Source: a virus | Virus record (IMG/VR): IMGVR_UViG_3300005825_000044 | Span: 35,962 to 99,961 of that record | DNA length: 64,000 bases | Reading direction: 5' to 3' (one strand) | Part shown: piece by piece, positions 1-64,000 of the stretch | How positions within the stretch are numbered: position 1 is the stretch's first letter | How the letters are laid out: every line of letters begins with the position of its first letter | Program-made: the position numbers and the translations under genes | The notes under the pieces: generated by a model | Databases searched by the model: none | The model's input: the letters and a program-made list of their open reading frames with translations, nothing else | What the model was told of the DNA's origin: nothing

Positions 1-2060
1 TTGGGATCCGTGGTGCCCTCGTCTGCGCCGCCTCGAGGAGCCGACCACGGGGTGCCCTCCCACGGTGGAGGTGGCGACATCAGAGGTCCCGGGGTGTGGC
101 TCCGCCACGCAGCGTCGGGCATCGGCGCCGCGAGTGCCGGGATGCCGCCGGCCCCGATGCCGGAAAAGTCGACGCCGGGGATCCACCCAGCGATCGTGTC
201 GAGCGCGTCCGCGCCGATGCTGAGGATCTCGTCCCAGCCTGCCTTCCACGCCTTCGGGAAGTCCTCGAGCCACTCCGCGATCATCTTCACGCCGGTGTCG
301 AAGTTCTGCCCCATCCCGAGGAAGTCGGTCTTGATCGAGAACGCGAGGAACGCGATCGCGGCGAGCCCGCCGATGATCCAAGTCAGCGGCGACGCGAGGA
401 ACGCGAGGTTCAGCCCGATGACAGCACCGCGCGCCACCACCATCGCGCGCGCGAACGCGAAGATCTTCCCGACCGAGAACACGACTGCTGCGACCGCCCC
501 CATCACGATCAGACCCTCGGTCATCACGCGCAGTGGCGTCGGTAGCGCGTCGATCCAGCGCCAGACCTTCTTCAGCGTGCTTGCCCAGTAGTCCCACGCG
601 TCGCCGAGCCCGGCGAAGTTGTTCTTCACCGCCCACACCGCAGCGGCGACGACGCCGATCGCGAGCGCGAACGGGCCGAGCGGGCCGAGCGCTGCCCACA
701 CACCGACGGCGAAACCGCGCATCCCTCCGGTCGCGAGCATGAGCCCGACCTTGAACAGCGGCCAGCCCACCGAGATCAGGAGCCCGGCGCCGGAGAGCAC
801 CAGCAGAGCGGAGCCGGCGAGCAGCGCTGCTGCACCGAACTGCTTCAGCGGCATCGGTGCCTTGTCCATCACGTTGATCAGCTTGTTCAGTGCGCCGGTC
901 AGCGAGTGGACGATGGGGCCGAGCACTCGCTCGAACGGCTCACCCGCCAGGATCTTGAAGGTCTCCACGGAGCCGCGGAGCAGGATCTTCTGGCCCTCGT
1001 AGTCCTTGAGGTAGCTCTTCGCCAGCTCGTCAGCGGCGCCGGTCGCGTTGATCTGCGTGTCGCGGAGGAACGCGATCGCCTCGGCGCCCTTCACGACCTG
1101 GCCGTTCGTCTTCTGGATACCGGTCTCGAGCTGCGTCATCGCGGCCGTGAGACCAGCGACGCTGCGCTTGCCGAACACCTCCTGAATGAAGCCCTTCTTC
1201 TCAGCCTCGGTCATGTCGACCGTCGCGACTGTGAGGTCGTTCACGACGTCCAGGAAGCGCCGGAACGTGCCGTCGTTGCGCACGACCTCGACGCCGATCG
1301 CCTTGAGCTTCTGCTGGGTCTTCGGGTCGACGAGCCGCTCCATCGACGTCGCGACCGCTGTCGCGGAGCGCTCCACCGTCGGGATCACGTTCTTGATCAG
1401 ACCGGCCGCGATCACGGTCTCCGTGATCGACTGACCGAACGCGTTCGCGCCCCGGCTCGCGATGCCGAGCGCGAGCGGCAGGTCTCGGGCGCGCAGCGCA
1501 GACGTCGTCGTCGCCCGGACGAGCTGGTCGACGGCGAGCGCGGCGTCCCTCGAGTCGAGCCCGAACGCCTTCATCGCCTGCGCGGCGAGACCCGCGGACT
1601 CCTCGGGCGAGAGGTCGCCGAGCGACGCCGCGGCGAGGTCCAGCGACGGCTTCAGCAGGTCGATCGACTGCCGCGCGTTGAAGCCCTGCTGCGTCAGCGC
1701 ACGGAGCCCCTGCACAGCCTCGTCCGGACTGAACTGCGTCGCGATGCCGGCGTCGATCGCGGCGCGGCGCAGGTTCACCAACTCGCTCGTGCTGGCCTGC
1801 GCGATCACGCGGACGCCCTCGAGCCCCTGAGTGAACTTCCCCGCGGCGTTCGCGAACGCGAATGACGCGCCGAGACCCGCCGCACCGAGCCCGATCCCGA
1901 TGATGGCACCGCCGAGCTTCTTCATGACCCCGTCGAGGTTGCGGACTGACGCGACGCCGTCCCGCTCGAGTTTCTTGAAAGAGTTGCTGAGCCTGCGGAG
2001 CCCGCCGGTCGCGAGGTCCTTGCTCGTGAAGAGGAAGCTTAGTCCGAGCGAGTTGAGCAT
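1..2060 (-). CDS. Tape measure protein, TP901-like family (5' part; runs off the window edge)
   Basis: Manual translation from ATG at 2060: MLNSLGLSFLFTSKD...AIDAGIATQFSPDEAVQGLRALTQQGF...LKPSLDLAAA, a typical TMP core followed by hydrophobic Ala/Gly-rich helices; lies after tube and chaperone genes. Missing from the ORF track because it has no stop inside the window. Confidence 0.9.
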   Translation of the reverse strand, partial: MLNSLGLSFLFTSKDLATGGLRRLSNSFKKLERDGVASVRNLDGVMKKLGGAIIGIGLGAAGLGASFAFANAAGKFTQGLEGVRVIAQASTSELVNLRRAAIDAGIATQFSPDEAVQGLRALTQQGFNARQSIDLLKPSLDLAAASLGDLSPEESAGLAAQAMKAFGLDSRDAALAVDQLVRATTTSALRARDLPLALGIASRGANAFGQSITETVIAAGLIKNVIPTVERSATAVATSMERLVDPKTQQKLKAIGVEVVRNDGTFRRFLDVVNDLTVATVDMTEAEKKGFIQEVFGKRSVAGLTAAMTQLETGIQKTNGQVVKGAEAIAFLRDTQINATGAADELAKSYLKDYEGQKILLRGSVETFKILAGEPFERVLGPIVHSLTGALNKLINVMDKAPMPLKQFGAAALLAGSALLVLSGAGLLISVGWPLFKVGLMLATGGMRGFAVGVWAALGPLGPFALAIGVVAAAVWAVKNNFAGLGDAWDYWASTLKKVWRWIDALPTPLRVMTEGLIVMGAVAAVVFSVGKIFAFARAMVVARGAVIGLNLAFLASPLTWIIGGLAAIAFLAFSIKTDFLGMGQNFDTGVKMIAEWLEDFPKAWKAGWDEILSIGADALDTIAGWIPGVDFSGIGAGGIPALAAPMPDAAWRSHTPGPLMSPPPPWEGTPWSAPRGGADEGTTDP

Positions 2061-2342
2061 CTAACCGTCCACGGGACCGCCGCTCGGCGCCTTCGACAGA
2101 GCGCTGTACTCCGCAGCGCGCCTCTCCACGACGTCGTCATAGTAGCGGAGCAGGTCACCCACCGCGACCTCGTCGCAGTCCCGCGGCGACCAGCCGAGAC
2201 CGATGCCGCCGAACGAGTGCCAACCCAGCTCGAAGTAGACCGCGCGGAGCGTCTCCGCGTCGATCACGTCGATCGCACCGAGCAGCTCGAGCCCGCTTAC
2301 AGAGCCGCGCGAGTCGGTAGAAAGAAGCCCCGTTCGAAAGGG
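2061..2342 (-). CDS. -1 frameshift extension of the tail assembly chaperone (lambda gpGT-like)
   Basis: The -1 frame stays open from the slippery site to TAG 2061-2063, which abuts the TMP ATG; encodes ...LGAIDVIDAETLRAVYFELGWHSFGG...; no ATG or SD of its own. Confidence 0.65.
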   Translation of the reverse strand, partial: PFRTGLLSTDSRGSVSGLELLGAIDVIDAETLRAVYFELGWHSFGGIGLGWSPRDCDEVAVGDLLRYYDDVVERRAAEYSALSKAPSGGPVDG

Positions 2343-3112
2343 AGCTGGAGCTTCGTCGTACCCCCGCAGTCCGGGCAGAGGACCTCTATCTCGACGCGGA
2401 CGCCGAAGTCGACGTCGTCGAACGAGTCCACCAGCCTCGTCATGTCGGCGAGCGGGAGGTCGTCGAGGAACGCCAGGATCTGCTTCACGCTCGGCGGGTT
2501 CCCGGTGACCCCGGGCGCCGCAGTGATCCGTGTCGCGGCGCCGACCAGGACGTTGCGGCGCTCCGCGAGACCCGCGGTGCTCCCCTTCTCGACGATGTTC
2601 TTCGCGATGCGTGGCTGGGCCTCGAGGTCTCGCCCGGTCAGCAGCTTGTGCTTGACCACGACTCCGCCGCTCAGCTCGGTCTCGAAGCTGTTCGTCCCGC
2701 CGAGGAGAGTCTCCAGGGTCGACTCCGGGATCTGCTTCACCTCGAGGTCGTTCAGGTCGACCTGCCACTTGATCTTCGCGCGGCACGCCATGACGCCGCA
2801 GTCGACGTCGAACTGGTAGAGGTGGTGGTCGGGGTACGTCGCGCGCCGGATCTGGAACAGCGCGTAGAACCGGTCCGCCGCGTAGCCGTCCGCCCAGTCG
2901 AAGCTCTCCGGGTAGACCCCGTGGTCCACGGTCTCGAGCCAGCACGCGTTCAGCACGCGCGTCACGGCCGCCTCAGCCCCGCTCCCTACCCCGTCGAGGA
3001 TCTCCCGTAGCTCGCGGCCCTTCATGCCGCGGACCCTGCCGGAGAGCCCGCTGGGGCACCGCACGAGCCCGTCGTCGACCGCCCCGATACCCGACTCGCC
3101 GCTTCCGTCCAT
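2297..3112 (-). CDS. Tail assembly chaperone with C-terminal CxxC (alternative start ATG 3025)
   Basis: Sits between tube and TMP; ends IEVLCPDCGGTTKLQLPFERGFF, resembling myophage tail/baseplate-hub chaperones. Confidence 0.7.
   Translation of the reverse strand: MDGSGESGIGAVDDGLVRCPSGLSGRVRGMKGRELREILDGVGSGAEAAVTRVLNACWLETVDHGVYPESFDWADGYAADRFYALFQIRRATYPDHHLYQFDVDCGVMACRAKIKWQVDLNDLEVKQIPESTLETLLGGTNSFETELSGGVVVKHKLLTGRDLEAQPRIAKNIVEKGSTAGLAERRNVLVGAATRITAAPGVTGNPPSVKQILAFLDDLPLADMTRLVDSFDDVDFGVRVEIEVLCPDCGGTTKLQLPFERGFFLPTRAAL
2336..2342 (-). promoter_or_regulatory. -1 ribosomal frameshift heptamer C CCT TTC (X XXY YYZ)
   Basis: Minus strand reads CTC CCT TTC GAA in the chaperone frame; a -1 slip gives CCC TTT CGA, entering the open downstream frame. 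Confidence 0.65.
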
Positions 3113-3166
3113 GCCAGCGACTACAGCACGGACCGGGGCCGCTGTTCAACAGGGGCCCGGAAAGAC

Positions 3167-3194
3167 GACGGGCCCGGCCGAAGCCGAGCCCGTC
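3167..3194 (-). terminator. Hairpin/terminator-like element after tail tube gene
   Basis: GACGGGCUCGGC-UUCG-GCCGGGCCCGUC: 12-bp stem with a C(UUCG)G loop, followed by a weak GUCUUUCC tract. Confidence 0.55.
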
Positions 3195-3243
3195 AGTGAC
3201 CCACAGGAGGTGCAGGTTCCCTACTGGGTGGGGTGTAGCACGC

Positions 3244-3711
3244 TCAGGAGTTGCGCGGCAGCCCGAAGAAGTCGTACCGCAGCACCAGCGTCTCGATCAC
3301 GTTCGCGTCCGCGGTGTTGTCCCAGTCGCCCGCGGAGAACCGCTTCGGCCACGCGTTGAACAGGCGCCAGACCTTGACCACGGCGCCGGTGCGGTCGCGC
3401 TGCTGAACGTCGACCATCCGCTTGAAGACCGGCACGGCGGCACCGGTACCCTTCGCCGCGTTCGTGGTCTCGTTGAACCAGTCGAACATGTCGCGGTCAC
3501 TCGTCGCGCCGCGCATCAGCGTGACGTCCGGGATCGTGAGGCGGCCGGGCTGCTTGTCCGGGATGATGACGCCGCCCTCCCACTGGTCGATGTCGGCGTG
3601 CTCCCCGGCGATCTCCGAGCAGCTCTGGAATGCGGCAGCGCCGAAGCCGTCGATGCTGACGGTGAACTTGAACTTCGGCTGGTAGACGCGCGGTGTTCCG
3701 ATGACGGTCAT
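3244..3711 (-). CDS. Tail tube protein, T4 gp19-like family
   Basis: FKFTVSIDG..AAFQSCSEI..E.....EGG....KQPGR....DVTLMRG...DMFDWF...W.L.NAWP.RFS...D......IETLVLRYD motif series. Confidence 0.92.
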   Translation of the reverse strand: MTVIGTPRVYQPKFKFTVSIDGFGAAAFQSCSEIAGEHADIDQWEGGVIIPDKQPGRLTIPDVTLMRGATSDRDMFDWFNETTNAAKGTGAAVPVFKRMVDVQQRDRTGAVVKVWRLFNAWPKRFSAGDWDNTADANVIETLVLRYDFFGLPRNS

Positions 3712-3724
3712 CTAACGGCTCTCC

Positions 3725-5992
3725 TCATCCGTTCACGGCCGCGCTGATCTCAGCGTCGAGCGCTCGGGTGTCTTGGGTGAAGTCCAGGATCACGTACTCC
3801 GCGGGCTTCTGCGTGGCGAGCCCGATGCGCTGCCGGACCCGTCCAGCGAACTGCTCGCTCGGCGGATTGATGGCGGTGCCGGTGTCCACGTAGAACGCGG
3901 TGTCGGGGTCCTGCGTGCGGAACGCCTTCAGGCGCATCTGCATCAGCAGGAACGCGTTGGAGGTGCGGTCCATCTCGTCACGCAGCTCCTCGTCGTTGTT
4001 CCGGAACTTCGCGAACGCCATGCCCTTCTTGAGCGTCTGCTCGATGTACGTCGCACCGAGCCGCTCCGCGATCGTCGGGAAGTTGCCGGTGCTGCTCAGC
4101 GTGCGGACGCCGTCCAGCGTGTAGGGCGAGGTGTCGGAGTCCCGCGAGATCGGGTTGATCCGCTTCGGGTACAGGACGTCGCGGCGACCCTCGTCGAGGA
4201 CCTCGTCGGTCTCCAGCCCCGTGATGTACAGCGTACCCTTCGCGAGCCCGGCCGGGGGGTCGTAGACACCGCCGGCGCGCTGGCCAGCGGTGCGCGCGTA
4301 GACGCCAGCGACGAGCCCGCTGAACGGGACGACGATGCTGGCGTCCGACCCGTACACCGACGCCCTCGGGTTGCTGACCTTCACGCGCGGCCAGTAGCAG
4401 GCACCGTGCTCCGTCAGCTCGAGCAGCGCAGCGGTCGTCCCGTAGTACGTCACGGCCTGGGCCGCGGTGAGTCCGGCTGGGCAGTCCGCGACGAAGAAGA
4501 ACGCGCCGCCGCGCGTGGTCTCCGCGTAGGACGCCATGGCGACTCCCACTGCGGGGGTCGGTCGGTCCGGCACGGAGAGGATCCCGGAGTCGACGGGGAT
4601 GTCGAAGCTGTGCAGCCCGTTCTTCGCCGCGTCCGAACCGACGAAGTCCGCGTCGGCGATCGCGCTGAGACCGTCGTCACCGCCTGCCAGGGGCCCGAAC
4701 GGCACAGGGGTAGAGCCGGGGCTGTTCGCGGGGCGCTCCGCGCTCGGGGTCGACGGGTTCACGTCGAGGTCGGTAACCGCGATGAACGCAGAGGGGTCCG
4801 TCGGGTCGTTGATCACGGTCTCCACGAAGCGCGCCGCGGTGTCGTCCATCGAGAGGTTGGCGTGCCGCTCCACGACGACGCCGTCCTGGAGCACAGCGAG
4901 GTTGAACTCGGCAGCGACGCCGCTCGTCGCGTCCTCGATCAGGATCGTGAGCCCGTTGCCGTACGCGCCGTAGTACCGTGCGTCGACCTTGAGAGTGTTC
5001 GCCGCAGCCCCGCTCGAGCCGGAATGCGTCGCGTTGTCGATCCCAAGCTCGTCGTCGAGCGTCGAGGTCGCCTCCACCTGGACGCTCGAGGTCGGCCCCG
5101 TGGTGTCCGAGGTGAACGTCGGGATACCGGCTGCGTCGGTCACGGTCACGCCCGCGACGTCGGCCTCCACGACCGTCTTGATCTCAGCGACCGTGACCTG
5201 GGTGATGTCCACGACGTCGCCGGTGCCGTCGACCTGTACGGTCGAGAACCCCAGCGCGCCGTTCGCGGTGCCGCCGTTGACCTTCACGCTCGAGCCGGTG
5301 CCCTTCGTGTCCGAAGTGATGCGGGGGTCGCCGGAGTTGAGGTCGGCGAGCGCGCCGCTGATCTTCGCGTTGATCACGGCAGCGACCTCGGCACCCGTCG
5401 CCGCACCGATGCTCACGAACTCGCCGGTCAGGAAGGTGATCGTCTGCTCCGACCCGCCGTCGATCTCGACCAGCAGGGTCTGGCCGTTCGACAGCGCGTA
5501 CGTCGGCGAGCTGCCGGCAGTGAGCGCGGCGGCCGTGGCGTCGAACGTCGCAGTGTCGGTGCCGCCGCCGTCGATCGAGAAGTCCAGCGTGCCGCCGGGC
5601 GAGAACTCGAACGGGGCCGCGTTCGTGCCGGCAGCGACGCCGGCCGATGCAGCGGCCGCGGCCGTCGCGAGGTTCAGCGTGGCCTTCACGGCAGCGACGG
5701 CCGCCGGGTTGTCGACGTCCGTGTAGTGGACGACGCGCGTGAAGTAGCACTTCGCTCCCTCGCCGGCGTGCTGGAAGAAGCCGCGCACCGAGTTGGAGCC
5801 GTAGCCCGCCGCGATGTCCCTGCCGAAGATCCGGACGTAGTCGTCGTAACCCGTCAGCAGGGTGGCGACGCCGACCGGGCCCTTCTCGGAGATGCCGAGG
5901 CAGCACCACGTCGACACGTCGACCCCCTGAGGGATCCTCGTCTTCGGGGGAGACTCCTCGACGCTGACCTTCGCGGATAGCTGTTGTGCCAT
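3725..5992 (-). CDS. Contractile tail sheath protein with inserted domains
   Basis: N-terminal G.SEKGPVG.ATLLTGYDDYVRIFG; C-terminal YWPRVKV...VPFSGLVAGVYART...LYPKRINPI...LDGVRTL...RQRIGLATQKPAEYVILDFTQ. Confidence 0.95.
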   Translation of the reverse strand: MAQQLSAKVSVEESPPKTRIPQGVDVSTWCCLGISEKGPVGVATLLTGYDDYVRIFGRDIAAGYGSNSVRGFFQHAGEGAKCYFTRVVHYTDVDNPAAVAAVKATLNLATAAAAASAGVAAGTNAAPFEFSPGGTLDFSIDGGGTDTATFDATAAALTAGSSPTYALSNGQTLLVEIDGGSEQTITFLTGEFVSIGAATGAEVAAVINAKISGALADLNSGDPRITSDTKGTGSSVKVNGGTANGALGFSTVQVDGTGDVVDITQVTVAEIKTVVEADVAGVTVTDAAGIPTFTSDTTGPTSSVQVEATSTLDDELGIDNATHSGSSGAAANTLKVDARYYGAYGNGLTILIEDATSGVAAEFNLAVLQDGVVVERHANLSMDDTAARFVETVINDPTDPSAFIAVTDLDVNPSTPSAERPANSPGSTPVPFGPLAGGDDGLSAIADADFVGSDAAKNGLHSFDIPVDSGILSVPDRPTPAVGVAMASYAETTRGGAFFFVADCPAGLTAAQAVTYYGTTAALLELTEHGACYWPRVKVSNPRASVYGSDASIVVPFSGLVAGVYARTAGQRAGGVYDPPAGLAKGTLYITGLETDEVLDEGRRDVLYPKRINPISRDSDTSPYTLDGVRTLSSTGNFPTIAERLGATYIEQTLKKGMAFAKFRNNDEELRDEMDRTSNAFLLMQMRLKAFRTQDPDTAFYVDTGTAINPPSEQFAGRVRQRIGLATQKPAEYVILDFTQDTRALDAEISAAVNG

Positions 5993-6006
5993 CTAACCAG
6001 TCCTCC

Positions 6007-6444
6007 TCATTCGCTGTCCGGCTCGCCCGGCTCGTCGGTGCTCGGTGCCTTCGCAGGCATGCTCGCACGGCGCCGCGCGCCACCGCGAGTCCGCGTCACC
6101 GACTGCTGCCTCTCGCCGTCGTCCGAGTCGACCCGGGAGATCGTGATCATCCCGCTCGCCAGCAGGCCTGCGACCTGAGTGCATCGCTCGAACTCCGCGG
6201 GGAGACCCTCGAGTACGCCCCCCGGCATGATCGTCACCGAGCCGGGGCTCTCCAGACGCTTCCGCGTCGGCGACGCCGCTGGCCTGACGATCTTCCCGTC
6301 ACGGGTGCCGACCGCGGCGCGGCCCCCCGTGGTCACGACGCGCCGGGAGAACCCGAAGCGGCGCTCGCGGAAGCGGGGGTGGTCGAGCACCACGACCACT
6401 GCGGTCCTGAGCTTCTTCGTCGCGGTCACGTTCACAGTGGTCAT
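6007..6444 (-). CDS. Hypothetical basic protein upstream of sheath
   Basis: 145 aa ORF tiling between the terminator-like gene and the sheath gene. Confidence 0.6.
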   Translation of the reverse strand: MTTVNVTATKKLRTAVVVVLDHPRFRERRFGFSRRVVTTGGRAAVGTRDGKIVRPAASPTRKRLESPGSVTIMPGGVLEGLPAEFERCTQVAGLLASGMITISRVDSDDGERQQSVTRTRGGARRRASMPAKAPSTDEPGEPDSE

Positions 6445-6462
6445 TTCAGATCTCCCTGCTCA

Positions 6463-7437
6463 TCAGATTGAGGTCACCTCGATGACGGCGTCCTCGGTGA
6501 CGGTGTGCTGCATGTCGACGACCTCGCTGAACCCTGCGTCGTCCTCGATGTCGAAACCCCGGATCATGAAGCGCCCCGAGAAGAATCCGACGTTGCTGGT
6601 GCTCGCGCTAGGGTCTACGCGGAGATCGCCGCCGGCTGCAAGCTCCAGCACGTAGCGGACGGTGCCGGCGCCGGGGTCGCTGGGGTCGCGCAGCATCGCG
6701 ACGTACCGGTTCCGGCGGAAGAAGACGCGCGTCGACGCGAGCAGCCCGAGCAGCTCCATCGGGTTGTCGCTGACGCCAACGATGTCGAAGCCGACGCTCA
6801 CGGTGTCGGACGAGCGACGGACCTCGGTCACGAGCCCCGTGGTCAGCTTCACGTCCTGGTTGTCGCGGTAGAACAGGTCGTCGCTCAGCGTGACGCCGAA
6901 GATCACCAGCGCCGGCATCTCCGCGACGGTCCGCGCGATAGCGTCCACGAACTCGAGCTTGTCGGAGTCCGCGTAGTCGGTGTGGGTCGTGATCGAGACG
7001 TTCGCGATCACCTGGGCCCGCAGCGCGCGGAGCATCGTCCGCGTGAGCCGCTGCAGGTCGCTCTCCACCGCGAGCTGCGGCCGCTGGTACGCGAACGCGC
7101 CGGCGGCCGTGACGACCTCCCCGGCAACGTCGACACCAGAGGCGTCCACGTTGCGGACCTCGACGTCGACGGCACCCTCGCCGTAGTCGGGCTGCACGAC
7201 CTCGAGCGGCGTCTGCGGTACCCGCGCGTAGACCACTGTGTCGGAGACCGCGACCACGTACTCGCTCTCGGCACCGCCGAACCGCACCGCGACCGGGGAG
7301 ACGTACGCCGCACCGGGACCCGCGCTCGCCGCTGGGATCGTCCAGGTCCGGAAGCCGGTGCCGGTGATCTTCACGAGGTAGCCGCCGCCGGGAAGGCCTA
7401 CCGCGGGTGACACCGCAGTGATCGTCGGGACTGCCAT
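6463..7437 (-). CDS. IPT/TIG domain fused to tail terminator-like protein
   Basis: N-terminal PTITAVSP..G...GG..VKITGTGF is an IPT/TIG signature; C-terminal half and position before the sheath suggest a tail completion/terminator protein. Confidence 0.65.
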   Translation of the reverse strand: MAVPTITAVSPAVGLPGGGYLVKITGTGFRTWTIPAASAGPGAAYVSPVAVRFGGAESEYVVAVSDTVVYARVPQTPLEVVQPDYGEGAVDVEVRNVDASGVDVAGEVVTAAGAFAYQRPQLAVESDLQRLTRTMLRALRAQVIANVSITTHTDYADSDKLEFVDAIARTVAEMPALVIFGVTLSDDLFYRDNQDVKLTTGLVTEVRRSSDTVSVGFDIVGVSDNPMELLGLLASTRVFFRRNRYVAMLRDPSDPGAGTVRYVLELAAGGDLRVDPSASTSNVGFFSGRFMIRGFDIEDDAGFSEVVDMQHTVTEDAVIEVTSI

Positions 7438-7442
7438 GACCG

Positions 7443-8111
7443 CTACTTTCCACCGAACGCGAAGCCGGTGTCGACAGCGATGCTGCGCGCGAGCCGCAGC
7501 TTGACCGCGACGGGGTTCGCGATGATCTGCTCGATCACCGGCGACATGAAGGGCCTCGGAGGGATCCTCACGATCACGACGCGGTCCGACGATGCGCGGG
7601 TCCCGCTACCGGTCCACTCGGAGAAGTCCACGTCGTCGCTGCTCCAGTCGAACAGCACCGCGAAGTAGCGCATCATCGCGGGCGTCATCTTCATCACGTG
7701 CACGGAGCCGAACTCCTGCACAGCGGCGACGTTCACGAGGTCCTCGCCGCTCGGTGTGCGGGCGCCCCGGAGCACGCCCATCACGAACGTGCCGGGCCCG
7801 AGCCGCTTCACGGTAACGCTCCTCCGCAGCGCCCCGGTGCGGCTCAGTGCCTTGGTGCCGCGGAAGCCCTGGAGCCGGCGCGCCGCGAGGGTGCTCGCAG
7901 CCAGCGGCTTGAACGGGCGGCCGCCCGGCGCCTGCTTCGCGATGCCGTCGACGACCTGGCCGCGGGCCCGCAGAGCCTCGCGGTACACCGCGTTGTCCAG
8001 CGCCAGCGCGAGCCGAGCCCGGGCCGCGATCGCCGCGCGCGCGGTGCCCCACTGTCCGGTGAGCTTCAGCTCCATCCCGGACAGAGTCTCAGCGCGGTGC
8101 CGATCTGTCAC
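7443..8111 (-). CDS. Virion morphogenesis / tail completion protein (Mu gpG-like); probable start 8075
   Basis: PLAASTLAARR...TKALSRTGALRRSV...AAVQEFG...IPPRPFM. Confidence 0.8.
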   Translation of the reverse strand: MTDRHRAETLSGMELKLTGQWGTARAAIAARARLALALDNAVYREALRARGQVVDGIAKQAPGGRPFKPLAASTLAARRLQGFRGTKALSRTGALRRSVTVKRLGPGTFVMGVLRGARTPSGEDLVNVAAVQEFGSVHVMKMTPAMMRYFAVLFDWSSDDVDFSEWTGSGTRASSDRVVIVRIPPRPFMSPVIEQIIANPVAVKLRLARSIAVDTGFAFGGK

Positions 8112-8592
8112 GCTGCTCGAACACGACCAGAAACAGGTTCCGCTTCGGCCCGAGCCCGAACCCGATACTCCGGGCCTCCACAGCGTAGAACCCGCCGGCG
8201 TCGCCGGAGAGGTCCTCGACGAGCGCGCACGACCCGGGCTCCCTGATCTCCACGAGCTTGTCGCCGGGGTCGCCGAGCAGCGGCTTGCCGGCAGCGTCGA
8301 CGAGCGATAGCCGCTCGAGGTCGCGGAAGTGGAAGATCAGGACGCGGTGATTCTTCGGGCTCTTGCCCGCAGCGAGCATGCGGAGCCGTGCCTGCTCGTC
8401 GCTCTCGACCTGCGCCGGCACCGTGACCCTGCAGGTCTCCCGCACGACAGCGCCGCGCGCGGAGCCCGAGCCCGGGGTGATCGTCGGCGCGCGGAAGTCG
8501 TCGTCGTAGCCGCCGTCGGTGTGCGCGGTGAGCCCGGCGTCGACCCGCTCGATCGTGCAGTCGAACGGAAAGATCAGTCGGCCGCGGGCCAT
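8089..8592 (-). CDS. Putative head closure (stopper) protein
   Basis: ATG 8592 overlaps the upstream TGA (TGATG); beta-rich 167 aa protein between adaptor and completion genes. Call rests on position. Confidence 0.55.
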   Translation of the reverse strand: MARGRLIFPFDCTIERVDAGLTAHTDGGYDDDFRAPTITPGSGSARGAVVRETCRVTVPAQVESDEQARLRMLAAGKSPKNHRVLIFHFRDLERLSLVDAAGKPLLGDPGDKLVEIREPGSCALVEDLSGDAGGFYAVEARSIGFGLGPKRNLFLVVFEQRDRSAPR

Positions 8593-9650
8593 CAGACAGC
8601 CCCGATGCTCGGCGCCGCGACGAACGGGAGGACGAGGTCGTCGATCTCTCGGTCCCCGCTGAGCGCCCCGATAAGCGAGGAACCGCCACCGCCCGACGAC
8701 GATCCGTCGGAGTAGGTGATCGACTGGTCGCGGGTCCTGATCTGCGTGATGCGGGTCGCGGCCCGGGTGTCCGCGCGGTCGGAGTCGCTCAGGACCGCGA
8801 GGTCGCGCACCACTAGCAGGACCGCGGCGCGCACGAGGTCCTCGGGGATGGTCCCGGCGCTGACCAGCGGTGACCACTCCGTGTAGCCGAACGCACCCGT
8901 CACGAAGACGTTCCGGGTACCCGGCGGCCAGAACGTGAACAGCCGGTCGAAGTCAGAGACGTCGCCGCGGATCGCGATCCGCGGCAGGTAGAGGTCGTCG
9001 GCGACACCGGCCCCGAGGTGGCGGTTGTAGACGACGACGTCGTCCAGGGAGACCGCGGTCAGTTCCGGCGAGACCCCGCGGCTGAACACGGACACCGCGG
9101 AGACGCCCACGATCGGCTGCTGCACGAACAGCGTGTCGTGCTCCGGCCCGTCAAGCTCGAGCCGCATCGCGCGCGGCCCGAACCACCGCCGGGTCCAGCG
9201 CTCGACGAGCCGGGTCGCGATCCGGATCCGGCGCGCCAGCAGAGTGTCCGACGCAGTCGCTGTAGCGACGCCCTCGTCGCGGAGGTCGATGACCCTGCAC
9301 AGCGCACCGGCCGCAAGCTCCATCTTGCCGGCGCCGACGACCTCGTAGTCGCGGTGAACCTCCGTGACCTCGGGAGCCGCGCCGATCGTGTAGTACCACC
9401 GCACCTCGATGCCGCGCGCGGCGCCGTCCGCCGCCCAGGTCGCCGCGTAGTACCCCGTGCCGAGCCGGCCCGTGCCGCCGGTGTCGACGGCCTGGCGGCC
9501 CGACACCGGGTAGAACTGCACGCCGGCGGTGTCGTGGAGGGTGAACTCCAGCGAGTCGACGTCGACGAGTCGCTCACCGGACCGAACGAACAGCTCGATC
9601 TTCGCCGCGCTGGTGTGGTCGTACGTCTTGCCGCTGACGAGTGTGGTCAC
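8592..9650 (-). CDS. Head-tail adaptor protein with N-terminal Ig-like domain
   Basis: C-terminal IRIATRLVERWTRRWF...NVFVTGAFGY...IPEDLVRAAVLLV...IRTRDQSITY is adaptor-like; N-terminal FTLHD.AG....GTGYYAATW.....IEVRW is beta-sandwich-like. Confidence 0.72.
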   Translation of the reverse strand: MTTLVSGKTYDHTSAAKIELFVRSGERLVDVDSLEFTLHDTAGVQFYPVSGRQAVDTGGTGRLGTGYYAATWAADGAARGIEVRWYYTIGAAPEVTEVHRDYEVVGAGKMELAAGALCRVIDLRDEGVATATASDTLLARRIRIATRLVERWTRRWFGPRAMRLELDGPEHDTLFVQQPIVGVSAVSVFSRGVSPELTAVSLDDVVVYNRHLGAGVADDLYLPRIAIRGDVSDFDRLFTFWPPGTRNVFVTGAFGYTEWSPLVSAGTIPEDLVRAAVLLVVRDLAVLSDSDRADTRAATRITQIRTRDQSITYSDGSSSGGGGSSLIGALSGDREIDDLVLPFVAAPSIGAV

Positions 9651-9659
9651 GTGCAGAGG

Positions 9660-9845
9660 CTACGACGTGACGGGGGCCCCCGTCACCAGTTCGATAATCT
9701 CCGCGATCTCGTCGAGTAGTATGGATGGGTACAGCCAGCCGACCATCGTACTGATCACCCGCCGACGTTCAGCGATCTCGTCAGCCACGATCTGGTCGGT
9801 CAAAAACCCGACAGACGCGAGTTCGCGAAGCAGTCGAAGTTCCAC
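9660..9845 (-). CDS. Small hypothetical protein (61 aa, GTG start)
   Basis: MELRLLRELASVGFLTDQIVADE...; AAGG 6-9 nt before the GTG; fills the gap between two genes. Confidence 0.4.
   Translation of the reverse strand: MELRLLRELASVGFLTDQIVADEIAERRRVISTMVGWLYPSILLDEIAEIIELVTGAPVTS
9667..9686. repeat. Perfect 20-bp palindrome GTGACGGGGGCCCCCGTCAC
   Basis: Read directly; self-complementary. Confidence 0.9.
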
Positions 9846-9852
9846 CGCGCCC

Positions 9853-10320
9853 TTACTTCTTGCGACGACGCCGAGTGGCAGCCGGCTTGTCACCGTTGCC
9901 GGAGACCCGCCCGATCGGGACGAGCCCGTCGGTGTCGTCGTCATCCTCGCCTTCATCGTCGGGCTGCAGCATCTCCTGGGGGCCGCCACCGCGGGGCTTC
10001 TCCGTGGGTCGCCGCGCGGTCTCCACGCTCTTGCGCGGCGCGTTGGCGCGGCCGACAGGGGCGCGCTCCTGCACAACCGACTCCCTGTTCTCGAGCGCCT
10101 CTGCCTGCTCTCGGGTGCAGACGTCGAACGCCAGCGGGGAGCCGGGGTCGTAGCAGTCCTGGCGGTGAGTCTCGAGCTTGCGCGCGAGCCCCGCGGGGAC
10201 CTCGTACCAGCCGAGCCTCTCCTCGAAGCGGTAGCCCTCCGCGACGTACTTCCGGAGCTTGTGGCCGATTCGCGGGTTGTGCGGCTTCAGCCTGACGAGG
10301 AGTGTCTTCGGGTCGCTCAT
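9853..10320 (-). CDS. Hypothetical protein in head-neck region (acidic/basic disordered C-terminus)
   Basis: MSDPKTLLVRLKPHNPRIGH...; high-GC3 codons; ATG 7 nt after a TACTCT -10-like hexamer. Confidence 0.7.
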   Translation of the reverse strand: MSDPKTLLVRLKPHNPRIGHKLRKYVAEGYRFEERLGWYEVPAGLARKLETHRQDCYDPGSPLAFDVCTREQAEALENRESVVQERAPVGRANAPRKSVETARRPTEKPRGGGPQEMLQPDDEGEDDDDTDGLVPIGRVSGNGDKPAATRRRRKK

Positions 10321-10363
10321 GCCGCCGAGAGTACACCGAGGCGCGACGGACGCAAAACACCCC

Positions 10364-10383
10364 GTGTCTCCTCGAGGAGACAC
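10364..10383. repeat. Palindrome family copy 1, GTGTCTCCTCGAGGAGACAC (28 bp with CCCC/GGGG flanks)
   Basis: Exact match; intergenic. Confidence 0.97.
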
Positions 10384-10415
10384 GGGGCGCGGAGCACACC
10401 GGAGCGACCCCGCGG

Positions 10416-10718
10416 TCAGCCCTTGGTCGTCAGCAGCGTCGCGCCACTGGATGCCGTCACCTTCGCCGTCAGCTCGATCACGGTCGCGCGTAGCTCGTTC
10501 ACGAGCGCGCGCAGCGCGGCCATCTCGCCAGCGGTCGGCCCGTCCGTGAACGCCGGCAGCGCGGCCTCCGTGACGGGTGCAGCGACCGCTGTGGGCTGCA
10601 GCGCGGCGAGGTCGTCGGCGACGTCGCGCAGCGCAGTGGCGAGCGTGGGGTCGCCGCCGCTCTTGCCAGGCGAGAGGTTCGCCCCGCCGCTTCCGAATCG
10701 TTCAGTAATCGCCGCCAT
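10416..10718 (-). CDS. Putative head decoration/fibre protein
   Basis: 100 aa, Ala-rich with a C-terminal coiled coil (ALRALVNELRATVIEL), two genes downstream of the capsid gene. Confidence 0.5.
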   Translation of the reverse strand: MAAITERFGSGGANLSPGKSGGDPTLATALRDVADDLAALQPTAVAAPVTEAALPAFTDGPTAGEMAALRALVNELRATVIELTAKVTASSGATLLTTKG

Positions 10719-10775
10719 CGTTCACCTCTCCGGAGTCTTCGTTCAGGTTCGTGGGTCTTCGTTCACGCGCGACGA

Positions 10776-11114
10776 CTACTTCGAGATCACCAGCACGACG
10801 AACGTCACCGCCGCGAGGTTCGTCGCGTTCGGGACCTGGATGTCGGGACCGTCAGCGACCGCGTCCAGGTCCGAGTAGTAGGCCTTCAGCTTGTCGTTCG
10901 CCTTGTCGTAGCAGGGGTGGTAGCCGCCGCAGTCCTGCGGGATCACCGCGAGGATCTCGACGGCGCCCTTGCCGAGCGCGGCGCGGACCGCTGCCTGGAA
11001 TGCCGCGGTGCCGCCCGTCGGGTAGGCGCCGTCCGCGGCGAACGAGATCAGGTCGGCGTTGAAGGGGCCCCGCGCCGCCGACTTCTCCACCACAGTGATT
11101 GCACCGATTGCCAT
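10776..11114 (-). CDS. Putative capsid-associated protein
   Basis: 112 aa beta-rich ORF directly after the capsid gene (...DGAYPTGG...YDKANDKLKAY). Confidence 0.55.
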   Translation of the reverse strand: MAIGAITVVEKSAARGPFNADLISFAADGAYPTGGTAAFQAAVRAALGKGAVEILAVIPQDCGGYHPCYDKANDKLKAYYSDLDAVADGPDIQVPNATNLAAVTFVVLVISK

Positions 11115-11171
11115 CGCGTCTTTCTCCTCTGTTCGTTCGACGAAAGTGACCGCTACGAGAGCGGCGCGAGA

Positions 11172-12122
11172 TCAGGCGACCTTGATTCCGGTGGCCTTCA
11201 CCACCGCGGTCTCCTCGATGTACTTGAAGTCGTAGCGCAGGCTGACGACGATCTTCACGACGCCCTCGGAGATGTCCTTGTCGGTCTCGATGCGGATCTG
11301 GCGCCAGATGCCGACCGCGAAGTTCTTCGGGTCGGTAAGCAGAGCCACGGTCTCGTTCGTGCCGCCGCCGAGGTTCTCCGGGAACACCGGGACGTCGGTC
11401 AGCATCACGCCGCCGTAGCCGACGGGGGCCGCACCCTCGAGAGCGCGGTCACCGCTCGGGGTCGCGCGGTCCGAGAGCGTGTCGCGGTAGTCCAACTCGG
11501 CGTCGACCGAGGTGAAGATCCGCATCGCCGCCTTGTTGCGCAAGAACGGGCTCGGCATCGTCTTGAGCATGTCCCGCCAGATCGTCTTGTTCGCCTGGAC
11601 GGTGCCGGCAGCGACGACGTTCGAGGTCGCCGACTTGATGGCACCGTCGAACAGCGCGAGGAAGGAGTCAGCCGAGGTCGTGTCGCCGTTCGCGATGCCC
11701 TCGTCCATGTCCAGGGCCACGCGCTCGCCGATCAGCGACATGATCGTCTGCCGGAGCGTGTCGCGCTCGATGTTGTCCTCGAGCGTCTCGTTGTCGATTC
11801 GGACCTCGGCCTTCGCCAGCTTCGCGTCCAGCTCGACCTTGGAGAGGTCGGGCTTCGCGCGGTCCGCTTCGGAGAGCGCCGTCGCGGATGCACCGGCGCG
11901 CATGATGCGGCTCGCGAAGCGGATCTTCTCGACGCGCTGCTTCTGCGACTTCATCGGCACGACCGACGCGACCTTCATCAGCCGGCTCTCGTCGATCAGG
12001 ATCCGGATGAACTTCTGCGCCTGGGCGGGAAGGAGCAAACCGCCAGACGTGAGGTCGGCCAGCGCGAGGTCGGCCTTCGCGAGTAGATCGCGGTTGTCTT
12101 GGATTCCACCGTCGGCTGCCAT
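11172..12122 (-). CDS. Major capsid protein, HK97 fold (P2-like family)
   Basis: GGLLLPAQAQKFIRILIDESRLM...KVELDAKLAKAEVRI..ETLEDNIE...FLALFDGAIK...LTDPKNFAVGIWRQIRIETDKD; ATG 12122. Confidence 0.93.
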   Translation of the reverse strand: MAADGGIQDNRDLLAKADLALADLTSGGLLLPAQAQKFIRILIDESRLMKVASVVPMKSQKQRVEKIRFASRIMRAGASATALSEADRAKPDLSKVELDAKLAKAEVRIDNETLEDNIERDTLRQTIMSLIGERVALDMDEGIANGDTTSADSFLALFDGAIKSATSNVVAAGTVQANKTIWRDMLKTMPSPFLRNKAAMRIFTSVDAELDYRDTLSDRATPSGDRALEGAAPVGYGGVMLTDVPVFPENLGGGTNETVALLTDPKNFAVGIWRQIRIETDKDISEGVVKIVVSLRYDFKYIEETAVVKATGIKVA

Positions 12123-12204
12123 GTCTCGTTTCTCCGTTTCTGTTTCCGAGAACTTGCTGAGAGAGTCACACCGCGACGCGCTGTTCCGCAACGTCGCGAC
12201 ACCG

Positions 12205-13032
12205 TCAGGGCGTGAAGAACGACTTCTCGACCGGGGTGTTCGCCTTGGTCACGGGGCTGTTCATGTCGAGCGGCCACGACACGTCGGCTTCTCGCTTCTT
12301 CACGCGCTCGGCCTTCTCGAGGTCGACCTGCTGGGAGTCGCCGCGCGTGCTGCCGACCTTCTCGATCTTCTCGTCCAGACTGCCGATCATCGAGAGCACG
12401 CCGTCGAACGCCTTTCGGAGCTTATCGTTCAGCTCGCCGAACCGCTTCTCGACGTCGCTCTTCTCCGCCGCCGCCTCGTCGCCCTCACCACCGGCGGCCT
12501 CTGTGGCTGCGGGCGAAGGAGCCGCCTGCGGCTGAGCCGTGGCGCTCGGGGCGGTGCCGTCGAGCAGGTGACCGAGCAGGTTGCGGGCGTCCTCGAGCCG
12601 CGAGCGGAGACGCGCCTTCTCGACGTCTTCGGGCTTCTCTTCGGTACCGCTCGCAGCGGGAGTCTCCGCCTCTTCCTTCTGGACGCCGAACTCCTCGAGC
12701 CACGCCTCGTCTGCGCCGTCCTCGACGTCAGCACCCTCGAGCGCGGTCTTCAGCGCCGCGATCTTCTCCTCGAGCGCGGTCTTCATAGTCGCGCTGACCT
12801 TCTTCTTCTTTCCCGCAGCGGGTTGGTCGCCGGCCGACTGCTCGTCACCGCTCGCGCCGGCGATCTGACCGGGCTTCTTCTTCCCGGGGGGTACGGGAGG
12901 AGTCGCCGCCTTGACGACCAGGAACGAACGCTTGTTCGCGGCGCGGTCCACCGCGCTGACCTCCTCGGTCTCGATGTCGGTGAGGCGCGCGGTCGCTTCC
13001 TTGCGGATACGGGTGCGGTTGCGGGTCGTCAT
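12205..13032 (-). CDS. Scaffold-like protein
   Basis: N-terminal RLTDIETEEVSAVDRAANKRSFLVVK, then acidic coiled coil; immediately upstream of the capsid gene. Confidence 0.7.
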   Translation of the reverse strand: MTTRNRTRIRKEATARLTDIETEEVSAVDRAANKRSFLVVKAATPPVPPGKKKPGQIAGASGDEQSAGDQPAAGKKKKVSATMKTALEEKIAALKTALEGADVEDGADEAWLEEFGVQKEEAETPAASGTEEKPEDVEKARLRSRLEDARNLLGHLLDGTAPSATAQPQAAPSPAATEAAGGEGDEAAAEKSDVEKRFGELNDKLRKAFDGVLSMIGSLDEKIEKVGSTRGDSQQVDLEKAERVKKREADVSWPLDMNSPVTKANTPVEKSFFTP

Positions 13033-13090
13033 CTGGTCGGTGTCCCTTCGGGTGTGGCAGAAAAACTAACAGCGCTGGGATCGGTGCCGC

Positions 13091-13120
13091 AAGCGAACCG
13101 CGTCAGAGTGCGGTTCGCTT
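13091..13120. other. 11-bp perfect inverted repeat over the protease stop codon
   Basis: AAGCGAACCGC-gtcagagt-GCGGTTCGCTT. Confidence 0.6.
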
Positions 13121-13819
13121 CGCGGAGCCGCCGATCGAGAATCCGGTCAGGTCGCCCTTCTTGACGCCGCTCCACATCTCGTCGTCGACGACGCGGATCG
13201 CCATGCACCACGTGCCCTTCTTGACAGACTCCGTGCCGACCTCGAAGTCGCACGGGGCGATGAAGCTCTCCAGGATCTTGAGCTTGCCGGTGACGATCTC
13301 GGTGTGCTGCTTCCCGAGCTGCTGGTGGTTCTCCATGAAGCCGTGCGCGGTCTTCCGGATCTCGTCCGCGCTGTAGATGTCACCCTGGCTGTCCTCGGTC
13401 TCAGGCTCGAGCACGATCCCGAGAACGAAGCGCTCCTCTGCCGCATCGTCCTTCACGACGCGGACGCTGCCGAGCGCCTTCTCCACGCTCTCGTCGACGC
13501 CGCTCGGCTCCGGTTCGGGAGCGACGAGCACGGTGACCCCGGCGTCCTTCCGAACCGGCTCGGAGGTCACGAACAGAGCGCCCGGAGCGTCCGGGCTCCA
13601 GAACACGGTGTGCCCCTCCGGGACCGTCGACAGCGCCTTCTCGACGTCCGCGAAGCGGACCAGGACGTGGTCCTTCTTCTGGACCTCCGCGAGAGCAGGG
13701 TTCACGGAGCCGTCGTCGAGCACGTACGTCGGCTCGCCGCTGTGCTCCAGCGCGGAGCACGCGACGGCGAGCGTGGAGCCCGGCGCCGGTGCCGCGCTCT
13801 TTCGGACGCGGCGCCTCAC
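13103..13819 (-). CDS. Prohead protease, XkdF-like (peptidase S78-like)
   Basis: EERFVLGIVLEPETEDSQGD...IRKTAHGFM...H...ILESFIAP...GTW....V.DDEMWSGVKKGDLTGFSIGG; GTG 13819 overlaps the upstream TGA. Confidence 0.88.
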   Translation of the reverse strand: MRRRVRKSAAPAPGSTLAVACSALEHSGEPTYVLDDGSVNPALAEVQKKDHVLVRFADVEKALSTVPEGHTVFWSPDAPGALFVTSEPVRKDAGVTVLVAPEPEPSGVDESVEKALGSVRVVKDDAAEERFVLGIVLEPETEDSQGDIYSADEIRKTAHGFMENHQQLGKQHTEIVTGKLKILESFIAPCDFEVGTESVKKGTWCMAIRVVDDEMWSGVKKGDLTGFSIGGSAKRTAL

Positions 13820-14397
13820 TTCTCGTCGGCTCCCCAGATCGCGTCGGGGTCGCTGTACTTGCCGCCGACGAACTTCGCGGCCGCCATGTCCGAGGGCCAC
13901 ATCACCTCGCCCGCCGACTTCTGGACACCGTCGTCAGCCGTCTTCGCCGCGGGCGTGCCGAGCAGGGTCTCCAGCATCGCGGCCTCCTGGAGCATGCCGA
14001 TCAGCTTGGAGACCTTCCAGCGCGTGTCGTAGTCGTCCATGTTCGCCGACGCGAGGTCCATGTTCATCGACGCGCCGATCTCGGCGAGCTTCGCGGTCGC
14101 CGTGGACGCCTTCGAGATCGCGTCGCGCGCGGCGTCCGCGACGTCGCCGGTCTTGTCCTTGACCAGTGGCTCGACTTCGGCGACCGCCTCCTCGATCCGC
14201 TTCACGACGGCGCTGAGGTTCGACGCGACCGCGTTCGTGCCGGGGTTGCCAGACGCCACGGACTGAGCGGAGACCTCGGTCTGCGTCGGTGCTGGCCGCT
14301 GCATCGGGTCCTTCGTCACCGCCGGCGCGGAGCCGCCCGTGGCCTGGAACTTGGCGATCTCTGCACGGCTCTTCTCGAGCTGCTTCGCGATGTCCAT
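13816..14397 (-). CDS. Second scaffold-like coiled-coil protein
   Basis: ATG 14397 with SD; Ala-rich helical; C-terminal WPSDM echoes WPLDM of 12205..13032. Confidence 0.6.
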   Translation of the reverse strand: MDIAKQLEKSRAEIAKFQATGGSAPAVTKDPMQRPAPTQTEVSAQSVASGNPGTNAVASNLSAVVKRIEEAVAEVEPLVKDKTGDVADAARDAISKASTATAKLAEIGASMNMDLASANMDDYDTRWKVSKLIGMLQEAAMLETLLGTPAAKTADDGVQKSAGEVMWPSDMAAAKFVGGKYSDPDAIWGADEK

Positions 14398-14473
14398 TCT
14401 CGATTCCCTTTCGTGGGCCCGAGCCCAGCGTGAGTCTCCTCGGGCATTTATCACACCGCGAGCGGGGTCGCGT

Positions 14474-14800
14474 CTACCCCGGGCCGCTGTCTCCTCGAGG
14501 AGACACGTCGGGGGGCGCCCAGATCGATCGCTGGTTCTCGTGGGTCCACACTAGCCCGTCGAGCCGCGCGCGCAGCACGATCGGCAGCGTGTCGAGCACC
14601 CGCTCCAGCGACCACTTCGCACCGCTGCGCAGCTCTCGGAACTCACGCTCCAGGATCCCGAAGCGGCGCCGCGTCTCGCTCATCGTGACCCGCGACTTGT
14701 CGTCGGCGAACGACTTCTCGATGGCGCGCACGAACGCGCGCTGGATCTTCTTCAGCGCTGCGGGGTCCTCTGCGATCGCGTGGAAGAACTCTCCGGACAC
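14474..14800 (-). CDS. Hypothetical protein
   Basis: 108 aa with typical codon usage; last codons contain palindrome copy 2. Confidence 0.6.
   Translation of the reverse strand: MSGEFFHAIAEDPAALKKIQRAFVRAIEKSFADDKSRVTMSETRRRFGILEREFRELRSGAKWSLERVLDTLPIVLRARLDGLVWTHENQRSIWAPPDVSPRGDSGPG
14487..14506. repeat. Palindrome family copy 2 (cTGTCTCCTCGAGGAGACAC)
   Basis: 19/20 match, in the last codons of 14474..14800. Confidence 0.95.
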
Positions 14801-14810
14801 GCAGCGCAGT

Positions 14811-15533
14811 CTACACCGGGAACTCGTGCTGCGCGCGTAGAGCGTCGGCTACATCCACGAACCGACCAACGTAGACCTTCCTCCCACCGCGCCGCGCCCA
14901 GACCTCGTGAACACCACCCTTGAGCCGGATGTTCGCGTACTCTGCCCGAGGCCTCACGATGCGAGATGCGTCGATCTCCTCGGCGCTGTGTGGAACCCCC
15001 TCCGGAAAGTTGAGCGGCGCCGTGGGTAGGTTGGCAATCGCGTAGTGGTCACGAGCGGATGCGGCAAGCTCCGGCGACTGAAAGACCCCGAGCTGAATCT
15101 GTTCACCGTTCACGTTGCAGTACGCCCTGAAGTTCCCCGAATCCTCGATCCTTGCGACTCCCCTGTAGCCCAGCACCGCACGTGTCGGTTTCGTCTGGTT
15201 CAGCATGTTCTCAGAAGCCGAGACGACTCGGAGATTGCTCCGCCGGTTGTTGAGTCCATCACCGTCGATGTGGTCGACCTGCTTGCCTGCGGGCGCTCCA
15301 AGAATCCAGCGGTGCAGGTAGACCCGATTATTCTTGCCGTCGACTACGAAGTCGCGAGCGGCATACACATGTCCTGTCGACCGCTCACTCGCGAACCAAC
15401 AGCCAGCTACGACCGCGCGCGAGTAGTCTCCGGTATCCAGAAGCGTCGAGTAGCCCTTGGAGAGCACAAGCCTTCGGCAAAGGTGAAAACGCGCCACGCC
15501 ACGAACCCTACCCACATACAGCCTTTCTGACAA
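14811..15533 (-). mobile_element. Free-standing HNH homing endonuclease with AP2 domain(s)
   Basis: YLHRWIL...QVDHIDGDGLNNRRSNLR is the HNH motif; YRGV...FRAYCNV...IQLGVF...AASARD is AP2-like; GC visibly lower than flanks; TTG start. Confidence 0.92.
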
Positions 15534-16595
15534 CTAAACCAAAAAAATGTCTGAGCGGCATAACCCGTGAAGGGGAGGCTCCGGCGGTGCCGCGTTCACA
15601 AGCTCGTCGCCGCGCAGCGTGGTCCCGTACGAGCCGCGGTCGTCGCGACTTCCGAAGCCGGAGCGCGTGACCTCCGCGATCGTGGTGCGCTCCCCGTTGC
15701 GCTCCGTGAACAGGATCCGGCCGCCGCTCTCGTCCCGTCCCTGGCGCACCCAGGGTGACGCGTTGCGGACCTCCTCCGGGTTGTCCAGCGACATCACGGA
15801 CTCCATCTGCTCGACGCTCCGCGACGTCTGGAAGACCTGCCCGTCGTAGAACCTGCAGGTGTCGGTCGTCCGCTCGTCGAGCACGGCGCTGAACTGCCAG
15901 CGCTCCACGCCGGCGTCGGCGAGGCACATCACCTCGGAGTACGTCCGGGCCCGGTTCGTGTAGGCCGCCGCGACGACCTCGTAGTAGTGGTCGCTGCGCC
16001 GGATCTTCGACGCCAGCGCGTCGCCGAGCTGGCGGGCGACCTGCCTGCGGTCGAGCCCCTCGGAGAGCCCACGCGCGACGACCTCCCTGGCGACCGTCGA
16101 CGCGGCGCCGGCGCGCCTGCCGAACTCGTCGCGGACGAAGTTCACGTTCATCGTCCGGATCAGCTTCTCCGCGGTGAGGTCGCGCTGCGCGAGGCTGCCC
16201 TCGATGCGGAGCGAGTGCCGCCGCTTGAACGACAGCCGGGTGTCCCCGACCAGCTGGGCGCCGGTGACCTCGAGCGCCTCGTCGATCTTCGGCAGCGCGC
16301 CGGCGAGAGCCTCTGACGCGCCGCGGTTCACGGCAGCCAGTGCCGCCTCGAACTGGCGGGGGTTCAGCAGCTCCCAGTCGACGTCGGCCGCCGCCATCGC
16401 GCTCTCCAGCGCGCCGGCCTCGAACGGGTCGGCCGCGGCACGCATCCGCCGAGCGATGCGTGCCACGATCAGATCGAAGCCCCGTCTGCTCAGCGGGTCG
16501 ACGGCCTTCGCGATGTCGGCGAAGAACGCGCGCGCCGCAAGCTCCTCGACTGCGGCCGCGGCGTCCTCGAACGTGCTCGCAGCAGCGAGCGTCAC
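15534..16595 (-). CDS. Head morphogenesis protein (SPP1 gp7 / Mu gpF family)
   Basis: WQFSAVLDERTTDTCRFYDGQVF...PPLHGLCRS; follows the portal gene. Confidence 0.9.
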   Translation of the reverse strand: MTLAAASTFEDAAAAVEELAARAFFADIAKAVDPLSRRGFDLIVARIARRMRAAADPFEAGALESAMAAADVDWELLNPRQFEAALAAVNRGASEALAGALPKIDEALEVTGAQLVGDTRLSFKRRHSLRIEGSLAQRDLTAEKLIRTMNVNFVRDEFGRRAGAASTVAREVVARGLSEGLDRRQVARQLGDALASKIRRSDHYYEVVAAAYTNRARTYSEVMCLADAGVERWQFSAVLDERTTDTCRFYDGQVFQTSRSVEQMESVMSLDNPEEVRNASPWVRQGRDESGGRILFTERNGERTTIAEVTRSGFGSRDDRGSYGTTLRGDELVNAAPPEPPLHGLCRSDIFLV

Positions 16596-18511
16596 TCCGG
16601 TGTGTCTCCTCGAGGAGACACCGGCGCCGACACCGACACGATCTTCCCGAGCTGCTCATCGGAGAGCGCGATCCTGACGACCTCAGGCTCACCCTTCCGG
16701 ACTTCCGCGTCGCGCGCCGCGTCGAGGTCGGCCGCTGCCTCCTCCTCCTCCGCCTTCCGGAACGCGTCGCGCAGCCTGATCAGGCGCCGGGCCCTGTGGT
16801 TCATCGCGCGGCGCCAAGCCTTGCTGACTCCGCCGTCGCCCACCTCGGGCTCCGGGATCTCGCCGTCGAGCCCGTCGTCGATCCCGAACCCCGCGATCGT
16901 GAGCGCCAGCGGTTGGTCGGCCCAGTCCGCGTCGATGTTTCCGAGCGGCACGTTGAAGACGTGGTCAGCGGCGAGCCTGCGGGCGTCACGCGGCGTCAGC
17001 GCGCCGCTGACGGTCTGCTCCGCGATCATCTTGGACATCACAGCGGGGTTGCGCTGCTGGATGCCGTTGCTAGTGAACTTCCAGTACCGGAAGCCGAGCC
17101 CGCGGAGCATGTCCCGCACGAGGTTGTCGAAGTCGACGCGCTCCGGCCCGAAGACCTGCTCCTCGCAGAAGTCGAGCGCGGCCTCGGACGTCGCCCGGTT
17201 GAAGTCGCGGATGTCGCCGCGGACGATGCGGGGGAGCCTGAAGCTCATCCCGACCTTGTCCATGTTGCGCTCGTCGTAGTTCTGGAACAGCGCGTCCTTG
17301 AGGTGCGCGTCGGTGAGCGACTTCACCTCGATGCGGACCCGCCCGTTGTCGGGTTGCATCTGCGCGGCGCTCGACGACTCAGCCTCGAGCACGAGGATCT
17401 TGTGGAAGTTCTTCTTGCCCTTGATCTCCTTCTCGATGTGGCCGCGGATCGCCTCGACCCCTCCGCTCACGAGCTTGCCACCGCTGACCGTGATCACGAG
17501 GGGCGGGATCGACTTGTTCTCGAAGTACGAGTAGTTGATCTCCTCCGCGAGTCGGGAGCCCAGCACGCTGAGCAGGTTGCCGATCCAGCGCGGCACCCCG
17601 TACGGGGTCCGTCGCGTCGCTGTGATCTTGAAGTGGATGACCTCGTTCGCGGTCTTCACGTCGGGGCTCTCAGAGACCGCGAGATCCCTCTCGTTCTTGT
17701 ACCACTTGCCGGTGGCAGCGCTCATCACGCGGGGGTCGCCGAACTGCTTGAAGTACGTGACGCCACCACCACCGTCGCTCTGCACGAAGCGGCGGAACTT
17801 GCGGTTCAGCTTCTCCTTGCCGAGCGTGTAGGGGCCGTCGAAGACCTCGACCTCCATCTCGACCGGTTCCTTGATCATGCCGAGCAGCGAGACCGACCAG
17901 CTCGGCATGTGAGCGAACTGCGTGACCTTTCCCTTCTTGTTGCGGATCACCTCCCAGTAGCCGTTGCCGGTGATCTCGATGTCGGCACGCGTCACGCGAC
18001 GCAGCGCGACGAAGCTCGAGCCGGGGCAGCAGACGTTGAAGAACGCGTTGATCCTGACCTTCTCCGCGGCCGCGGCGACGCGCAGCTTTCCGAGACGGGC
18101 CTCGACCTCGGCGTCTGAGAACTCGGGCACGTCAGACGAACCGCGGACAGCGGCCTCGACCTCCATCATCGTGCGGATCTGGTCGACCGCGTCCTCCGCC
18201 TCGAAGTCCACGACCGGCTCGAGGTGGTGGCCGAACCCGTCGATGTTCGTGACGTAGGCGTCGACGCACTGCCTCAGGCTGTCGCTGTTCTCGTGCAGCG
18301 TCGTCAGCGTCTCCGGCGAGTACGGTGGCCGGATCGCCTCGGCGACCAGGCCCACGTCTGCGCCGCGCTGCTCCCAGAGCCCGGAACCCTCTGCGACGCC
18401 GGAGAGCTGCTCGTCGACTGCCTTGAAGACCCTGGCGCGGTCGCCGTCGTCGCCGCCGAGCGTGCGCACGACCACCGTGGTCGTGCCTTCCCTATCGTTG
18501 CCGTCGGCCAT
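16592..18511 (-). CDS. Portal protein (PBSX/XkdE-like)
   Basis: CVDAYVTNIDGFG...DIEITGNGYWEVIRN...EVIHFK...YGVPRW...YFENKSIPP...FRLPRIVRG...FNRAT. Confidence 0.93.
   Translation of the reverse strand: MADGNDREGTTTVVVRTLGGDDGDRARVFKAVDEQLSGVAEGSGLWEQRGADVGLVAEAIRPPYSPETLTTLHENSDSLRQCVDAYVTNIDGFGHHLEPVVDFEAEDAVDQIRTMMEVEAAVRGSSDVPEFSDAEVEARLGKLRVAAAAEKVRINAFFNVCCPGSSFVALRRVTRADIEITGNGYWEVIRNKKGKVTQFAHMPSWSVSLLGMIKEPVEMEVEVFDGPYTLGKEKLNRKFRRFVQSDGGGGVTYFKQFGDPRVMSAATGKWYKNERDLAVSESPDVKTANEVIHFKITATRRTPYGVPRWIGNLLSVLGSRLAEEINYSYFENKSIPPLVITVSGGKLVSGGVEAIRGHIEKEIKGKKNFHKILVLEAESSSAAQMQPDNGRVRIEVKSLTDAHLKDALFQNYDERNMDKVGMSFRLPRIVRGDIRDFNRATSEAALDFCEEQVFGPERVDFDNLVRDMLRGLGFRYWKFTSNGIQQRNPAVMSKMIAEQTVSGALTPRDARRLAADHVFNVPLGNIDADWADQPLALTIAGFGIDDGLDGEIPEPEVGDGGVSKAWRRAMNHRARRLIRLRDAFRKAEEEEAAADLDAARDAEVRKGEPEVVRIALSDEQLGKIVSVSAPVSPRGDTPE
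16602..16621. repeat. Palindrome family copy 3
   Basis: Exact match, in the last codons of the portal gene (VSPRGDTPE*). Confidence 0.97.
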
Positions 18512-18515
18512 TGGT

Positions 18516-18812
18516 TCAGTCGGTGCGGGAGTTGCGCCCGCTGATCGCAGCCGCGGGCGTGCCGGAGCCGTACGTCGTCGTCTTGATCCGGACGTGCGTC
18601 ACGGCCTGCGGCACCGGGTAGAAGCCAGCCGCGTTGATCGAGGTCGTGATGTCGCTGTAATTCGTACCGTCGATCGTGCCCTGGATCGAGAACGCGCACG
18701 CCGTCCCTGCGTCGATGATCTGCACGTACTTCTCGACGAGGTCCTCGACCTTCTGCGGGGCCCCCGTCGCTGTGGATGCCGGAACGGCCAGCGCGTAGTT
18801 CTCGTATCGCAT
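18516..18812 (-). CDS. Small beta-rich virion-like protein
   Basis: 98 aa, strong SD (GGAGGAGA), FSIQGTIDGTNY motif; upstream of portal. Confidence 0.6.
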   Translation of the reverse strand: MRYENYALAVPASTATGAPQKVEDLVEKYVQIIDAGTACAFSIQGTIDGTNYSDITTSINAAGFYPVPQAVTHVRIKTTTYGSGTPAAAISGRNSRTD

Positions 18813-18865
18813 CTCGTTCTCCTCCGCGCGAGGTTACTTCAGGGCGACCGGTGCCGCGAGAACCG

Positions 18866-19258
18866 CTACCACCCGAGTACGTCTTCACCCCTCGACGCCA
18901 GGAGGTAGGCCTCCGCCTCGTGCTCGGACGTGAACGCGACGTCGATGACAGGGACCAGCCACTCGCCGTCGTCGTCGATCCGGATCCTGCCCGGCGGAGC
19001 AGAGCCGCGGCCCTTCTTCCGGGTCAGCGTCTCGTCGCGTCCGTGGCCGGCGACGAGCTTGCCGGTGCGGGTGTCGCGCACGAAGGGCTCGACGTAGCCG
19101 AAGCGGTCCATCGACGCCTCGATCTCGTCGACGTCGTGCTCCTTCGGGTTGCGCGGCCACTGCCTGACGTCGGAGAGCCGGACCCAGCTCAGCGCGAGCC
19201 CGTGGTCATGCTCCGCATGCTTTGCCTTCTTCCGTGCCACCGCGGAGCACGGTCTCAC
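18866..19258 (-). CDS. ParB/Srx N-terminal-like domain protein (short, no C-terminal domain)
   Basis: WPRNPKEHDVDEIEASMDRFGYVEPFV....GKLVAGHGR...VPV...EAEAYLLA; alternative start GTG 19240. Confidence 0.75.
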   Translation of the reverse strand: MRPCSAVARKKAKHAEHDHGLALSWVRLSDVRQWPRNPKEHDVDEIEASMDRFGYVEPFVRDTRTGKLVAGHGRDETLTRKKGRGSAPPGRIRIDDDGEWLVPVIDVAFTSEHEAEAYLLASRGEDVLGW

Positions 19259-19274
19259 GGAAGCCGCGCTGTGT

Positions 19275-19544
19275 TCAAGCAGGAACGTCGAAGACCACAG
19301 CGACCGAGAACTCGTTTCCGTACGAGCCCCTGACGGTGAACCCCGCAGCGCTGACCAGGCGCTCCAGGTCAGCGGCGGTACCCCACATCACGCGGTAGCT
19401 CGCCACGTAGGCGCCGCGTCGCAGCACGTACTCGACGTCGGCATCCGGCGACGCGAGGGGGGCCGTGGTACGGACCTTCACGATGTGCGGGGACCCCGCA
19501 TCCAGGAGCGCGCCCTGGATCTCCGCCAGCTTCTCGGCGCTCAC
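19275..19544 (-). CDS. Hypothetical protein
   Basis: 89 aa; GTG overlaps the upstream stop. Confidence 0.55.
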   Translation of the reverse strand: MSAEKLAEIQGALLDAGSPHIVKVRTTAPLASPDADVEYVLRRGAYVASYRVMWGTAADLERLVSAAGFTVRGSYGNEFSVAVVFDVPA

Positions 19545-19987
19545 AGCGCACCCCCGGCGGGCTTCGCGTAGGGGTCGAACAGCAGCTCAGAGCCGTCCCA
19601 CACCTTGCCGTTGTAGGAGACCGTGACGCCCCTGCCGATCCTGCCGGTGGGGAACGTCGATGCTCCCTCGCCGCTGGCGCTTCGCATGCCCGTCAGGGCT
19701 AGCTCGGCGCCCGATCCGTGAACGACAGCGGGCCGCTGCCAGCTCGCGTACGTGCGCACGAGGCGCCGGACGCGGCGGTTGTCGATCTTGCGATTCTTGA
19801 TCGAGCGCTCGTAGTGCGCGTGGAGCAGGGTGCGTCCCTGGAAGAGCAAACCGTGCTGCTTGCCTCGCAGCTCCCGCATAGCCCGGAGATTGCCGGCAAT
19901 GCGGTCGTCCGCGGCGAGCCAGACCGCGACGCCGTCGTGCCGGGCCTGGCGGAGAACCTCGAGAATGACTGCGGTGTCCTTCGTCAT
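19541..19987 (-). CDS. Hypothetical protein
   Basis: ATG 19987 with SD GAGGAG. Confidence 0.6.
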   Translation of the reverse strand: MTKDTAVILEVLRQARHDGVAVWLAADDRIAGNLRAMRELRGKQHGLLFQGRTLLHAHYERSIKNRKIDNRRVRRLVRTYASWQRPAVVHGSGAELALTGMRSASGEGASTFPTGRIGRGVTVSYNGKVWDGSELLFDPYAKPAGGAL

Positions 19988-19998
19988 GGCAGATCTCC

Positions 19999-20316
19999 TC
20001 AGCGCGCCCACTCCGGCACCCGTACCGCGAGGGTCGTGGTGTCCGCGTCGCGGGGCTCGAAGTGCTCGCAGCCCTCAGGGGTGACGAGGTAGAGCGCGGC
20101 CTCTGCCTTCTCCGTGGGGGCCCACACCGGGCGACCGCGCAACACGCGCGGAGCGACCAGGCCGCGCGCGTGCAGGGCTTGCCCGATGCCATAGGGCAGG
20201 TCCAAGCCTCCGCATTCTGCGGCGACCGAGCGGAAGAGGTCCTGCATGGTCAGGAACTGCTCGGCCGAGAGGGTTCCGATTGAGTAGCACTCGGTGATGT
20301 CGTTTCCGTTGACCAT
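19999..20316 (-). CDS. Hypothetical protein, probably leaderless
   Basis: ATG 6 nt after the TATAGT of promoter cassette A. Confidence 0.6.
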   Translation of the reverse strand: MVNGNDITECYSIGTLSAEQFLTMQDLFRSVAAECGGLDLPYGIGQALHARGLVAPRVLRGRPVWAPTEKAEAALYLVTPEGCEHFEPRDADTTTLAVRVPEWAR

Positions 20317-20375
20317 GAGAAGACTATAAACCCGGTCCCCGGGGATGTCCACACTTATTTTGAGAAATCGTACGA
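20317..20375 (-). promoter_or_regulatory. sigma70-type promoter cassette A
   Basis: -35 TGGACA (20346-20351), 17-bp spacer, -10 TATAGT (20323-20328), AT-rich UP-like tract. Confidence 0.85.
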
Positions 20376-20416
20376 ATCGTGTTTTCGCGCGAAATCGTCA
20401 AGTGACTGCGAAAGTG

Positions 20417-20743
20417 TCAAATGCAGTCCGGGGCCGCGCAGGAGCCCCTCTGCGGCAGGGCTCGCCCACAGGACCCGCAGCTCCGTGGATCGGATGCCCG
20501 GGCCCAGGCGTGCCGTATGGCGGCAGAGAGACCCCTCCCGGTGACCACTGCCCGGGGAGCCAGCCGGACCCAGCCCTCCGGGCTCTCGTAGCCGACCTCG
20601 ACCGCGTGTCTCCTCGAGGAGACACGCTCGACTCGAACCGCGGCGCGGGCATGGGACGGCACCAGGAGCACGATGCCGGGGCCTGCCGGTTCAACCGTGC
20701 CGCTGATCGAGATCTCGTCGGTCACGTTGAAATCGAACTTCAC
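20417..20743 (-). CDS. Hypothetical protein with C-terminal Zn-ribbon
   Basis: Ends CGSCG...CAAPDC; contains palindrome copy 4. Confidence 0.5.
   Translation of the reverse strand: MKFDFNVTDEISISGTVEPAGPGIVLLVPSHARAAVRVERVSSRRHAVEVGYESPEGWVRLAPRAVVTGRGLSAAIRHAWARASDPRSCGSCGRALPQRGSCAAPDCI
20606..20625. repeat. Palindrome family copy 4
   Basis: Exact match, 24 bp with GC flanks; intragenic. Confidence 0.97.
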
Positions 20744-20991
20744 CTGCGAGCCTCAGCCGTGTTCTTGCGACGCTGCTCCGCGTAGAACGCGCCACGCTCT
20801 GCGAGCCCGAGCTGCGCGCGGCGTCGGGAACACCGGACCCGCCAGCAGAGGTAGAAGCCGGGCCCGTCGGTGCCGCCGCAGACCGCCTCGTCCGTGAGGT
20901 ACTGACCCCGGATCGGCAGACCGCACCCGTCGCACCGGGTGTGCCGGGCGTAGCGCCCGGCGCGGTCCCTCTTCTGCTCCTCGCCGATCAC
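20740..20991 (-). CDS. Small Cys-rich hypothetical protein
   Basis: CDGCG...C...YLC...C; GTGA overlap. Confidence 0.55.
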   Translation of the reverse strand: MIGEEQKRDRAGRYARHTRCDGCGLPIRGQYLTDEAVCGGTDGPGFYLCWRVRCSRRRAQLGLAERGAFYAEQRRKNTAEARR

Positions 20992-21326
20992 CGCGCACCG
21001 GCCCTCTCCGCCGCGGTCGCCTCGCGCAGCGGCCACAACCGAGCGCGAGCTGCGATGCCGATCCGCAGGCAGGCGTCAGCGATCGTGTCGAAGCGCTCCG
21101 AGAGCCCGAGCACGCGGAGCAGGGTCGCGGCCTGGTCCCGGGTCCGGATCTTCGCGATGTCCCTCTCGATCGCGGCCGCATCCTCACGCGCGCGCTCCTG
21201 GCTCTCCGCCGGCAGCCATGTCGAGTACGCGGAGCCGAACGAGGTGCACAGCGTCCAGCCGTGCGCGCCCTCCGGGAGCACCGCGTCAGCCTCGTGAACC
21301 TCTTGCATGTCGTGGGTGAGCTTCAC
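20988..21326 (-). CDS. Hypothetical protein
   Basis: GTGA overlap with the upstream stop. Confidence 0.55.
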   Translation of the reverse strand: MKLTHDMQEVHEADAVLPEGAHGWTLCTSFGSAYSTWLPAESQERAREDAAAIERDIAKIRTRDQAATLLRVLGLSERFDTIADACLRIGIAARARLWPLREATAAERAGAR

Positions 21327-21574
21327 CGCGAGCCTCCGTTCAGGGCGACCACACCGGCGGGGGTCAACTCGATCGTCGCATCGCGCCCGGCTCCGCCGGA
21401 GCAAACCACAAGACCCTTCTTCGCGAGGCTAGCAGCCACACCGCCGGCGCTACGCCCGAATGCATCGCCGACGCTCGAAGCCCACACCGGGGCGAGCAGG
21501 TCGTTGCCGTCACGGTACTCGTCCTCGGCGACAGCCTTCAGGTAGGCACGTTCAAGAGCGGTTAGATGTTCCAT
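21323..21574 (-). CDS. Small winged-helix-like protein
   Basis: First gene after promoter B, SD GGAGGAGG; ...GGVAASLAKKGLV....IELTPAG. Confidence 0.6.
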   Translation of the reverse strand: MEHLTALERAYLKAVAEDEYRDGNDLLAPVWASSVGDAFGRSAGGVAASLAKKGLVVCSGGAGRDATIELTPAGVVALNGGSR

Positions 21575-21590
21575 CGGTTCCTCCTCCTCG

Positions 21591-21666
21591 CCGGCGCATC
21601 GCCGACCGTGAGAAGACTATAAACCCGGTCCCCGGGGGTGTCCACACTTATTTTCGGAAATCGTAC
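21591..21666 (-). promoter_or_regulatory. sigma70-type promoter cassette B with shared leader
   Basis: -35 TGGACA 21639-21644, -10 TATAGT 21616-21621. Confidence 0.85.
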
Positions 21667-21977
21667 AAAGCCCTCACTTTCTTGAGCAGCGCGGTCCCGG
21701 TCCGGTGGAGTCCGCGCGCTTCCCGAGCGCTGCCATACCCCTCGTGCTCCGCCCTCCCGGCTTCGACCGCGTCGTCGATCCCGTTGATTGCGTCGAGGAT
21801 CATCCCGGCGACGAGGTCGTTCGGAACAGCCAAGTCTCCGCCGTGCTTCCTACCGAGGTGCTCGGCGACGACCTCTGCGGTTGCGCGGATGTCGGGGTCC
21901 TCGTCGTCGATGTACCGGTCGACGATCTCGACCTGGACGAACGACGCCTGGGCGGGGGTGAGCGGGAACATCTTCAC
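21648..21977 (-). CDS. Hypothetical protein
   Basis: GTGA overlap; stop lies inside cassette B. Confidence 0.55.
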   Translation of the reverse strand: MKMFPLTPAQASFVQVEIVDRYIDDEDPDIRATAEVVAEHLGRKHGGDLAVPNDLVAGMILDAINGIDDAVEAGRAEHEGYGSAREARGLHRTGTALLKKVRALYDFRK

Positions 21978-22480
21978 GGCGACACCTCGACGCACTCAGC
22001 GGTCACGCGGAAGCTCGGAAGGTGCTCCCGACGAAGGTTCTCGATCGCGATCCGGCGCGCGAACACACCGGCGGTGTGGCTGACGATGTCGCGCGAGCCG
22101 GCACGGCGCGCGGTGTACTGCGTATCCCAGCCGGTGCCGGTGACGAGCACGCGCCAGCCAGCGACGTCGCACACCCCGCCGTCACCCGGGAGCAGCGAGA
22201 GGATCTCGGAAGTGAAGGGAGCGAGCGCGCTGTCCGCGTACTCGACGTCGAGGTACGTGTTGCCGCCGGCGAGGATCTCCCCGGTGACCTCGCAGCGCCG
22301 CACATTCTCATGCTTGCGGGCGATGCTCTCGACGAGCGCGAGCGGGAGAGCCGCGTTCTTGATCTCGACGCGGATCGTGTAGCTGTACGTGCAGCGCTTC
22401 CTGGTGACCGACACGTCGCGCGACGTCCAGCCGGCAGCCTTGAGGGCGGTGCGAATCTCCTTGGCGCGGTCCGTGATCAT
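21974..22480 (-). CDS. Hypothetical early protein
   Basis: ATG 22480 with SD GAGGAG after promoter C; RRCEVTGEILAGGNTY motif. Confidence 0.65.
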   Translation of the reverse strand: MITDRAKEIRTALKAAGWTSRDVSVTRKRCTYSYTIRVEIKNAALPLALVESIARKHENVRRCEVTGEILAGGNTYLDVEYADSALAPFTSEILSLLPGDGGVCDVAGWRVLVTGTGWDTQYTARRAGSRDIVSHTAGVFARRIAIENLRREHLPSFRVTAECVEVSP

Positions 22481-22504
22481 CGTCGTTTCTCCTCTTTCTC
22501 GGTG

Positions 22505-22578
22505 GCGCATCGCCGACCGTGAGAAGACTATAAACCCGGTCCCCGGGGGTGTCCACACTTATTTTCGGAAATCGTACG
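22505..22578 (-). promoter_or_regulatory. sigma70-type promoter cassette C
   Basis: -35 TGGACA 22550-22555, -10 TATAGT 22527-22532. Confidence 0.85.
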
Positions 22579-22597
22579 AGGGCCGGAGAGTGCCGCC

Positions 22598-23563
22598 TTA
22601 TTCGCGGGGTTCCGGGCCAGAACCGGCCCCATCGGTGCATCGGCTCATCAGCACCCAGAGAGCGCGCGTGCACAGCACGTTCGGCGCTCGGTTGCCCTTC
22701 GCCTTGTGCTGCCGGCACGTCTTACCGTCGCGGCTCAGCTCCGCTGTCGAGCGGTGACCGCAGACGTCTAGCGCGACGATCACGCTCTCCTGCTTATGCA
22801 CGGCCGCCGCGTAGCTGCCGACGCAGTGCTCCATCTCGCGGCCCTCGAGGCGCAGCAGACCCACCGTGTCGAGCAGGCGCGCGCAGCGCATCGGGCGCCA
22901 CCAGCGCGGCACCGGCGCGAGTCGCTCTCCCTTGCTCGCGCGCTCGAGCAACCGCAGGTGCTCTGCCGAGACCCGCTGCGCTGCGGCCCTGTAGGTGTCC
23001 TCGACGCTCGGGCGCAGGTCACTCGCGCGCAGCTCGTCGGTGCGGTCCGCGTAGCGACCGCGCACGACCTGCCCGGCGACACGCTCCTCGCGCTCCCGCA
23101 GCATCGCGGATCTCCGCGGCGGGTCAGAGAACACTGCGATCAGCCAGCGCGCGCAGGCCACGTCATGCGGCGCGTCTAGGATGCCGACCGCCGCCAAGTC
23201 CTCATAATCCGAGAGCAGCCACAACGCGGGCGAAAGAGACGGCCACTCTGTGAGCCAGCGGTGAGCCTCTGCGCGCGTGAGCCCCCGGCTGATCTCGGAC
23301 GGTGACTCGCCGAGCACGACGCGCGCGCGGATCGCTTCCGGAGCACTGGGGTACGGCGCTCCTTCGAGAGCGCGAGCGACGTCCACGATGAAGCCGCCAC
23401 CGCCGAACACTGAGGTGTACTGCGGGGTCAAGACCGCGATCGCAGCGGCTACCAACTCACGGCGCGATTCGGGCACGCGCTCGAGCAGCGCGGCGTGCTC
23501 ACGGAGCTTCTTCGACTCCGGCGCGAGACGCGCCGCGTCGATGATGGTCTGCGCGATCGTCAC
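22598..23563 (-). CDS. PcfJ-domain protein
   Basis: C-terminal LRLEGREMEHCVGSY....S.I...V...RSTAEL......QHKAKGN..P matches the PcfJ-like motif. Confidence 0.75.
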   Translation of the reverse strand: MTIAQTIIDAARLAPESKKLREHAALLERVPESRRELVAAAIAVLTPQYTSVFGGGGFIVDVARALEGAPYPSAPEAIRARVVLGESPSEISRGLTRAEAHRWLTEWPSLSPALWLLSDYEDLAAVGILDAPHDVACARWLIAVFSDPPRRSAMLREREERVAGQVVRGRYADRTDELRASDLRPSVEDTYRAAAQRVSAEHLRLLERASKGERLAPVPRWWRPMRCARLLDTVGLLRLEGREMEHCVGSYAAAVHKQESVIVALDVCGHRSTAELSRDGKTCRQHKAKGNRAPNVLCTRALWVLMSRCTDGAGSGPEPRE

Positions 23564-24042
23564 AGCGCCACCCGCTCTGCATCTGCTCCGAGCCACGCCA
23601 GCACCCGGGAGCACTCGCTCTCGTGGAGACGCCCGATCGTGCAGGTAGTGAACCTGTCATCGCGCGCAGCGATCTCCTCGGCGTCCAGTGCAGCGAGCCG
23701 CTCGCTGCGACGATCGCTGCTGGCGCGCTCCATCGCGCAGGCATGCACCGCGCCGTCGCTCCCCAGGCGCAGCTCGTACCGCACCGCGCCCCAGTACGCG
23801 TACTGCTTGGCCTTCCCGCGCGCCTTCGCGCTCGAGACGCGCACGGCAGGGACCGGCCCGTGCGCGCGGATGTGCTCGGCGAGCCTGGCGCTGGGAGTCG
23901 TGTCCGGGAGACCCGCGGCGCGTGCCTCGAGCCGCGCGAGAGCGAAGTCGCAGTGGGCAGCCGCGCGGATCATGTCGGCCCGTCCGGCGAAGCGCGGCGC
24001 GGTGACGACCGCGGCGAGTAGCCGTGCGCTGCGGGTGCTCAT
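23560..24042 (-). CDS. Hypothetical protein
   Basis: ATGA overlap. Confidence 0.55.
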   Translation of the reverse strand: MSTRSARLLAAVVTAPRFAGRADMIRAAAHCDFALARLEARAAGLPDTTPSARLAEHIRAHGPVPAVRVSSAKARGKAKQYAYWGAVRYELRLGSDGAVHACAMERASSDRRSERLAALDAEEIAARDDRFTTCTIGRLHESECSRVLAWLGADAERVAL

Positions 24043-24368
24043 GACCGCACCGCCTCGTCGACGACGACGTCGAGCAGCATCCCGCAGCTGCACCGCGGCT
24101 CCGCGGAGCTACGCGCCCAGGACGACAGGGCTCGGCACTTCGGGCACTCCAGGGTGACCGCTGACAACGCGCTCCCGGTTCGGACGAGCGCGCAGTCTGT
24201 TACGTCTTCGTGCGACACGCCGTTCTTCCGCAACTCGTTGTAGGCCTCGATCGCTGCAACGTTCCCGTTCGCTGCCATGCGGCCCTTGAACCGCTCCTCG
24301 GTCTCGCCCTTCCCGGGAGAGTTGGGAGGCAGCACAGCGAACCGCATGGCAGCTCTGCGCCGGCTCAC
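24039..24368 (-). CDS. Zn-ribbon hypothetical protein
   Basis: CPKC...CSCG. Confidence 0.5.
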   Translation of the reverse strand: MSRRRAAMRFAVLPPNSPGKGETEERFKGRMAANGNVAAIEAYNELRKNGVSHEDVTDCALVRTGSALSAVTLECPKCRALSSWARSSAEPRCSCGMLLDVVVDEAVRS

Positions 24369-24562
24369 GACGCCACCTTCAGGGCAAGCTCCCAGATCCA
24401 GTGGTCGGAGTCGTCGAGCGGGCCCCCCAAGCTGTCGACGTCGAACGCGCGGGCGGCGTCCTCCGCGAGCTTCGTCATGTCGACCTCGCCGGTCCGCGCA
24501 TCGACAGCTTCGCTACGGTGCGCGCGCATCCAGCTCAGCACTGCCGCCTTCGTGAAGTCCAT
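24365..24562 (-). CDS. Small hypothetical protein
   Basis: 65 aa, first full gene after promoter D, SD GAGGAGG. Confidence 0.6.
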   Translation of the reverse strand: MDFTKAAVLSWMRAHRSEAVDARTGEVDMTKLAEDAARAFDVDSLGGPLDDSDHWIWELALKVAS

Positions 24563-24600
24563 CTAGAAACCCTCCTCGGTCAGCGCCTCGCCGACCATCT

Positions 24601-24660
24601 GAGAAGACTATAAACCAGGTCTCGGGGGGTGTCCACACTTATTTTCAGGAATCGTACGAA
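24601..24660 (-). promoter_or_regulatory. sigma70-type promoter cassette D
   Basis: -35 TGGACA 24630-24635, -10 TATAGT 24607-24612. Confidence 0.85.
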
Positions 24661-24908
24661 TCGAAAGGGACCTCCTTTACGAGGTATTCGACTGCCCCAG
24701 CGGTGCTATCGACCCGCATGTGAGGGTCGTATTTGTTGAGGACCCCGATCTCCCCACTGGCGATCATCGCCGCGGCCCTCCCCGCGGCCCTCCGCGCGAG
24801 CGTTTCCGCGCGGCGACGCGACGTGAACGCTCTCACCGGCCACTCGTCGCGGTCCGCGTACACCCCGGTCGTGCCGAAAACTACGTACACCGTACCTGTC
24901 GTTTTCAT
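24645..24908 (-). CDS. Hypothetical protein
   Basis: 87 aa; TGATG overlap. Confidence 0.55.
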   Translation of the reverse strand: MKTTGTVYVVFGTTGVYADRDEWPVRAFTSRRRAETLARRAAGRAAAMIASGEIGVLNKYDPHMRVDSTAGAVEYLVKEVPFDSYDS

Positions 24909-25414
24909 CAGTCGTGCCTCCGTTCAGTTTCAACCCGCTTCCCGGCCTGGTACGTCGCGACGTGCCTGCCGTCTGCCCGGTCCAGCGTGACCCGTGCCAC
25001 GGCGCGCACCGGCTCTGCGGAGTACTCGCTTGCCCTGAAGCTCAGCGAGCGGGCCTGACGCAGGGCCTCCCCGCGGTCCTCCGTGCGTAGGTACTCCCCG
25101 AGCGACTCCCCGGGGCGCTCCGGGGAGCACTCACAGACCACGTAGTCCGGCCGCGGTAGCGTGGGGTCCTGCACCACCGCTGCCCTCTCCGGGGCCCTGG
25201 CGCGGCCCCCGGGCCTGCGTAGCCCGTGCTTCTCGGCGACGGCGTCGAGCCGCTTCCAGAGCTTGTGCCGGCGGATCAGGTTGTACAGCGTCGGGACCGA
25301 GACCCCGAGCCGCGCCGCGGTCCGGTTCTTGTTCCCGTCGCACTCCAGGTACGCGGTGACGATCTCGTGCAGCGCCTTCGCGGCGTCCGTCGTCAGCTCG
25401 AGCGCGCTACCCAT
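24908..25414 (-). CDS. Fis/NtrC-type HTH protein
   Basis: IVTAYLECDGNKNRTAARLGVSVPTLYNLIRRHKL. Confidence 0.75.
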   Translation of the reverse strand: MGSALELTTDAAKALHEIVTAYLECDGNKNRTAARLGVSVPTLYNLIRRHKLWKRLDAVAEKHGLRRPGGRARAPERAAVVQDPTLPRPDYVVCECSPERPGESLGEYLRTEDRGEALRQARSLSFRASEYSAEPVRAVARVTLDRADGRHVATYQAGKRVETERRHD

Positions 25415-26072
25415 CGGAGCGGTCCTCCTCGACTGTCAGCTCGTCGACGTCGAACCAGAACCCGATCACGGGCCGACCGCTCGAGTGGATCGGCGCGGCG
25501 GGCTCGTCGAACTCCACGAGGTGCTTACCGGCGTTGCCAGGGTTCTCTGAGTGTCCGGCCACCGTGCCGCGGAGCCCGTCGAGCACGCGCGCGGCATCGC
25601 GCGTGTACGTCTCCGGTCGCTTGATGCTGACCCGCACTCGCTTGCCCTTCTCAATCGTCTCCACATCGTCCTCCGTTGTTTCAACCGGTACCGCCGGCGT
25701 GCGTCCACACTTATTTTCGGAAATCGTACGACAGTCGCCGCACCAGCTCTCCGGGTGCAACATCGCGTCCCGGGCCGCGGCCCTGGAGCCGTGCCCGACG
25801 AGCGCGCTGTGGTCCTCGCACACCGTGAACCACGGCAGCTCCGGGTCGGTGTCGATGCCGGCGAGGTCGGCCCTGTACAGCCCGACGAGAGTGCCCGTGC
25901 TCCGGGCCCGTCCCGTCGCGAACCTGCCAGCGGGCTCCATGCAGCGGAGGATCTCCCGGGCGCGGTTCCGGGCGTCGACGAGACGCGTCACGCCGCGACC
26001 GGCCTTGCGTCGCCGCGTGATCTCCCGACCGGCCCGGCGCACGAGCCGACGAAGCTCTGCCTCCGTGATCAC
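25407..26072 (-). CDS. Hypothetical protein containing a remnant promoter cassette
   Basis: 221 aa; WFTVCEDH...WC.DC; includes partial cassette E. Confidence 0.55.
   Translation of the reverse strand: MITEAELRRLVRRAGREITRRRKAGRGVTRLVDARNRAREILRCMEPAGRFATGRARSTGTLVGLYRADLAGIDTDPELPWFTVCEDHSALVGHGSRAAARDAMLHPESWCGDCRTISENKCGRTPAVPVETTEDDVETIEKGKRVRVSIKRPETYTRDAARVLDGLRGTVAGHSENPGNAGKHLVEFDEPAAPIHSSGRPVIGFWFDVDELTVEEDRSDG
25703..25731 (-). repeat. Partial promoter cassette E (UP and -35 half only)
   Basis: GTCCACACTTATTTTCGGAAATCGTACGA, identical to cassette C; the -10 half is missing. Confidence 0.85.
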
Positions 26073-26161
26073 TGGACGGACCCCGCGATAGCGAGAGCGA
26101 AGATGTACGCGAACCCGGTCAGCAGAGCGACCTGGAGCGCTACCGTGAGCAGCCGCGTCAT
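26069..26161 (-). CDS. 30-aa membrane peptide
   Basis: MTRLLTVALQVALLTGFAYIFALAIAGSVQ; ATGA/GTGA overlaps at both ends. Confidence 0.45.
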   Translation of the reverse strand: MTRLLTVALQVALLTGFAYIFALAIAGSVQ

Positions 26162-26448
26162 CGCACGGACTCCTCGAGCAGCAGCAACTTGAGAACCGCG
26201 CCGTCTTCCAGGCCGAGCGCGTCGAACAGGTCGCTCGTCGCCAGGGTGTCTCCGGTGAGGTCCGCCTCGATGTCGCAGGCCTCCGTGAGCTTGCCCGACG
26301 CGGCTTCCGTGTCGCCGGTCTCGAGCAGGCGCTCGACCTCGAGCAGCGTGTCCTTCAGCCGGTCGCACTCAGCCGCGAAGTGGCTGGCGTGCTCCGCGAC
26401 CCGCTCCTCGGCGCGCCGCAGCGCTGCCCCTCGCTCTCCGGTGATCAC
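26158..26448 (-). CDS. Hypothetical acidic helical protein
   Basis: GTGA overlap. Confidence 0.55.
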   Translation of the reverse strand: MITGERGAALRRAEERVAEHASHFAAECDRLKDTLLEVERLLETGDTEAASGKLTEACDIEADLTGDTLATSDLFDALGLEDGAVLKLLLLEESVR

Positions 26449-27287
26449 GGTGCACCCCTCTTCGCGGCGACCGCCTTGCGGTCGTAGTAGCGGACCTTCT
26501 CCCGCCACTTCCGGGCGCGCAGCGCTGCACGGTGCTCGTCAACCTCCGCGCGCGCCAGCATCGCGCGGGCGTGCCGCTCCCTGCGCTCCGCCGCGGCCGC
26601 GCGCTTCTGCTCAGCGTCGGGCTCCGGCTTCGGTGCCGCAGCCACGCGCGGGACGTAGTGCCCGGCTTCGAGTCGCTCTCCAAGCTCGCGCTCGATCACG
26701 TCGTCGATCCCGTACGCCAGCACTCCGTACTTCGCGGGGATCCTCGTCCAGTTCTCGACGGCAACCCCGAACACGGCGCGCGCGGTGCGCACCAGGAGGG
26801 AGCGATACGTCTCGTCGTGCCTGCTCTTCGGTGTCGCGGTGTGCACCAGCTCGTGGAGCAGCAGCTCGAGCGCGTGAGCGACGGTCGTGTCGCGCGCCAA
26901 CGTCAGGACGATCCGCCGGGAGCCGAACGCCCTGCCGGACCCGCTCACGACGTGAGCCGTGTGCCGCACGTCGATCCGCGGCACACGGATCCTGAGCGCG
27001 CGACAGTACCGGTACGCCTCTGCCTGGAGGTCGACCCCGCGGAAGACGAGCGGCGTCTTCCGGCGTCGCGCCGCGTCGCGCCGCAGCTCTGCTCGCTTGA
27101 CCTTGTAGAGCTGGATCCTGTTCCAGCTCTCGATCGTCTGCTCGGGGTCGCTGTTGGCAGCAGTGACCCTGCAGCACTCCAGCGTGAACACGATCCTCTC
27201 GCCACCGAACGGGTCGGGCTGTTCGCGCATCGCCGGTACCTCGCCGCAAGAGCACGGCACCGCGGTCAGTTCTTGTTTCGGTGTCAT
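26445..27287 (-). CDS. Lar-like Zn-finger fused to SprT-like zincin metalloprotease
   Basis: N-terminal VPCSCGE...CC...TIESWNR; central LLLHELVHTA....HDETY (HExxH...H). Confidence 0.7.
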   Translation of the reverse strand: MTPKQELTAVPCSCGEVPAMREQPDPFGGERIVFTLECCRVTAANSDPEQTIESWNRIQLYKVKRAELRRDAARRRKTPLVFRGVDLQAEAYRYCRALRIRVPRIDVRHTAHVVSGSGRAFGSRRIVLTLARDTTVAHALELLLHELVHTATPKSRHDETYRSLLVRTARAVFGVAVENWTRIPAKYGVLAYGIDDVIERELGERLEAGHYVPRVAAAPKPEPDAEQKRAAAAERRERHARAMLARAEVDEHRAALRARKWREKVRYYDRKAVAAKRGAP

Positions 27288-27306
27288 CTGTAACGTCTCC
27301 CTTCGT

Positions 27307-27495
27307 TCAGTCCCTGGCGCACTTGCCGGGGTGTCCGTTCCCCAGGTAGCAGGCCCAGTCCTTCTGGCAGTCCGGCGAACGACGACGAGCGTCGATCGCG
27401 CGCAGCTCTTCGAGAGTCGGGCGGTCGCCCTTCACCATGCGCAGCTCGCGGTCATTGAGAGCGAACGCCCTGCGGGTGTCGTCGGTGTTGACCAT
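27307..27495 (-). CDS. Small hypothetical protein (C/H-rich C-terminus)
   Basis: 62 aa; C....C.LGNGH.GKC. Confidence 0.5.
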   Translation of the reverse strand: MVNTDDTRRAFALNDRELRMVKGDRPTLEELRAIDARRRSPDCQKDWACYLGNGHPGKCARD

Positions 27496-27496
27496 C

Positions 27497-27745
27497 TCAG
27501 CCGACCTCGCGCGTGTTGCGCTCGAATGTGCGGACCACTTCGGCGTCGAGGAGCGCGCCGTGCTTCGCGTTGAACTGACCGCTGTGAGGGTCGAGCTTCA
27601 CCAGCTTGTGCGCGACGTACGCCCGAGCGACGCGCTCGAGGACAGCGTCGTCTTCGGTGTCGAGAGCGCGCGACAGAAACTCCTTGAGCCGCTTGAACGC
27701 CTCCTGCTGACGCGCCGCGAGAACCCATGCACCCTTTGCAGTCAT
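27497..27745 (-). CDS. Hypothetical protein
   Basis: First gene after promoter F, SD GGAG. Confidence 0.6.
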   Translation of the reverse strand: MTAKGAWVLAARQQEAFKRLKEFLSRALDTEDDAVLERVARAYVAHKLVKLDPHSGQFNAKHGALLDAEVVRTFERNTREVG

Positions 27746-27764
27746 CTGCGTCTCCGTTCGTCCG

Positions 27765-27838
27765 CCGGCGCATCGCCGACCGTGAGAAGACTATAAACCC
27801 GGTCCCCGGGGATGTCCACTGCTTTTTTTGAAAATCGA
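27765..27838 (-). promoter_or_regulatory. sigma70-type promoter cassette F
   Basis: -35 TGGACA 27813-27818, -10 TATAGT 27790-27795, A7 UP-like tract. Confidence 0.85.
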
Positions 27839-28283
27839 CAACAGCCAGAATGCGGGGGTGACGCGGCGTAGGGTCGGCGATATGCGGGGAGTACCCGCAC
27901 GTGAATCCGTACCGGCCGCGGCGACGCGCCGGCCACCCGAACCGGAGCCCGTCGTCGTGGAGGCTGCGGCCGCGCCGGGGAGCGACCCCTGGGCGGTGCT
28001 GCCGTGGGAGCAGCACGAGGAGGCTCGGCGCGCCGTCGCGGAGAACCCGGAGGGGATGACCCTCGAACTGATCGGCTCATGGATGGGCGTGACGCGGGAG
28101 CGCGTGCGACAGATCGAAGTCAGCGCGCTCGCGAAGCTCAGGACGGAGAGCGGCGCGGACACCGGTGAGCACGACGGCGTCGTGTTCGCGATCATCGACT
28201 GCCGGCGCTGCGGCGAGCCCTACGCGCGGCTCGGCAACGCGGTCTACTGCGAGCTGTGCGAGTCGAAGCGTCGCCGTCGATGA
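27828..28283 (+). CDS. sigma70 region-4-only HTH protein with C-terminal Zn-ribbon (probable start 27882)
   Basis: GMTLELIGSWMGVTRERVRQIEVSALAKLR is the sigma region 4.2 HTH; CRRC...YCELC. The only convincing plus-strand gene in the window. Confidence 0.8.
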   Translation: MKIDNSQNAGVTRRRVGDMRGVPARESVPAAATRRPPEPEPVVVEAAAAPGSDPWAVLPWEQHEEARRAVAENPEGMTLELIGSWMGVTRERVRQIEVSALAKLRTESGADTGEHDGVVFAIIDCRRCGEPYARLGNAVYCELCESKRRRR

Positions 28284-28285
28284 GC

Positions 28286-28305
28286 GTGTCTCCTCGAGGA
28301 GACAC
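28286..28305. repeat. Palindrome family copy 5
   Basis: Exact match, between two convergent stop codons. Confidence 0.97.
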
Positions 28306-28310
28306 GCGGC

Positions 28311-28706
28311 TCAGCACTCGCTGATCGCGGCGCACGTCGGTGCCGTCGACATGCACGCTAGGTCGAGGCTGTAACCGAACCGGAGCTGGTTGTCGCAGAC
28401 GTCCTCGCACGACGCGCCGCCAGGGCTCGGGTCGCCGAGCCCGCAGTCCGGCAGCGCGCGCGCGTGCTCGCAGTACGTCGCGCAGCTCGGGTCCGCAGGC
28501 ACAGGCCCCGGCGGCGTCACCGGGCCGGGGTTCGGCGGTACCGGGCCGACGCTGCACCCCGCGAGCAGTGCCGCGAGGAGAGCCGCCGCTACAAGCCGGG
28601 CGGTACCGGCGCCTGCTCGATGATCGTGAAGCTGCCGCACAGTGGACCTCCGATGTGCTCCCAGGTGAAGTAGAACCAACCCTTGTCGCCGAAGTCGTAG
28701 TCCCAC
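28311..28706 (-). CDS. Cys-rich Pro-rich lipoprotein (o-spanin-like?); start uncertain
   Basis: Hydrophobic stretch plus LAGC lipobox, Pro-rich linker, six further Cys; 5' part overlaps the peptidase gene in another frame. Confidence 0.55.
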   Translation of the reverse strand: MGLRLRRQGLVLLHLGAHRRSTVRQLHDHRAGAGTARLVAAALLAALLAGCSVGPVPPNPGPVTPPGPVPADPSCATYCEHARALPDCGLGDPSPGGASCEDVCDNQLRFGYSLDLACMSTAPTCAAISEC

Positions 28707-29428
28707 GAGTTGGGCCCCTTCACGCCGACGTCGTCGTACTCAGCTGCGACGAGCGCGTGGCCTCCCGCAGACGGGTCGCCGGCGCGCGGAGTCGGGTTCG
28801 GGCGCTTCGGGTCGAAGTCGTTCATGCAGAACTGCTCCGACACGTCGGTCCGGAACACGACGAGACGCTTCCGCATGATCGCGCGCTTGACCTGCTCGGC
28901 GCGCTCGTCGTCGACGCCGTAGATCCGGCGGTACGCGAGCGCTCGGCTCGTCTTCGTGTCGATCGCTGCCTGGAACGCCTCCTGGCTCGGACGTGCCCGC
29001 CACCGCGGCACCAGTACGCCGCCGCGCATGACCCGCTCGTCGGGCCGGTACGGCCAGAGGTGCTCCGGTGGAGCGCCGAGCACCGCGCGCTGCTCGACCC
29101 CGGTCTCGATGTACGTACCGGAGTCGTTGTTCTCGTCGCCGTGCTTGAGCCGCGCCGACATGTACCCGAACAGCCGAGCGCAAAGCTCAGCCCACTTCCC
29201 GGTCTGCCGCCGGACGTCGCCGCGGATCGCCTGCTCGAGCGCGTTGATCACGCAGCTCCCGAGCCCGCCCTGGTTCAGCACGCCGCGGATCAGCTCGCGC
29301 GCCGTGGCCTCGCGCGCGACGGGGTCCTCACCGAGGATCTCCGCGGCGTCGAGGTGTGACCTCGCACCCGCCTTGAAGTCGTCGCGCTCTCCGATGCAGC
29401 CGAGCCCGCGTGGCGAGAGCGCGATCAC
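28589..29428 (-). CDS. Papain-like (C1A) cysteine peptidase
   Basis: NQGGLGSCV (Gln oxyanion hole and catalytic Cys), GGHALV (His), NSW..DFGDKGWFY (Asn). Confidence 0.9.
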   Translation of the reverse strand: MIALSPRGLGCIGERDDFKAGARSHLDAAEILGEDPVAREATARELIRGVLNQGGLGSCVINALEQAIRGDVRRQTGKWAELCARLFGYMSARLKHGDENNDSGTYIETGVEQRAVLGAPPEHLWPYRPDERVMRGGVLVPRWRARPSQEAFQAAIDTKTSRALAYRRIYGVDDERAEQVKRAIMRKRLVVFRTDVSEQFCMNDFDPKRPNPTPRAGDPSAGGHALVAAEYDDVGVKGPNSWDYDFGDKGWFYFTWEHIGGPLCGSFTIIEQAPVPPGL

Positions 29429-29931
29429 GACGACGGCTCGTGCGAGAGCATCTCCGGGGGAGCGATCGTGCGCTGACCCGGTAGTGCGCGGTCCTTCTCG
29501 CCGGGCATCGCGAGGTGAACCGGTGCCCTGATCGACCGGCAGAAGTCAGCAAGCTCCGCGTAGCTCGTCTTGAACTTCTCGAACGCCTCGTCGACCCGCT
29601 TGTCGCCGAGGTCGTCGGCGCCGTCGGTGGCGTGGAGAGCCGCGCTCAGTAAGACGCGGCAGCCCGCGAGCCTCTCCTTGAACTGCGCCTGCTGCGGGGG
29701 GTTCGGGTTCGTCGCGTACCACGCGTCGACCGCGGACTCGACTTGACTGAGGATCAGCGCGGCGTCCGTCACGTACTTCGTGATGATCGGCAGCGCGGCC
29801 GCTAGAGCTGCGCACCCGCAGAGGCTACCGGCGAGCACGACCGGTACGAGCCGGCGCGCGCTGACTCGCAGCAGTAACGAGAAGAAGACGACGGAGAACG
29901 CGGTGATCATCACGTAGTCGTAGAGCGTCAT
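29425..29931 (-). CDS. Membrane protein or lipoprotein of the lysis cassette
   Basis: N-terminal hydrophobic segments with an LCGC lipobox-like motif, then helical. Confidence 0.55.
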   Translation of the reverse strand: MTLYDYVMITAFSVVFFSLLLRVSARRLVPVVLAGSLCGCAALAAALPIITKYVTDAALILSQVESAVDAWYATNPNPPQQAQFKERLAGCRVLLSAALHATDGADDLGDKRVDEAFEKFKTSYAELADFCRSIRAPVHLAMPGEKDRALPGQRTIAPPEMLSHEPSS

Positions 29932-29964
29932 GCACCAGAGGTTGGCACCGCGCGGTGCCGGAGT

Positions 29965-30495
29965 CTACAGGTCGTCCAGCCCGTCCCGCAGCGGCTTCCC
30001 GGAGCGGAGGTTCGACAGCGCCTTCTTCTTGACGTCGCTCCACACCGTGCGCGATCGACGCGCGTCCCTGTACTTGTCGGCGATCGAGTCGGCGAACCGC
30101 TCCGCGCGGTCCTCGTACACGGAGTCGGCGAGCTGGCCCACTGCCTTCGCGGTGTCGTCGACCTTGGTGCTCAGCGACTCGACCGCACCGACCTGCTCGT
30201 CGACGCGCGCGCTGAGACCGCTCACGATCTGCGCAGTGGGGAGAGCGACGGGGTTCCCCTTCTGGTCGCTCGTGATCACGATCGGGTGCGCGCCGGAGTC
30301 CAGGTTGTGACCGACGAGTTGGTCCTTCGTCGCGAGCCCGCTCGTGAAGACAGTCCAGGCCGCGGCACCCATGCCGACCGCTGCCACGATCATGATCGCG
30401 GTCTTCCAGGACATGCTGACGCCGGTCTGGTCGACGTTGATCGCGCGCGGCGGCCAACTCCCGTCTGAGTTGTGGGCTGACGGGCGCTCGGTCAC
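29965..30495 (-). CDS. Single-pass membrane protein with coiled coil (i-spanin-like?)
   Basis: WKTAIMIVAAVGMGAAAWTVF transmembrane segment, then heptad helices; follows the endolysin. Confidence 0.5.
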   Translation of the reverse strand: MTERPSAHNSDGSWPPRAINVDQTGVSMSWKTAIMIVAAVGMGAAAWTVFTSGLATKDQLVGHNLDSGAHPIVITSDQKGNPVALPTAQIVSGLSARVDEQVGAVESLSTKVDDTAKAVGQLADSVYEDRAERFADSIADKYRDARRSRTVWSDVKKKALSNLRSGKPLRDGLDDL

Positions 30496-31193
30496 GACCA
30501 CCTCACCGAGCCCGCGGAGACGAAGTCGTCGTCGATCTGCTGCATCACCCACGAGCCGGGGTCACGCTTGCGGTCCGTGACGTGGTAGTGGCCCCACACG
30601 CCGCTGAACGCGTGCTGCTCCGCAGCGGTCAGCGCCCGGTTCGTGACCTCAGGCACGCGCCGGGGGACGTTCAGGACGGTGCACAGCGTCCGCACGAGCT
30701 GCTTCAGCGCCGTCATCTGCCACGGGTACGGCTTCGCGTGGATCTTCTCGACCCCGTGGAGCCTGTCGGCGTAGCACTCCCTGTCGCGCGCTACAGGGGG
30801 CACGCGGAACACCCGCCGCCGGGGGTCCCAGCCAGCGAAGCCGTAGCAGGCGACCTCGATGTTCACCGTACGAGCGTTCACGCCGCCGGCCCCTGCAGCG
30901 TCGATCACGAGGGGGTCGCAGAGCTGCTGCACGACTCCGAGCCGCGACACGAAGAACTCCACGCCGTAGCCCCGCGTCTGCAGCGTGGAGAGGAGCTGGG
31001 CAAGCTCCCCCTCGCCGCCGGTCCAGTGCACCGTGACCGTGTCGATCTGCTCGTTGCCCGTCGCGATCGCGTTGTGCCCAGTCGCGAGCAGCTCGAGCCC
31101 GGTGTCCCGCCAGTCGAGGACCGGGACCGGCACCTCGCCGAGGGAGACCTCGAGCGGATACGTGCGCCCACCCACTGTGATCCCTTCAGCCAT
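30492..31193 (-). CDS. Endolysin, N-acetylmuramoyl-L-alanine amidase (Amidase_2)
   Basis: VTVHWT...EFFVSRLG.VQQL...NARTVNIEV...Q..AL..LV...WGHYHV...KRDPG. Confidence 0.85.
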   Translation of the reverse strand: MAEGITVGGRTYPLEVSLGEVPVPVLDWRDTGLELLATGHNAIATGNEQIDTVTVHWTGGEGELAQLLSTLQTRGYGVEFFVSRLGVVQQLCDPLVIDAAGAGGVNARTVNIEVACYGFAGWDPRRRVFRVPPVARDRECYADRLHGVEKIHAKPYPWQMTALKQLVRTLCTVLNVPRRVPEVTNRALTAAEQHAFSGVWGHYHVTDRKRDPGSWVMQQIDDDFVSAGSVRWS

Positions 31194-31199
31194 GGCACT

Positions 31200-31418
31200 T
31201 CACAGCGGCGCGGGTTGAGACTTCCTCGCGATCGCGGCCTGCGCGCGCGTGCTCTGCGGCGCCCACTCCTTGCCGAGCAGGAAGACGCCGGCGTAGCTCA
31301 GCTTGCCGACAAGCTCGAGCTGACCGAGCCCCCACTTCGCAGCGAGCAGCTCGATCACCGCACCTACCAGCAGAGCACCGATACCCAAGCAAGCCTGAGG
31401 ACTGAGATGAAACTGCAT
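31200..31418 (-). CDS. Putative holin
   Basis: 72 aa, two hydrophobic segments, basic C-terminus, SD GGAGG, directly before the endolysin. Confidence 0.6.
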   Translation of the reverse strand: MQFHLSPQACLGIGALLVGAVIELLAAKWGLGQLELVGKLSYAGVFLLGKEWAPQSTRAQAAIARKSQPAPL

Positions 31419-31455
31419 CGCGACACCTCCACCTGAAACGAACGGTAACTGCGCG

Positions 31456-31725
31456 TCAGCGCTTCCGTCGAGTGCTGTGCGGCACATCGAAGACCTCGGG
31501 GGTCACGTCGTCCCACTTGTCGTCACGCAGAACCGTGCGGACCCTCTGACCCGACGGCTTCTCGACAGCGGTGCACAGCTCCACGCACTGGACACCGTAC
31601 TCCTCGAGGTCGCTGAGGATCTCGGGGTCGAGCGAGCCGGGGTCGATCCCGAGCCTGCGCGACAACTTCTCCAGGAGGATCGGCCGCAGCGGCAGGATGC
31701 GCTTCTTTACTTCGTACTTTTTCAC
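31456..31725 (-). CDS. Hypothetical protein
   Basis: 89 aa with typical codon usage. Confidence 0.5.
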   Translation of the reverse strand: MKKYEVKKRILPLRPILLEKLSRRLGIDPGSLDPEILSDLEEYGVQCVELCTAVEKPSGQRVRTVLRDDKWDDVTPEVFDVPHSTRRKR

Positions 31726-31762
31726 GGGGCACCCCCGCTCTCGAGAGTCGCACGCGACAGCG

Positions 31763-32080
31763 TCAGGTCGCCAAGCGAGGGCCTATGCTGATCCTGCCGG
31801 TCGCCGAGTAGATGTCGAGGTCGCCGCCGTACTTCCCGTGCCACTCGACGTCGTAGTCACCCTCTTCGTCGGGGGTCCACACGTATTCGGCGATGTTCGA
31901 AGCGACGAGGTCGCCGGCGGCCGCGTCGATTGTGAGGGCTCCTGCATCTGTGCGGATCGTGACCGACGCGGACTCGAGCGCGAGCGCGGCCCCGGTCTTG
32001 TCGACGAGACGGAACTGGAGCGCGATGTCGTCGCCCACCTTGCCAGATTCGTAGGTCTTCTGTGATCCGCCGCAGCTCAC
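31763..32080 (-). CDS. Small Ig-like virion protein
   Basis: IALQFRLVD...AEYVWTPDEEGDYDVEW beta-sandwich pattern. Confidence 0.6.
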   Translation of the reverse strand: MSCGGSQKTYESGKVGDDIALQFRLVDKTGAALALESASVTIRTDAGALTIDAAAGDLVASNIAEYVWTPDEEGDYDVEWHGKYGGDLDIYSATGRISIGPRLAT

Positions 32081-34380
32081 GTGACCGTCCTCCGTTCCGT
32101 GATCCTACGCAGGGGGACGCGCTGAGTGATAGCCCGCGACGGAACTCGCTCGGTCACACGCCACGACGACTCCCTGTACGGCGAGAGTACCTGGCCGCGC
32201 GCGAGCGGGACGATCTGCCCGACTGTCGTTTCGCTGCTGCCGGAGAACGTGTCGCCCACGAGCCCCGCTGCTGACTGAACAACACCACCAACCGTCGTGC
32301 TGCTCGTGCCCTGGACCTCCACCACAGTCGCGGTCGACGAGACGACCTGACCCACAGTCGTGCTGCTCGAGCCTTGGACGGCAACATCCGCAGTCGCGCT
32401 CTGCGTGACACCACCCACCGTCGTGCTGCTAGTGGCGTTGACGGTGTCGTCGACATCCGCGGTCGCGCTCTGCGTGACTTGACCGACGGTCGTGCTGCTC
32501 GTTGCACCGACCTCCACCACGGTCGCGGTCGACGGGGTGACGCCGCCGACCGTCTCATCGCTGCTGCACTCGACCTCCACCGTCGTCGCAGTCGACGGGG
32601 TGACCTGACCAACCACCGTGTTGCTCGTTGCATCGACACCCACCGTCGCCGCAGTCGACGAGACGACCTGACCAACGGTCTCGTCGCTGCTGCCGGTGAT
32701 CTCCACCGTCGCAGCAGTCGACGGGGTGACGCCGCCGACAGTGGTGCTGGACTCTCCGAAAATAGAGTCGCCAACCTCTGCGGTAGCGCTCTGCGTGACA
32801 CCACCCACCGTCGTGCTGCTAGTGGCGCCGACCCCCACCGTCGTCGCAGTCGACGGGGTGACTTGGCCCACGGTCTCGTCGCTACTGCACTCGACCCCCA
32901 CCGTCGTCGCAGTCGACGGGGTGACTTGACCCACCGTCGTGCTGCTCGTGCCTTGGACATCCACCGTCGCAGCGGTCGACGAGGTGACTTGACCCACCGT
33001 CGTGCTGCTGCTGCCCCCAACGGCTACCTCTGAGACGGTGCTCTGCGTGATCTGACCGACGGTCGTGCTGCTCGTGCCTTGGACATCCACCGTCGCAGCG
33101 GTCGACGAGACAACCTGACCAACAGTCGTGCTGCTCGTGCTCTCGACCTCCACGGTCGTCGCAGTCGACGGAGTGACTTGACCCACCGTCGTGCTGCTCG
33201 TGCCGGTAATCTCGGAACCGACATCCGCGGTCGCACTCTGCGTGACTTGACCGACGGTCGTGCTGCTCGTGCCTTGGACATCCACAGTCGTCGCAGTCGA
33301 CGGGGTGACCTGGCCAACCACCGTGTTGCTCGTTGCATCGACACCCACAGTCGTCGCAGTCGACGGGGTGACTTGACCGACGGTCGTGCTGCTCGTTGCA
33401 TTGACGTCGACCCCTGTAGCGGTCGACGAGGTGACCTGACCCACAGTCGTGCTGCTCGTTGCACCGACCCCCACCGTCGTCGCAGTTGACGGGGTGATGC
33501 CGCCGACGGTCTCGTCACTGCTGCACTCGACCTCCACCGTCGCCGCAGTCGACGAGACGACCTGACCAACAGTCGTGCTGCTCGTGCCTTGGACATCCAC
33601 CGTCGCAGCGGTAGACGGGGTGACCTGACCCACAGTCGTGCTGCTCGTTGCACCGACCCCCACCGTCGTCGCGGTCGACGGGGTGACCTGGCCAACAGTC
33701 GTGCTGCTCGAGCCCTCAGTACCGCTGCTGATCGACGGGTCGGGCTCTGTCGAGTCGGTCTGAAGCGTGCCGGTTACCGAGTAGTTGCCGCCCGTGCCGA
33801 GGTTCGTGCCCGCGTTCGTGGGCGAGTCAAAGTCGTGCTCGGCCTGCGAGGTACCCGGAAACGAGAAGCTCGCAGACGCGGTCAGGAGAGCCGCATCCGA
33901 AAGGCGCGACGCTTCGAAGATCCAAGAACGGATCGAGACGTCGTCGCACGCCTCGCCGAAGCCGTTGACCCCGTACCGCGCCTCGAAGTTGGCGCCGTCG
34001 ATCTCGGTGCCGGTGTCTAGCGATAGCGAGGTGAAAGAGGTCTCGCCCTGCTTTCGGATCTTTAGATCGTAGACGCTCGTGCCACCTGTGTGCTGGATCC
34101 CAACGAACAGCCAAGAGGTGTCGGAGCTGCTCAACAGGGTGACGGTGTCGAGCGTGCCGCCGTCCCAGAGGTTCGCCTCGATGGCATCCGCGGCGGCGTT
34201 CTGCTGGATCAGGCACCCCTGACCGCCGTCGTCGTAGCTCGTGACTGTGCCGTAGCCCGTCGAATAGACGGCGTTCTTGAACCACCCGTAGCGCGTCCAA
34301 GATCCGGTTGGACTCGGCGAGTTGCTCGTGCCGCTGTCGATGTGGACGCTGCTGCCGTTTACGATCCGAACGCTCGTCAC
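32077..34380 (-). CDS. Fibre-like protein: LamG-like N-terminal domain plus Ser/Thr/Val 21-aa repeats
   Basis: N-terminal WT..GWFK...SWLFVGIQH is ConA/LamG-like; about 24 repeats of SSTTVGQVTPSTATTVxVxxT. Confidence 0.75.
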   Translation of the reverse strand: MTSVRIVNGSSVHIDSGTSNSPSPTGSWTRYGWFKNAVYSTGYGTVTSYDDGGQGCLIQQNAAADAIEANLWDGGTLDTVTLLSSSDTSWLFVGIQHTGGTSVYDLKIRKQGETSFTSLSLDTGTEIDGANFEARYGVNGFGEACDDVSIRSWIFEASRLSDAALLTASASFSFPGTSQAEHDFDSPTNAGTNLGTGGNYSVTGTLQTDSTEPDPSISSGTEGSSSTTVGQVTPSTATTVGVGATSSTTVGQVTPSTAATVDVQGTSSTTVGQVVSSTAATVEVECSSDETVGGITPSTATTVGVGATSSTTVGQVTSSTATGVDVNATSSTTVGQVTPSTATTVGVDATSNTVVGQVTPSTATTVDVQGTSSTTVGQVTQSATADVGSEITGTSSTTVGQVTPSTATTVEVESTSSTTVGQVVSSTAATVDVQGTSSTTVGQITQSTVSEVAVGGSSSTTVGQVTSSTAATVDVQGTSSTTVGQVTPSTATTVGVECSSDETVGQVTPSTATTVGVGATSSTTVGGVTQSATAEVGDSIFGESSTTVGGVTPSTAATVEITGSSDETVGQVVSSTAATVGVDATSNTVVGQVTPSTATTVEVECSSDETVGGVTPSTATVVEVGATSSTTVGQVTQSATADVDDTVNATSSTTVGGVTQSATADVAVQGSSSTTVGQVVSSTATVVEVQGTSSTTVGGVVQSAAGLVGDTFSGSSETTVGQIVPLARGQVLSPYRESSWRVTERVPSRAITQRVPLRRITERRTVT
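32200..33712 (-). repeat. Intragenic 63-bp (occasionally 69-bp) tandem repeat, about 24 copies
   Basis: Counted from the translation; DNA unit e.g. CCACCGTCGTCGCAGTCGACGGGGTGACTTGACC...GTGCTGCTCGT. Confidence 0.92.
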
Positions 34381-34634
34381 GACCTACCCCGCGGGCGCCC
34401 GAGCAGCGTCTTCGCCTCGGTGAGGCCAAACGCGATGCCGCCAGCGATCAGCCGATAGACTTCGTTCGGCGTACACCCGAGCCGCCGCGCACACTCTGCA
34501 AGCGTTAGCCCGAGCCGCTGCTTTTCGGCGCGAAACTCAGCAGATTCCGGCGTGTCGTTCCAGGCCGGCAGATCCTGCCCGAAGCGGCGCACCGTGCGTG
34601 TTGGCGTGCGGGTGTTTGAGACGTTGAGCGGCAC
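34377..34634 (-). CDS. Small XRE-like HTH protein
   Basis: KQRLGLTLAECARRLGCTPNEVYRLIAG. Confidence 0.55.
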   Translation of the reverse strand: MPLNVSNTRTPTRTVRRFGQDLPAWNDTPESAEFRAEKQRLGLTLAECARRLGCTPNEVYRLIAGGIAFGLTEAKTLLGRPRGRS

Positions 34635-34684
34635 GTTGGAGCCTCGCTTGCGACGGGTCCGGAACGGCCGCCGCCGTCAGAGAC

Positions 34685-35092
34685 TTACGCGCCGGCGATC
34701 GTCTTCTGCCAGGTAGTGATCGTCACAGGCTGACCCGCGTTGATCGACGTGTTCTGAACCTCGAGGTCGCCTCCACCACTCGTCACAGTCACGGTGCCCT
34801 GCTCGTGGCAGGTCGTGCCGTCCGAAGCATACAGCCGGTAGTACTGCGCGGTCCCCGTCGCGTCGGCGGACGCGTCCTGCCAGGTACCAGCCTTCGCACC
34901 GACGCCACCGGAGAACGCCGCCATCCAGTCAGACGGCAGGTTGAGAGTCGCGAGCACCGTGCCGGCGTCCGCAGTCGCGCAGTCGGCGGGCTTCGTACCG
35001 TCGAAGATCTTCAAGATCGCCGAGGTCCCGATCGTGGACTCGATCGAGTTGCCCATCGCGTTGCGAACTGCGTCAGAGAACTGAACGGTCAT
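34685..35092 (-). CDS. Conserved small beta-rich virion protein (possible fibre subunit)
   Basis: AVRNA...IG.SAILKIFDGTKPADCATADAGTVLATLNLPSDW...DASADATGTAQYYRL...GGGDL..QNTSI..GQPVTIT; recalled as a widespread phage structural family. Confidence 0.7.
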   Translation of the reverse strand: MTVQFSDAVRNAMGNSIESTIGTSAILKIFDGTKPADCATADAGTVLATLNLPSDWMAAFSGGVGAKAGTWQDASADATGTAQYYRLYASDGTTCHEQGTVTVTSGGGDLEVQNTSINAGQPVTITTWQKTIAGA

Positions 35093-35168
35093 GATGCAGG
35101 GCTCCTTTTGGCTTGCCCCGGCAGAATCGCCCAGCGACTACAAGTTCCGCAACGTCGTGACAGCGCCG

Positions 35169-35855
35169 CTATGAGAAGTCGCGGCGCTCGACGAACAACG
35201 CGGACGCGACGCGGGTCAGCCTGTACAGCGTACCCGTGGTGCGCGGGCCGGAGTCGCCACCGCTCAGGATGGTGGCGCCGGGCGCGGAGAACGCGACCGT
35301 GCCGTTGCCCTGCACGTACACGTCAACCCTGCCACCGGGCCGAAGACCGCGGAGCGAGACCGTCGTGTTCTGCGAGATCACGACGTGCGCGACCCCGGTC
35401 ATGCGCGCGTTGATCAGCGCGGCCCCGCCTGAAGCGACGACCGTGTCGACCTCGACCTCGAGCGCGCCGACGCGCGCCCTGCCGAGCACCTCGAGGTCAC
35501 CCGCGACGCGGTAGCCGTTCTCCGTGCGTCGCGCCGACGGGACGCGGTCCACGAGCACGGTGCCGGCCCGCACGAAGACCAGGAACAGCGTCGGGCCCAC
35601 CTCGTAGGGCTGCTCCGGCGGAAGCTCCGCCCCGGGCCTGCTGTTGACGTGGAGCGCAGCGCCCCAGTCGATGCCGCTCACCGGAGAGCCGTCGACCTGC
35701 TCGACGAACAGCCTGAGGTTCGTGCCGTTGACCGGGCCAGAGAACGAGACGACCTCGCCGGGCTGGTCGAGCCTGCACTCCACCTCCGGCGCCGACCCGT
35801 CCGCGGGGACCTCGAACGATCCGGAGACCCTATCGATTACGGTACGCTGCATCAC
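35169..35855 (-). CDS. Tail fibre-associated protein
   Basis: Beta-rich 228 aa; ATGA overlap with the fibre gene. Confidence 0.55.
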   Translation of the reverse strand: MMQRTVIDRVSGSFEVPADGSAPEVECRLDQPGEVVSFSGPVNGTNLRLFVEQVDGSPVSGIDWGAALHVNSRPGAELPPEQPYEVGPTLFLVFVRAGTVLVDRVPSARRTENGYRVAGDLEVLGRARVGALEVEVDTVVASGGAALINARMTGVAHVVISQNTTVSLRGLRPGGRVDVYVQGNGTVAFSAPGATILSGGDSGPRTTGTLYRLTRVASALFVERRDFS

Positions 35856-38800
35856 TCCACCGCCCGCGCGTAGCAGACCATCCGGTTACCGCTCCCCGCA
35901 CCCAGTGACCACGGACCGGCTCCGGTCAGTGCACCGCTGGTGGTCCGGGTCCCGTTGGCGTTCGTGTTGCTGGTGTCCGTGTCGCCGAGCCCGTTGCCCT
36001 GGGTAGTGGCCATGTCGCGGCGGTGACCGGCCCACAACGCGACACCGCCGTCGACCCACTGGCCGGCCCCGCTGTTGAAGCCGTTCGTGTTCCGCTTCAC
36101 ACCCGTCGTCGTCAGGTCGTCCAGCGTGCCGTCCGCAACGATCTTGTTGAGCGTCGGGAGCGAGCCGGGAACCGGGGGTGCCGCGGAGTACGCCAGCGCG
36201 ACCTCCGCGGTCTGAGCGCCGCTCCCCGCACTGCCGACCTCGAACTCGACGTACATGATCCGCATCGCCCGCGGCGTGATCCCGAGGTAGGTCCAGTACG
36301 CGGTGTCGGCGACGACCGTGTTCGACCCCGCGTCGTTCGGGAACCGCGCCGGCCCGAGCACGAGGTCGACCCCGCCGGCGAGGTGCGGTGCCACGACGCA
36401 CCACCGCTGAGTCGTCGTGTCGTAGACGATCTCGAGCACCGGAGTGTGCGGCGACAGGATGGCCCCGGTCGGGTTGAGGATGCGTGCAGTCGCAGCGCTG
36501 CCGGTGTCCTCGCTCGGCAACCTGCACCAGCCGTCGGTACCGAAGAACCGCAGCGTCTTCTTGTATCGGGACGACAGGTTTCCGACTGGCGGGTCGAATC
36601 CAGTGATCACGATCCCGGCAGCGGTCGTCGAGAATCTCCAGACATCCGCGGTGTCCCAGCCAGAGGGACCGAAGTCGTCCTGGGTCGCGCTCAGCCCAGT
36701 CGACGTCCCGTACGACAGCACCTCGTTGACCGGGACCGAGAATCCCCCGTCAGCGCTGAGGAACGCGCCGGCTGCCGCCGCGCCGGCCCCGGGCGCGGGA
36801 ACGAGCCCCTTAGTACCGCCAGCACCGCTGTCCCCGACGAACGCGTCGATGATGGCGGTCGCCTGTGCGGACGAGAGGTCCGTGGGGGCACCGGTGCCGG
36901 CCCCGTCAGCGCGACCCTTCAGGGTCTTCTGCGCCATGTTCGCGAGCTTCGCGTTCGTGACGGCAGAGTTGACGATCTTCGTCGTGGTCACAGCGTCTGC
37001 CACGATCGCAAACGAGCCGCTCGAGACCGCGACGTCGCCGTACGTGCCGTCAGGGAGGTCCGTGGTGGCGGGCCGCTTGTAGGTGCCGTCTGCGTGCAGG
37101 TACTTCTTGCCCGCCGCGTCCCCGGCCGCCGGTGCCGGAACCATGCCCTTCGTTCCACCGGACCCGGAGTCGCCGACGAACGCGTTGGGGATCGCCGTGA
37201 GCTGGGCCGCGTCGAGGTCTACAGGGTCGCCGGTGCCGGCCCCGACCGCGCGGCCCTTCACGGTAGCCTCGGCCATGTTCGAGAGCTTCGCGTTCGTGAC
37301 CGCGTCGTCGTCGATCGTCATCGTCGTGCCGCTGCCGCCGACTGTAACGTCGCCGTAGTCGCCGTCGGCGAGCCCGCTAGCGGAGACCTCAGCGACGTTG
37401 TTCCAGACCGCGGCGCCCACAGAGGGGTCGACGCAGACCCAGACCTCCTCCTCGGTCGGGTCGATCCAGTAGCTCCCGGTCTCGTAGCCGGCGCTCGAGT
37501 CGTCGTTGACCCCGGGTGGACCCGACGCGCTGCGGTTCGACTTCGGCTGCAGGCCGGGGCCCTCCGAGCTGACCAGCGCAGACGGGGACAGCACGCGCCA
37601 CCGCGCGGTCGACGTGTCGTAGACGACAGCGACGCTGCCGCCCGCCGGGATGTACACGGCGTCCCCGCCGGGGGTCAGGAACCGGTTAGCCCCAGTGCTG
37701 CTGGAAGAGTCGTTGGGCAGCACGATCCCGCGCCCAGTCGACGCCGCGTTGACGTTCTCGATCGTCACGACGCGGCCGTCCTGGGATGCAGCGAGGAGCC
37801 CGGTCACCTGCCGGCCGTCAGCGTCGCTGCTCAGGCGGATCCGGGTAGCAGTCGTCACACCCGACGGAGTGAAGTCGTTCACGTCCGAGGTCAGCCCGCC
37901 GACCGGCGTGATGTCGTTCCCGAGCACGAAGCGGTTCGGGATGTCGCCGGGCTCCGCGCCGACGATGCTCGTACCGGACCGCCGCAGCTCCTGGCCGTTC
38001 GCGACGGCGCCCATCGACAGGAGCGTGCCGCCGCTCTCCCGAACACCGCGGACGTCGGGGCTCGCTGCGGTACCGCCGAGCTGCCCGGCGAGGGCCACGA
38101 CGTCCGCGTCGCTGATCGCAGCGTTCAGCTCGGCGAGGGTCCCCGCGACGAGGTTCGCGACCGAGGTGGCGTGCGGGTTCGCGGTGTCCGCGACGTGGGC
38201 GTTGATCGCGGTGAGCAGCGCGTCGAGCGCGGCCGCGACTGTGGCACCTGACACCGAGCTGTCGTTGCCGACCAGGCTCGCGACGTAGTCGTTGATCACG
38301 GCGACGACTGCGCCGATCCGGCCGAACACGCTGCTCACCGGAGCCGCGCCGGCGGCCGCCGTGTCGACGTACAGCTTCGTCGCGAGGTGGGTGTCCGCAG
38401 TAGGTGTAGCGCCGGCCACGGGCGCGCTGAACGCGCGAGACCCGTCCGCGAGCGAGTACTGAGGGTGGTCGTCGTCGGTCCTGCCGGTCAGCGCGCCGTG
38501 GTCCGTGACGCCGCCCACGATCGCGTCGACCTCCTCCACCAGCTCACGGATCGAGCGGACCCAACCCTCGACGGTCCCTCCGGGGTTGCGCTCGGTCTTC
38601 GCGATGACCGCTGCACCGTCGTTGAGCAGCGACGCAGTGGGGTCGCCGCGCTCGTTGAGCGCCGGGACCTGGAGCCCGCGGTTCGGGCTCGGCACACCGG
38701 CGATCAGGACAAGCTCCTCGGTCGTGACCCCGTCGGTGCGGACGAGCCGGACCCGGAACGGTCCCCACGCGCCGGCGTCCCAGTCGATCTGCCACACCGT

Positions 38801-39025
38801 CGGGCTGTTCTGGCTCAGGACAGAGTTGGCACCGCCGCCGCTGCGCGGCTCGTCCAGGACCTCGAACGTGTCCGCGAAGCTGCCGCCCGCGGGGTCCGTG
38901 ACGGTGAGCACGACGGGGTGAGCGGCACCGCCGCCGGCGTCTGCGGAGGAGAGGTCCTCTCGGGCGCGCCCGGCGACGCCGGCGCTGAGACCCGCGCCGG
39001 GCTGGTCGATCTTGAAGCTCGTCAC
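35852..39025 (-). CDS. Long tail fibre protein (1057 aa) with duplicated modules
   Basis: DHGALTGRTDDDHPQY, HLATKLYVD, VSSVFGRIGAV, and two copies of DG.YGDV.V...DAVT.AKL.NMA..T.KGRA.GAGTG.P.DL...AFVGDSG.GGTKG.VPAP. Confidence 0.85.
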   Translation of the reverse strand: MTSFKIDQPGAGLSAGVAGRAREDLSSADAGGGAAHPVVLTVTDPAGGSFADTFEVLDEPRSGGGANSVLSQNSPTVWQIDWDAGAWGPFRVRLVRTDGVTTEELVLIAGVPSPNRGLQVPALNERGDPTASLLNDGAAVIAKTERNPGGTVEGWVRSIRELVEEVDAIVGGVTDHGALTGRTDDDHPQYSLADGSRAFSAPVAGATPTADTHLATKLYVDTAAAGAAPVSSVFGRIGAVVAVINDYVASLVGNDSSVSGATVAAALDALLTAINAHVADTANPHATSVANLVAGTLAELNAAISDADVVALAGQLGGTAASPDVRGVRESGGTLLSMGAVANGQELRRSGTSIVGAEPGDIPNRFVLGNDITPVGGLTSDVNDFTPSGVTTATRIRLSSDADGRQVTGLLAASQDGRVVTIENVNAASTGRGIVLPNDSSSSTGANRFLTPGGDAVYIPAGGSVAVVYDTSTARWRVLSPSALVSSEGPGLQPKSNRSASGPPGVNDDSSAGYETGSYWIDPTEEEVWVCVDPSVGAAVWNNVAEVSASGLADGDYGDVTVGGSGTTMTIDDDAVTNAKLSNMAEATVKGRAVGAGTGDPVDLDAAQLTAIPNAFVGDSGSGGTKGMVPAPAAGDAAGKKYLHADGTYKRPATTDLPDGTYGDVAVSSGSFAIVADAVTTTKIVNSAVTNAKLANMAQKTLKGRADGAGTGAPTDLSSAQATAIIDAFVGDSGAGGTKGLVPAPGAGAAAAGAFLSADGGFSVPVNEVLSYGTSTGLSATQDDFGPSGWDTADVWRFSTTAAGIVITGFDPPVGNLSSRYKKTLRFFGTDGWCRLPSEDTGSAATARILNPTGAILSPHTPVLEIVYDTTTQRWCVVAPHLAGGVDLVLGPARFPNDAGSNTVVADTAYWTYLGITPRAMRIMYVEFEVGSAGSGAQTAEVALAYSAAPPVPGSLPTLNKIVADGTLDDLTTTGVKRNTNGFNSGAGQWVDGGVALWAGHRRDMATTQGNGLGDTDTSNTNANGTRTTSGALTGAGPWSLGAGSGNRMVCYARAVE

Positions 39026-39058
39026 CCCGCGAGCATGCCGCGCGGCGCGCCGGATCGG

Positions 39059-39244
39059 CTAGGGGTCCGGCGTGTCTCCTCGAGGAGACACGTCCCCGCT
39101 CTCCTCCACCAGGCAGATGCCGTCGAGCCTGATACCGTCGCCGTCGACGAACTCGTCGTACGGGTCACCGGCAGCCCTGAGCTTGTCAGCGATCTCGCGG
39201 TACGCGCTCGAGCTGACCTCAAGCTTGGCGTACGTCTTCGTCAT
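39059..39244 (-). CDS. Small hypothetical protein
   Basis: MTKTYAKLEVS...; last codons contain palindrome copy 6. Confidence 0.55.
   Translation of the reverse strand: MTKTYAKLEVSSSAYREIADKLRAAGDPYDEFVDGDGIRLDGICLVEESGDVSPRGDTPDP
39072..39091. repeat. Palindrome family copy 6
   Basis: Exact match, about 45 bp upstream of the fibre operon start. Confidence 0.97.
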
Positions 39245-39485
39245 TCGGATCATCAGCAGACTCCTCTCCGGCGACCACCTGGTCATTTGCCAGGTGGAGA
39301 AGCAGCTTCCTCAAGTGTCCCTTGTCGACGGTGCCTGCCATGTTCGTCGACGCAGCCCCGCCGTCGTGCGGCAGCATGACCACGAGTAGGAACCTCGCGC
39401 CGGAGCCCGAGACCTGCCCGGCGACACTCCTGGCGACTCTGTTCGTCAGGTCGTCAACAATCTTATCGGTCTCGTCCTTCGTCAC
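39219..39485 (-). CDS. Hypothetical protein
   Basis: 88 aa. Confidence 0.5.
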   Translation of the reverse strand: MTKDETDKIVDDLTNRVARSVAGQVSGSGARFLLVVMLPHDGGAASTNMAGTVDKGHLRKLLLHLANDQVVAGEESADDPNDEDVRQA

Positions 39486-39489
39486 AGTG

Positions 39490-39891
39490 TCACCAGGCCG
39501 GGTAACCGACCCACAGCGGCAGCGTGTGGCCGGGGTCGCCGTTGTCGCGCATGCCGGAGCAGACCAGCAGCCAGTGCACGGCCTCGTGCCGCACCAGCAG
39601 CTCGAGCCCGTCGTTGAAGTACAGCCCGTCGTCGACCGAGATCACGCGCCGCACCGTGTCGTCGTCCTGCCAGTAGTACGAGCAGCCCAGCAGCTCTTCG
39701 TCGCAGATCCCGAACGTGTTCCCGACGTCGATCACAATGAGGTCGCGCTCCTCCACGCAGCGCTCCGGGGAGCCCCACTCCTCGACGATGTCGTCGAGCA
39801 TCTCGTCGATCGTCTCCGGTGCCGGGTTCTCCGCGACGCAGGAACACAGGGACGCCGCGACGCACGCGACAACCACCCCGGCGCGGTTCAC
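39490..39891 (-). CDS. Lipoprotein with zincin HExxH motif
   Basis: VVVACVAASLCSC lipobox; LLVRHEAVHWL...D.GH. Confidence 0.65.
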   Translation of the reverse strand: MNRAGVVVACVAASLCSCVAENPAPETIDEMLDDIVEEWGSPERCVEERDLIVIDVGNTFGICDEELLGCSYYWQDDDTVRRVISVDDGLYFNDGLELLVRHEAVHWLLVCSGMRDNGDPGHTLPLWVGYPAW

Positions 39892-40652
39892 GAAGACACC
39901 TCTTCGAACAGAGCCCATGTCCGGGGGAACGCGTCTGCGACAAGCTCCCCGACCGCGTCGGAGTACTGACGGATCTCCCACTGCGCGTTCGGAGCGGAGC
40001 GCAGCGTGATGAACGAGAGCCAGTTGCGGAGACACGTGCTCGCGCGCATCCGGGAGTACCGACCCACCGGTAGATGGACACGTGCCAGCTCTTTCGGCAC
40101 CCCGTCAGCGAGCGCGGAGTCGTAGAGCGCCTGGGCATTCTCGTAGGAGACGCGAAGCCTCTGCCTGAAAATCTCCGCCGTCGTCTCGGTGAGCACCGCG
40201 GACCCCGTGAGCGCGGCCGCCTGCCTGTTCGTCGCACTGCTCATCAGCAGGCGCTCGACCGTCGGGATGTAGTTCAGGTCCGGCAACGGCGAGTAGCGCG
40301 CCGACGCCTCGTTGTACGACTGCGTGCGGTGCCGGTGCCACTCCCTGAACACGAAGATAGGTGCCTGAACCTCGACCACGAGACCGCCGAACTCGAACGG
40401 TGTCGCATGCTGGTTCTCCACGAGGTAGCGCAGCAGCTTCTCGTCGCCGGGTAGCCACTTGTCGGGCCGTGAGCAATCGCTGAGGTGGTGGGCGAGGTCC
40501 GTGGTGCGCTTGTAGCCGCAGTCCGCGCAGCGCTCCCCCCAGCCCTTGAAGCCCTGCTGCGTCGACATCCGCGCAGACTCGACGACGCGCTCGTCAGATC
40601 CCCAGACGTCGACCAGCTTCACGTACCCGTGGTCGAGTAGATTCTTCATCAC
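39888..40652 (-). CDS. thyX: Flavin-dependent thymidylate synthase
   Basis: LDHGYVKLVD.WGSD..VVESARMS...H.TPFE...APIFVFREWHRHRT.SYNEASARY...LRNW..F..LR...AQWEIR. Confidence 0.96.
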   Translation of the reverse strand: MMKNLLDHGYVKLVDVWGSDERVVESARMSTQQGFKGWGERCADCGYKRTTDLAHHLSDCSRPDKWLPGDEKLLRYLVENQHATPFEFGGLVVEVQAPIFVFREWHRHRTQSYNEASARYSPLPDLNYIPTVERLLMSSATNRQAAALTGSAVLTETTAEIFRQRLRVSYENAQALYDSALADGVPKELARVHLPVGRYSRMRASTCLRNWLSFITLRSAPNAQWEIRQYSDAVGELVADAFPRTWALFEEVSS

Positions 40653-41086
40653 GCCGCTCCTGTCGGGATGTGAGGGGTCACCAGGGTGAAGCCCTCGTAC
40701 TCGTTGTGGCGCCGGGCCCGAAGGACGTAGAGCGCAAGCGCGCCGTCAGCCTCAGCGACCGCGCGCTTCGCGGAATCGAAGACGCGCTTCTGCTCCTCCC
40801 ACTCCTCGAGAAGCAGCGCGTTGGCAGCGACTACACCGCGGGCGTGCTCCGCGTAGCTCGCGGGGAGGTTGGAGATCTCCCCCTCCGAGAGCTGCGGCTG
40901 AACGCCGAAGTTCTCCGCCGTACCGGGGTCGAGGATCACGTAGGTCTTGAGGCGGTGCGCGACGACCTCCAGGCTCGCTCGGAGTAGCGCGTCGCGGTCC
41001 TCGCACAGGTAGTAGGACGGCGTGTGCTTCTCGTAGAGCACCAGGATCTTCGGCCACTCACTCTCTGTCACCCTCGGGTCAGTCAT
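40649..41086 (-). CDS. Hypothetical protein
   Basis: ATGA overlaps at both ends. Confidence 0.6.
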   Translation of the reverse strand: MTDPRVTESEWPKILVLYEKHTPSYYLCEDRDALLRASLEVVAHRLKTYVILDPGTAENFGVQPQLSEGEISNLPASYAEHARGVVAANALLLEEWEEQKRVFDSAKRAVAEADGALALYVLRARRHNEYEGFTLVTPHIPTGAA

Positions 41087-41328
41087 GTCCGGCACCTCTC
41101 GCAAAGCTTACCGGCGCAGCGCGCGCAGCGGCCGTGGTAAAGCTCCGACACGAGCAGCAGCTCGCCGCAGCACTCGCAACCCGGGGCGCACTGCTCGGGC
41201 TCGTCGTCGCGGACGCAACCCTCGGGCGTCGGCGCGACGTCTCGGCGCTCGACACCACCGCACTGCTGCTCGTGGACGCAGCGCTCCCGCGGCGTAGGGC
41301 AGCCCTCGCAGAGCCCGAAGCCGGTCAC
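41083..41328 (-). CDS. Small Cys-rich protein
   Basis: MTGFGLCEGC...CECC...CARC...CERC; GTGA overlap. Confidence 0.5.
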   Translation of the reverse strand: MTGFGLCEGCPTPRERCVHEQQCGGVERRDVAPTPEGCVRDDEPEQCAPGCECCGELLLVSELYHGRCARCAGKLCERCRT

Positions 41329-41786
41329 TTGCCGAACCCCGGGGTGTGCCGCGGGTACTCCCCGCGGATGTACGCGCCGATCGACTGCGGCGGCAGCGTC
41401 CTCGCCTCGGCGACGAGTTGGCCAGTCTTCCGGTGAAAGACGCTGAGGTACCCGGGGCCCGGTATGTAGTCGTCGCTGCGAAAGAAGGACTCCCAGGCAC
41501 GCTCCATCCCGGTAGGCTCGTCGTCCTTCCGCAGGCCCCACCCGAGGTCGACGTAGAACGCGCGGAGGTCAGCCTTCGCGGCCCACGCGAGCCCCGCCGC
41601 GACACCGAACTCGCGCTGCCGCGGGTCGGTGTCGTCGAGGAACTGCGTGAAGAACAGGTGGCTCGCGTACGCGGCCTCGCCACGCACGAAGCAGTCGTGC
41701 GCGCACCACAGCGCGTAGAGGCGGTTGCGCTCGTGGTCCTCGGGCGTTGCCGCGCGGAGCGGTGACTCAATCGCTACGAGTCTCAT
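41325..41786 (-). CDS. Nucleoside 2-deoxyribosyltransferase-like protein
   Basis: MRLVAIESP...N..YA.....DC..RGEAAYASHLFFTQFLDD..P.QR..G..AGLAW.....AFYVD.G....GM. Confidence 0.65.
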   Translation of the reverse strand: MRLVAIESPLRAATPEDHERNRLYALWCAHDCFVRGEAAYASHLFFTQFLDDTDPRQREFGVAAGLAWAAKADLRAFYVDLGWGLRKDDEPTGMERAWESFFRSDDYIPGPGYLSVFHRKTGQLVAEARTLPPQSIGAYIRGEYPRHTPGFGK

Positions 41787-42316
41787 CGCAGAGCGCTCCC
41801 TCGAAGCTCTCGAAGCTCCGACATCCTGCCGGCGACCTCGAGCGCGAACGACCCGCCGCTCTCGTAGTGCGTGAGCACGCGGTCGCGGTAGTCGTGGAAG
41901 AAGCACTCCGCAGTGATCACCGGCCACGCCTTTCCGTCGGTGAAGACGACCCCGTACTCGGCAGTGAACCGGTAGAACAGCGGCCCGCCCTCTTCGCCGA
42001 ACCCGCGCGCGTCGCAGGCGCCGCGCTCGAACCACACCGCGATCGCAGTGAGCGCGATCGAGAGGTCCTCGAACTCGTAGACGTACGGCAGATCATTCTC
42101 GGACAGCGCGGGCGCGTCCGGCTCCTCCGCGACCTCTCCCCGGGCCTCGAGCCACAACCGCTCGGCCGTCTCCGGAGTCGGCGGTGCATCCACGTCCTCG
42201 CCCCGAAACACGAGCACAGCTGTGGCTGCTTCAGAGATCGCGAGACCGCGGTCTCCGCTCGCCCGCAGCACGAGCGCGAACGCGGCTGCCCACACCCTCT
42301 TCTCGTCCGTCGTCAT
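41783..42316 (-). CDS. Hypothetical protein, probably leaderless
   Basis: ATG 5 nt after the class-2 motif; no SD. Confidence 0.6.
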   Translation of the reverse strand: MTTDEKRVWAAAFALVLRASGDRGLAISEAATAVLVFRGEDVDAPPTPETAERLWLEARGEVAEEPDAPALSENDLPYVYEFEDLSIALTAIAVWFERGACDARGFGEEGGPLFYRFTAEYGVVFTDGKAWPVITAECFFHDYRDRVLTHYESGGSFALEVAGRMSELRELRGSALR

Positions 42317-42321
42317 GCCGT

Positions 42322-42350
42322 AACCCTTACCACTCGAGCTGCGAGCGCGG
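42322..42350 (-). promoter_or_regulatory. Class-2 promoter-like motif CCGCGC-N13-GGTAAGGGTT
   Basis: Positions counted by hand; ATG follows after 5 nt. Confidence 0.7.
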
Positions 42351-42355
42351 CCCCT

Positions 42356-43048
42356 CTACGGGGGTTCGGGCACCGTGTCCCCTCGAGGGGACACGGCCGC
42401 GACCACCTCGGGCCAGCGCAGATCGGGCAGCAGACCGGGGCGCTCCGAGTCCTCCGTGTAGACCCCGTTACCGTCGGTGACGAGGCACCTCGACGGGCCG
42501 CGGAGCCACCACCGCGGGTCGACCCCGTGCTCCCGGAAGTCGGCCCTCGTCAGGAAGCCCCGGGCCCGGAGCACGGCGCAGAGCTTCACGGCCGCGACCT
42601 TCCACCGCGTGACGAGCCGCGGCCCCGGCACACCGGCAGGGACCTCCACGGGCCGCTCCGGGACCCAGGCCGGCTCCGGGTGCTGCCACACCCTGGCGCG
42701 CGACAGTGCCCACCGAGGGCCTCCCCCGGGCAGCAGCACCGCGATCCCGGCCGCGCGAGCCACCGCGCTGAGCTGGTAGTTGGGCACCGGGATCAGCACG
42801 GCGTGCCGGGCCGGGCCTGGTTGCTTCTCCGGGGGCTGCAGCGCCTGGCAGAGGACCTCGAGCCCGGCCCGGAGCTTGGCCTGGACGCCGGCCTGGGTGC
42901 CGTCGGTGTCGACCAGCAGGACGTCCCAGCCCGACGTCTCGGGGTGCACGACGTAGCCGTCTGCCCGGGCGTGCGCGATCAGGTCAGCGCAGAGGTCGGC
43001 CTCGCTGCCCTGCCACTTCTCGAACCGCGGCCTCCTGCGTCGCGCCAC
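42356..43048 (-). CDS. PD-(D/E)XK-like nuclease with C-terminal wHTH-like region
   Basis: SE...C...G......E..GWDVLL.......GVQAKL; the call is tentative. Confidence 0.5.
   Translation of the reverse strand: MARRRRPRFEKWQGSEADLCADLIAHARADGYVVHPETSGWDVLLVDTDGTQAGVQAKLRAGLEVLCQALQPPEKQPGPARHAVLIPVPNYQLSAVARAAGIAVLLPGGGPRWALSRARVWQHPEPAWVPERPVEVPAGVPGPRLVTRWKVAAVKLCAVLRARGFLTRADFREHGVDPRWWLRGPSRCLVTDGNGVYTEDSERPGLLPDLRWPEVVAAVSPRGDTVPEPP
42375..42394. repeat. Palindrome family copy 7 (GTGTCCCCTCGAGGGGACAC, symmetric variant)
   Basis: Both half-sites carry the T-to-C change, so it is still a perfect palindrome; in the last codons of 42356..43048. Confidence 0.95.
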
Positions 43049-43187
43049 CGCCAGAGGCTACCACTGGTTCGCCATCTATGATCCGGCGCACCTCCGCGCG
43101 AAGCTCCGCGTCGGTCGGCTCTCGCCCGAGCCGGTCGCACAACCGGTCCCAGATCGTGAAGTGACTGGAACTCGCGTATCGGATCAT
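42984..43187 (-). CDS. Small hypothetical protein
   Basis: TIWDRLCDRLGREPTDAELRAEVRRII; ATGA overlap. Confidence 0.45.
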   Translation of the reverse strand: MIRYASSSHFTIWDRLCDRLGREPTDAELRAEVRRIIDGEPVVASGGGATQEAAVREVAGQRGRPLR

Positions 43188-43630
43188 GAGCACGCCTCGA
43201 CCGCGAACCGCAGCGCGGCGCGCGCCATGCCCTCAGCGCCCGGTTCGTTCCAGGCGCGGTTCAGACCGCTGGGGTGCGGCAGCGACACGAGCACGCGCTC
43301 GCCGGCAGCGACCGAGCAGAACGGGGCGACCGCGTCGACGCGCGCTGCCCCGCACACCGCGACGGTGACCTTCCGACCGAGCATCACGAGCACGCCGCTC
43401 GGCCGCTCCTCGAGGATGGCGCGCGCGTTCCTACGCGCGGCCGCCGCGGACCACCGCTCGCCGACGACGAGGTTCATCCGGTCGAAGCGCTCCAGGTACT
43501 CGTCCTCGGTCATCCCGAGTCTCATCATCAGTCGGTGGCCGCTGGCGCGCTTCGGCCACGGCAGCAGCGCGTCGTCCTGGTAGTAGCTGTACGGGTTGTG
43601 CTCCCCGATCAGGAGCGGCAGCGCCGTCAC
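43184..43630 (-). CDS. Uracil-DNA glycosylase-like superfamily protein
   Basis: LLIGEHNP...SGHRL...N....VMLGRKV...LPHPSGLNR.WN. Confidence 0.75.
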   Translation of the reverse strand: MTALPLLIGEHNPYSYYQDDALLPWPKRASGHRLMMRLGMTEDEYLERFDRMNLVVGERWSAAAARRNARAILEERPSGVLVMLGRKVTVAVCGAARVDAVAPFCSVAAGERVLVSLPHPSGLNRAWNEPGAEGMARAALRFAVEACS

Positions 43631-45396
43631 ACGCGCACCGGAAGGGCATCAGAGAACAGCTCCGGTGACGCCCGAAGCTCCGCACCGACGCTCTCCACAA
43701 GCTCGAGCGCGCGGAGCTTCCCGAGGTTGTTGGAGAACGTGCTGCTCCGCACGCTGACGCCAGCGGCTTTCCCGATCGTCTCGCGAGTGAGCGCGCCGGG
43801 GTACGCGTCGCAGAGCACGCGCAGCACGCGCCCGCCCGCCGAGTCACCGAACCGCGAGAGCCAGTATTCTCGCAGGCCGCTGCCCGTCGGCAGCGCCTCG
43901 TACTCACCGAGCGCTGCCTCGCCGGCCGCCGTGATCGAGATCCCCCTGCTGCCGACCTCCACCCAGCCGTTCGCGCGAGCGCGCCCGAGGTTGTTCGAGA
44001 ACGTGCTGCTCCGCACGCTGACGCCCGACCTCACGCCGATCTGCGTCCGCGTCAGCGGGGAGCGCTGGGCAAGCGCTGTCATGACGCGGCGGAGCGCGCC
44101 TCCGCCGACCATGAACGGAGTCACCGTAAGTGACACAGGACTCATGCGCGGCTCGACGTCGCGGCGCGCTACAGGGCCGACGCCGCCGACGGTCCTGTGC
44201 AGCAGTCCGGGTACCTCAGCGACCGGGACGGTGCCACCTCGCTTGAGCAGGCGGAGATCGCCGAGCATGCTTGCGAGCTTGTCACGCTCGCCCACCAGGT
44301 CAGCCTGAAGACAGGCGACGCCGGCGTGCGCGGTCTCGATCCTCCTGACCAGCTTCTCGATGCGACCCGCTACTGCCGCGAGGGCCTTCACGTCGACCAC
44401 GGGCTCCGCGGGGTCCGGCACCCTCTTCTCGAGCACGGTGACCTTCTTCCGCAGCCTCGCGACCTCTGCGCGGAGCACTGCCGGGTCATCGTCCTCGGCG
44501 CGCTTCACCGCGGCAGCCATCTCCTCGCGGAGCTTCGCGACGTCGATCTCAGACAGCGCGGCCTCCTGGTAGGCGCGCTCTCCGACGACGGGGGTCCTGG
44601 AGGTGTCCCGCGAGCGGATCGGCAGCACGCGTACCTGGCGCGAGACGTCGAGCCAGCTCGGGCTCCAGACGTAGGGGTTGCCGACCTCGAGCCGCGGTAG
44701 GACGTCGGAGAGCTTCTCGTCGGCGCCCTTCGTGGAGAGCCAGTACTGGAGCGCCTTGCGCTCGTGCGGGCCGGTGAGCTGGAACGCGAAGACGCACTCG
44801 CACTGGTTCAGCGCCTTCTTGTTGACCTCCTGCGGCCGCTGGCTGACGAAGCTGACGCCGATGCCGAGCGCGCGGCCCTGCTTCGCGACGCGGTGCCACT
44901 CGTGCAGCAGCTTCTCCTCGCCGCGCTGCGGCTCCTGCGGCACGACGTCCTGGGCCTCGTCGAGCACGATGTGGACAGCTGACCGCGACCGCCGCTTCCG
45001 CTCGAAGAACCGTCGGCCGAACGCGGTCAGGAACCGGGTCCGCTCCGCGTCGGTCATCAGGCTGACGTCGAGCACTGCGGAGACCCCGCGCTCCACAGCG
45101 AGCGACGCCACGAACTCGCCGGCGTCGGGCTCGAGCGGGAGGTCACCGTAGAGACCGCCGAGCACGTAGACCGGGAACGGCTTCTCGCCGAGCCGGAGCC
45201 CAGCCCAGACGCCCATCGTGTCGACCACCACTACCTGGACGCCGGCGTCGAGCATCTGCTCGACGAAGCGCTTGGCGCCGTACGTCTTGCCTGACCCGGT
45301 GCGACCGAACCACGCAATCTTCTGCGTCGCGGCGTTCGGCGGCAGCGTGAGGTCGTCTGCGACCGCGTAGCCCCGAAGCGTCGTCTTCCTCGCCAT
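43627..45396 (-). CDS. HerA/FtsK-like ATPase with tandem C-terminal winged helices
   Basis: Walker A FGRTGSGKT, Walker B IVLDEAQ, SQRP motif; two VSVRSSTFSNNLG wHTH repeats. Confidence 0.88.
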   Translation of the reverse strand: MARKTTLRGYAVADDLTLPPNAATQKIAWFGRTGSGKTYGAKRFVEQMLDAGVQVVVVDTMGVWAGLRLGEKPFPVYVLGGLYGDLPLEPDAGEFVASLAVERGVSAVLDVSLMTDAERTRFLTAFGRRFFERKRRSRSAVHIVLDEAQDVVPQEPQRGEEKLLHEWHRVAKQGRALGIGVSFVSQRPQEVNKKALNQCECVFAFQLTGPHERKALQYWLSTKGADEKLSDVLPRLEVGNPYVWSPSWLDVSRQVRVLPIRSRDTSRTPVVGERAYQEAALSEIDVAKLREEMAAAVKRAEDDDPAVLRAEVARLRKKVTVLEKRVPDPAEPVVDVKALAAVAGRIEKLVRRIETAHAGVACLQADLVGERDKLASMLGDLRLLKRGGTVPVAEVPGLLHRTVGGVGPVARRDVEPRMSPVSLTVTPFMVGGGALRRVMTALAQRSPLTRTQIGVRSGVSVRSSTFSNNLGRARANGWVEVGSRGISITAAGEAALGEYEALPTGSGLREYWLSRFGDSAGGRVLRVLCDAYPGALTRETIGKAAGVSVRSSTFSNNLGKLRALELVESVGAELRASPELFSDALPVRV

Positions 45397-45408
45397 ACAG
45401 GCCTCCCG

Positions 45409-45505
45409 AAAAGAAACAGGCCCGCGCCCACCCGTTAGGTAGGGGGCACCGCGCACCGACCGTAGTGCCGGGCTCGGGCCCCGCGCGCGCCGCGGACGCG
45501 GGCCT
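45409..45505 (-). ncRNA. Candidate structured RNA or attenuator (about 97 nt) before the ATPase gene
   Basis: 14-bp closing stem AGGCCCGCGUCCGC/GUGGGCGCGGGCCU with two G-U pairs, inner stem GGCAC...GUGCC, then GUUUCUUUU; starts 5 nt after GGTATAGGTT. Confidence 0.5.
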
Positions 45506-45510
45506 ACCCG

Positions 45511-45520
45511 AACCTATACC
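45511..45520 (-). promoter_or_regulatory. Class-2 -10-like element GGTATAGGTT (upstream element degenerate, CCACTC)
   Basis: Matches GGTANNGGTT. Confidence 0.55.
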
Positions 45521-45834
45521 GCGGGCGGGGCCGGAGTGGCCGGCAGCCTGTAGTACCGCCGCGACTGACCGGAGCGTCGCCGCCAGACGTTGCTGCCGGT
45601 CTCGCCCTTCTCCTCGATGACGCTGGCCCGAGACAGCGTGCGGCCGCACAGCGCGCCGCACCTCTCGTGGTAGGCGAGCGCGGTCTTGACCACCCTGTAC
45701 TCGAGACCGGTGAGGTCCATCACGTCACCGACGTACAGCTCCTCACCACGGCCGAAGCACTCCAGCACAACGCGCCTGGCATCGTGCCGGAGCAGGCGCC
45801 GTACCGGTACGGCCCGAGCCGAGACTCGGCTCAC
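45514..45834 (-). CDS. Winged-helix-like protein
   Basis: LYVGDVMDLTGLEYRVVKTALAYH..CG.L...RRYYRL. Confidence 0.55.
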   Translation of the reverse strand: MSRVSARAVPVRRLLRHDARRVVLECFGRGEELYVGDVMDLTGLEYRVVKTALAYHERCGALCGRTLSRASVIEEKGETGSNVWRRRSGQSRRYYRLPATPAPPAV

Positions 45835-46220
45835 GGCTCGGCTCCCGTGGTCATCATCTGCGTGCGGATCCCGAGAGCAGAGCGCATGCCGGGGTATTCA
45901 GCGTTCGCCGCTTCGGTCTCCTGAAACTGAAAGTCGATCGGTAGCCCGGTCTGCGACGCGAGCAGTGCGGAGTACGCGAGGCACGACACCTCCCAGCGAG
46001 CGTGCATGAACGGCTTCCCCGGGTCCGCCCCGGGGAACATGCCGTCCCAGTCCGCACGCGAGAGCAGCACGCGCACGTCGACGTCCCGGAAGTCAGGCCG
46101 GAGAAGACACGAGCCGACGAGGTACACGTGAGCGTCGTAGGCGCGGCTCAGCGGCTCGCACGCGAGGTCGAGCCTCATCAGGCTCGGTCGGTTCAGGAAC
46201 GAATACCGACGCTCGCTCAC
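45831..46220 (-). CDS. Minimal pol-beta-type nucleotidyltransferase
   Basis: VYLVGSCL..DFRDVDVRVLL (GS...DxD)...GLPIDFQ. Confidence 0.8.
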   Translation of the reverse strand: MSERRYSFLNRPSLMRLDLACEPLSRAYDAHVYLVGSCLLRPDFRDVDVRVLLSRADWDGMFPGADPGKPFMHARWEVSCLAYSALLASQTGLPIDFQFQETEAANAEYPGMRSALGIRTQMMTTGAEP

Positions 46221-46702
46221 GGTTTTGCATCCCCCGCCGTTCGCGGTTCCCGGTCCTCAACCACGGCGCGCTCGCACTCGTCAAGCTCTGCACCCCACCC
46301 GCTGAATATGAAGCAGGGCTCGCGCCCAGTCAGGTTGCGGTAAGCGCGGCGGACAGCCTCGCGCATCGGCAAGTCGTCACCGGGGAGCAGGTCGCTCTCT
46401 TCAGCCTCGCCGATCTTGCAGCTCCAGATCTTCTTTTTCACCGCAGGCTTCCCGTCGCGGTCAAGCCGCGCACACCACGGGCACTCCCCGCGCTCATGCC
46501 GCTCCGCGTGCCTCAGCCACGGCTCGATCCACACAGCGGCGCCAGAGTAACCGCGCGGCTGAATAGCGATGCCGCCAGCATCGAAGCGCTCACCGTTGTC
46601 TAGGACGAGCGTGCCGTCGCCTAACACGAGAGCGATACGATTCTGGATGCTGCTGCAATGCCCGCTTCCGTTGACCACTATCACGATGTCACCAAGTCTC
46701 AC
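46217..46702 (-). CDS. Hypothetical protein
   Basis: GTGA overlap; ends GDAKP. Confidence 0.55.
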   Translation of the reverse strand: MRLGDIVIVVNGSGHCSSIQNRIALVLGDGTLVLDNGERFDAGGIAIQPRGYSGAAVWIEPWLRHAERHERGECPWCARLDRDGKPAVKKKIWSCKIGEAEESDLLPGDDLPMREAVRRAYRNLTGREPCFIFSGWGAELDECERAVVEDREPRTAGDAKP

Positions 46703-47118
46703 GGCTTTGCATCCCTCGCCGGCAGCGTCGCCGAGCGCAATGACGGCGACCACGCGCGCTCTTGCTCGCGGTCGCGCTCAGCCTTCTCTAACCACAGCCC
46801 GGTGACCGTCATCACCGCGCCGAACACCGCGAACGCGATCACACCGGCACGGATGCGCTCCCGCGTCGGCGGCCTCGGCGGGCGCGTGAGGTAGCGCACT
46901 GCGGGTGATGCCGAGCACCGCACGCACAACGTGTCCTTCGCGGTGAGCAGCCCGCAGACGCAGCGATACAGCGTGATCGGCTGCATCGGCTTTGCGGGCT
47001 CGCGCATCCGCGGAGATGCGGGCTCAACCTCCGCGACGTGCTCCGCGCGCTCGAGCGCTGCTGCGACTGACTCGGGCGGTGCCGATGTGAAGCGGCGTAT
47101 CGGGAGTGCGGCGTTCAT
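46699..47118 (-). CDS. Membrane protein with Zn-ribbon
   Basis: CVCG...CVRC plus transmembrane segment AGVIAFAVFGAVMTVTGLW; ends RDAKP. Confidence 0.55.
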   Translation of the reverse strand: MNAALPIRRFTSAPPESVAAALERAEHVAEVEPASPRMREPAKPMQPITLYRCVCGLLTAKDTLCVRCSASPAVRYLTRPPRPPTRERIRAGVIAFAVFGAVMTVTGLWLEKAERDREQERAWSPSLRSATLPARDAKP

Positions 47119-47573
47119 TTGTCCACGATCCTCGCAGCGTCCTGAAGCGTAGGCCCCCTGGTCCTGTCCGCCTTCGCACGGCGAAGCTTGCCGACGAACT
47201 CCCAGCCCGCGTCGGTGAGGCGAAATACAGGAAGCAGCCCGGTACCCAACCACTCCAGCAGACCCGCCGCGACCAAGTCGTTGACGCAGTCCCAGTCGTC
47301 GTGTCCGTACAGCTCGGTACCGTCAGCCAAGTGGGTCGGGAAGTCACCCGGAGGCAGTGGCAAAGCACCGTCTCGTCCCGACACACTCCCGCGACGCGGG
47401 CGTCCCTTGCAGGTGCGCATCTGAGCCGCGACCGGCACACCGCCGTAGTCCACGCACCGAGTCTCGATGTAGAGCATCGTCGACTCGTGGTCGCGTCCCC
47501 ACACCTCCTTCGGCAGCGTCGCGCCGTTGTAAAAAAGCTTCTTCGCTTTCTGTCTCTTCGCTCTCGCAGTCAC
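47115..47573 (-). CDS. Hypothetical protein
   Basis: GTGA overlap; GHDDWDC..DLVAAG.L...FRLT..G. Confidence 0.6.
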   Translation of the reverse strand: MTARAKRQKAKKLFYNGATLPKEVWGRDHESTMLYIETRCVDYGGVPVAAQMRTCKGRPRRGSVSGRDGALPLPPGDFPTHLADGTELYGHDDWDCVNDLVAAGLLEWLGTGLLPVFRLTDAGWEFVGKLRRAKADRTRGPTLQDAARIVDK

Positions 47574-49057
47574 ACGCACCTCGCCTTCGGACACCGGATG
47601 AACCTCAACGAGCACCCACCGACGCAGCGCACCCGCACGTAACCCTTGCGCAGCGCACGCCGCAGAGCGCGACCGGGAGAGCGCCACTGCGTTGCGCGAC
47701 CCCTCGTGGGATCCCGCAGCTCGCCGCGCATGAACGCGTCGACGCGCGCGACGACCTCGAGGCACACACCGGCGTCCCACTCCCCGGGGTAGCCGTCGGG
47801 CTCCGCGCAACTCGAGTCGAGGTAGCGGAGCCACGGCCTGTGGACCTGCGCATCGCTGAATCGCCACACCATCGCGTCAGCTGCGCCGATGATGTCGGTT
47901 CCGTGCGAGTCCGCGTAGCGCTGCAGCACGTGACCAGACGCAGCGTGCGAGCGCAGCGCGCGGGGGCCGACCTCTGCCCACCACACGCGCAGCAGCTCGT
48001 CGCGCTCCGCGAGAACGCCCTCGACCGCGACCCCATGCGATGCGCGGTCGAGGGCTGCCCAACTTGTTACCCGAAGTACCGCATGATCGATCTCCTCTGT
48101 TTGTGCCGGCTGGCTAGGCGAAATAGGCCCGTCTCTCCGGGCTGTCACCCACGCACTGTAGCCACCAGACCGGGTTTGACTGGCGGTTAGGCTCGCCTCG
48201 TTCGGCGGAACGACCGCCGACGAGCCATGCTCTTGTTGCGTCGACTCAGCCAACGCGGAGTTAGATGCCGGTCTTTCCCGGCTGTCATCGGTTCCCGTCG
48301 CTACCAGCCGAGAATCGCTCAGCCAATGCGGGGGTGTGGCGTGTGTGCTTGACCGAGGCTCAGCGCTTGTACCCTGGCCACTTGGGTCTGCCGCGTAGTC
48401 GGACTTATCGGCAGAGATGTCGCGTTTTTTTTGGGTCCTGGCTAGACCAGTCTCCGACGACATGAACACGGAGTTATGTGCACGGATTACGCGCCGTGCC
48501 GCGACGTCAGGTAGGTTCCTAGCTTCCCTTGGGACTTCCCAGTAGAGCTGGCAGGGGGAAGGGTCCGTATCACCGAACCCGTCGCCTGACGTACCGACGG
48601 CGGAGTTGGATGCCCGGCTCGACGCTGTAGAGGCGCCGCCGGGCGGACCTTCGCTCGATGCTCCGCGCCGCAAGACGTGGCGAGCCAAAGCCGAAGATGG
48701 TGCACGGATTACGCGCCGTGCCGCGTTCGGTTGTTGGACGTGGGCGTGTTCCCTTTGTGGTCGCGACCACTGCCGACCGTGGCTGACGTCTCGGCCTCGG
48801 GCCGCCGGAGCGGTTTGACGGTCTCCAACAAACGAAGTCTCTTGCGCGCTGGCAGTGCAGGCGCGGAATGCGATCCAGGCCAAGCCTGACAGTACGAGCA
48901 CCACAAGCAAGAAGCAGAGCGTTTGCAGCATCGCGTCACTCCTCCCGCTCCGATACGCTGCGGCCACGTCATCGCAGGACGCCTTGCGGAGACATCGAGG
49001 ATGACGCGATTGCGCCGGCGAGCGGCAGCCAAGGCAACGCTCCGGTTCGCGCATCAC
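47570..49057 (-). CDS. SleB-like cell-wall hydrolase with signal/TM segment and long disordered linker (internal SD+ATG at 48931)
   Basis: C-terminal WAEVG...RDPTRGRATQW resembles Hydrolase_2; MLQTLCFLLVVLVLSGLAWIAF...ASAQE is signal-like; the central ~280 codons have atypical usage. Confidence 0.45.
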   Translation of the reverse strand: MMREPERCLGCRSPAQSRHPRCLRKASCDDVAAAYRSGRSDAMLQTLCFLLVVLVLSGLAWIAFRACTASAQETSFVGDRQTAPAARGRDVSHGRQWSRPQREHAHVQQPNAARRVIRAPSSALARHVLRRGASSEGPPGGASTASSRASNSAVGTSGDGFGDTDPSPCQLYWEVPREARNLPDVAARRVIRAHNSVFMSSETGLARTQKKRDISADKSDYAADPSGQGTSAEPRSSTHATPPHWLSDSRLVATGTDDSRERPASNSALAESTQQEHGSSAVVPPNEASLTASQTRSGGYSAWVTARRDGPISPSQPAQTEEIDHAVLRVTSWAALDRASHGVAVEGVLAERDELLRVWWAEVGPRALRSHAASGHVLQRYADSHGTDIIGAADAMVWRFSDAQVHRPWLRYLDSSCAEPDGYPGEWDAGVCLEVVARVDAFMRGELRDPTRGRATQWRSPGRALRRALRKGYVRVRCVGGCSLRFIRCPKARCV

Positions 49058-49344
49058 TTGCCGACCTTTCTGCGCTCTGCCTCACGAAGCGCGGCCACTC
49101 CACCAAGCCGCTGTCCATCGGTCATCTGGACGTATGCAGCGCTCTCGCGACCGTGCCCACAGCACGCGTTCGCAACGCCGCTCAAGAGACCGATGCATGC
49201 GTCGGCGCCGTCTTTACGGTTCGGCAGGCCGCAGTGCCCGCAGCGCCTGCACGGATCATCCGATACCAGCCGCCCGTCGTCGTATCGCCATGCGCCGCGC
49301 ACGAACGACATTGGATGCCCGCGGTGGAAGCCTCTCGGCATCAC
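49054..49344 (-). CDS. Cys-rich hypothetical protein
   Basis: C..CG.P...DGADACIG.L.GV.NACCGHG; start may extend to GTG 49455. Confidence 0.6.
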   Translation of the reverse strand: MMPRGFHRGHPMSFVRGAWRYDDGRLVSDDPCRRCGHCGLPNRKDGADACIGLLSGVANACCGHGRESAAYVQMTDGQRLGGVAALREAERRKVGK

Positions 49345-49451
49345 GCAGCCCTCGCGATCGAGTCGCACAGCAGGTACGCGGACGCCAGCACCAGCGCGAC
49401 GTAGAACATCGCGGTCAGCGGGGAGAGCGGGGGAGGGGGGTAGGTGGCGGG

Positions 49452-49964
49452 TCACTCGGCCTCTGTTGGGTAGAACGCGCCGATGCGCGACCTTCGGCGG
49501 CCGGCGCAGTGGACCGCTGGTTTCATCGGGCGAAAACATCCTTCGGATGTCGTGATGATCATGTCTGCGAAACCGAGTAGCCGCACGGCCAAGCCGGGTC
49601 CGCCGTTGGCCTTCAAGTCGCCGTGGGTGCAGCGCAGCCCGTCCCTGTAGTCACAGGGGCCGCACAGTTTCGGAAACGCCCCTGGCTCTCCGGTGTCTTC
49701 CTCGTACAAGCGAGCGTGCGCCACCATCTTGCGTTGGCATTCCTCGTGCTCGTATCCAAGGAACAACAGCGCATCGTTGCCCGGGATCGGCCAGTCGTGC
49801 TCATCGTGCTCGCGGTACGCCTCAAGCCCCAGCGGGCAGTTTTGGTCACCGTCGACGAATCGCTCGCCACACAGGTTGCACGCCGACAGCGGATCGCTCG
49901 GGCGTCGCGAATACTGCGTCAGGCGACCGGCCTTCACGATCGCAGCAGCAGACGGCTTGCGCAT
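49452..49964 (-). CDS. Cys-rich hypothetical protein
   Basis: TAATG overlap; CNLCG...CGPCDY....C; ends TEAE. Confidence 0.6.
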   Translation of the reverse strand: MRKPSAAAIVKAGRLTQYSRRPSDPLSACNLCGERFVDGDQNCPLGLEAYREHDEHDWPIPGNDALLFLGYEHEECQRKMVAHARLYEEDTGEPGAFPKLCGPCDYRDGLRCTHGDLKANGGPGLAVRLLGFADMIITTSEGCFRPMKPAVHCAGRRRSRIGAFYPTEAE

Positions 49965-50209
49965 TACTCGGCCTCCTTCGCTGGCGGGAGCGAACATGTC
50001 AGCGCGACGCTCAAAGCAGAGTCCCAAATCGCCTGTGTCTCCGGGTCACCGGCCTCCTTCGCTACGCACATGCGAAGGTGCGCAACGATTTGATCCTTCG
50101 CATCCCGCGCGCCAGCGTCGTAGGCTGACATCACTTCGTCGCACACGTCGCAGCCTGACTGACGGTCGTCGCGTATGCACACATCGCACATTTTGGGCCT
50201 AGCCATCAC
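49964..50209 (-). CDS. Small Zn-finger protein (paralog of 50594..51034)
   Basis: MARPKMCDVC...AYDAGARDAKD...PPAKEAE. Confidence 0.6.
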   Translation of the reverse strand: MMARPKMCDVCIRDDRQSGCDVCDEVMSAYDAGARDAKDQIVAHLRMCVAKEAGDPETQAIWDSALSVALTCSLPPAKEAE

Positions 50210-50436
50210 GCGCCAGCCTTCTCAATCGGATACCACCACAGCCGCACACGTTCGAGCGCTGCGAGCGCTTCTTCTACGCGCCCTTCTTGTAGCAGGCCAT
50301 CAGCTTCGTGTGCTGTGTCGATCAGCGTGCGTTCGCGTTCGCGCAGACGCTCGATCTCAGGCTCCATGCAGTGCGGGCAAAGATGCATGCGCTTGCGGTA
50401 CTGCACGCCGTGCGGGCAATCGCGGGGGTCGGTCAT
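50206..50436 (-). CDS. Small hypothetical protein
   Basis: CPHG...CPHC plus coiled coil. Confidence 0.55.
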   Translation of the reverse strand: MTDPRDCPHGVQYRKRMHLCPHCMEPEIERLRERERTLIDTAHEADGLLQEGRVEEALAALERVRLWWYPIEKAGA

Positions 50437-50594
50437 TGAGTGTTCCCGAGGTTGATGTCGTCCACCAGTTGATCGCACGCCTCGCACCTCGGGCACTCGT
50501 CGCATTCTCCGCGCGGCTGCTCGTGCAGCAGGCACACGTCGAGACGCTCATCGTATTCCGGGCTGTGCCAGCAGTTCCCGCTGTGCGTGTGCAT
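50433..50594 (-). CDS. 53-aa Cys/His-rich peptide (below the ORF-track cutoff)
   Basis: MHTHSGNCWH...CLLH...CDECPRCEAC; TGATG and ATGA overlaps at both ends. Confidence 0.55.
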   Translation of the reverse strand: MHTHSGNCWHSPEYDERLDVCLLHEQPRGECDECPRCEACDQLVDDINLGNTQ

Positions 50595-51034
50595 CACTCG
50601 GCCTCCTTCGCTGGCGGGATCGCCTCAAGTACAGCGCCAAGGGCCGCCTGCTCTCGTAGCGCCTCGCCGCGAGACAGGGCCTGCAACAAATCCCATGCCG
50701 CGACGCTCACCGGCGCCAGCGCATCCCGCGCGCCAGCGTCGCGCTCCGACTTGAGCAGGGCACGAAGCGTGTCGGCGATGATCGAGACGCGCATCCCGCC
50801 GCTCATCGTCGCGATGTCGTTTTCATCGCGGTCCGACCAGAACCAAAAACCTTGGTCACGATCGGCAGCCGCGCGCGCTTCATTGAGCATCGGGACGAGG
50901 GCATCCTTCGTGTCCCGCGTGCCTGCGTCGTAGGCGGCTTGGAGGTCGTGGCAGTACAGCCCGTCATGACACCGGCACACCGCGCTGCGCGCACCGACAG
51001 CCTTGCACGCGCTGCACAACTCGGGCCTAGCCAC
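50594..51034 (-). CDS. Zn-finger protein (paralog of 49964..50209)
   Basis: MARPELCSAC...AYDAGTRDTKD...PPAKEAE. Confidence 0.6.
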   Translation of the reverse strand: MARPELCSACKAVGARSAVCRCHDGLYCHDLQAAYDAGTRDTKDALVPMLNEARAAADRDQGFWFWSDRDENDIATMSGGMRVSIIADTLRALLKSERDAGARDALAPVSVAAWDLLQALSRGEALREQAALGAVLEAIPPAKEAE

Positions 51035-51067
51035 GGTCGGCCTCCATGTCTCGTGATCGCTCGGCCA

Positions 51068-52462
51068 TCACGCAACCCTTACCCGGGAGACGCGCTGCGC
51101 GGCACCGAGTAGCACGGAGCGGGCCCACTCCGAAGTCGTGGTACCGGCCCGGTCAGCGGCCCAGTCCAGCTCCGCGCGCTCTGTAGCGGAGAACCGGGCC
51201 GCGAGCCTGGAGCCCTCCGGAGGGCCCCCTGGCAGCTCTACGCGCTCCCCCGGTGCGGGGCGGGTACCGTCAGGCGGCACCTCGGGCGCCGGCCTCTGCG
51301 TGTCTCCTCGAGGGGACACGGTCTGGTAGCGGTGACGGGCACAGGCCCGGCAGCCACCGGAGGGGAACCTCGAGCCGGGTTCACCGAGATCGTGCCCACG
51401 CCCGCACCGCGTCCTCCTGTTGGTGAGTCCCGCATCGACCGAGACCGCGCGCTCCGGCGACCAGCCGAGCTTGTCGACCCTGCCGACGATCGCCGAGTAG
51501 CTGATACCGGTGACGTCCGACCACTCCGTGATCGTGCGGCTGACACCGTCGACCACTAGGACGCGGGCGTCCGGTCGCTTCTTCGGGGCCTCCTTCTTCG
51601 GCTTCGCTGGCGCCGGGATCGCGACGGGTGTCGACGGCGCGGTACCCAGGGCGCGATGCAGCTCCGCGTCGTCGCGGACCGCCGCGCTGAACAGCTTCCG
51701 GACGCGGGTCTCGAGCTGCCGGATCCTCTCGCGCGTCACGCGCCATCGCGCGCCGACCTCGCGGAGTGCCACGCGGTCTCGCGGGTCGCACCAGACCCTG
51801 CGTTCGAAGACGTCGCGCTGCCGCGCGTCGAGCGTGGCGCGGAACCGGTCCACTGCGGCACTCACCGCCGCGAGGTCGTCGTCGCTGCCGACCCGCTCGT
51901 CCTGCAGCTCGCCGGGGTCCGCGACGAAGTCGAGGAAGCACGAGCTGTCGGGGTCGTCCCCGACGCGTTCGTCCAGCGACAGCGTCGGGCCGCGGCGCAG
52001 CGCGGCGAGCACGCGGCGCACAGTCTCCGGCTTGGACCTGTATCTCTCAGCGACGACGGCGAGCGCGGCGTCGTGGCCGAGACCCTCGGCGAGCGCGGCG
52101 TCGTAGTCGACCAGGTACTTCTTGCGGTTCAGGTCGGCGCGGTTCACCTCTGCGGCGTCCTGCGCCGCGCGCCTGACGTGGTTCTTGATCCACCACGTCG
52201 CGTACGACAGGAAAAGGACGCCCTGGTCGGGATCGAACAGCTCGATCGCCCGCAGCACCCCGAAGACGCCCTCGCTGACGAGGTCGTCAAGCTCGAGCCT
52301 GCCCCGCGCGAGCGGGAGTGCCCGGGACGCGTGGTAGGCGACGGCGCGCATCGTCGTGGTCACGAGCATGTCGCGCGCCGCGGCGTCACCTGCCCTGGCC
52401 CTCACCGCCAGCTCGATCTGCTCCTTCGCTGGGAGCGGCCTCTTGAAGAGCGCGGCGTCCAT
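51068..52462 (-). CDS. Phage sigma70-family factor with three appended DNA-binding modules (alternative start 52549)
   Basis: Region 2 DDLVSEGVFGVLRAIELFDPDQGVLFLSYATWWIK, region 3 LSLDERV, region 4 LREVGARWRVTRERIRQLE; then DGVSRTITEWSDVTGISYSAIVGRV..LGWSPERA, CGRGH...GCRAC, and an RHH-like RFS..ERAELDWAA..AG.T.SEWAR. Confidence 0.9.
   Translation of the reverse strand: MDAALFKRPLPAKEQIELAVRARAGDAAARDMLVTTTMRAVAYHASRALPLARGRLELDDLVSEGVFGVLRAIELFDPDQGVLFLSYATWWIKNHVRRAAQDAAEVNRADLNRKKYLVDYDAALAEGLGHDAALAVVAERYRSKPETVRRVLAALRRGPTLSLDERVGDDPDSSCFLDFVADPGELQDERVGSDDDLAAVSAAVDRFRATLDARQRDVFERRVWCDPRDRVALREVGARWRVTRERIRQLETRVRKLFSAAVRDDAELHRALGTAPSTPVAIPAPAKPKKEAPKKRPDARVLVVDGVSRTITEWSDVTGISYSAIVGRVDKLGWSPERAVSVDAGLTNRRTRCGRGHDLGEPGSRFPSGGCRACARHRYQTVSPRGDTQRPAPEVPPDGTRPAPGERVELPGGPPEGSRLAARFSATERAELDWAADRAGTTTSEWARSVLLGAAQRVSRVRVA
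51074..51102 (-). promoter_or_regulatory. Class-2 promoter-like motif CCGCGC-N13-GGTAAGGGTT
   Basis: Inside the last codons of the sigma gene; ATG of a 13-codon ORF follows after 5 nt. Confidence 0.7.
51300..51319. repeat. Palindrome family copy 8 (GTGTCTCCTCGAGGGGACAC)
   Basis: 19/20 match; at the Zn-finger/RHH junction of the sigma gene. Confidence 0.93.
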
Positions 52463-52475
52463 GGCAACCAGAAGT

Positions 52476-52934
52476 CTACCCGTGTCTCCTCGAGGAGACA
52501 CGTCGCCGAAGAGACTTGTAGTCGCGCTCCCAAACAGAGAAGTCGACATCGAGCCCGAGTGCCGCGAACGCCCGCGTCACGGTACGCAGCGAAGGGTTGC
52601 ACCGGGGATCCTCGAGCTTCGCTACGCGCTGTTGCGTGAGCCCCGCTAGCTTGGCGAGACCTACCTGCGTGTGGCCGTACCTACAACGAGCCCGACGAAT
52701 CAGCACCGCGATAGCTATGCGGGGGTCAACGAAGATGCGACGCCCCCTACGATCGCGCGGTTCGGGAGGCAGATTCCCGTGTGCCATGTGAGCGCAGAGC
52801 CACCCCTCTAACGCCTCTGTCGCGGCCGCCCACAATTCGTCGCGACTGGCTGCGTAGGTCTGACACCCCGGCGCGTCGGGGAACTCTGCTAGCCAGTGAC
52901 TACCCTCTCGGCGAAAGCGGACCGCGTAGTGCAT
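52476..52934 (-). CDS. hicB: Orphan HicB-family protein with C-terminal XRE HTH
   Basis: MHYAVRF..EG..W.AEFPD.PGCQT...DE....ATEALEGWL......P.P; C-terminal TQ..LAKLAG.TQQRVAKLE....NPSLRT; no hicA seen nearby. Confidence 0.85.
   Translation of the reverse strand: MHYAVRFRREGSHWLAEFPDAPGCQTYAASRDELWAAATEALEGWLCAHMAHGNLPPEPRDRRGRRIFVDPRIAIAVLIRRARCRYGHTQVGLAKLAGLTQQRVAKLEDPRCNPSLRTVTRAFAALGLDVDFSVWERDYKSLRRRVSSRRHG
52482..52501. repeat. Palindrome family copy 9
   Basis: Exact match; in the last codons of hicB, 19 bp upstream of the sigma ATG, over the -35/spacer of a TAGACT -10 (52473-52478). Confidence 0.97.
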
Positions 52935-52939
52935 GCCGT

Positions 52940-52968
52940 AACCGATACCGAACCACGATAGACCGCGG
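52940..52968 (-). promoter_or_regulatory. Class-2 promoter-like motif CCGCGG-N13-GGTATCGGTT (hicB promoter)
   Basis: hicB ATG follows after 5 nt; no SD. Confidence 0.7.
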
Positions 52969-52972
52969 CTCC

Positions 52973-52992
52973 GTGTCTCCTCGAGGAGACAC
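52973..52992. repeat. Palindrome family copy 10
   Basis: Exact match; 4 bp upstream of the hicB class-2 upstream element. Confidence 0.97.
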
Positions 52993-53248
52993 GCTCGGGA
53001 GGGATCAGCGCGATGTGGACGATCGTGACTCGGAGGAACGGTTGCCGGCGCCCGTTCTCTACTCCGGGCGCGGCCAAAGTTTGCCCTATCGCCCTCGCGG
53101 GCTCATGCCGAGCGTGGGTTTGACAGCCCACGCGTCCCGTCGTTTCGGGTTGTTCGATGGGGGCCATGCATCGCCCCCTCCGCTCCCAGCAACCGTTCCT
53201 ACGAGTCACACCGAATACGTACCGCGCCGGCCCTACAAGCGGGCCCTA

Positions 53249-53551
53249 CTACCATCGCACCCGCCTGCAGCGCCGCTCCGCGGCCCACTGCGCGGCCTCG
53301 GCGAGCATCGCCGCATGCTGCACGGTCCGCACCGGGGAGAGCCCGAGGTCGAGCCGCGGCGCGTACTGCTCCGCGCGCCTCGCCACCGCTGCAGAGCTGC
53401 ACGGCGGCAGGACGTCGACCACGGCGCGCCCCTTCTCGCGGGGGTGGGGGTACGCCGTGGCCAGCGTGTCGCCGTCCCTCACGATGACGGGACCGCGGTG
53501 CTTGAACGCGTGCTTCGCGGCGTGCCGCTGGATCCGAGTGACGTCAGCCAC
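53249..53551 (-). CDS. Hypothetical protein
   Basis: 100 aa, tiles with neighbours. Confidence 0.5.
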   Translation of the reverse strand: MADVTRIQRHAAKHAFKHRGPVIVRDGDTLATAYPHPREKGRAVVDVLPPCSSAAVARRAEQYAPRLDLGLSPVRTVQHAAMLAEAAQWAAERRCRRVRW

Positions 53552-53837
53552 GACCGGCCTCCCGCTTGCGACCCTCGATCCCGAGCCTCGCGGTCCGGGC
53601 CAGCCTCGCGATGTTACCGAGCCTCGCGTGGTTCTCCCGCACGTAGACGCGGAGGTCCTCGCCGCTCAGGACGCCGGAGAGCACGCGTACCAGGACCTCC
53701 GCGTCGCGCTCGTCGATGCTCACCGACGCCCGCGTCGGGGTCTGCTGCACGTACGAGCCGGCGCAGGTCGCCGTGGGGTGCTCGCCGCGTCGGAGCCCGC
53801 AGGTACGGCACTTCGCGCTGGGTCTCGTCCGCGCCAT
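53544..53837 (-). CDS. Hypothetical protein with N-terminal C..C...H...C
   Basis: 97 aa; TGATG overlap. Confidence 0.55.
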   Translation of the reverse strand: MARTRPSAKCRTCGLRRGEHPTATCAGSYVQQTPTRASVSIDERDAEVLVRVLSGVLSGEDLRVYVRENHARLGNIARLARTARLGIEGRKREAGRG

Positions 53838-54283
53838 CAGAGCCCCACCGACTCGAGGATGTCCGCGGCACGGAGGTAGGCGCTGGGCCTCGCCGCGCTG
53901 TCTACCGTGGGTGACGGGTTGCTCCGGATCTCCCTAGACGCGCGCCCGACAGCCATGATCTGCGATTCCGACAAGTCACGCACCTCATTCACCAGCCCGA
54001 TATCGCGCAGCGCCTCGAAGACGGCCCCGCGCCGCACCATGTCGATCGCCTCGAGCTTTTTGGAAGTGTAGTGGCCCCGCCCCCAGGGAACCGCCCTTAC
54101 CCCAACCGACACACCGAGCGAGTACAACATCACGCAGCCCGCCATGCACGCCGCGCAAGCTCCTCCTCTACCGGCGACCCACTCGCTCATGTCGAGCACG
54201 ACGCCGGGGTCACGAGAGCCGCGCTTCGTGTCGCGGACCGCGACCCTGATCAGCGCGCTCAGCGTGTCCGGTAGCTCGCTCAT
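53837..54283 (-). CDS. Hypothetical protein
   Basis: LDMSEW...C.AC.AG.V; ATGA overlap. Confidence 0.6.
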   Translation of the reverse strand: MSELPDTLSALIRVAVRDTKRGSRDPGVVLDMSEWVAGRGGACAACMAGCVMLYSLGVSVGVRAVPWGRGHYTSKKLEAIDMVRRGAVFEALRDIGLVNEVRDLSESQIMAVGRASREIRSNPSPTVDSAARPSAYLRAADILESVGL

Positions 54284-54840
54284 GGCGCATGCTCCTGCCG
54301 CACAGCGGTCGCGAGGCGAGCCGCGCGCTCAGCCTCGACCACGGCGCGCTCCACGTCACTGGGCAGCGTCCAGAGACCCTGCCTGCCGCGGCACGGTACG
54401 GGCTCCGCGAACCTCACGCGCTCCGCGAGGACCCAGCCGACCGAGGAGCGCTGCACGGTGCCGGCGAACCACCGGTTACGGACGACGTACTCGGCCTCAG
54501 TGCGGGTCAGTGCAGGACTCTTCTCGATCACACCGAGCCTCATCCGGTGACTGTGCTCTTCGAAGGGCACCATGCCGCCGCCGAACACCCAGCCGCGGAG
54601 CAGCACGGTGCCGACGACGCCCTCGTCGCGGAGCCCCTGAGTGTCCTCCCACTCCCAGAGCCACGGTTTGACGCGCTCGACCGCGGAGTCGTCGAACGCG
54701 CGGCCGGCGTGGATCGCGATGCGGGTGCCGACCACGCTGTCCGGCGGCTTCCAGGACCGGTTCTCGATCTGCTTCCACGAGTCGCCGCCGAGCCCGAAGA
54801 TGAACGCCGGCCACGGTCGGTGAAGGGTCAGGCACCTCAT
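54280..54840 (-). CDS. ASCH domain protein
   Basis: MRCLTLHRPW..FIF....KQIENRSW.P....G.RIAIHAG...WVL....F.EPVPCRGRQGLW. Confidence 0.9.
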   Translation of the reverse strand: MRCLTLHRPWPAFIFGLGGDSWKQIENRSWKPPDSVVGTRIAIHAGRAFDDSAVERVKPWLWEWEDTQGLRDEGVVGTVLLRGWVFGGGMVPFEEHSHRMRLGVIEKSPALTRTEAEYVVRNRWFAGTVQRSSVGWVLAERVRFAEPVPCRGRQGLWTLPSDVERAVVEAERAARLATAVRQEHAP

Positions 54841-54874
54841 GGGAGAACCTGTACCGCGACGCGCGCCGCTGCGG

Positions 54875-55132
54875 TCACTGGACGATCCTCCACTCGTGGC
54901 AGCGCCGCTCGACGTTCCAGCGGCACTCCACGCAGCCGTCGAACTCGAGCTGCAGCAGGATCCCGCGCTCGGCCCGGAGCGTGCGGACGTCGTGCCACTC
55001 CCCGTCGACCAACTCGTTGAGGGCAGCGGTGCACGCCGTGTTCTCGGGGCCGCAGATAGCCCTCACCAGCTCGGTGACGACCACGGCAACCATCCACCCG
55101 AGTACGAACAAGACGACGGTCGTGACGTTCAT
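54875..55132 (-). CDS. Membrane-anchored hypothetical protein
   Basis: N-terminal transmembrane segment MNVTTVVLFVLGWMVAVVV. Confidence 0.45.
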   Translation of the reverse strand: MNVTTVVLFVLGWMVAVVVTELVRAICGPENTACTAALNELVDGEWHDVRTLRAERGILLQLEFDGCVECRWNVERRCHEWRIVQ

Positions 55133-55272
55133 CAGGAGACCACGCGGGAAAGAAGACGGGGTACCCCCGGAGATGGGCGGCTCAGACCGGACCGTGACGA
55201 GTGTCGCCCCGGTAGGTGGAGCGGGCCTTCCGAAAGGCACCCCGCACTGGAACACGTACCGGCCCGACGCGC

Positions 55273-55599
55273 TCAGCGGTCACCGAAGTGCGGGTCGTAG
55301 CAGCGCTCGCCGCTGAGCGTGAGCCACTCCTCGACCTCGTGCTCCAGCACTGCCATGACGACAGCCTTCACGGCATCCGCGATCGACTCCCTGTCGAACA
55401 GGTCGCGGAAGCGCGTCTGCTCGGACACCACGTCGATCGTGCGGTGCGTCGGGTCGCGGGCGTCCGCGCACCTCATCACGACGCGTACCCTGACGTCACC
55501 GCCAGGATCCGGCATCGTGGTCAGGTCGATCCGCTCGATCCGGAGACCGCGCAGCGACGCGACCCACGGCTGCGACGTGTGGTCGTCGATGCGGATCAC
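55273..55599 (-). CDS. Hypothetical protein
   Basis: AVLEHEVEEWL..SG.R.YDPH motif, recalled from other high-GC phages. Confidence 0.6.
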   Translation of the reverse strand: MIRIDDHTSQPWVASLRGLRIERIDLTTMPDPGGDVRVRVVMRCADARDPTHRTIDVVSEQTRFRDLFDRESIADAVKAVVMAVLEHEVEEWLTLSGERCYDPHFGDR

Positions 55600-55714
55600 A
55601 GGTCCACCTACTCTGCGTGCTCCAGAGCGCGCTCCGCCAGCGACCTGACCCGATAGAGCGCGTCGGACCAGTTGCGGGGGTCGTGCGCACCAGCAGCAGC
55701 AGTCTCATCGCGGG

Positions 55715-58306
55715 CTAGCCGATCGTGGACACCGAGACGCCGCCGCCCGTGGCGATGCCGTGCACCCGAGCGTGGAGTCGCCGAGCGACCTCGCGGGCTA
55801 TCCAGCTCGCCATCAGCACGTCGCCGCTGTGCTGGTCCGGCATGTAGTCGATGCCCTCGGCCTCCCAGAGCCGCAGCGCCTCGTAGGCCTCCTCGAGCGC
55901 GGGGTCCGCGGTCGGTGCCGCGGGGATGACCCAGCGCCCGGTCTCTAGCTCGGCCGCGAGCGTGGCGAGCCCGAAGCGGGGATCCGTCTTGTTCTTGCCG
56001 GTGTTGAACGGGACGATCGGTGCCAGCGTGAGGCTGTTCTCCGACGCGAGGTCGACGAGGTGCTGCTGGATACCGTTGCTCTCGACCGCGATGATCCCAC
56101 CGAAGCACGCCGCCGCAGTCATGATGCGGAAGATCAGGTCAGGTCCGCGCCAGTTGCCGGCGCTGACGTGCAGCGGCTGCCGCTTACCGCTGGGGTGCAC
56201 CAGCAGCACGAAGATCGCCGACTTGCCGTTCGTGCGGCGCTTGCCGCCGAGGTCGACGCCGGTGACCACGACGCAGCCCTCCGGGATCTCGTCGAGCCTC
56301 TTGATCAGCGCGACGTCGTGGCGACGACACGCGTCGTACCACTGCGGCTGGAAGGTGCGGTTCGCCTGGTCAGTCGCCACCAGTTCGAAGAACCGGAGGA
56401 ACTCCTCCACCGTCATCTCAGCGCGAGCCGTCGCGAGCCGTGCCTCGTTCCACTGCTTGGTGTGGATGCTGCCGTCCGGGTCTCGGATCGGGCGGTTCAG
56501 CTCGTGCCAGCCCCGCTTCACCAGCTCGACGTCGAGCGCTCGGGGGTGCCACGGGTTCGTCGCGAACACCTTGACCGCGCCGTCGGTCATGCGGCGCAGC
56601 GGGGTCTGCCGGAACCAGCTCGAGGCTGCGCTGCGCTGCACCTCGGTCTGCGTGTTCTCGAAGTCCAGGAAGTCGTCCGCGAATAGACCGTCGCAGCGGG
56701 AGCCCTGCACCGCGCCGTGGTAGCCGACGGCCTGCAGCGAGGGGTCTCTGCTGTAGACGGTGCGGCGCACCGTGATCCGGTTCTCCTGCCACACCGGGCC
56801 CGGCACGAGGTCGGGGAACACCTCATGCAGTGCGGCGCTCTCCTCGACGTACTTCTTGACGACGCGGACCGTCTTCTTCGCGCCCTCCATCTCGTTGCCG
56901 AGCGCGACGAAGCGCTTCCACGGCGCGTTGCCGAGGTCGAACAGGATGCGGCCCACGATCTGCGTGCTGTTGTGCGTGACGGTGTACGCCCTACCGGCGA
57001 GGTAAGTGTGGTCGGGCGAGTCGACGGTTATGCACTTCGCGGGGCACGACGGAATCTCATCGATGCCGACCACCGACTTGAACCTGTGACGACCGCCGAC
57101 GCGGGACGCGTCACCGAGTCTCTGCCGCTCGAGCTTGCGGGGAAGCTTGAACACAGGGACCCGCGCGGTGAACGTGACCCTCCACCGCCGGCCCACAACC
57201 CGACCGTCGATCACAGCATCAGACTCCTTCATGCTCGCCTTGAGACCGAGCCCGCGTGCGAGTTGAAGGAAGTCCCGTGCCAGCCGCGGCGAGCAGGAGC
57301 AGTACTCGACACGCGAGCTACCTCCCGACGGTCCGTTGCTGACCGAGCCGTCTGTATCAAGCAACCCGGCGAGAAGCTCGAACCGGTCACTAACCGACGC
57401 GTGCAGATACTCAGGAGGGATGTGCTTCTCGTTCGGCCACAGCACCTCCAGCTCGCGCAGTACAGCCCTCACCTCGCCCCAGCTCGCGCCGAGGGTCCCG
57501 TTCATAATACCGGGCCTCCACGAGTAAGACCGAGCCTCCCTACCCCCAACGAACTGCACGCAGCGGTCCCAGATGAAGCGGTCCTTCTCGTGAAACGTAA
57601 TCCTCGAGTCCCTGCTGTTACCGTCACCGAGCCAAACGCCCAGCACGTACGGCGGCAGCACAAGAGCGGGGCCGGCGTCCATGACGGGGCCGCACACCGG
57701 TACGTGCCACTTCCACTTCAGGTCAGAGGTGCGAAGACCGCGCCGCAGCATCTCGTCGGTGCTCACGACTCGCTCCGAGCCGCCGCAGTACGTGGCGGTC
57801 CAGAGGTGGTCTCCATCCGCGTCAAGCCATGACCCGTCGTCGAACCGGACCCTGAACATCCTGCCCATCTCGATACGGCTCACCGCCGTGACGCTGCACG
57901 GAGCCCCGTCACGCCCGAACACGACGTCGCCGACGCGCACAGCTCCCATGCGCTTCCACCCACCGACGACTGGAATCTCGGTATCGACGGAGAGCCGCTT
58001 GCCGCTCTCCGGGTGGCTCCTGACGACGACGCCGCGGGCGCCGTGCCGGTCCACAGCGTGCTGCAGCCGCACGTGGAACGGCTCCTGCCGGACGGGGTCG
58101 CCCTTCTCGTCACGGATCACGTGCTCCACGAACGCGTTGACGTCGGTGCGGCAGTACTGGAAGTACAGCGCTCGTGCCCGCTCCCCGGCGCTCCGGATGC
58201 CAGCGGCCTCGAGGTCGACGCCCTCAGCGTCGGGGGCAGCTACCTCGGCAGTCGCGGCGGCCCGGTCCGGAGCGTGTCCCCTCAAGGAGACACGCTTACG
58301 AGCCAT
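55715..58306 (-). CDS. terL: Terminase large subunit with intein
   Basis: Spliced Walker A RSHPESGK/STQ, Walker B LFADD, nuclease VTGVDLGG...IAVESNG...DVLMASWIA; about 520 aa after splicing. Confidence 0.93.
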   Translation of the reverse strand: MARKRVSLRGHAPDRAAATAEVAAPDAEGVDLEAAGIRSAGERARALYFQYCRTDVNAFVEHVIRDEKGDPVRQEPFHVRLQHAVDRHGARGVVVRSHPESGKRLSVDTEIPVVGGWKRMGAVRVGDVVFGRDGAPCSVTAVSRIEMGRMFRVRFDDGSWLDADGDHLWTATYCGGSERVVSTDEMLRRGLRTSDLKWKWHVPVCGPVMDAGPALVLPPYVLGVWLGDGNSRDSRITFHEKDRFIWDRCVQFVGGREARSYSWRPGIMNGTLGASWGEVRAVLRELEVLWPNEKHIPPEYLHASVSDRFELLAGLLDTDGSVSNGPSGGSSRVEYCSCSPRLARDFLQLARGLGLKASMKESDAVIDGRVVGRRWRVTFTARVPVFKLPRKLERQRLGDASRVGGRHRFKSVVGIDEIPSCPAKCITVDSPDHTYLAGRAYTVTHNSTQIVGRILFDLGNAPWKRFVALGNEMEGAKKTVRVVKKYVEESAALHEVFPDLVPGPVWQENRITVRRTVYSRDPSLQAVGYHGAVQGSRCDGLFADDFLDFENTQTEVQRSAASSWFRQTPLRRMTDGAVKVFATNPWHPRALDVELVKRGWHELNRPIRDPDGSIHTKQWNEARLATARAEMTVEEFLRFFELVATDQANRTFQPQWYDACRRHDVALIKRLDEIPEGCVVVTGVDLGGKRRTNGKSAIFVLLVHPSGKRQPLHVSAGNWRGPDLIFRIMTAAACFGGIIAVESNGIQQHLVDLASENSLTLAPIVPFNTGKNKTDPRFGLATLAAELETGRWVIPAAPTADPALEEAYEALRLWEAEGIDYMPDQHSGDVLMASWIAREVARRLHARVHGIATGGGVSVSTIG
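56969..57997 (-). mobile_element. Class-3 intein with LAGLIDADG homing endonuclease (343 aa)
   Basis: Block A RLSVDTEIP..GWKRMG.V.VGD.VFG.DG.PC.V, block B DADGDHLW, LGVWLGDG and LAGLLDTDG, block F KCITVDSPDHTYLAG, block G TVTHN followed by Ser. Confidence 0.93.
58274..58293. repeat. Palindrome family copy 12 (GTGTCCCCTCAAGGAGACAC)
   Basis: 18/20 match; at the terS/terL junction. Confidence 0.85.
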
Positions 58307-59096
58307 CGCCGTCGCCCTGGTCTACCTCCACAACGTCGACGAGCAGCGCGGCCCGAGCACGGGCCCGCTTCACCATCTCGGCGGCCTCCTCGATCCAGAT
58401 CATCGACCGCTCGGTGGAGAGCTGCTCGCCGTCGTCGGCACCCTCCGGAGGCGCGATCGGGGCGCCCATGATGACGCGCTCGGTGTGCACGGAGAGCTTG
58501 CTGGCCTCGTTGCTGAACCTCGTCACTGTGGCGATCTGCCGGAGCAGCGCGATGCTCTCCTTCACGCTCACGCTTGGGTCGTCGGCCCGCAGCTCGAGCT
58601 GCCGCCGTACCCGCTCGCTGAGCTTCATCGCGCCCTGGAGCATGCTCGCCGTGGCGAGACCCAGCGCGAGCGCGTTGCGACGCGCGGCCTGGGCGACGCG
58701 GCCCTCCTCGGCCATCGTCTCTGCGCGGTCGCGCTCCAGCGCGAGCCTCCGCTTCTCCCGGTCCATCAGCACCGCGATGTGCTTCACCTGGGCGGGGTCG
58801 TCGGGGCTCGGGCCCATCGCCCGGAGCGCGCGGGCCTCGCGCCGCAGCTCGAGCACGGTCTCCTTGATCGGCGGCCGCGTGCCGTCGCCGAGGTGCCAGT
58901 ACTTGTGCGACGTCACCGGGGAGGCTCCGAGTGCCTTCGCGACGACCTGCGGCTGCCCGGGCCGCTGCGCGAACGCCTCGACCCAGACCGACCACTCGTC
59001 GTCGGTCAGAGCGTTCGGCCGCGGCCTGCCGAGCTTCTTGCCCTTCCGGTTCCCTGCCCTCTTCGAGACGCGCTGCTGACCGCCATCCGCTGCCAC
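58296..59096 (-). CDS. Putative terminase small subunit
   Basis: Overlaps the terL start; N-terminal GRPRP plus HTH-like segment, coiled-coil core. Call rests on position. Confidence 0.6.
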   Translation of the reverse strand: MAADGGQQRVSKRAGNRKGKKLGRPRPNALTDDEWSVWVEAFAQRPGQPQVVAKALGASPVTSHKYWHLGDGTRPPIKETVLELRREARALRAMGPSPDDPAQVKHIAVLMDREKRRLALERDRAETMAEEGRVAQAARRNALALGLATASMLQGAMKLSERVRRQLELRADDPSVSVKESIALLRQIATVTRFSNEASKLSVHTERVIMGAPIAPPEGADDGEQLSTERSMIWIEEAAEMVKRARARAALLVDVVEVDQGDGDGS

Positions 59097-59260
59097 GCGG
59101 AGCACCGTACCACGGTGCCGCGCCGGATTCATTTCGCACCGTGCTGGACCGCCAGCCCGCGCGGCCGGCACGCCCCGCGAGGACCGTCATCCACGCCGGG
59201 CGAAGGGGCCCTACTACCGACCGCGCGAGCACACGGTTAGTCGGGGAGTGTAGGGGAACC

Positions 59261-59313
59261 CGACGTCGCGTCCAGCTCTGCGATCAGCGCGTCGGCATAC
59301 CCGATCGAGCTTC
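59261..59313. repeat. 53-bp exact direct repeat, copy 1
   Basis: Identical to 59532-59584; intergenic upstream of terS. Confidence 0.95.
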
Positions 59314-59525
59314 GGCCGCCGGGTTATCGCGCAGCGCGAGATGGTGCGCGTGCTTTCCCCGGCCGGTCGCGAAAGTGGCGGTTTGCACGAATATACAAAG
59401 AAAATCTCCTTTCGGAACAAGGAGTTAGACCTGGGCGCAAACTTCGTTGAGTTCCGTGTGCCCGCCCCGCTGCCCAGCGAATCGACCGGCGCGCGCGGGC
59501 GAATCCCAAATCCGGCCACTACCGA

Positions 59526-59801
59526 CTAACTCGACGTCGCGTCCAGCTCTGCGATCAGCGCGTCGGCATACCCGATCGAGCTTCTGACCAGCGTGCGGTT
59601 CGCCTGGTCCGGGCTGAGCTTCGCGAGGTCTCGCATCGTCGCGGGGTTCGCGAGCGAGCCCTTCATCGCGGCAGTCGCGACGCGCTCTCTGCGGGCCTCG
59701 CGCTCCGCGTCGCAGGCCGCGTGGCTCCGTCCGTGAACGGAGCACATGACGGGTACGCCGCTGTGGAAGAGGTCGCTGTTCTTCTCTGAGCACTTCTTCA
59801 C
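59526..59801 (-). CDS. Hypothetical protein
   Basis: GTGA overlap. Confidence 0.5.
   Translation of the reverse strand: MKKCSEKNSDLFHSGVPVMCSVHGRSHAACDAEREARRERVATAAMKGSLANPATMRDLAKLSPDQANRTLVRSSIGYADALIAELDATSS
59532..59584. repeat. 53-bp exact direct repeat, copy 2
   Basis: Forms the 3' end of ORF 59526..59801. Confidence 0.95.
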
Positions 59802-60706
59802 CGCGGTCCTCCTTTGTCGACGACGACGTACCCCATGCGCCTGTAGAGCGCGGCGTAGTGCGCGGGGTCGCTGAAGAAGTGCTGACCCCGTTCCCTGACG
59901 TGCGGGCCGGGGTCGCCCTCGGGGTACGGCGCCCCGCTCTCGTCGTGCGAGAAGTCGGCCCTCCACGCGATCGAGAAGTGACGTCGGCCGCGGTCATCGG
60001 GCTCGGTGAAGAACTCGAACCGCACGGTCCGGCACGGGGTGCAGAGCTTCCAGTGGCCGGTGTTGCTGCGCACCTCGGAGACTCCGGTGTCGCCGCAGAG
60101 GTCGCACCTCGCCGGGCTGCGGTGAAAGAGGTCGCGCAGCGCGGCCTCTGCCTCGGCGTCCTTTCGGAGTGCCGTCACACCGAGGCCGCCGCGGTTGAAG
60201 GACAGGGTGCCGCCGGGAAAGAACTGCACCGACTCTTGCCCGACGGTGTAGTACAGCTCTCTCACCGTGACGGGGAACAGCACGCGGTCGCCGTCGCCGA
60301 TGGATACCGCGCGGACCCCCACGTTGGCGGTGCCGCGGTTGTCGAACCAGACTCGGTCCGCGTTCGTGACTGCGGGACCGTTCACGTCCCAGCCCAGCGC
60401 GGAGCGCTCGACCGGGAACCTCTCGTAGCCGGGGCACGCGACCTCGAAGCGGCTCTGCGGGTCGCCGGGCTCCGGCGCGTAGAGGTGCAGGGCGACGCTG
60501 AGGTGCGCGGGGTCCCGCGCCACGGTGCGGCGCTGCAGCGCGCTCATGAACGCGTCGCGGGCACCGTCGACCTGGGTGGCCCCGTGCCGGATGCCGGCGG
60601 CGCACTCCGCGACGATGCGCAGGAAGTTGACCTCGGCGCTCCGGAGGTCGTCATCCGCCCGGACCGCGTCGAGTTCCGACTCAGAAAGCACGGCGCACCC
60701 CCTCAC
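59798..60706 (-). CDS. Protein with divergent phage structural (fibre-subunit-like) domain
   Basis: VALH...P.PGD....EVA..GYER..V.R...GW......TN...V.F resembles a common small virion protein family. Confidence 0.45.
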   Translation of the reverse strand: MRGCAVLSESELDAVRADDDLRSAEVNFLRIVAECAAGIRHGATQVDGARDAFMSALQRRTVARDPAHLSVALHLYAPEPGDPQSRFEVACPGYERFPVERSALGWDVNGPAVTNADRVWFDNRGTANVGVRAVSIGDGDRVLFPVTVRELYYTVGQESVQFFPGGTLSFNRGGLGVTALRKDAEAEAALRDLFHRSPARCDLCGDTGVSEVRSNTGHWKLCTPCRTVRFEFFTEPDDRGRRHFSIAWRADFSHDESGAPYPEGDPGPHVRERGQHFFSDPAHYAALYRRMGYVVVDKGGPR

Positions 60707-60739
60707 CGCAGCGTCGCGGGTTCGAGCCTGGGCGCTCGG

Positions 60740-61402
60740 CTATTCCCGGCCATCGGCGACGTTCTCCCTGGCGATCACCCAAAGCTCCGCATACTGCTCA
60801 TCACCGATCAGGTCTTTCACCAGGCTCTTGAACTCCTCGAGTTCTTTGTCGACTACAGAGGAGCGATGCTGCGCCTTCAGTTCGGTGAGCCGAACCTGAA
60901 TCGCCTGCGAACGCATGCCGAGCTTCTGCATCCGCTCCTGCAGTCGGCCGAACTTTTCACGGTCCATGTACTTCCCACGGATCGCCGCTTGCTTCGTGGC
61001 TTCCCGAAGCTTCGCCCTCACCTCCTGCCTCTCGGTGTCCACGTCGTGCTTCTCCGCGATCAGGCCAGCACGCTCCTTGTCGGTAGCGGATCCAGAAGCG
61101 TCGAGTCGCGCGACGGTCTTCGCCACGTCCAGGTTCGCGCGCTGCTGGCGCTCCGCCTTCTCTGCGGACAGCAGCTCTGCCACTGCCGGGGTGTAGCGAC
61201 CGGGGGCGCCCTCTGTGATGCGGTACTCGACCCCGTAGCCTTCAAACGCCTTATGCACGCCGGCCTTGGTAAACGGCGCATCCAGAACCGGAAGGTCGAC
61301 CTCGGCTCCATCGTCTGCAAAGAGCACGATGGCGTTTGGCTTCGTCGGAAACACCATGATCCGAATCGGCAGCGTCGCCGGGTCGAGCTTGGGCGCGCTC
61401 AC
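60740..61402 (-). CDS. Coiled-coil hypothetical protein
   Basis: GTGA overlap; starts MSAPKLD. Confidence 0.6.
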   Translation of the reverse strand: MSAPKLDPATLPIRIMVFPTKPNAIVLFADDGAEVDLPVLDAPFTKAGVHKAFEGYGVEYRITEGAPGRYTPAVAELLSAEKAERQQRANLDVAKTVARLDASGSATDKERAGLIAEKHDVDTERQEVRAKLREATKQAAIRGKYMDREKFGRLQERMQKLGMRSQAIQVRLTELKAQHRSSVVDKELEEFKSLVKDLIGDEQYAELWVIARENVADGRE

Positions 61403-61689
61403 TTGCCCGGCTCCGTGAAGTCGACCACGCCGAGGCGGTCGGCGATGCGGCACATCTGATTCGAGCCCGTGTCGTAGAAACCGCGGCACACGATGGCCTC
61501 TCCGGCAATGGTCCCTTTGTGACACAGGAAGTAGGTGCCCTTTCGTTGGCACTCGCGCAGGAGGCTCGCTCGTCGCCTGTCGCTGACGATCTTGCCATCG
61601 GACATCAAGCATTCTGCGCAACGCTTGCTCATGACGCGCAGCCGGCCGTTCACGACGGCATTGGTCGAGTCGAGCTTGGGCGCGGTCAT
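61399..61689 (-). CDS. Cys-rich hypothetical protein
   Basis: CAEC...FLCHKGT...VCRGFY; starts MTAPKLD. Confidence 0.65.
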   Translation of the reverse strand: MTAPKLDSTNAVVNGRLRVMSKRCAECLMSDGKIVSDRRRASLLRECQRKGTYFLCHKGTIAGEAIVCRGFYDTGSNQMCRIADRLGVVDFTEPGK

Positions 61690-62561
61690 TCGGCCTCCGT
61701 CGCGCGCAGCTCGGCGGCGAGGTCGAAGATCGCATGCCACCTGTTGGATGCGATCGCATCCAGCAACTCCCTCACCTTCTCTGGCGGGTAGCCGGACTCG
61801 GCGGGCGCGTCCTCTCTGACAGCGTCGACGATGTCCTTCGGCACCGGCGGTGGGTTGCGGATCAACTCACCGAGCGCTTCCCATTCGGCCGCGTTGAGAT
61901 GACCGGCGACCCTCTCGCGCGCGTCCCCTTTGAGCACGCCGCAGATGTTGCGGAGCGCTTCACGGATGCTGACGAGCGCTTCGTCTGGCTCTTGGCCGCA
62001 GCTCGCCGCAATGAACTCTCGCGCGGCTTGGATCACTTCTGCTCGCTGTGTCATTCGGTCTCCTCCAGTACTCCTGCGGGCCGCCGCGATCTTCTTGCGC
62101 GCGACCGCGAGGTCCTCCGCTACCTGCCCCGGCCAACTCTCCCGCGCGGCGTGTCCCGGCAGCGGCTCGCCCATCACGAGGGGCCAGAGGTGGTCGGCGA
62201 GAGCCATGGCCTCCGTGTTCAGCGGGGCCCGGAGCGCGGCGTCCAGCAGCGCGCAGAGGACCTCCGCACCGGTGCCCGGTTCGAGGCACTCCCCGGCCAC
62301 GTGCCGGGCCGCGACCTCCCGGCAGTGCGCGCGGTAGACCTGCTCGCCCTTGCCCCGGAGAGGACCGTCAGGACGGCACCGCATGAACGCTGGACTGGAG
62401 CCCGGCCCGGTCGCCCCGGCCCGTTGCAGCTCGGTCTCCGCGATCTCAATCCTGCGGAGCGCGTCGGCGACCTCGGACCCGGCCCCATCGGGGAGCGCGC
62501 GGAACGCGTGATCGATCGAAGAGCCGTCTCGGAAGATCATCTCGGTCTGCTGCTCGCTCAT
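61686..62561 (-). CDS. Hypothetical protein, apparently two in-frame genes (internal SD+ATG near 62054)
   Basis: ...RRSTGGDRMTQR: GGAGGAG lies 5 nt before the internal ATG. Confidence 0.55.
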   Translation of the reverse strand: MSEQQTEMIFRDGSSIDHAFRALPDGAGSEVADALRRIEIAETELQRAGATGPGSSPAFMRCRPDGPLRGKGEQVYRAHCREVAARHVAGECLEPGTGAEVLCALLDAALRAPLNTEAMALADHLWPLVMGEPLPGHAARESWPGQVAEDLAVARKKIAAARRSTGGDRMTQRAEVIQAAREFIAASCGQEPDEALVSIREALRNICGVLKGDARERVAGHLNAAEWEALGELIRNPPPVPKDIVDAVREDAPAESGYPPEKVRELLDAIASNRWHAIFDLAAELRATEAE

Positions 62562-62812
62562 CTGACCACGCTCCTTGCAGGCTCGTAGGAGCCCGGACAC
62601 CACCTGCCGTGACCGAACCACCCGCCACCGTCGCCACGCGGCTCACTGCCAAGCTCGGACGGTGGGAGGTGCCGGTACGGCGCCACCAGACCGCTACGGG
62701 ACCGCGCAGGAACCCTTCCGTTGACGATGCGGCCGCACCGCGCGCAGACGCACCTGGTGTGCGCGGCAGACAGCGCTCTCTCCGTACCCTCACCGCCGCT
62801 GTCTGGTGCCAT
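62558..62812 (-). CDS. Zn-ribbon hypothetical protein, probably leaderless
   Basis: C.CARCG...WCPGS; ATG 6 nt after the class-2 motif. Confidence 0.55.
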   Translation of the reverse strand: MAPDSGGEGTERALSAAHTRCVCARCGRIVNGRVPARSRSGLVAPYRHLPPSELGSEPRGDGGGWFGHGRWCPGSYEPARSVVR

Positions 62813-62818
62813 CAAGTG

Positions 62819-62847
62819 AACCCTTACCAACACTGCCCGGCGCGCGG
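62819..62847 (-). promoter_or_regulatory. Class-2 promoter-like motif CCGCGC-N13-GGTAAGGGTT
   Basis: Intergenic; positions counted by hand. Confidence 0.7.
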
Positions 62848-62857
62848 ACCGATGCCG

Positions 62858-63100
62858 TCAGCAGGACGTGCAGTACGCGACGTGGCCGCGCATCGTCAGC
62901 ATCACCAGCGTCAGGTGGTACCCGCCGAGCTTGTCCTGGAAGCGGACCTCGCTGCGGTACAGGTAGCCGCGTTCGATCAGAGACTCCACCGCACGGGACG
63001 TCGACTGGATGCCGCGGCTACCCGCAGCCTCGGCAGCGAAGACGCGGCCCAGCACGAGGATGTCGACCTTCGTCAGCCTCTCACGTTTCACACACACCAC
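62858..63100 (-). CDS. Small winged-helix-like protein
   Basis: SRAVESLIERGYL...LTMRG. Confidence 0.5.
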   Translation of the reverse strand: MVCVKRERLTKVDILVLGRVFAAEAAGSRGIQSTSRAVESLIERGYLYRSEVRFQDKLGGYHLTLVMLTMRGHVAYCTSC

Positions 63101-63524
63101 CGCTCTCGCGCCTCTTCCACTGGCGAAACGTGATCCCGCGTTCGGGGTTCTTCGCCAGCGCTTCTAACCAATCGTGCATCCCGATCGCTTGTGAGCGATC
63201 AACCGCGTCGCTGCGACGCTTGCACCCGTCCAGCTCGACCGCGACGCAGTCGATTATCAACTCGGCCAGCGCGCGGTGAGGTCCACTTATCGACAGCAGT
63301 ACGCGACCGCTCGGGAGGTGGTCGATGATCAGGTCACCGGGCGACGTCCTGATCGACCACGCTCCGTTCGAGTCGGTATACATGCAGTAATCGTCACAGA
63401 CCCGCAGCGCGAAGTCGCCCCTGCGCGCGCCGCGGTGCACGCGGGGTCCGTTGACGTACATCACCTCGTACTCGCACTCGGTCGGGTCACGCTCCGCTTC
63501 CGGAGTCTGACCACCGGCAGTCAC
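63081..63524 (-). CDS. Hypothetical protein
   Basis: GTGA overlap. Confidence 0.5.
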   Translation of the reverse strand: MTAGGQTPEAERDPTECEYEVMYVNGPRVHRGARRGDFALRVCDDYCMYTDSNGAWSIRTSPGDLIIDHLPSGRVLLSISGPHRALAELIIDCVAVELDGCKRRSDAVDRSQAIGMHDWLEALAKNPERGITFRQWKRRESGGVCET

Positions 63525-63706
63525 GCGACCCTCGTGTAGGTCCGGATGAAGATCTGCTCGCCGGGCCTCGGCTGCGTGGCCCCGTACGCCGTCAGGCACT
63601 CCTCGCAGACGTTGTACCACCGCTCGCTGTTGTTCGAGCTGCGCTCCTTGTGAGCACTGGTCTCGCACCGGCAGCGCGGACACCAGATCAGGAACACGCA
63701 CGTCAC
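63521..63706 (-). CDS. Small Zn-ribbon protein
   Basis: WCPRC...VCEEC. Confidence 0.5.
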   Translation of the reverse strand: MTCVFLIWCPRCRCETSAHKERSSNNSERWYNVCEECLTAYGATQPRPGEQIFIRTYTRVA

Positions 63707-63834
63707 GGCGCGTGTCTCCTCGAGGGGACACGCTGCAGCACGGCACGGACCAGCACCCACCACGTCGACGGTGGGTGCTGCATCAGCACGAACACGACCT
63801 CGTCGACCGGGATCCCGAATGGGTGGAAGTGCAT
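63703..63834 (-). CDS. 43-aa hydrophobic peptide
   Basis: SD AAGGAG; MHFHPFGIPVDEVVFVLMQHPPSTWWVLVRAVLQRVPSRRHAP. Confidence 0.45.
   Translation of the reverse strand: MHFHPFGIPVDEVVFVLMQHPPSTWWVLVRAVLQRVPSRRHAP
63712..63731. repeat. Palindrome family copy 11 (GTGTCTCCTCGAGGGGACAC)
   Basis: 19/20 match; in the last codons of the 43-aa ORF. Confidence 0.93.
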
Positions 63835-64000
63835 CGCGCCAAGCTCTCCTTACGGCAATACGTACCGCGGGCGTACGCTGCACGGACAGTGAGGATCCGC
63901 TGCCACCTGCTTGAGCCCACCGACGTCGGCGCAGTCAGCCTGCGGAGGTTCGGCGGCGCGTGTGCTCTGCCGCACGGCTACCACAACGCGGAGGTCGGCA

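Follow-up and report, generated by a model that had tools for sequence, protein, structure and literature searches.

A bipartite promoter-like motif adjoining start codons on one strand of an uncultured high-GC phage genome

The motif and the genes behind it

The genome of this uncultured, high-GC phage (101.6 kb, ~102 kb) encodes a UvrD helicase, an SbcD-like nuclease, a ThyX operon, and a HerA-like ATPase, all of which lie behind sites of a two-box motif, CCGCGS followed by a 13-base gap and GGTANNGGTT (referred to here as class 2), with PolB nearby. Class 2 also stands ahead of a gene pair encoding a HicB-HTH protein and a sigma factor, and at the entry to the portal cluster. Since the genes served belong mainly to replication and nucleotide metabolism, they fit the "middle" timing proposed in the first-pass annotation. 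The window, i.e., the whole stretch of DNA analyzed, comprises 64,000 nt of this genome. The sites, the sigma-related genes of the window, and the copies outside it are as follows.

62819..62847, minus strand: site A, CCGCGC-N13-GGTAAGGGTT; ATG 62812 at +6
54846..54874, minus strand: site B, CCGCAG-N13-GGTACAGGTT; ATG 54840 at +5
52940..52968, minus strand: site C, CCGCGG-N13-GGTATCGGTT; ATG 52934 at +5
51068..52549, minus strand: sigma factor P0001, RpoS/RpoD-like regions 1.2-4 plus C-terminal extras
51074..51102, minus strand: site D, CCGCGC-N13-GGTAAGGGTT, within the final codons of the P0001 gene
45511..45520, minus strand: -10-type box only, GGTATAGGTT; CCACTC in the -35 slot
42322..42350, minus strand: site F, CCGCGC-N13-GGTAAGGGTT; ATG 42316 at +5
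27828..28283, plus strand: stand-alone sigma region 4 protein, helix VTRERVRQIE
18861..18870, minus strand: -10-type box only, GGTAGCGGTT; GGTGAA in the -35 slot
Genome 7336, coding strand, outside the window: ATG at +4
Genome 10760, coding strand, outside the window: CCGCGT at N13, ATG at +5
Genome 18082, coding strand, outside the window: ahead of the UvrD helicase gene
Genome 32027, coding strand, outside the window: intragenic copy

The ATG of site A opens an 84-aa ORF (62558-62812) with weak codon bias, and site B, whose gap to the ATG is 5 nt and all pyrimidine, heads a 186-aa gene (54280-54840, PHROG 3193) with good codon bias. Site C precedes the HicB-HTH gene (52476-52934), and a 20-bp palindrome (52973-52992) is located 4 nt upstream of it; a variant of this palindrome (42375-42394) is located 24 nt upstream of site F, which heads a 177-aa gene and the operon containing ThyX. 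At site D, the ATG at 51068 (+5) shares its A with the TGA stop codon of the sigma gene and opens an ORF of only 13 codons, and the real gene after it (50594-51034) starts at GTG 51034 behind GGAGG. After the box at 45511-45520 comes a ~110-nt leader containing a hairpin and a U-tract, and then a Shine-Dalgarno (SD) sequence and ATG 45396 of the HerA-like ATPase gene. The box at 18861-18870 lies 48 nt before an SD-led 98-aa gene (ATG 18812), and the portal gene (16592-18511) is next.

The first-pass annotation had placed four bipartite sites on the minus strand (42350-42322, 51102-51074, 52968-52940, and 62847-62819), each with an ATG 5-6 nt downstream. All four were recovered, with the ATG at +5, +5, +5, and +6, respectively, as were the two copies described as lacking the upstream box (45520-45511 and 18870-18861, with CCACTC and GGTGAA in its place). 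Its count of six copies of GGTANNGGTT was correct for those six but missed 54855-54846 and 25692-25683 in the window, of which the former is a fifth bipartite leaderless member (CCGCAG at N13, ATG at +5). Likewise, three of the four genes described as leaderless were retained, but not the one at the 51074 site. The motif scan of the remaining genome proposed there yielded four further copies of GGTANNGGTT outside the window, one of them with CCGCGT at N13 and an ATG at +5.

Overall, GGTANNGGTT occurs eight times in the window against 0.28 expected from shuffles, always on the minus strand, and in the whole 101.6-kb genome it occurs 12 times on the coding strand and never on the opposite strand. 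The bipartite form occurs exactly four times in the window against 0.01 expected, and none of 100 shuffles reached four, so that the fixed spacing is beyond chance, as originally proposed; two more copies are near-exact, with CCGCAG or CCGCGT at N13. Ten of the 12 copies of GGTANNGGTT are located at gene boundaries, and seven have an ATG at +4 to +6, which in six cases starts a real gene. Binomial estimates give p ~7e-9 for an ATG at +4 to +6 in at least 7 of 12 sites, p ~4e-8 for CCGCGS at a fixed offset in at least 4 of 12 sites, and p ~2e-4 for 12 of 12 copies on one given strand. Moreover, the copies share a pairwise identity of 0.27 across the spacer and 0.28-0.31 across the flanks, compared to 0.285 from base composition, and this background level indicates that the copies did not derive from a repeat and that conservation is limited to the boxes.

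These values effectively refute the view that the copies arose by chance in GC-rich sequence or were left behind by a dispersed repeat, with the shuffle expectations, the 12:0 strand split, the ATG offset, and the unrelated spacers and flanks all against it. This view does account for two of the 12 copies, and the one-mismatch variants of GGTANNGGTT are without strand bias (26 coding-strand and 23 opposite-strand matches). One of the two copies, GGTACCGGTT at 25683..25692 on the minus strand, was rejected as a class-2 member because it corresponds to the spacer, altered by mutation, of a degenerate early cassette (TGGACG...) and aligns with the GGGACCGGGTT spacer of intact TGGACA-N17-TATAGT cassettes. 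The other, the intragenic copy at genome 32027, is probably a chance match. Leaving out both, 10 genuine class-2 sites were counted, of which six feed leaderless genes and four feed leadered, SD-bearing genes; the CCGC box is absent from four of the 10. The motif was not found in any relative examined, and the phage is a singleton.

Position of the boxes relative to start codons

When the A of the ATG is taken as +1, CCGCGS lies at -34 to -29 and GGTANNGGTT at -15 to -6, with the TA at -13/-12. Relative to the predicted start point these positions constitute promoter geometry, with CCGCGS as a putative -35-position box and GGTANNGGTT as a putative -10-region box, from which RNA polymerase would be expected to initiate on the A of an ATG located 4-6 nt past GGTANNGGTT. 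At two sites the spacer before the ATG (ctccc and ctttc) is all pyrimidine, so that no purine usable as a start precedes the A of the ATG. Across called starts, TANNGG peaks exactly 7 nt upstream and TANNNT at 6-7 nt. This spacing matches the ~6-7 bp between leaderless promoters and start codons in Deinococcus-Thermus (PMC12340547) and is compatible with that in Mycobacterium tuberculosis (PMC3898074).

The ATG adjoining the class-2 box appears to be the true N-terminus, except at 51068 and with weak evidence at 62812. In the SbcD-like protein the Metallophos domain covers residue 1 onward, the alignment to the HicB profile starts with profile position 11 on residue 12, and codon bias is good from the adjacent ATG in five genes. 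The ATG at 51068 is followed by 13 codons only, and codon bias behind 62812 is weak. A usable SD sequence was not found at the leaderless class-2 starts, where the anti-SD duplex energies (-5.1 to -7.4 kcal/mol) are at random level (medians of -5.1 kcal/mol for random 20-mers and -7.8 kcal/mol for all genes). Over 14.5 kb, this part of the genome yielded no sigma70-consensus promoter.

A short oriented sequence ahead of start codons could also be a post-transcriptional, start-associated signal or a protein-binding site inside a longer mRNA, similar to the SAS and ESAS elements of Cluster K mycobacteriophages. SAS is a 13-bp repeat with an AGGAG SD core, and its presumed role is in translation (PMC3203893). 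Like SAS/ESAS, class 2 is an oriented short repeat located in the larger intergenic gaps, a few nt from the starts of non-structural genes, and like ESAS it has an inverted repeat just upstream in about a third to half of copies (PMC3203893); at three copies, the 20-bp palindrome precedes the motif by 4-24 nt. TAAGGG in five copies is faintly SD-like, and among the contigs of the one metatranscriptome holding this phage, one spans site C. On the other hand, variable NN occupies the position of the AGGAG core, anti-SD pairing is at random level, and in four cases the next start is 39-114 nt away and belongs to a gene with an SD sequence of its own. Unlike SAS, class 2 also has a second box, which sits at a rigid 13-nt distance exactly at the -35 position and would have no role in RNA. 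A signal acting at the RNA level is accordingly improbable, and of the readings considered here only chance appears less probable.

Sigma factors and candidate readers of the boxes

All copies contain the in-register hexamer TANNGG, followed by an invariant TT and preceded by an invariant GG. The -10 hexamer of primary (group 1) sigma factors, TANNNT, was considered and rejected because TANNGG has no final T, a position at which primary sigma needs T, and the upstream box, CCGCGS, is not a TTGACA-like -35 element. SigB/SigF-type promoters have the consensus GTTT-N12-15-GGGTAT, with a -10 box of GGGTA(T/C). Assignment to this type was also rejected, as there is no GTTT in the -35 slot; GGTA is invariant, and the preceding G is present in only four of the 12 copies. 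The usual ECF promoter combines an AAC-containing -35 box with a spacer of 16-17 nt and a CGT-containing -10 box. Compared to this consensus, AAC is absent, GGTA/GGTT resembles the (C/G)GTN cores, and the spacing is rigid but differs in length.

The genome contains two Sigma70_r2 genes (P0001 in the window and P0002 outside it), plus the stand-alone region 4 protein listed above, which is a candidate shut-off factor for the TGGACA-type early promoters. The C-terminal extras of P0001 are three DNA-binding modules, and its region 4.2 helix, TRERIRQ, is of the primary-sigma type, so that a TTGACA-like -35 element would be expected rather than CCGCGS. The P0001 gene lies downstream of sites B and C, and P0001 therefore looks more like a class-2 product than a class-2 reader. 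In the database, the P0001 gene is called from M30 (position 52462), and a class-L box, GTAGACT (52479-52473), is located just upstream of this start. Class L, GTA(G/C)NCT, is leaderless, occurs 6-7 nt before the start with its TA in the same register as in class 2, and is found mostly in structural genes; with class 2 and the TGGACA-N17-TATAGT early cassettes, it makes up the three promoter-like classes of the genome. The family profile of P0002 matches ECF sigmas over the full length (SigK, E 1.4e-18), although its region 4 is short and divergent. The P0002 gene is located downstream of an early cassette, a class-2 -10 box without the upstream box lies ahead of its operon, and a conserved 338-aa zinc-ribbon protein is encoded after it. 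As far as their sequences indicate, neither sigma has a known specificity that fits the class-2 boxes cleanly. The earlier description of a class read by "the phage-encoded sigma" thus stands as an oriented, bipartite, promoter-like class, but there are two such sigmas, and for P0001 the prediction is a TTGACA-like box.

We lean toward the interpretation that CCGCGS-N13-GGTANNGGTT is a phage-specific promoter class needing a phage-encoded sigma and leaderless at six genes. A phage sigma, and not the host primary sigma, is most likely needed, because TANNGG lacks the conserved T at its last position. Class 2 would yield leaderless mRNAs at the six genes and leadered, SD-bearing mRNAs at the four other sites, and as a "middle" class it may drive mainly the replication and nucleotide-metabolism operons, along with the gene pair for HicB-HTH and sigma and, at its entry, the portal cluster. 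In the preferred circuit, similar to the cascade of phage SPO1, host sigma would read the TGGACA-N17-TATAGT early cassettes, the early-made, ECF-like P0002 would read class 2, class 2 would express P0001, and P0001 would in turn read GTA(G/C)NCT as the late class.

Alternatively, the boxes may be recognized by the host's own machinery, through an alternative sigma or through the host primary sigma redirected by a phage DNA-binding activator at CCGCGS in the -35 position, an appropriation similar to that by MotA/AsiA of T4. The -35-position box is unlike the expected target of either phage sigma, several phage HTH proteins and the stand-alone region 4 protein could remodel the host holoenzyme, and GGTA resembles the GGGTA(T/C) box of SigB/SigF-type host sigmas. 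However, the T required by primary sigma and a GTTT-type -35 box are both absent, and two sigma genes with three classes are most simply read as one class per sigma. We regard host reading as a possibility of secondary weight, well below an even chance.

It is unlikely, although marginally less so than a signal in RNA, that the class-2 box is read by a mode new among characterized sigmas and coupled to obligate leaderless expression. An ECF-like phage sigma might then read a tandem GGTA/GGTT -10 region together with a -35 box made only of G and C, or P0001 might read CCGCGS by an extra C-terminal DNA-binding module instead of region 4.2.

Relation to known phage and host promoter systems

The middle promoters of T4 combine a MotA box with a sigma70 -10 box and involve AsiA, and the -10 element is a normal TAnnnT read by host sigma70. 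Class 2 is similar in having a phage-specific box in place of the -35 element, at a rigid distance to the -10 box and ahead of replication-type genes, but its -10 box is non-canonical, and this phage has its own sigmas. Sevostyanova reportedly found in 2007 that middle and late promoters of the Thermus phage phiYS40 are of the leaderless "-10 adjacent to ORF" type. As in the "-10 region adjacent to ORF" type of Deinococcus-Thermus (PMC12340547) and the TANNNT of M. tuberculosis (PMC3898074), the hexamer lies 6-7 nt before the start without an SD sequence, and the transcript would begin with the start codon itself. Class L (TAGNCT) fits this type exactly, while class 2 shares the TA register but differs in its TANNGG and TT, the missing final T, the invariant GG before it, and an upstream CCGCGN box at a fixed distance at six sites; host-type leaderless promoters are generally without a -35 element (PMC12340547, PMC3898074).

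In the cascade of the Bacillus phage SPO1, host sigma A serves early, gp28 middle, and gp33/gp34 late transcription (PMC13401047). The phage studied here is likewise large and of the lytic type. It has host-type early promoters and carries two sigma genes, its two additional promoter-like classes, both phage-specific, are sorted roughly by gene function, and the second sigma gene lies behind promoters of the preceding class. Unlike in SPO1, the sigmas are unrelated orphans (one ECF-like, the other RpoS/RpoD-like with extra modules for DNA binding at its C-terminus). The boxes also have other sequences, many transcripts are predicted to be leaderless, and the system as a whole is a prediction from sequence. 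In coliphage phiEco32, gp36 is a small, two-domain, ECF-like sigma that recognizes a bipartite phage promoter through its sigma2- and sigma4-like domains (PMC12276001). A partner protein is encoded in both phages, here the zinc-ribbon protein after P0002, but a close sequence relation could not be detected, the motif differs, no gp79-like factor was identified here, and the host is presumably a high-GC organism tolerating leaderless mRNAs.

Most likely, the strategy behind class 2 is one familiar from phages, and its sequence is what is new. Start-abutting phage promoters read by phage sigmas are already documented, and the value of the present case lies in its particular specificity and not in the principle. 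If confirmed, the phage would have a compact, fully self-encoded three-tier program, with early cassettes followed by two sigmas that each have their own class, running in a high-GC, leaderless-translating host lineage, a setting for which hardly any work on phage transcription control exists. An orthogonal expression part for high-GC bacteria would then be available in the rigid 29-bp promoter together with its cognate sigma, and the TANNGG-TT box would widen the known range of -10 recognition. Should the boxes indeed be read by a new mode, class 2 would represent a new way of promoter recognition tied to obligate leaderless expression.

Bipartite class-2 sites at gene boundaries

The signal CCGCGS-N13-GGTANNGGTT (class 2) consists of an upstream box, CCGCGS, and a -10-type box, GGTANNGGTT, in an IMG/VR virus record of 101,615 bp (the window covers its bases 35962-99961) with a GC content of 68% in which the minus strand carries practically all genes. 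The four bipartite sites described in the first-pass annotation were recovered at exactly its coordinates (4 matches against 0.01 expected), and the -10 box occurs eight times in the window, only on the minus strand, against an expectation of 0.28. Genome-wide, the -10 box has 12 copies on the coding strand and none on the opposite strand. One-mismatch variants of the -10 box are distributed without strand bias (26 on the coding strand versus 23 on the opposite strand), which indicates that the box is strictly defined, and the class was therefore not extended with variants. The bipartite sites in the window and the class-2 sites outside it are as follows.

62847-62819, minus strand: site A
54874-54846, minus strand: site B, overlooked in the first pass, with CCGCAG at N13, a 5-nt all-pyrimidine spacer and an ATG opening a gene of 186 aa whose codon bias is good
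52968-52940, minus strand: site C
51102-51074, minus strand: site D
42350-42322, minus strand: site F
genome 10779-10751, coding strand: CCGCGT at N13, ATG at +5
genome 7336-7327, coding strand: ATG at +4
genome 18082-18073, coding strand: upstream of the UvrD helicase gene

Two copies were set aside. The copy at 25692-25683, likewise overlooked in the first pass, is simply a mutated spacer, belonging to a degenerate copy of the early cassette (TGGACA-N17-TATAGT when intact), and the resemblance of the cassette spacer GGGACCGGGTT to the class-2 box explains this spurious match; the copy at genome position 32027 is intragenic and probably arose by chance. Ten good sites remain. In six, the distance to a CCGCGN-type box is exactly 13 nt; a seventh carries CCGC displaced outward by one base. 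For CCGCGS at the fixed offset, p is about 4e-8. An ATG is located at +4 to +6 in 7 of the 12 copies (p about 7e-9). The likeness of spacers and flanks between sites (0.27-0.31) does not exceed that given by base composition (0.285), suggesting that the boxes are independently maintained and are not copies of a repeat. Readings of class 2 as something other than a promoter are considered unlikely. Two one-mismatch variants on the minus strand might be weak members of the class, namely CCGCTG-N13-GGTACGTGTT (55279-55251), upstream of a 126-aa gene, and CGGACA-N13-GGTACGGGTG (20026-20017), 5 nt ahead of a GTG start at 20011.

The class-2 sites are situated at gene boundaries. The genes they appear to serve are those of a UvrD helicase (followed by the second sigma factor), an SbcD-like nuclease, a HerA-like ATPase, an operon including a deoxyribosyltransferase-like gene and ThyX, and a pair formed by a HicB-HTH gene and the in-window sigma factor; one site marks the entrance to the portal cluster. 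An apparent likeness of the protein P0160 to ASCH proteins was dropped, as Pfam gave no match.

A 20-bp palindrome, GTGTCTCCTCGAGGAGACAC, is present in 12 copies in the window and is found 2-29 nt upstream of the boxes of both leaderless classes: it lies 4-24 nt upstream of three class-2 sites, and also ahead of the start-abutting GTA(G/C)NCT boxes (class L). Two copies within the sigma gene are translated as VSPRGDT. The palindrome may serve as an operator, or as a hairpin terminating the preceding unit. Copies near boxes are located at:

52973-52992
42375-42394
52482-52501
10364-10383
genome, about 10790-10810

Start-codon geometry and proposed leaderless expression

Counted from the A of the ATG (+1), CCGCGS occupies positions -34 to -29, GGTA -15 to -12 and GGTT -9 to -6. 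The TA of class L and that of class 2 are at an equal distance from the start codon. Across 144 called genes, TANNNT peaks 6-7 nt (9 genes) and TANNGG 7 nt (5 genes) before the start, with other offsets almost empty. The TA-to-start spacing is the same as in the leaderless promoters of Deinococcus-Thermus, for which a -10 motif about 6-7 bp before the ORF has been shown experimentally (PMC12340547), and M. tuberculosis, with its TANNNT promoters and purine starts (PMC3898074), is consistent with it too. At two class-2 sites only pyrimidines make up the 5-nt spacer, which leaves the A of the ATG as the first available purine.

Where it can be judged, the motif-adjacent ATG marks the true N-terminus. 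The alignment of the Metallophos domain begins at residue 1 in the SbcD-like protein, that of the HicB profile begins at the N-terminus of the profile itself, and five ORFs have strong third-position GC from the motif-adjacent ATG on. Anti-SD pairing in the 20 nt upstream of class-2 starts (-5.1 to -7.4 kcal/mol) is no better than that of random 20-mers (median -5.1, with a median of -7.8 for all genes), and the would-be SD core positions are the variable NN of the class-2 box. Taken together, the likely true starts and the random-level pairing make leaderless expression the natural reading at sites B, C and F and at two sites outside the window; for site A, whose 84-aa ORF has poor codon bias, it is predicted more weakly.

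The first-pass proposal that its four sites feed leaderless genes is thus supported in silico at C and F and more weakly at A, and fails at D, where the ATG opens an ORF of only 13 codons and the real gene begins 34 nt further downstream behind GGAGG. This mini-ORF (51027-51068, minus strand) shares the A of its ATG with the TGA stop of the sigma gene and ends 4 nt past the GTG (51034) at which the next, SD-led gene begins. It could be an upstream ORF, itself leaderless, that is coupled to this GTG start. The copies at 45520, at 18870 and before UvrD have implied leaders of about 10-115 nt with an SD. The leader after 45520, where a structured RNA had been suggested, folds no better than shuffled sequences (z = -1.3).

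Other promoter-like classes and the phage sigma factors

Class L, recognised from gene calls made in this analysis, is represented by 8-9 boxes on the coding strand and none on the other, four of them identical (CGGTGTAGNCT), with an ATG or GTG 6-7 nt later. A -35 box is not visible in this class, and most copies are inside the structural module. The early cassettes are eight near-identical copies in the genome, which head runs of small genes. Each has TGGACA and TATAGT separated by a conserved spacer of 17 nt, an AT-rich tract upstream and a leader common to the copies. The gene context of class 2, class L and the early cassettes points to three promoter-like classes, which may be sorted roughly into early, middle and late.

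Class L in the window (further copies are outside it):
43061-43055
14814-14808
10334-10328
9663-9657
52479-52473
3125-3120
Early cassettes in the window, minus strand, TGGACA starts:
27818
24635
22555
21644
20351
25725-25683, minus strand: degenerate early cassette

The genome contains two Sigma70_r2 genes, for neither of which was a close homologue found in a search of 5.8 billion proteins. The first-pass attribution of class 2 to "the phage-encoded sigma factor" is therefore ambiguous, since there are two such genes, and the sigma factor in the window fits CCGCGS poorly.

51068-52549: P0001, the in-window sigma factor
genome 14614-15213, minus strand: P0002, outside the window, ECF-like by profile
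genome 13601-14617, minus strand: 338-aa conserved zinc-ribbon protein, partner of P0002, with PolB next
27828-28283, plus strand: stand-alone sigma region 4 protein (Pfam Sigma70_r4, E 1.5e-9), with helix VTRERVRQIE and a C-terminal Cys cluster

P0001 aligns with RpoS, RpoD and SigA over regions 1.2-4. It retains YATWW in region 2.3 and has KNHVRR at the RpoS 2.4/3.0 specificity positions, where Leu and Lys replace His and Glu. Its region 4.2 helix, TRERIRQ, is the canonical TTGACA-reading helix of sigma70, which argues against recognition of CCGCGS by P0001 in the conventional manner. P0001 is downstream of class-2 sites B and C, and its database gene call begins at M30, 10 nt downstream of a class-L GTAGACT. 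The TA register of class 2 is just as a group 1-3 sigma factor would use. We consider P0001 an improbable reader of class 2. Besides the gene of the stand-alone region 4 protein, no plus-strand gene is convincing; this protein might serve as a decoy or repressor at the TGGACA early promoters.

P0002 retrieved only itself in a word-indexed protein search and has about 35 remote relatives. The informative test of its identity was the comparison of its family profile with the PDB, which gave full-length matches to ECF sigma factors (SigK, E 1.4e-18; CnrH, RpoE and SigW). The alignment has a sigma4-like LPxxQA...RKAALRA tail, shortened in P0002. A single-sequence structure model was poor; in the alignment-based model the sigma2 domain is confident and Foldseek sigma matches are weak. 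The gene directly follows the intein-bearing UvrD helicase gene in an operon with an early cassette upstream and a class-2 -10 box ahead of it, and ECF sigma factors are typically autoregulated. The order UvrD, sigma factor, partner protein (36% identical) and PolB is conserved in a distant contig (L043), and the partner could be an anti-sigma factor or a co-activator. Class 2 has the rigid spacing and GGT-containing -10 core of ECF promoters, but not their AAC -35 box or usual spacer length. That P0002 reads class 2 is a tentative assignment, with the chances somewhat against it.

Alternatively, class 2 may be read by host machinery, aided or not by an activator from the phage; this is rather unlikely. 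A sigma70-consensus promoter was not found in 14.5 kb of the class-2 region. A host-type promoter-like sequence, TGGACG-N16-TACACT (59274-59247, minus strand), is present in a 393-nt gap upstream of genes for a 278-aa protein and the intein-bearing terminase. Judged by gene order, an SPO1-like cascade fits best, in which the host sigma factor would transcribe the early genes, P0002 would act on class 2 and P0001 on class L.

Relatives, RNA data and known systems

A near-identity DNA search of cultured phages gave no match, and the IMG/VR contigs include no close relative of the phage. In IMG/VR, a scan with the sigma factor gave one match (28% identical), a portal scan gave two fragments (43% identical) that both lack the motif, and the palindrome gave zero matches. 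The full motif with ATG matched three contigs once each, consistent with chance. Portal identity to any sequence searched is at most about 33-43%, and the distant P0002 relatives come either from short contigs or from one of 56% GC that lacks the motif. As for the host, portal and ThyX searches returned mixed taxa, the top ThyX match (63% identical) being from a 4-kb contig binned as Gaiellaceae. No Rfam families were detected within the window and no tRNAs in the 36.5 kb scanned outside it. An estuary metatranscriptome (run X1) contains the phage at ≥99% identity over most of 42250-62249, in assembled contigs of low, flat depth that could reflect DNA carry-over and are uninformative on transcript starts. 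The partial matches in two DNA runs that had small word shares are for the most part chimeric and uninformative on habitat.

A phage sigma factor with its own promoter class is a textbook principle, and start-abutting leaderless promoters are known from Thermus phages. SPO1 (PMC13401047) and phiEco32, with gp36 (PMC12276001), likewise pair a phage sigma factor with its own promoter class. The SAS/ESAS repeats of Cluster K actinophages superficially resemble class 2, but contain an SD core (PMC3203893). New in class 2 are the box sequences, with a -10 region, TANNGG-TT, that departs from the TANNNT rule and a -35 box of G+C only; new in this phage are the sharing of one register by two coexisting leaderless classes and the unusual sigma set. 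Class 2 is thus a well-supported promoter class in silico, and would represent a known kind of phage promoter with a new sequence specificity.
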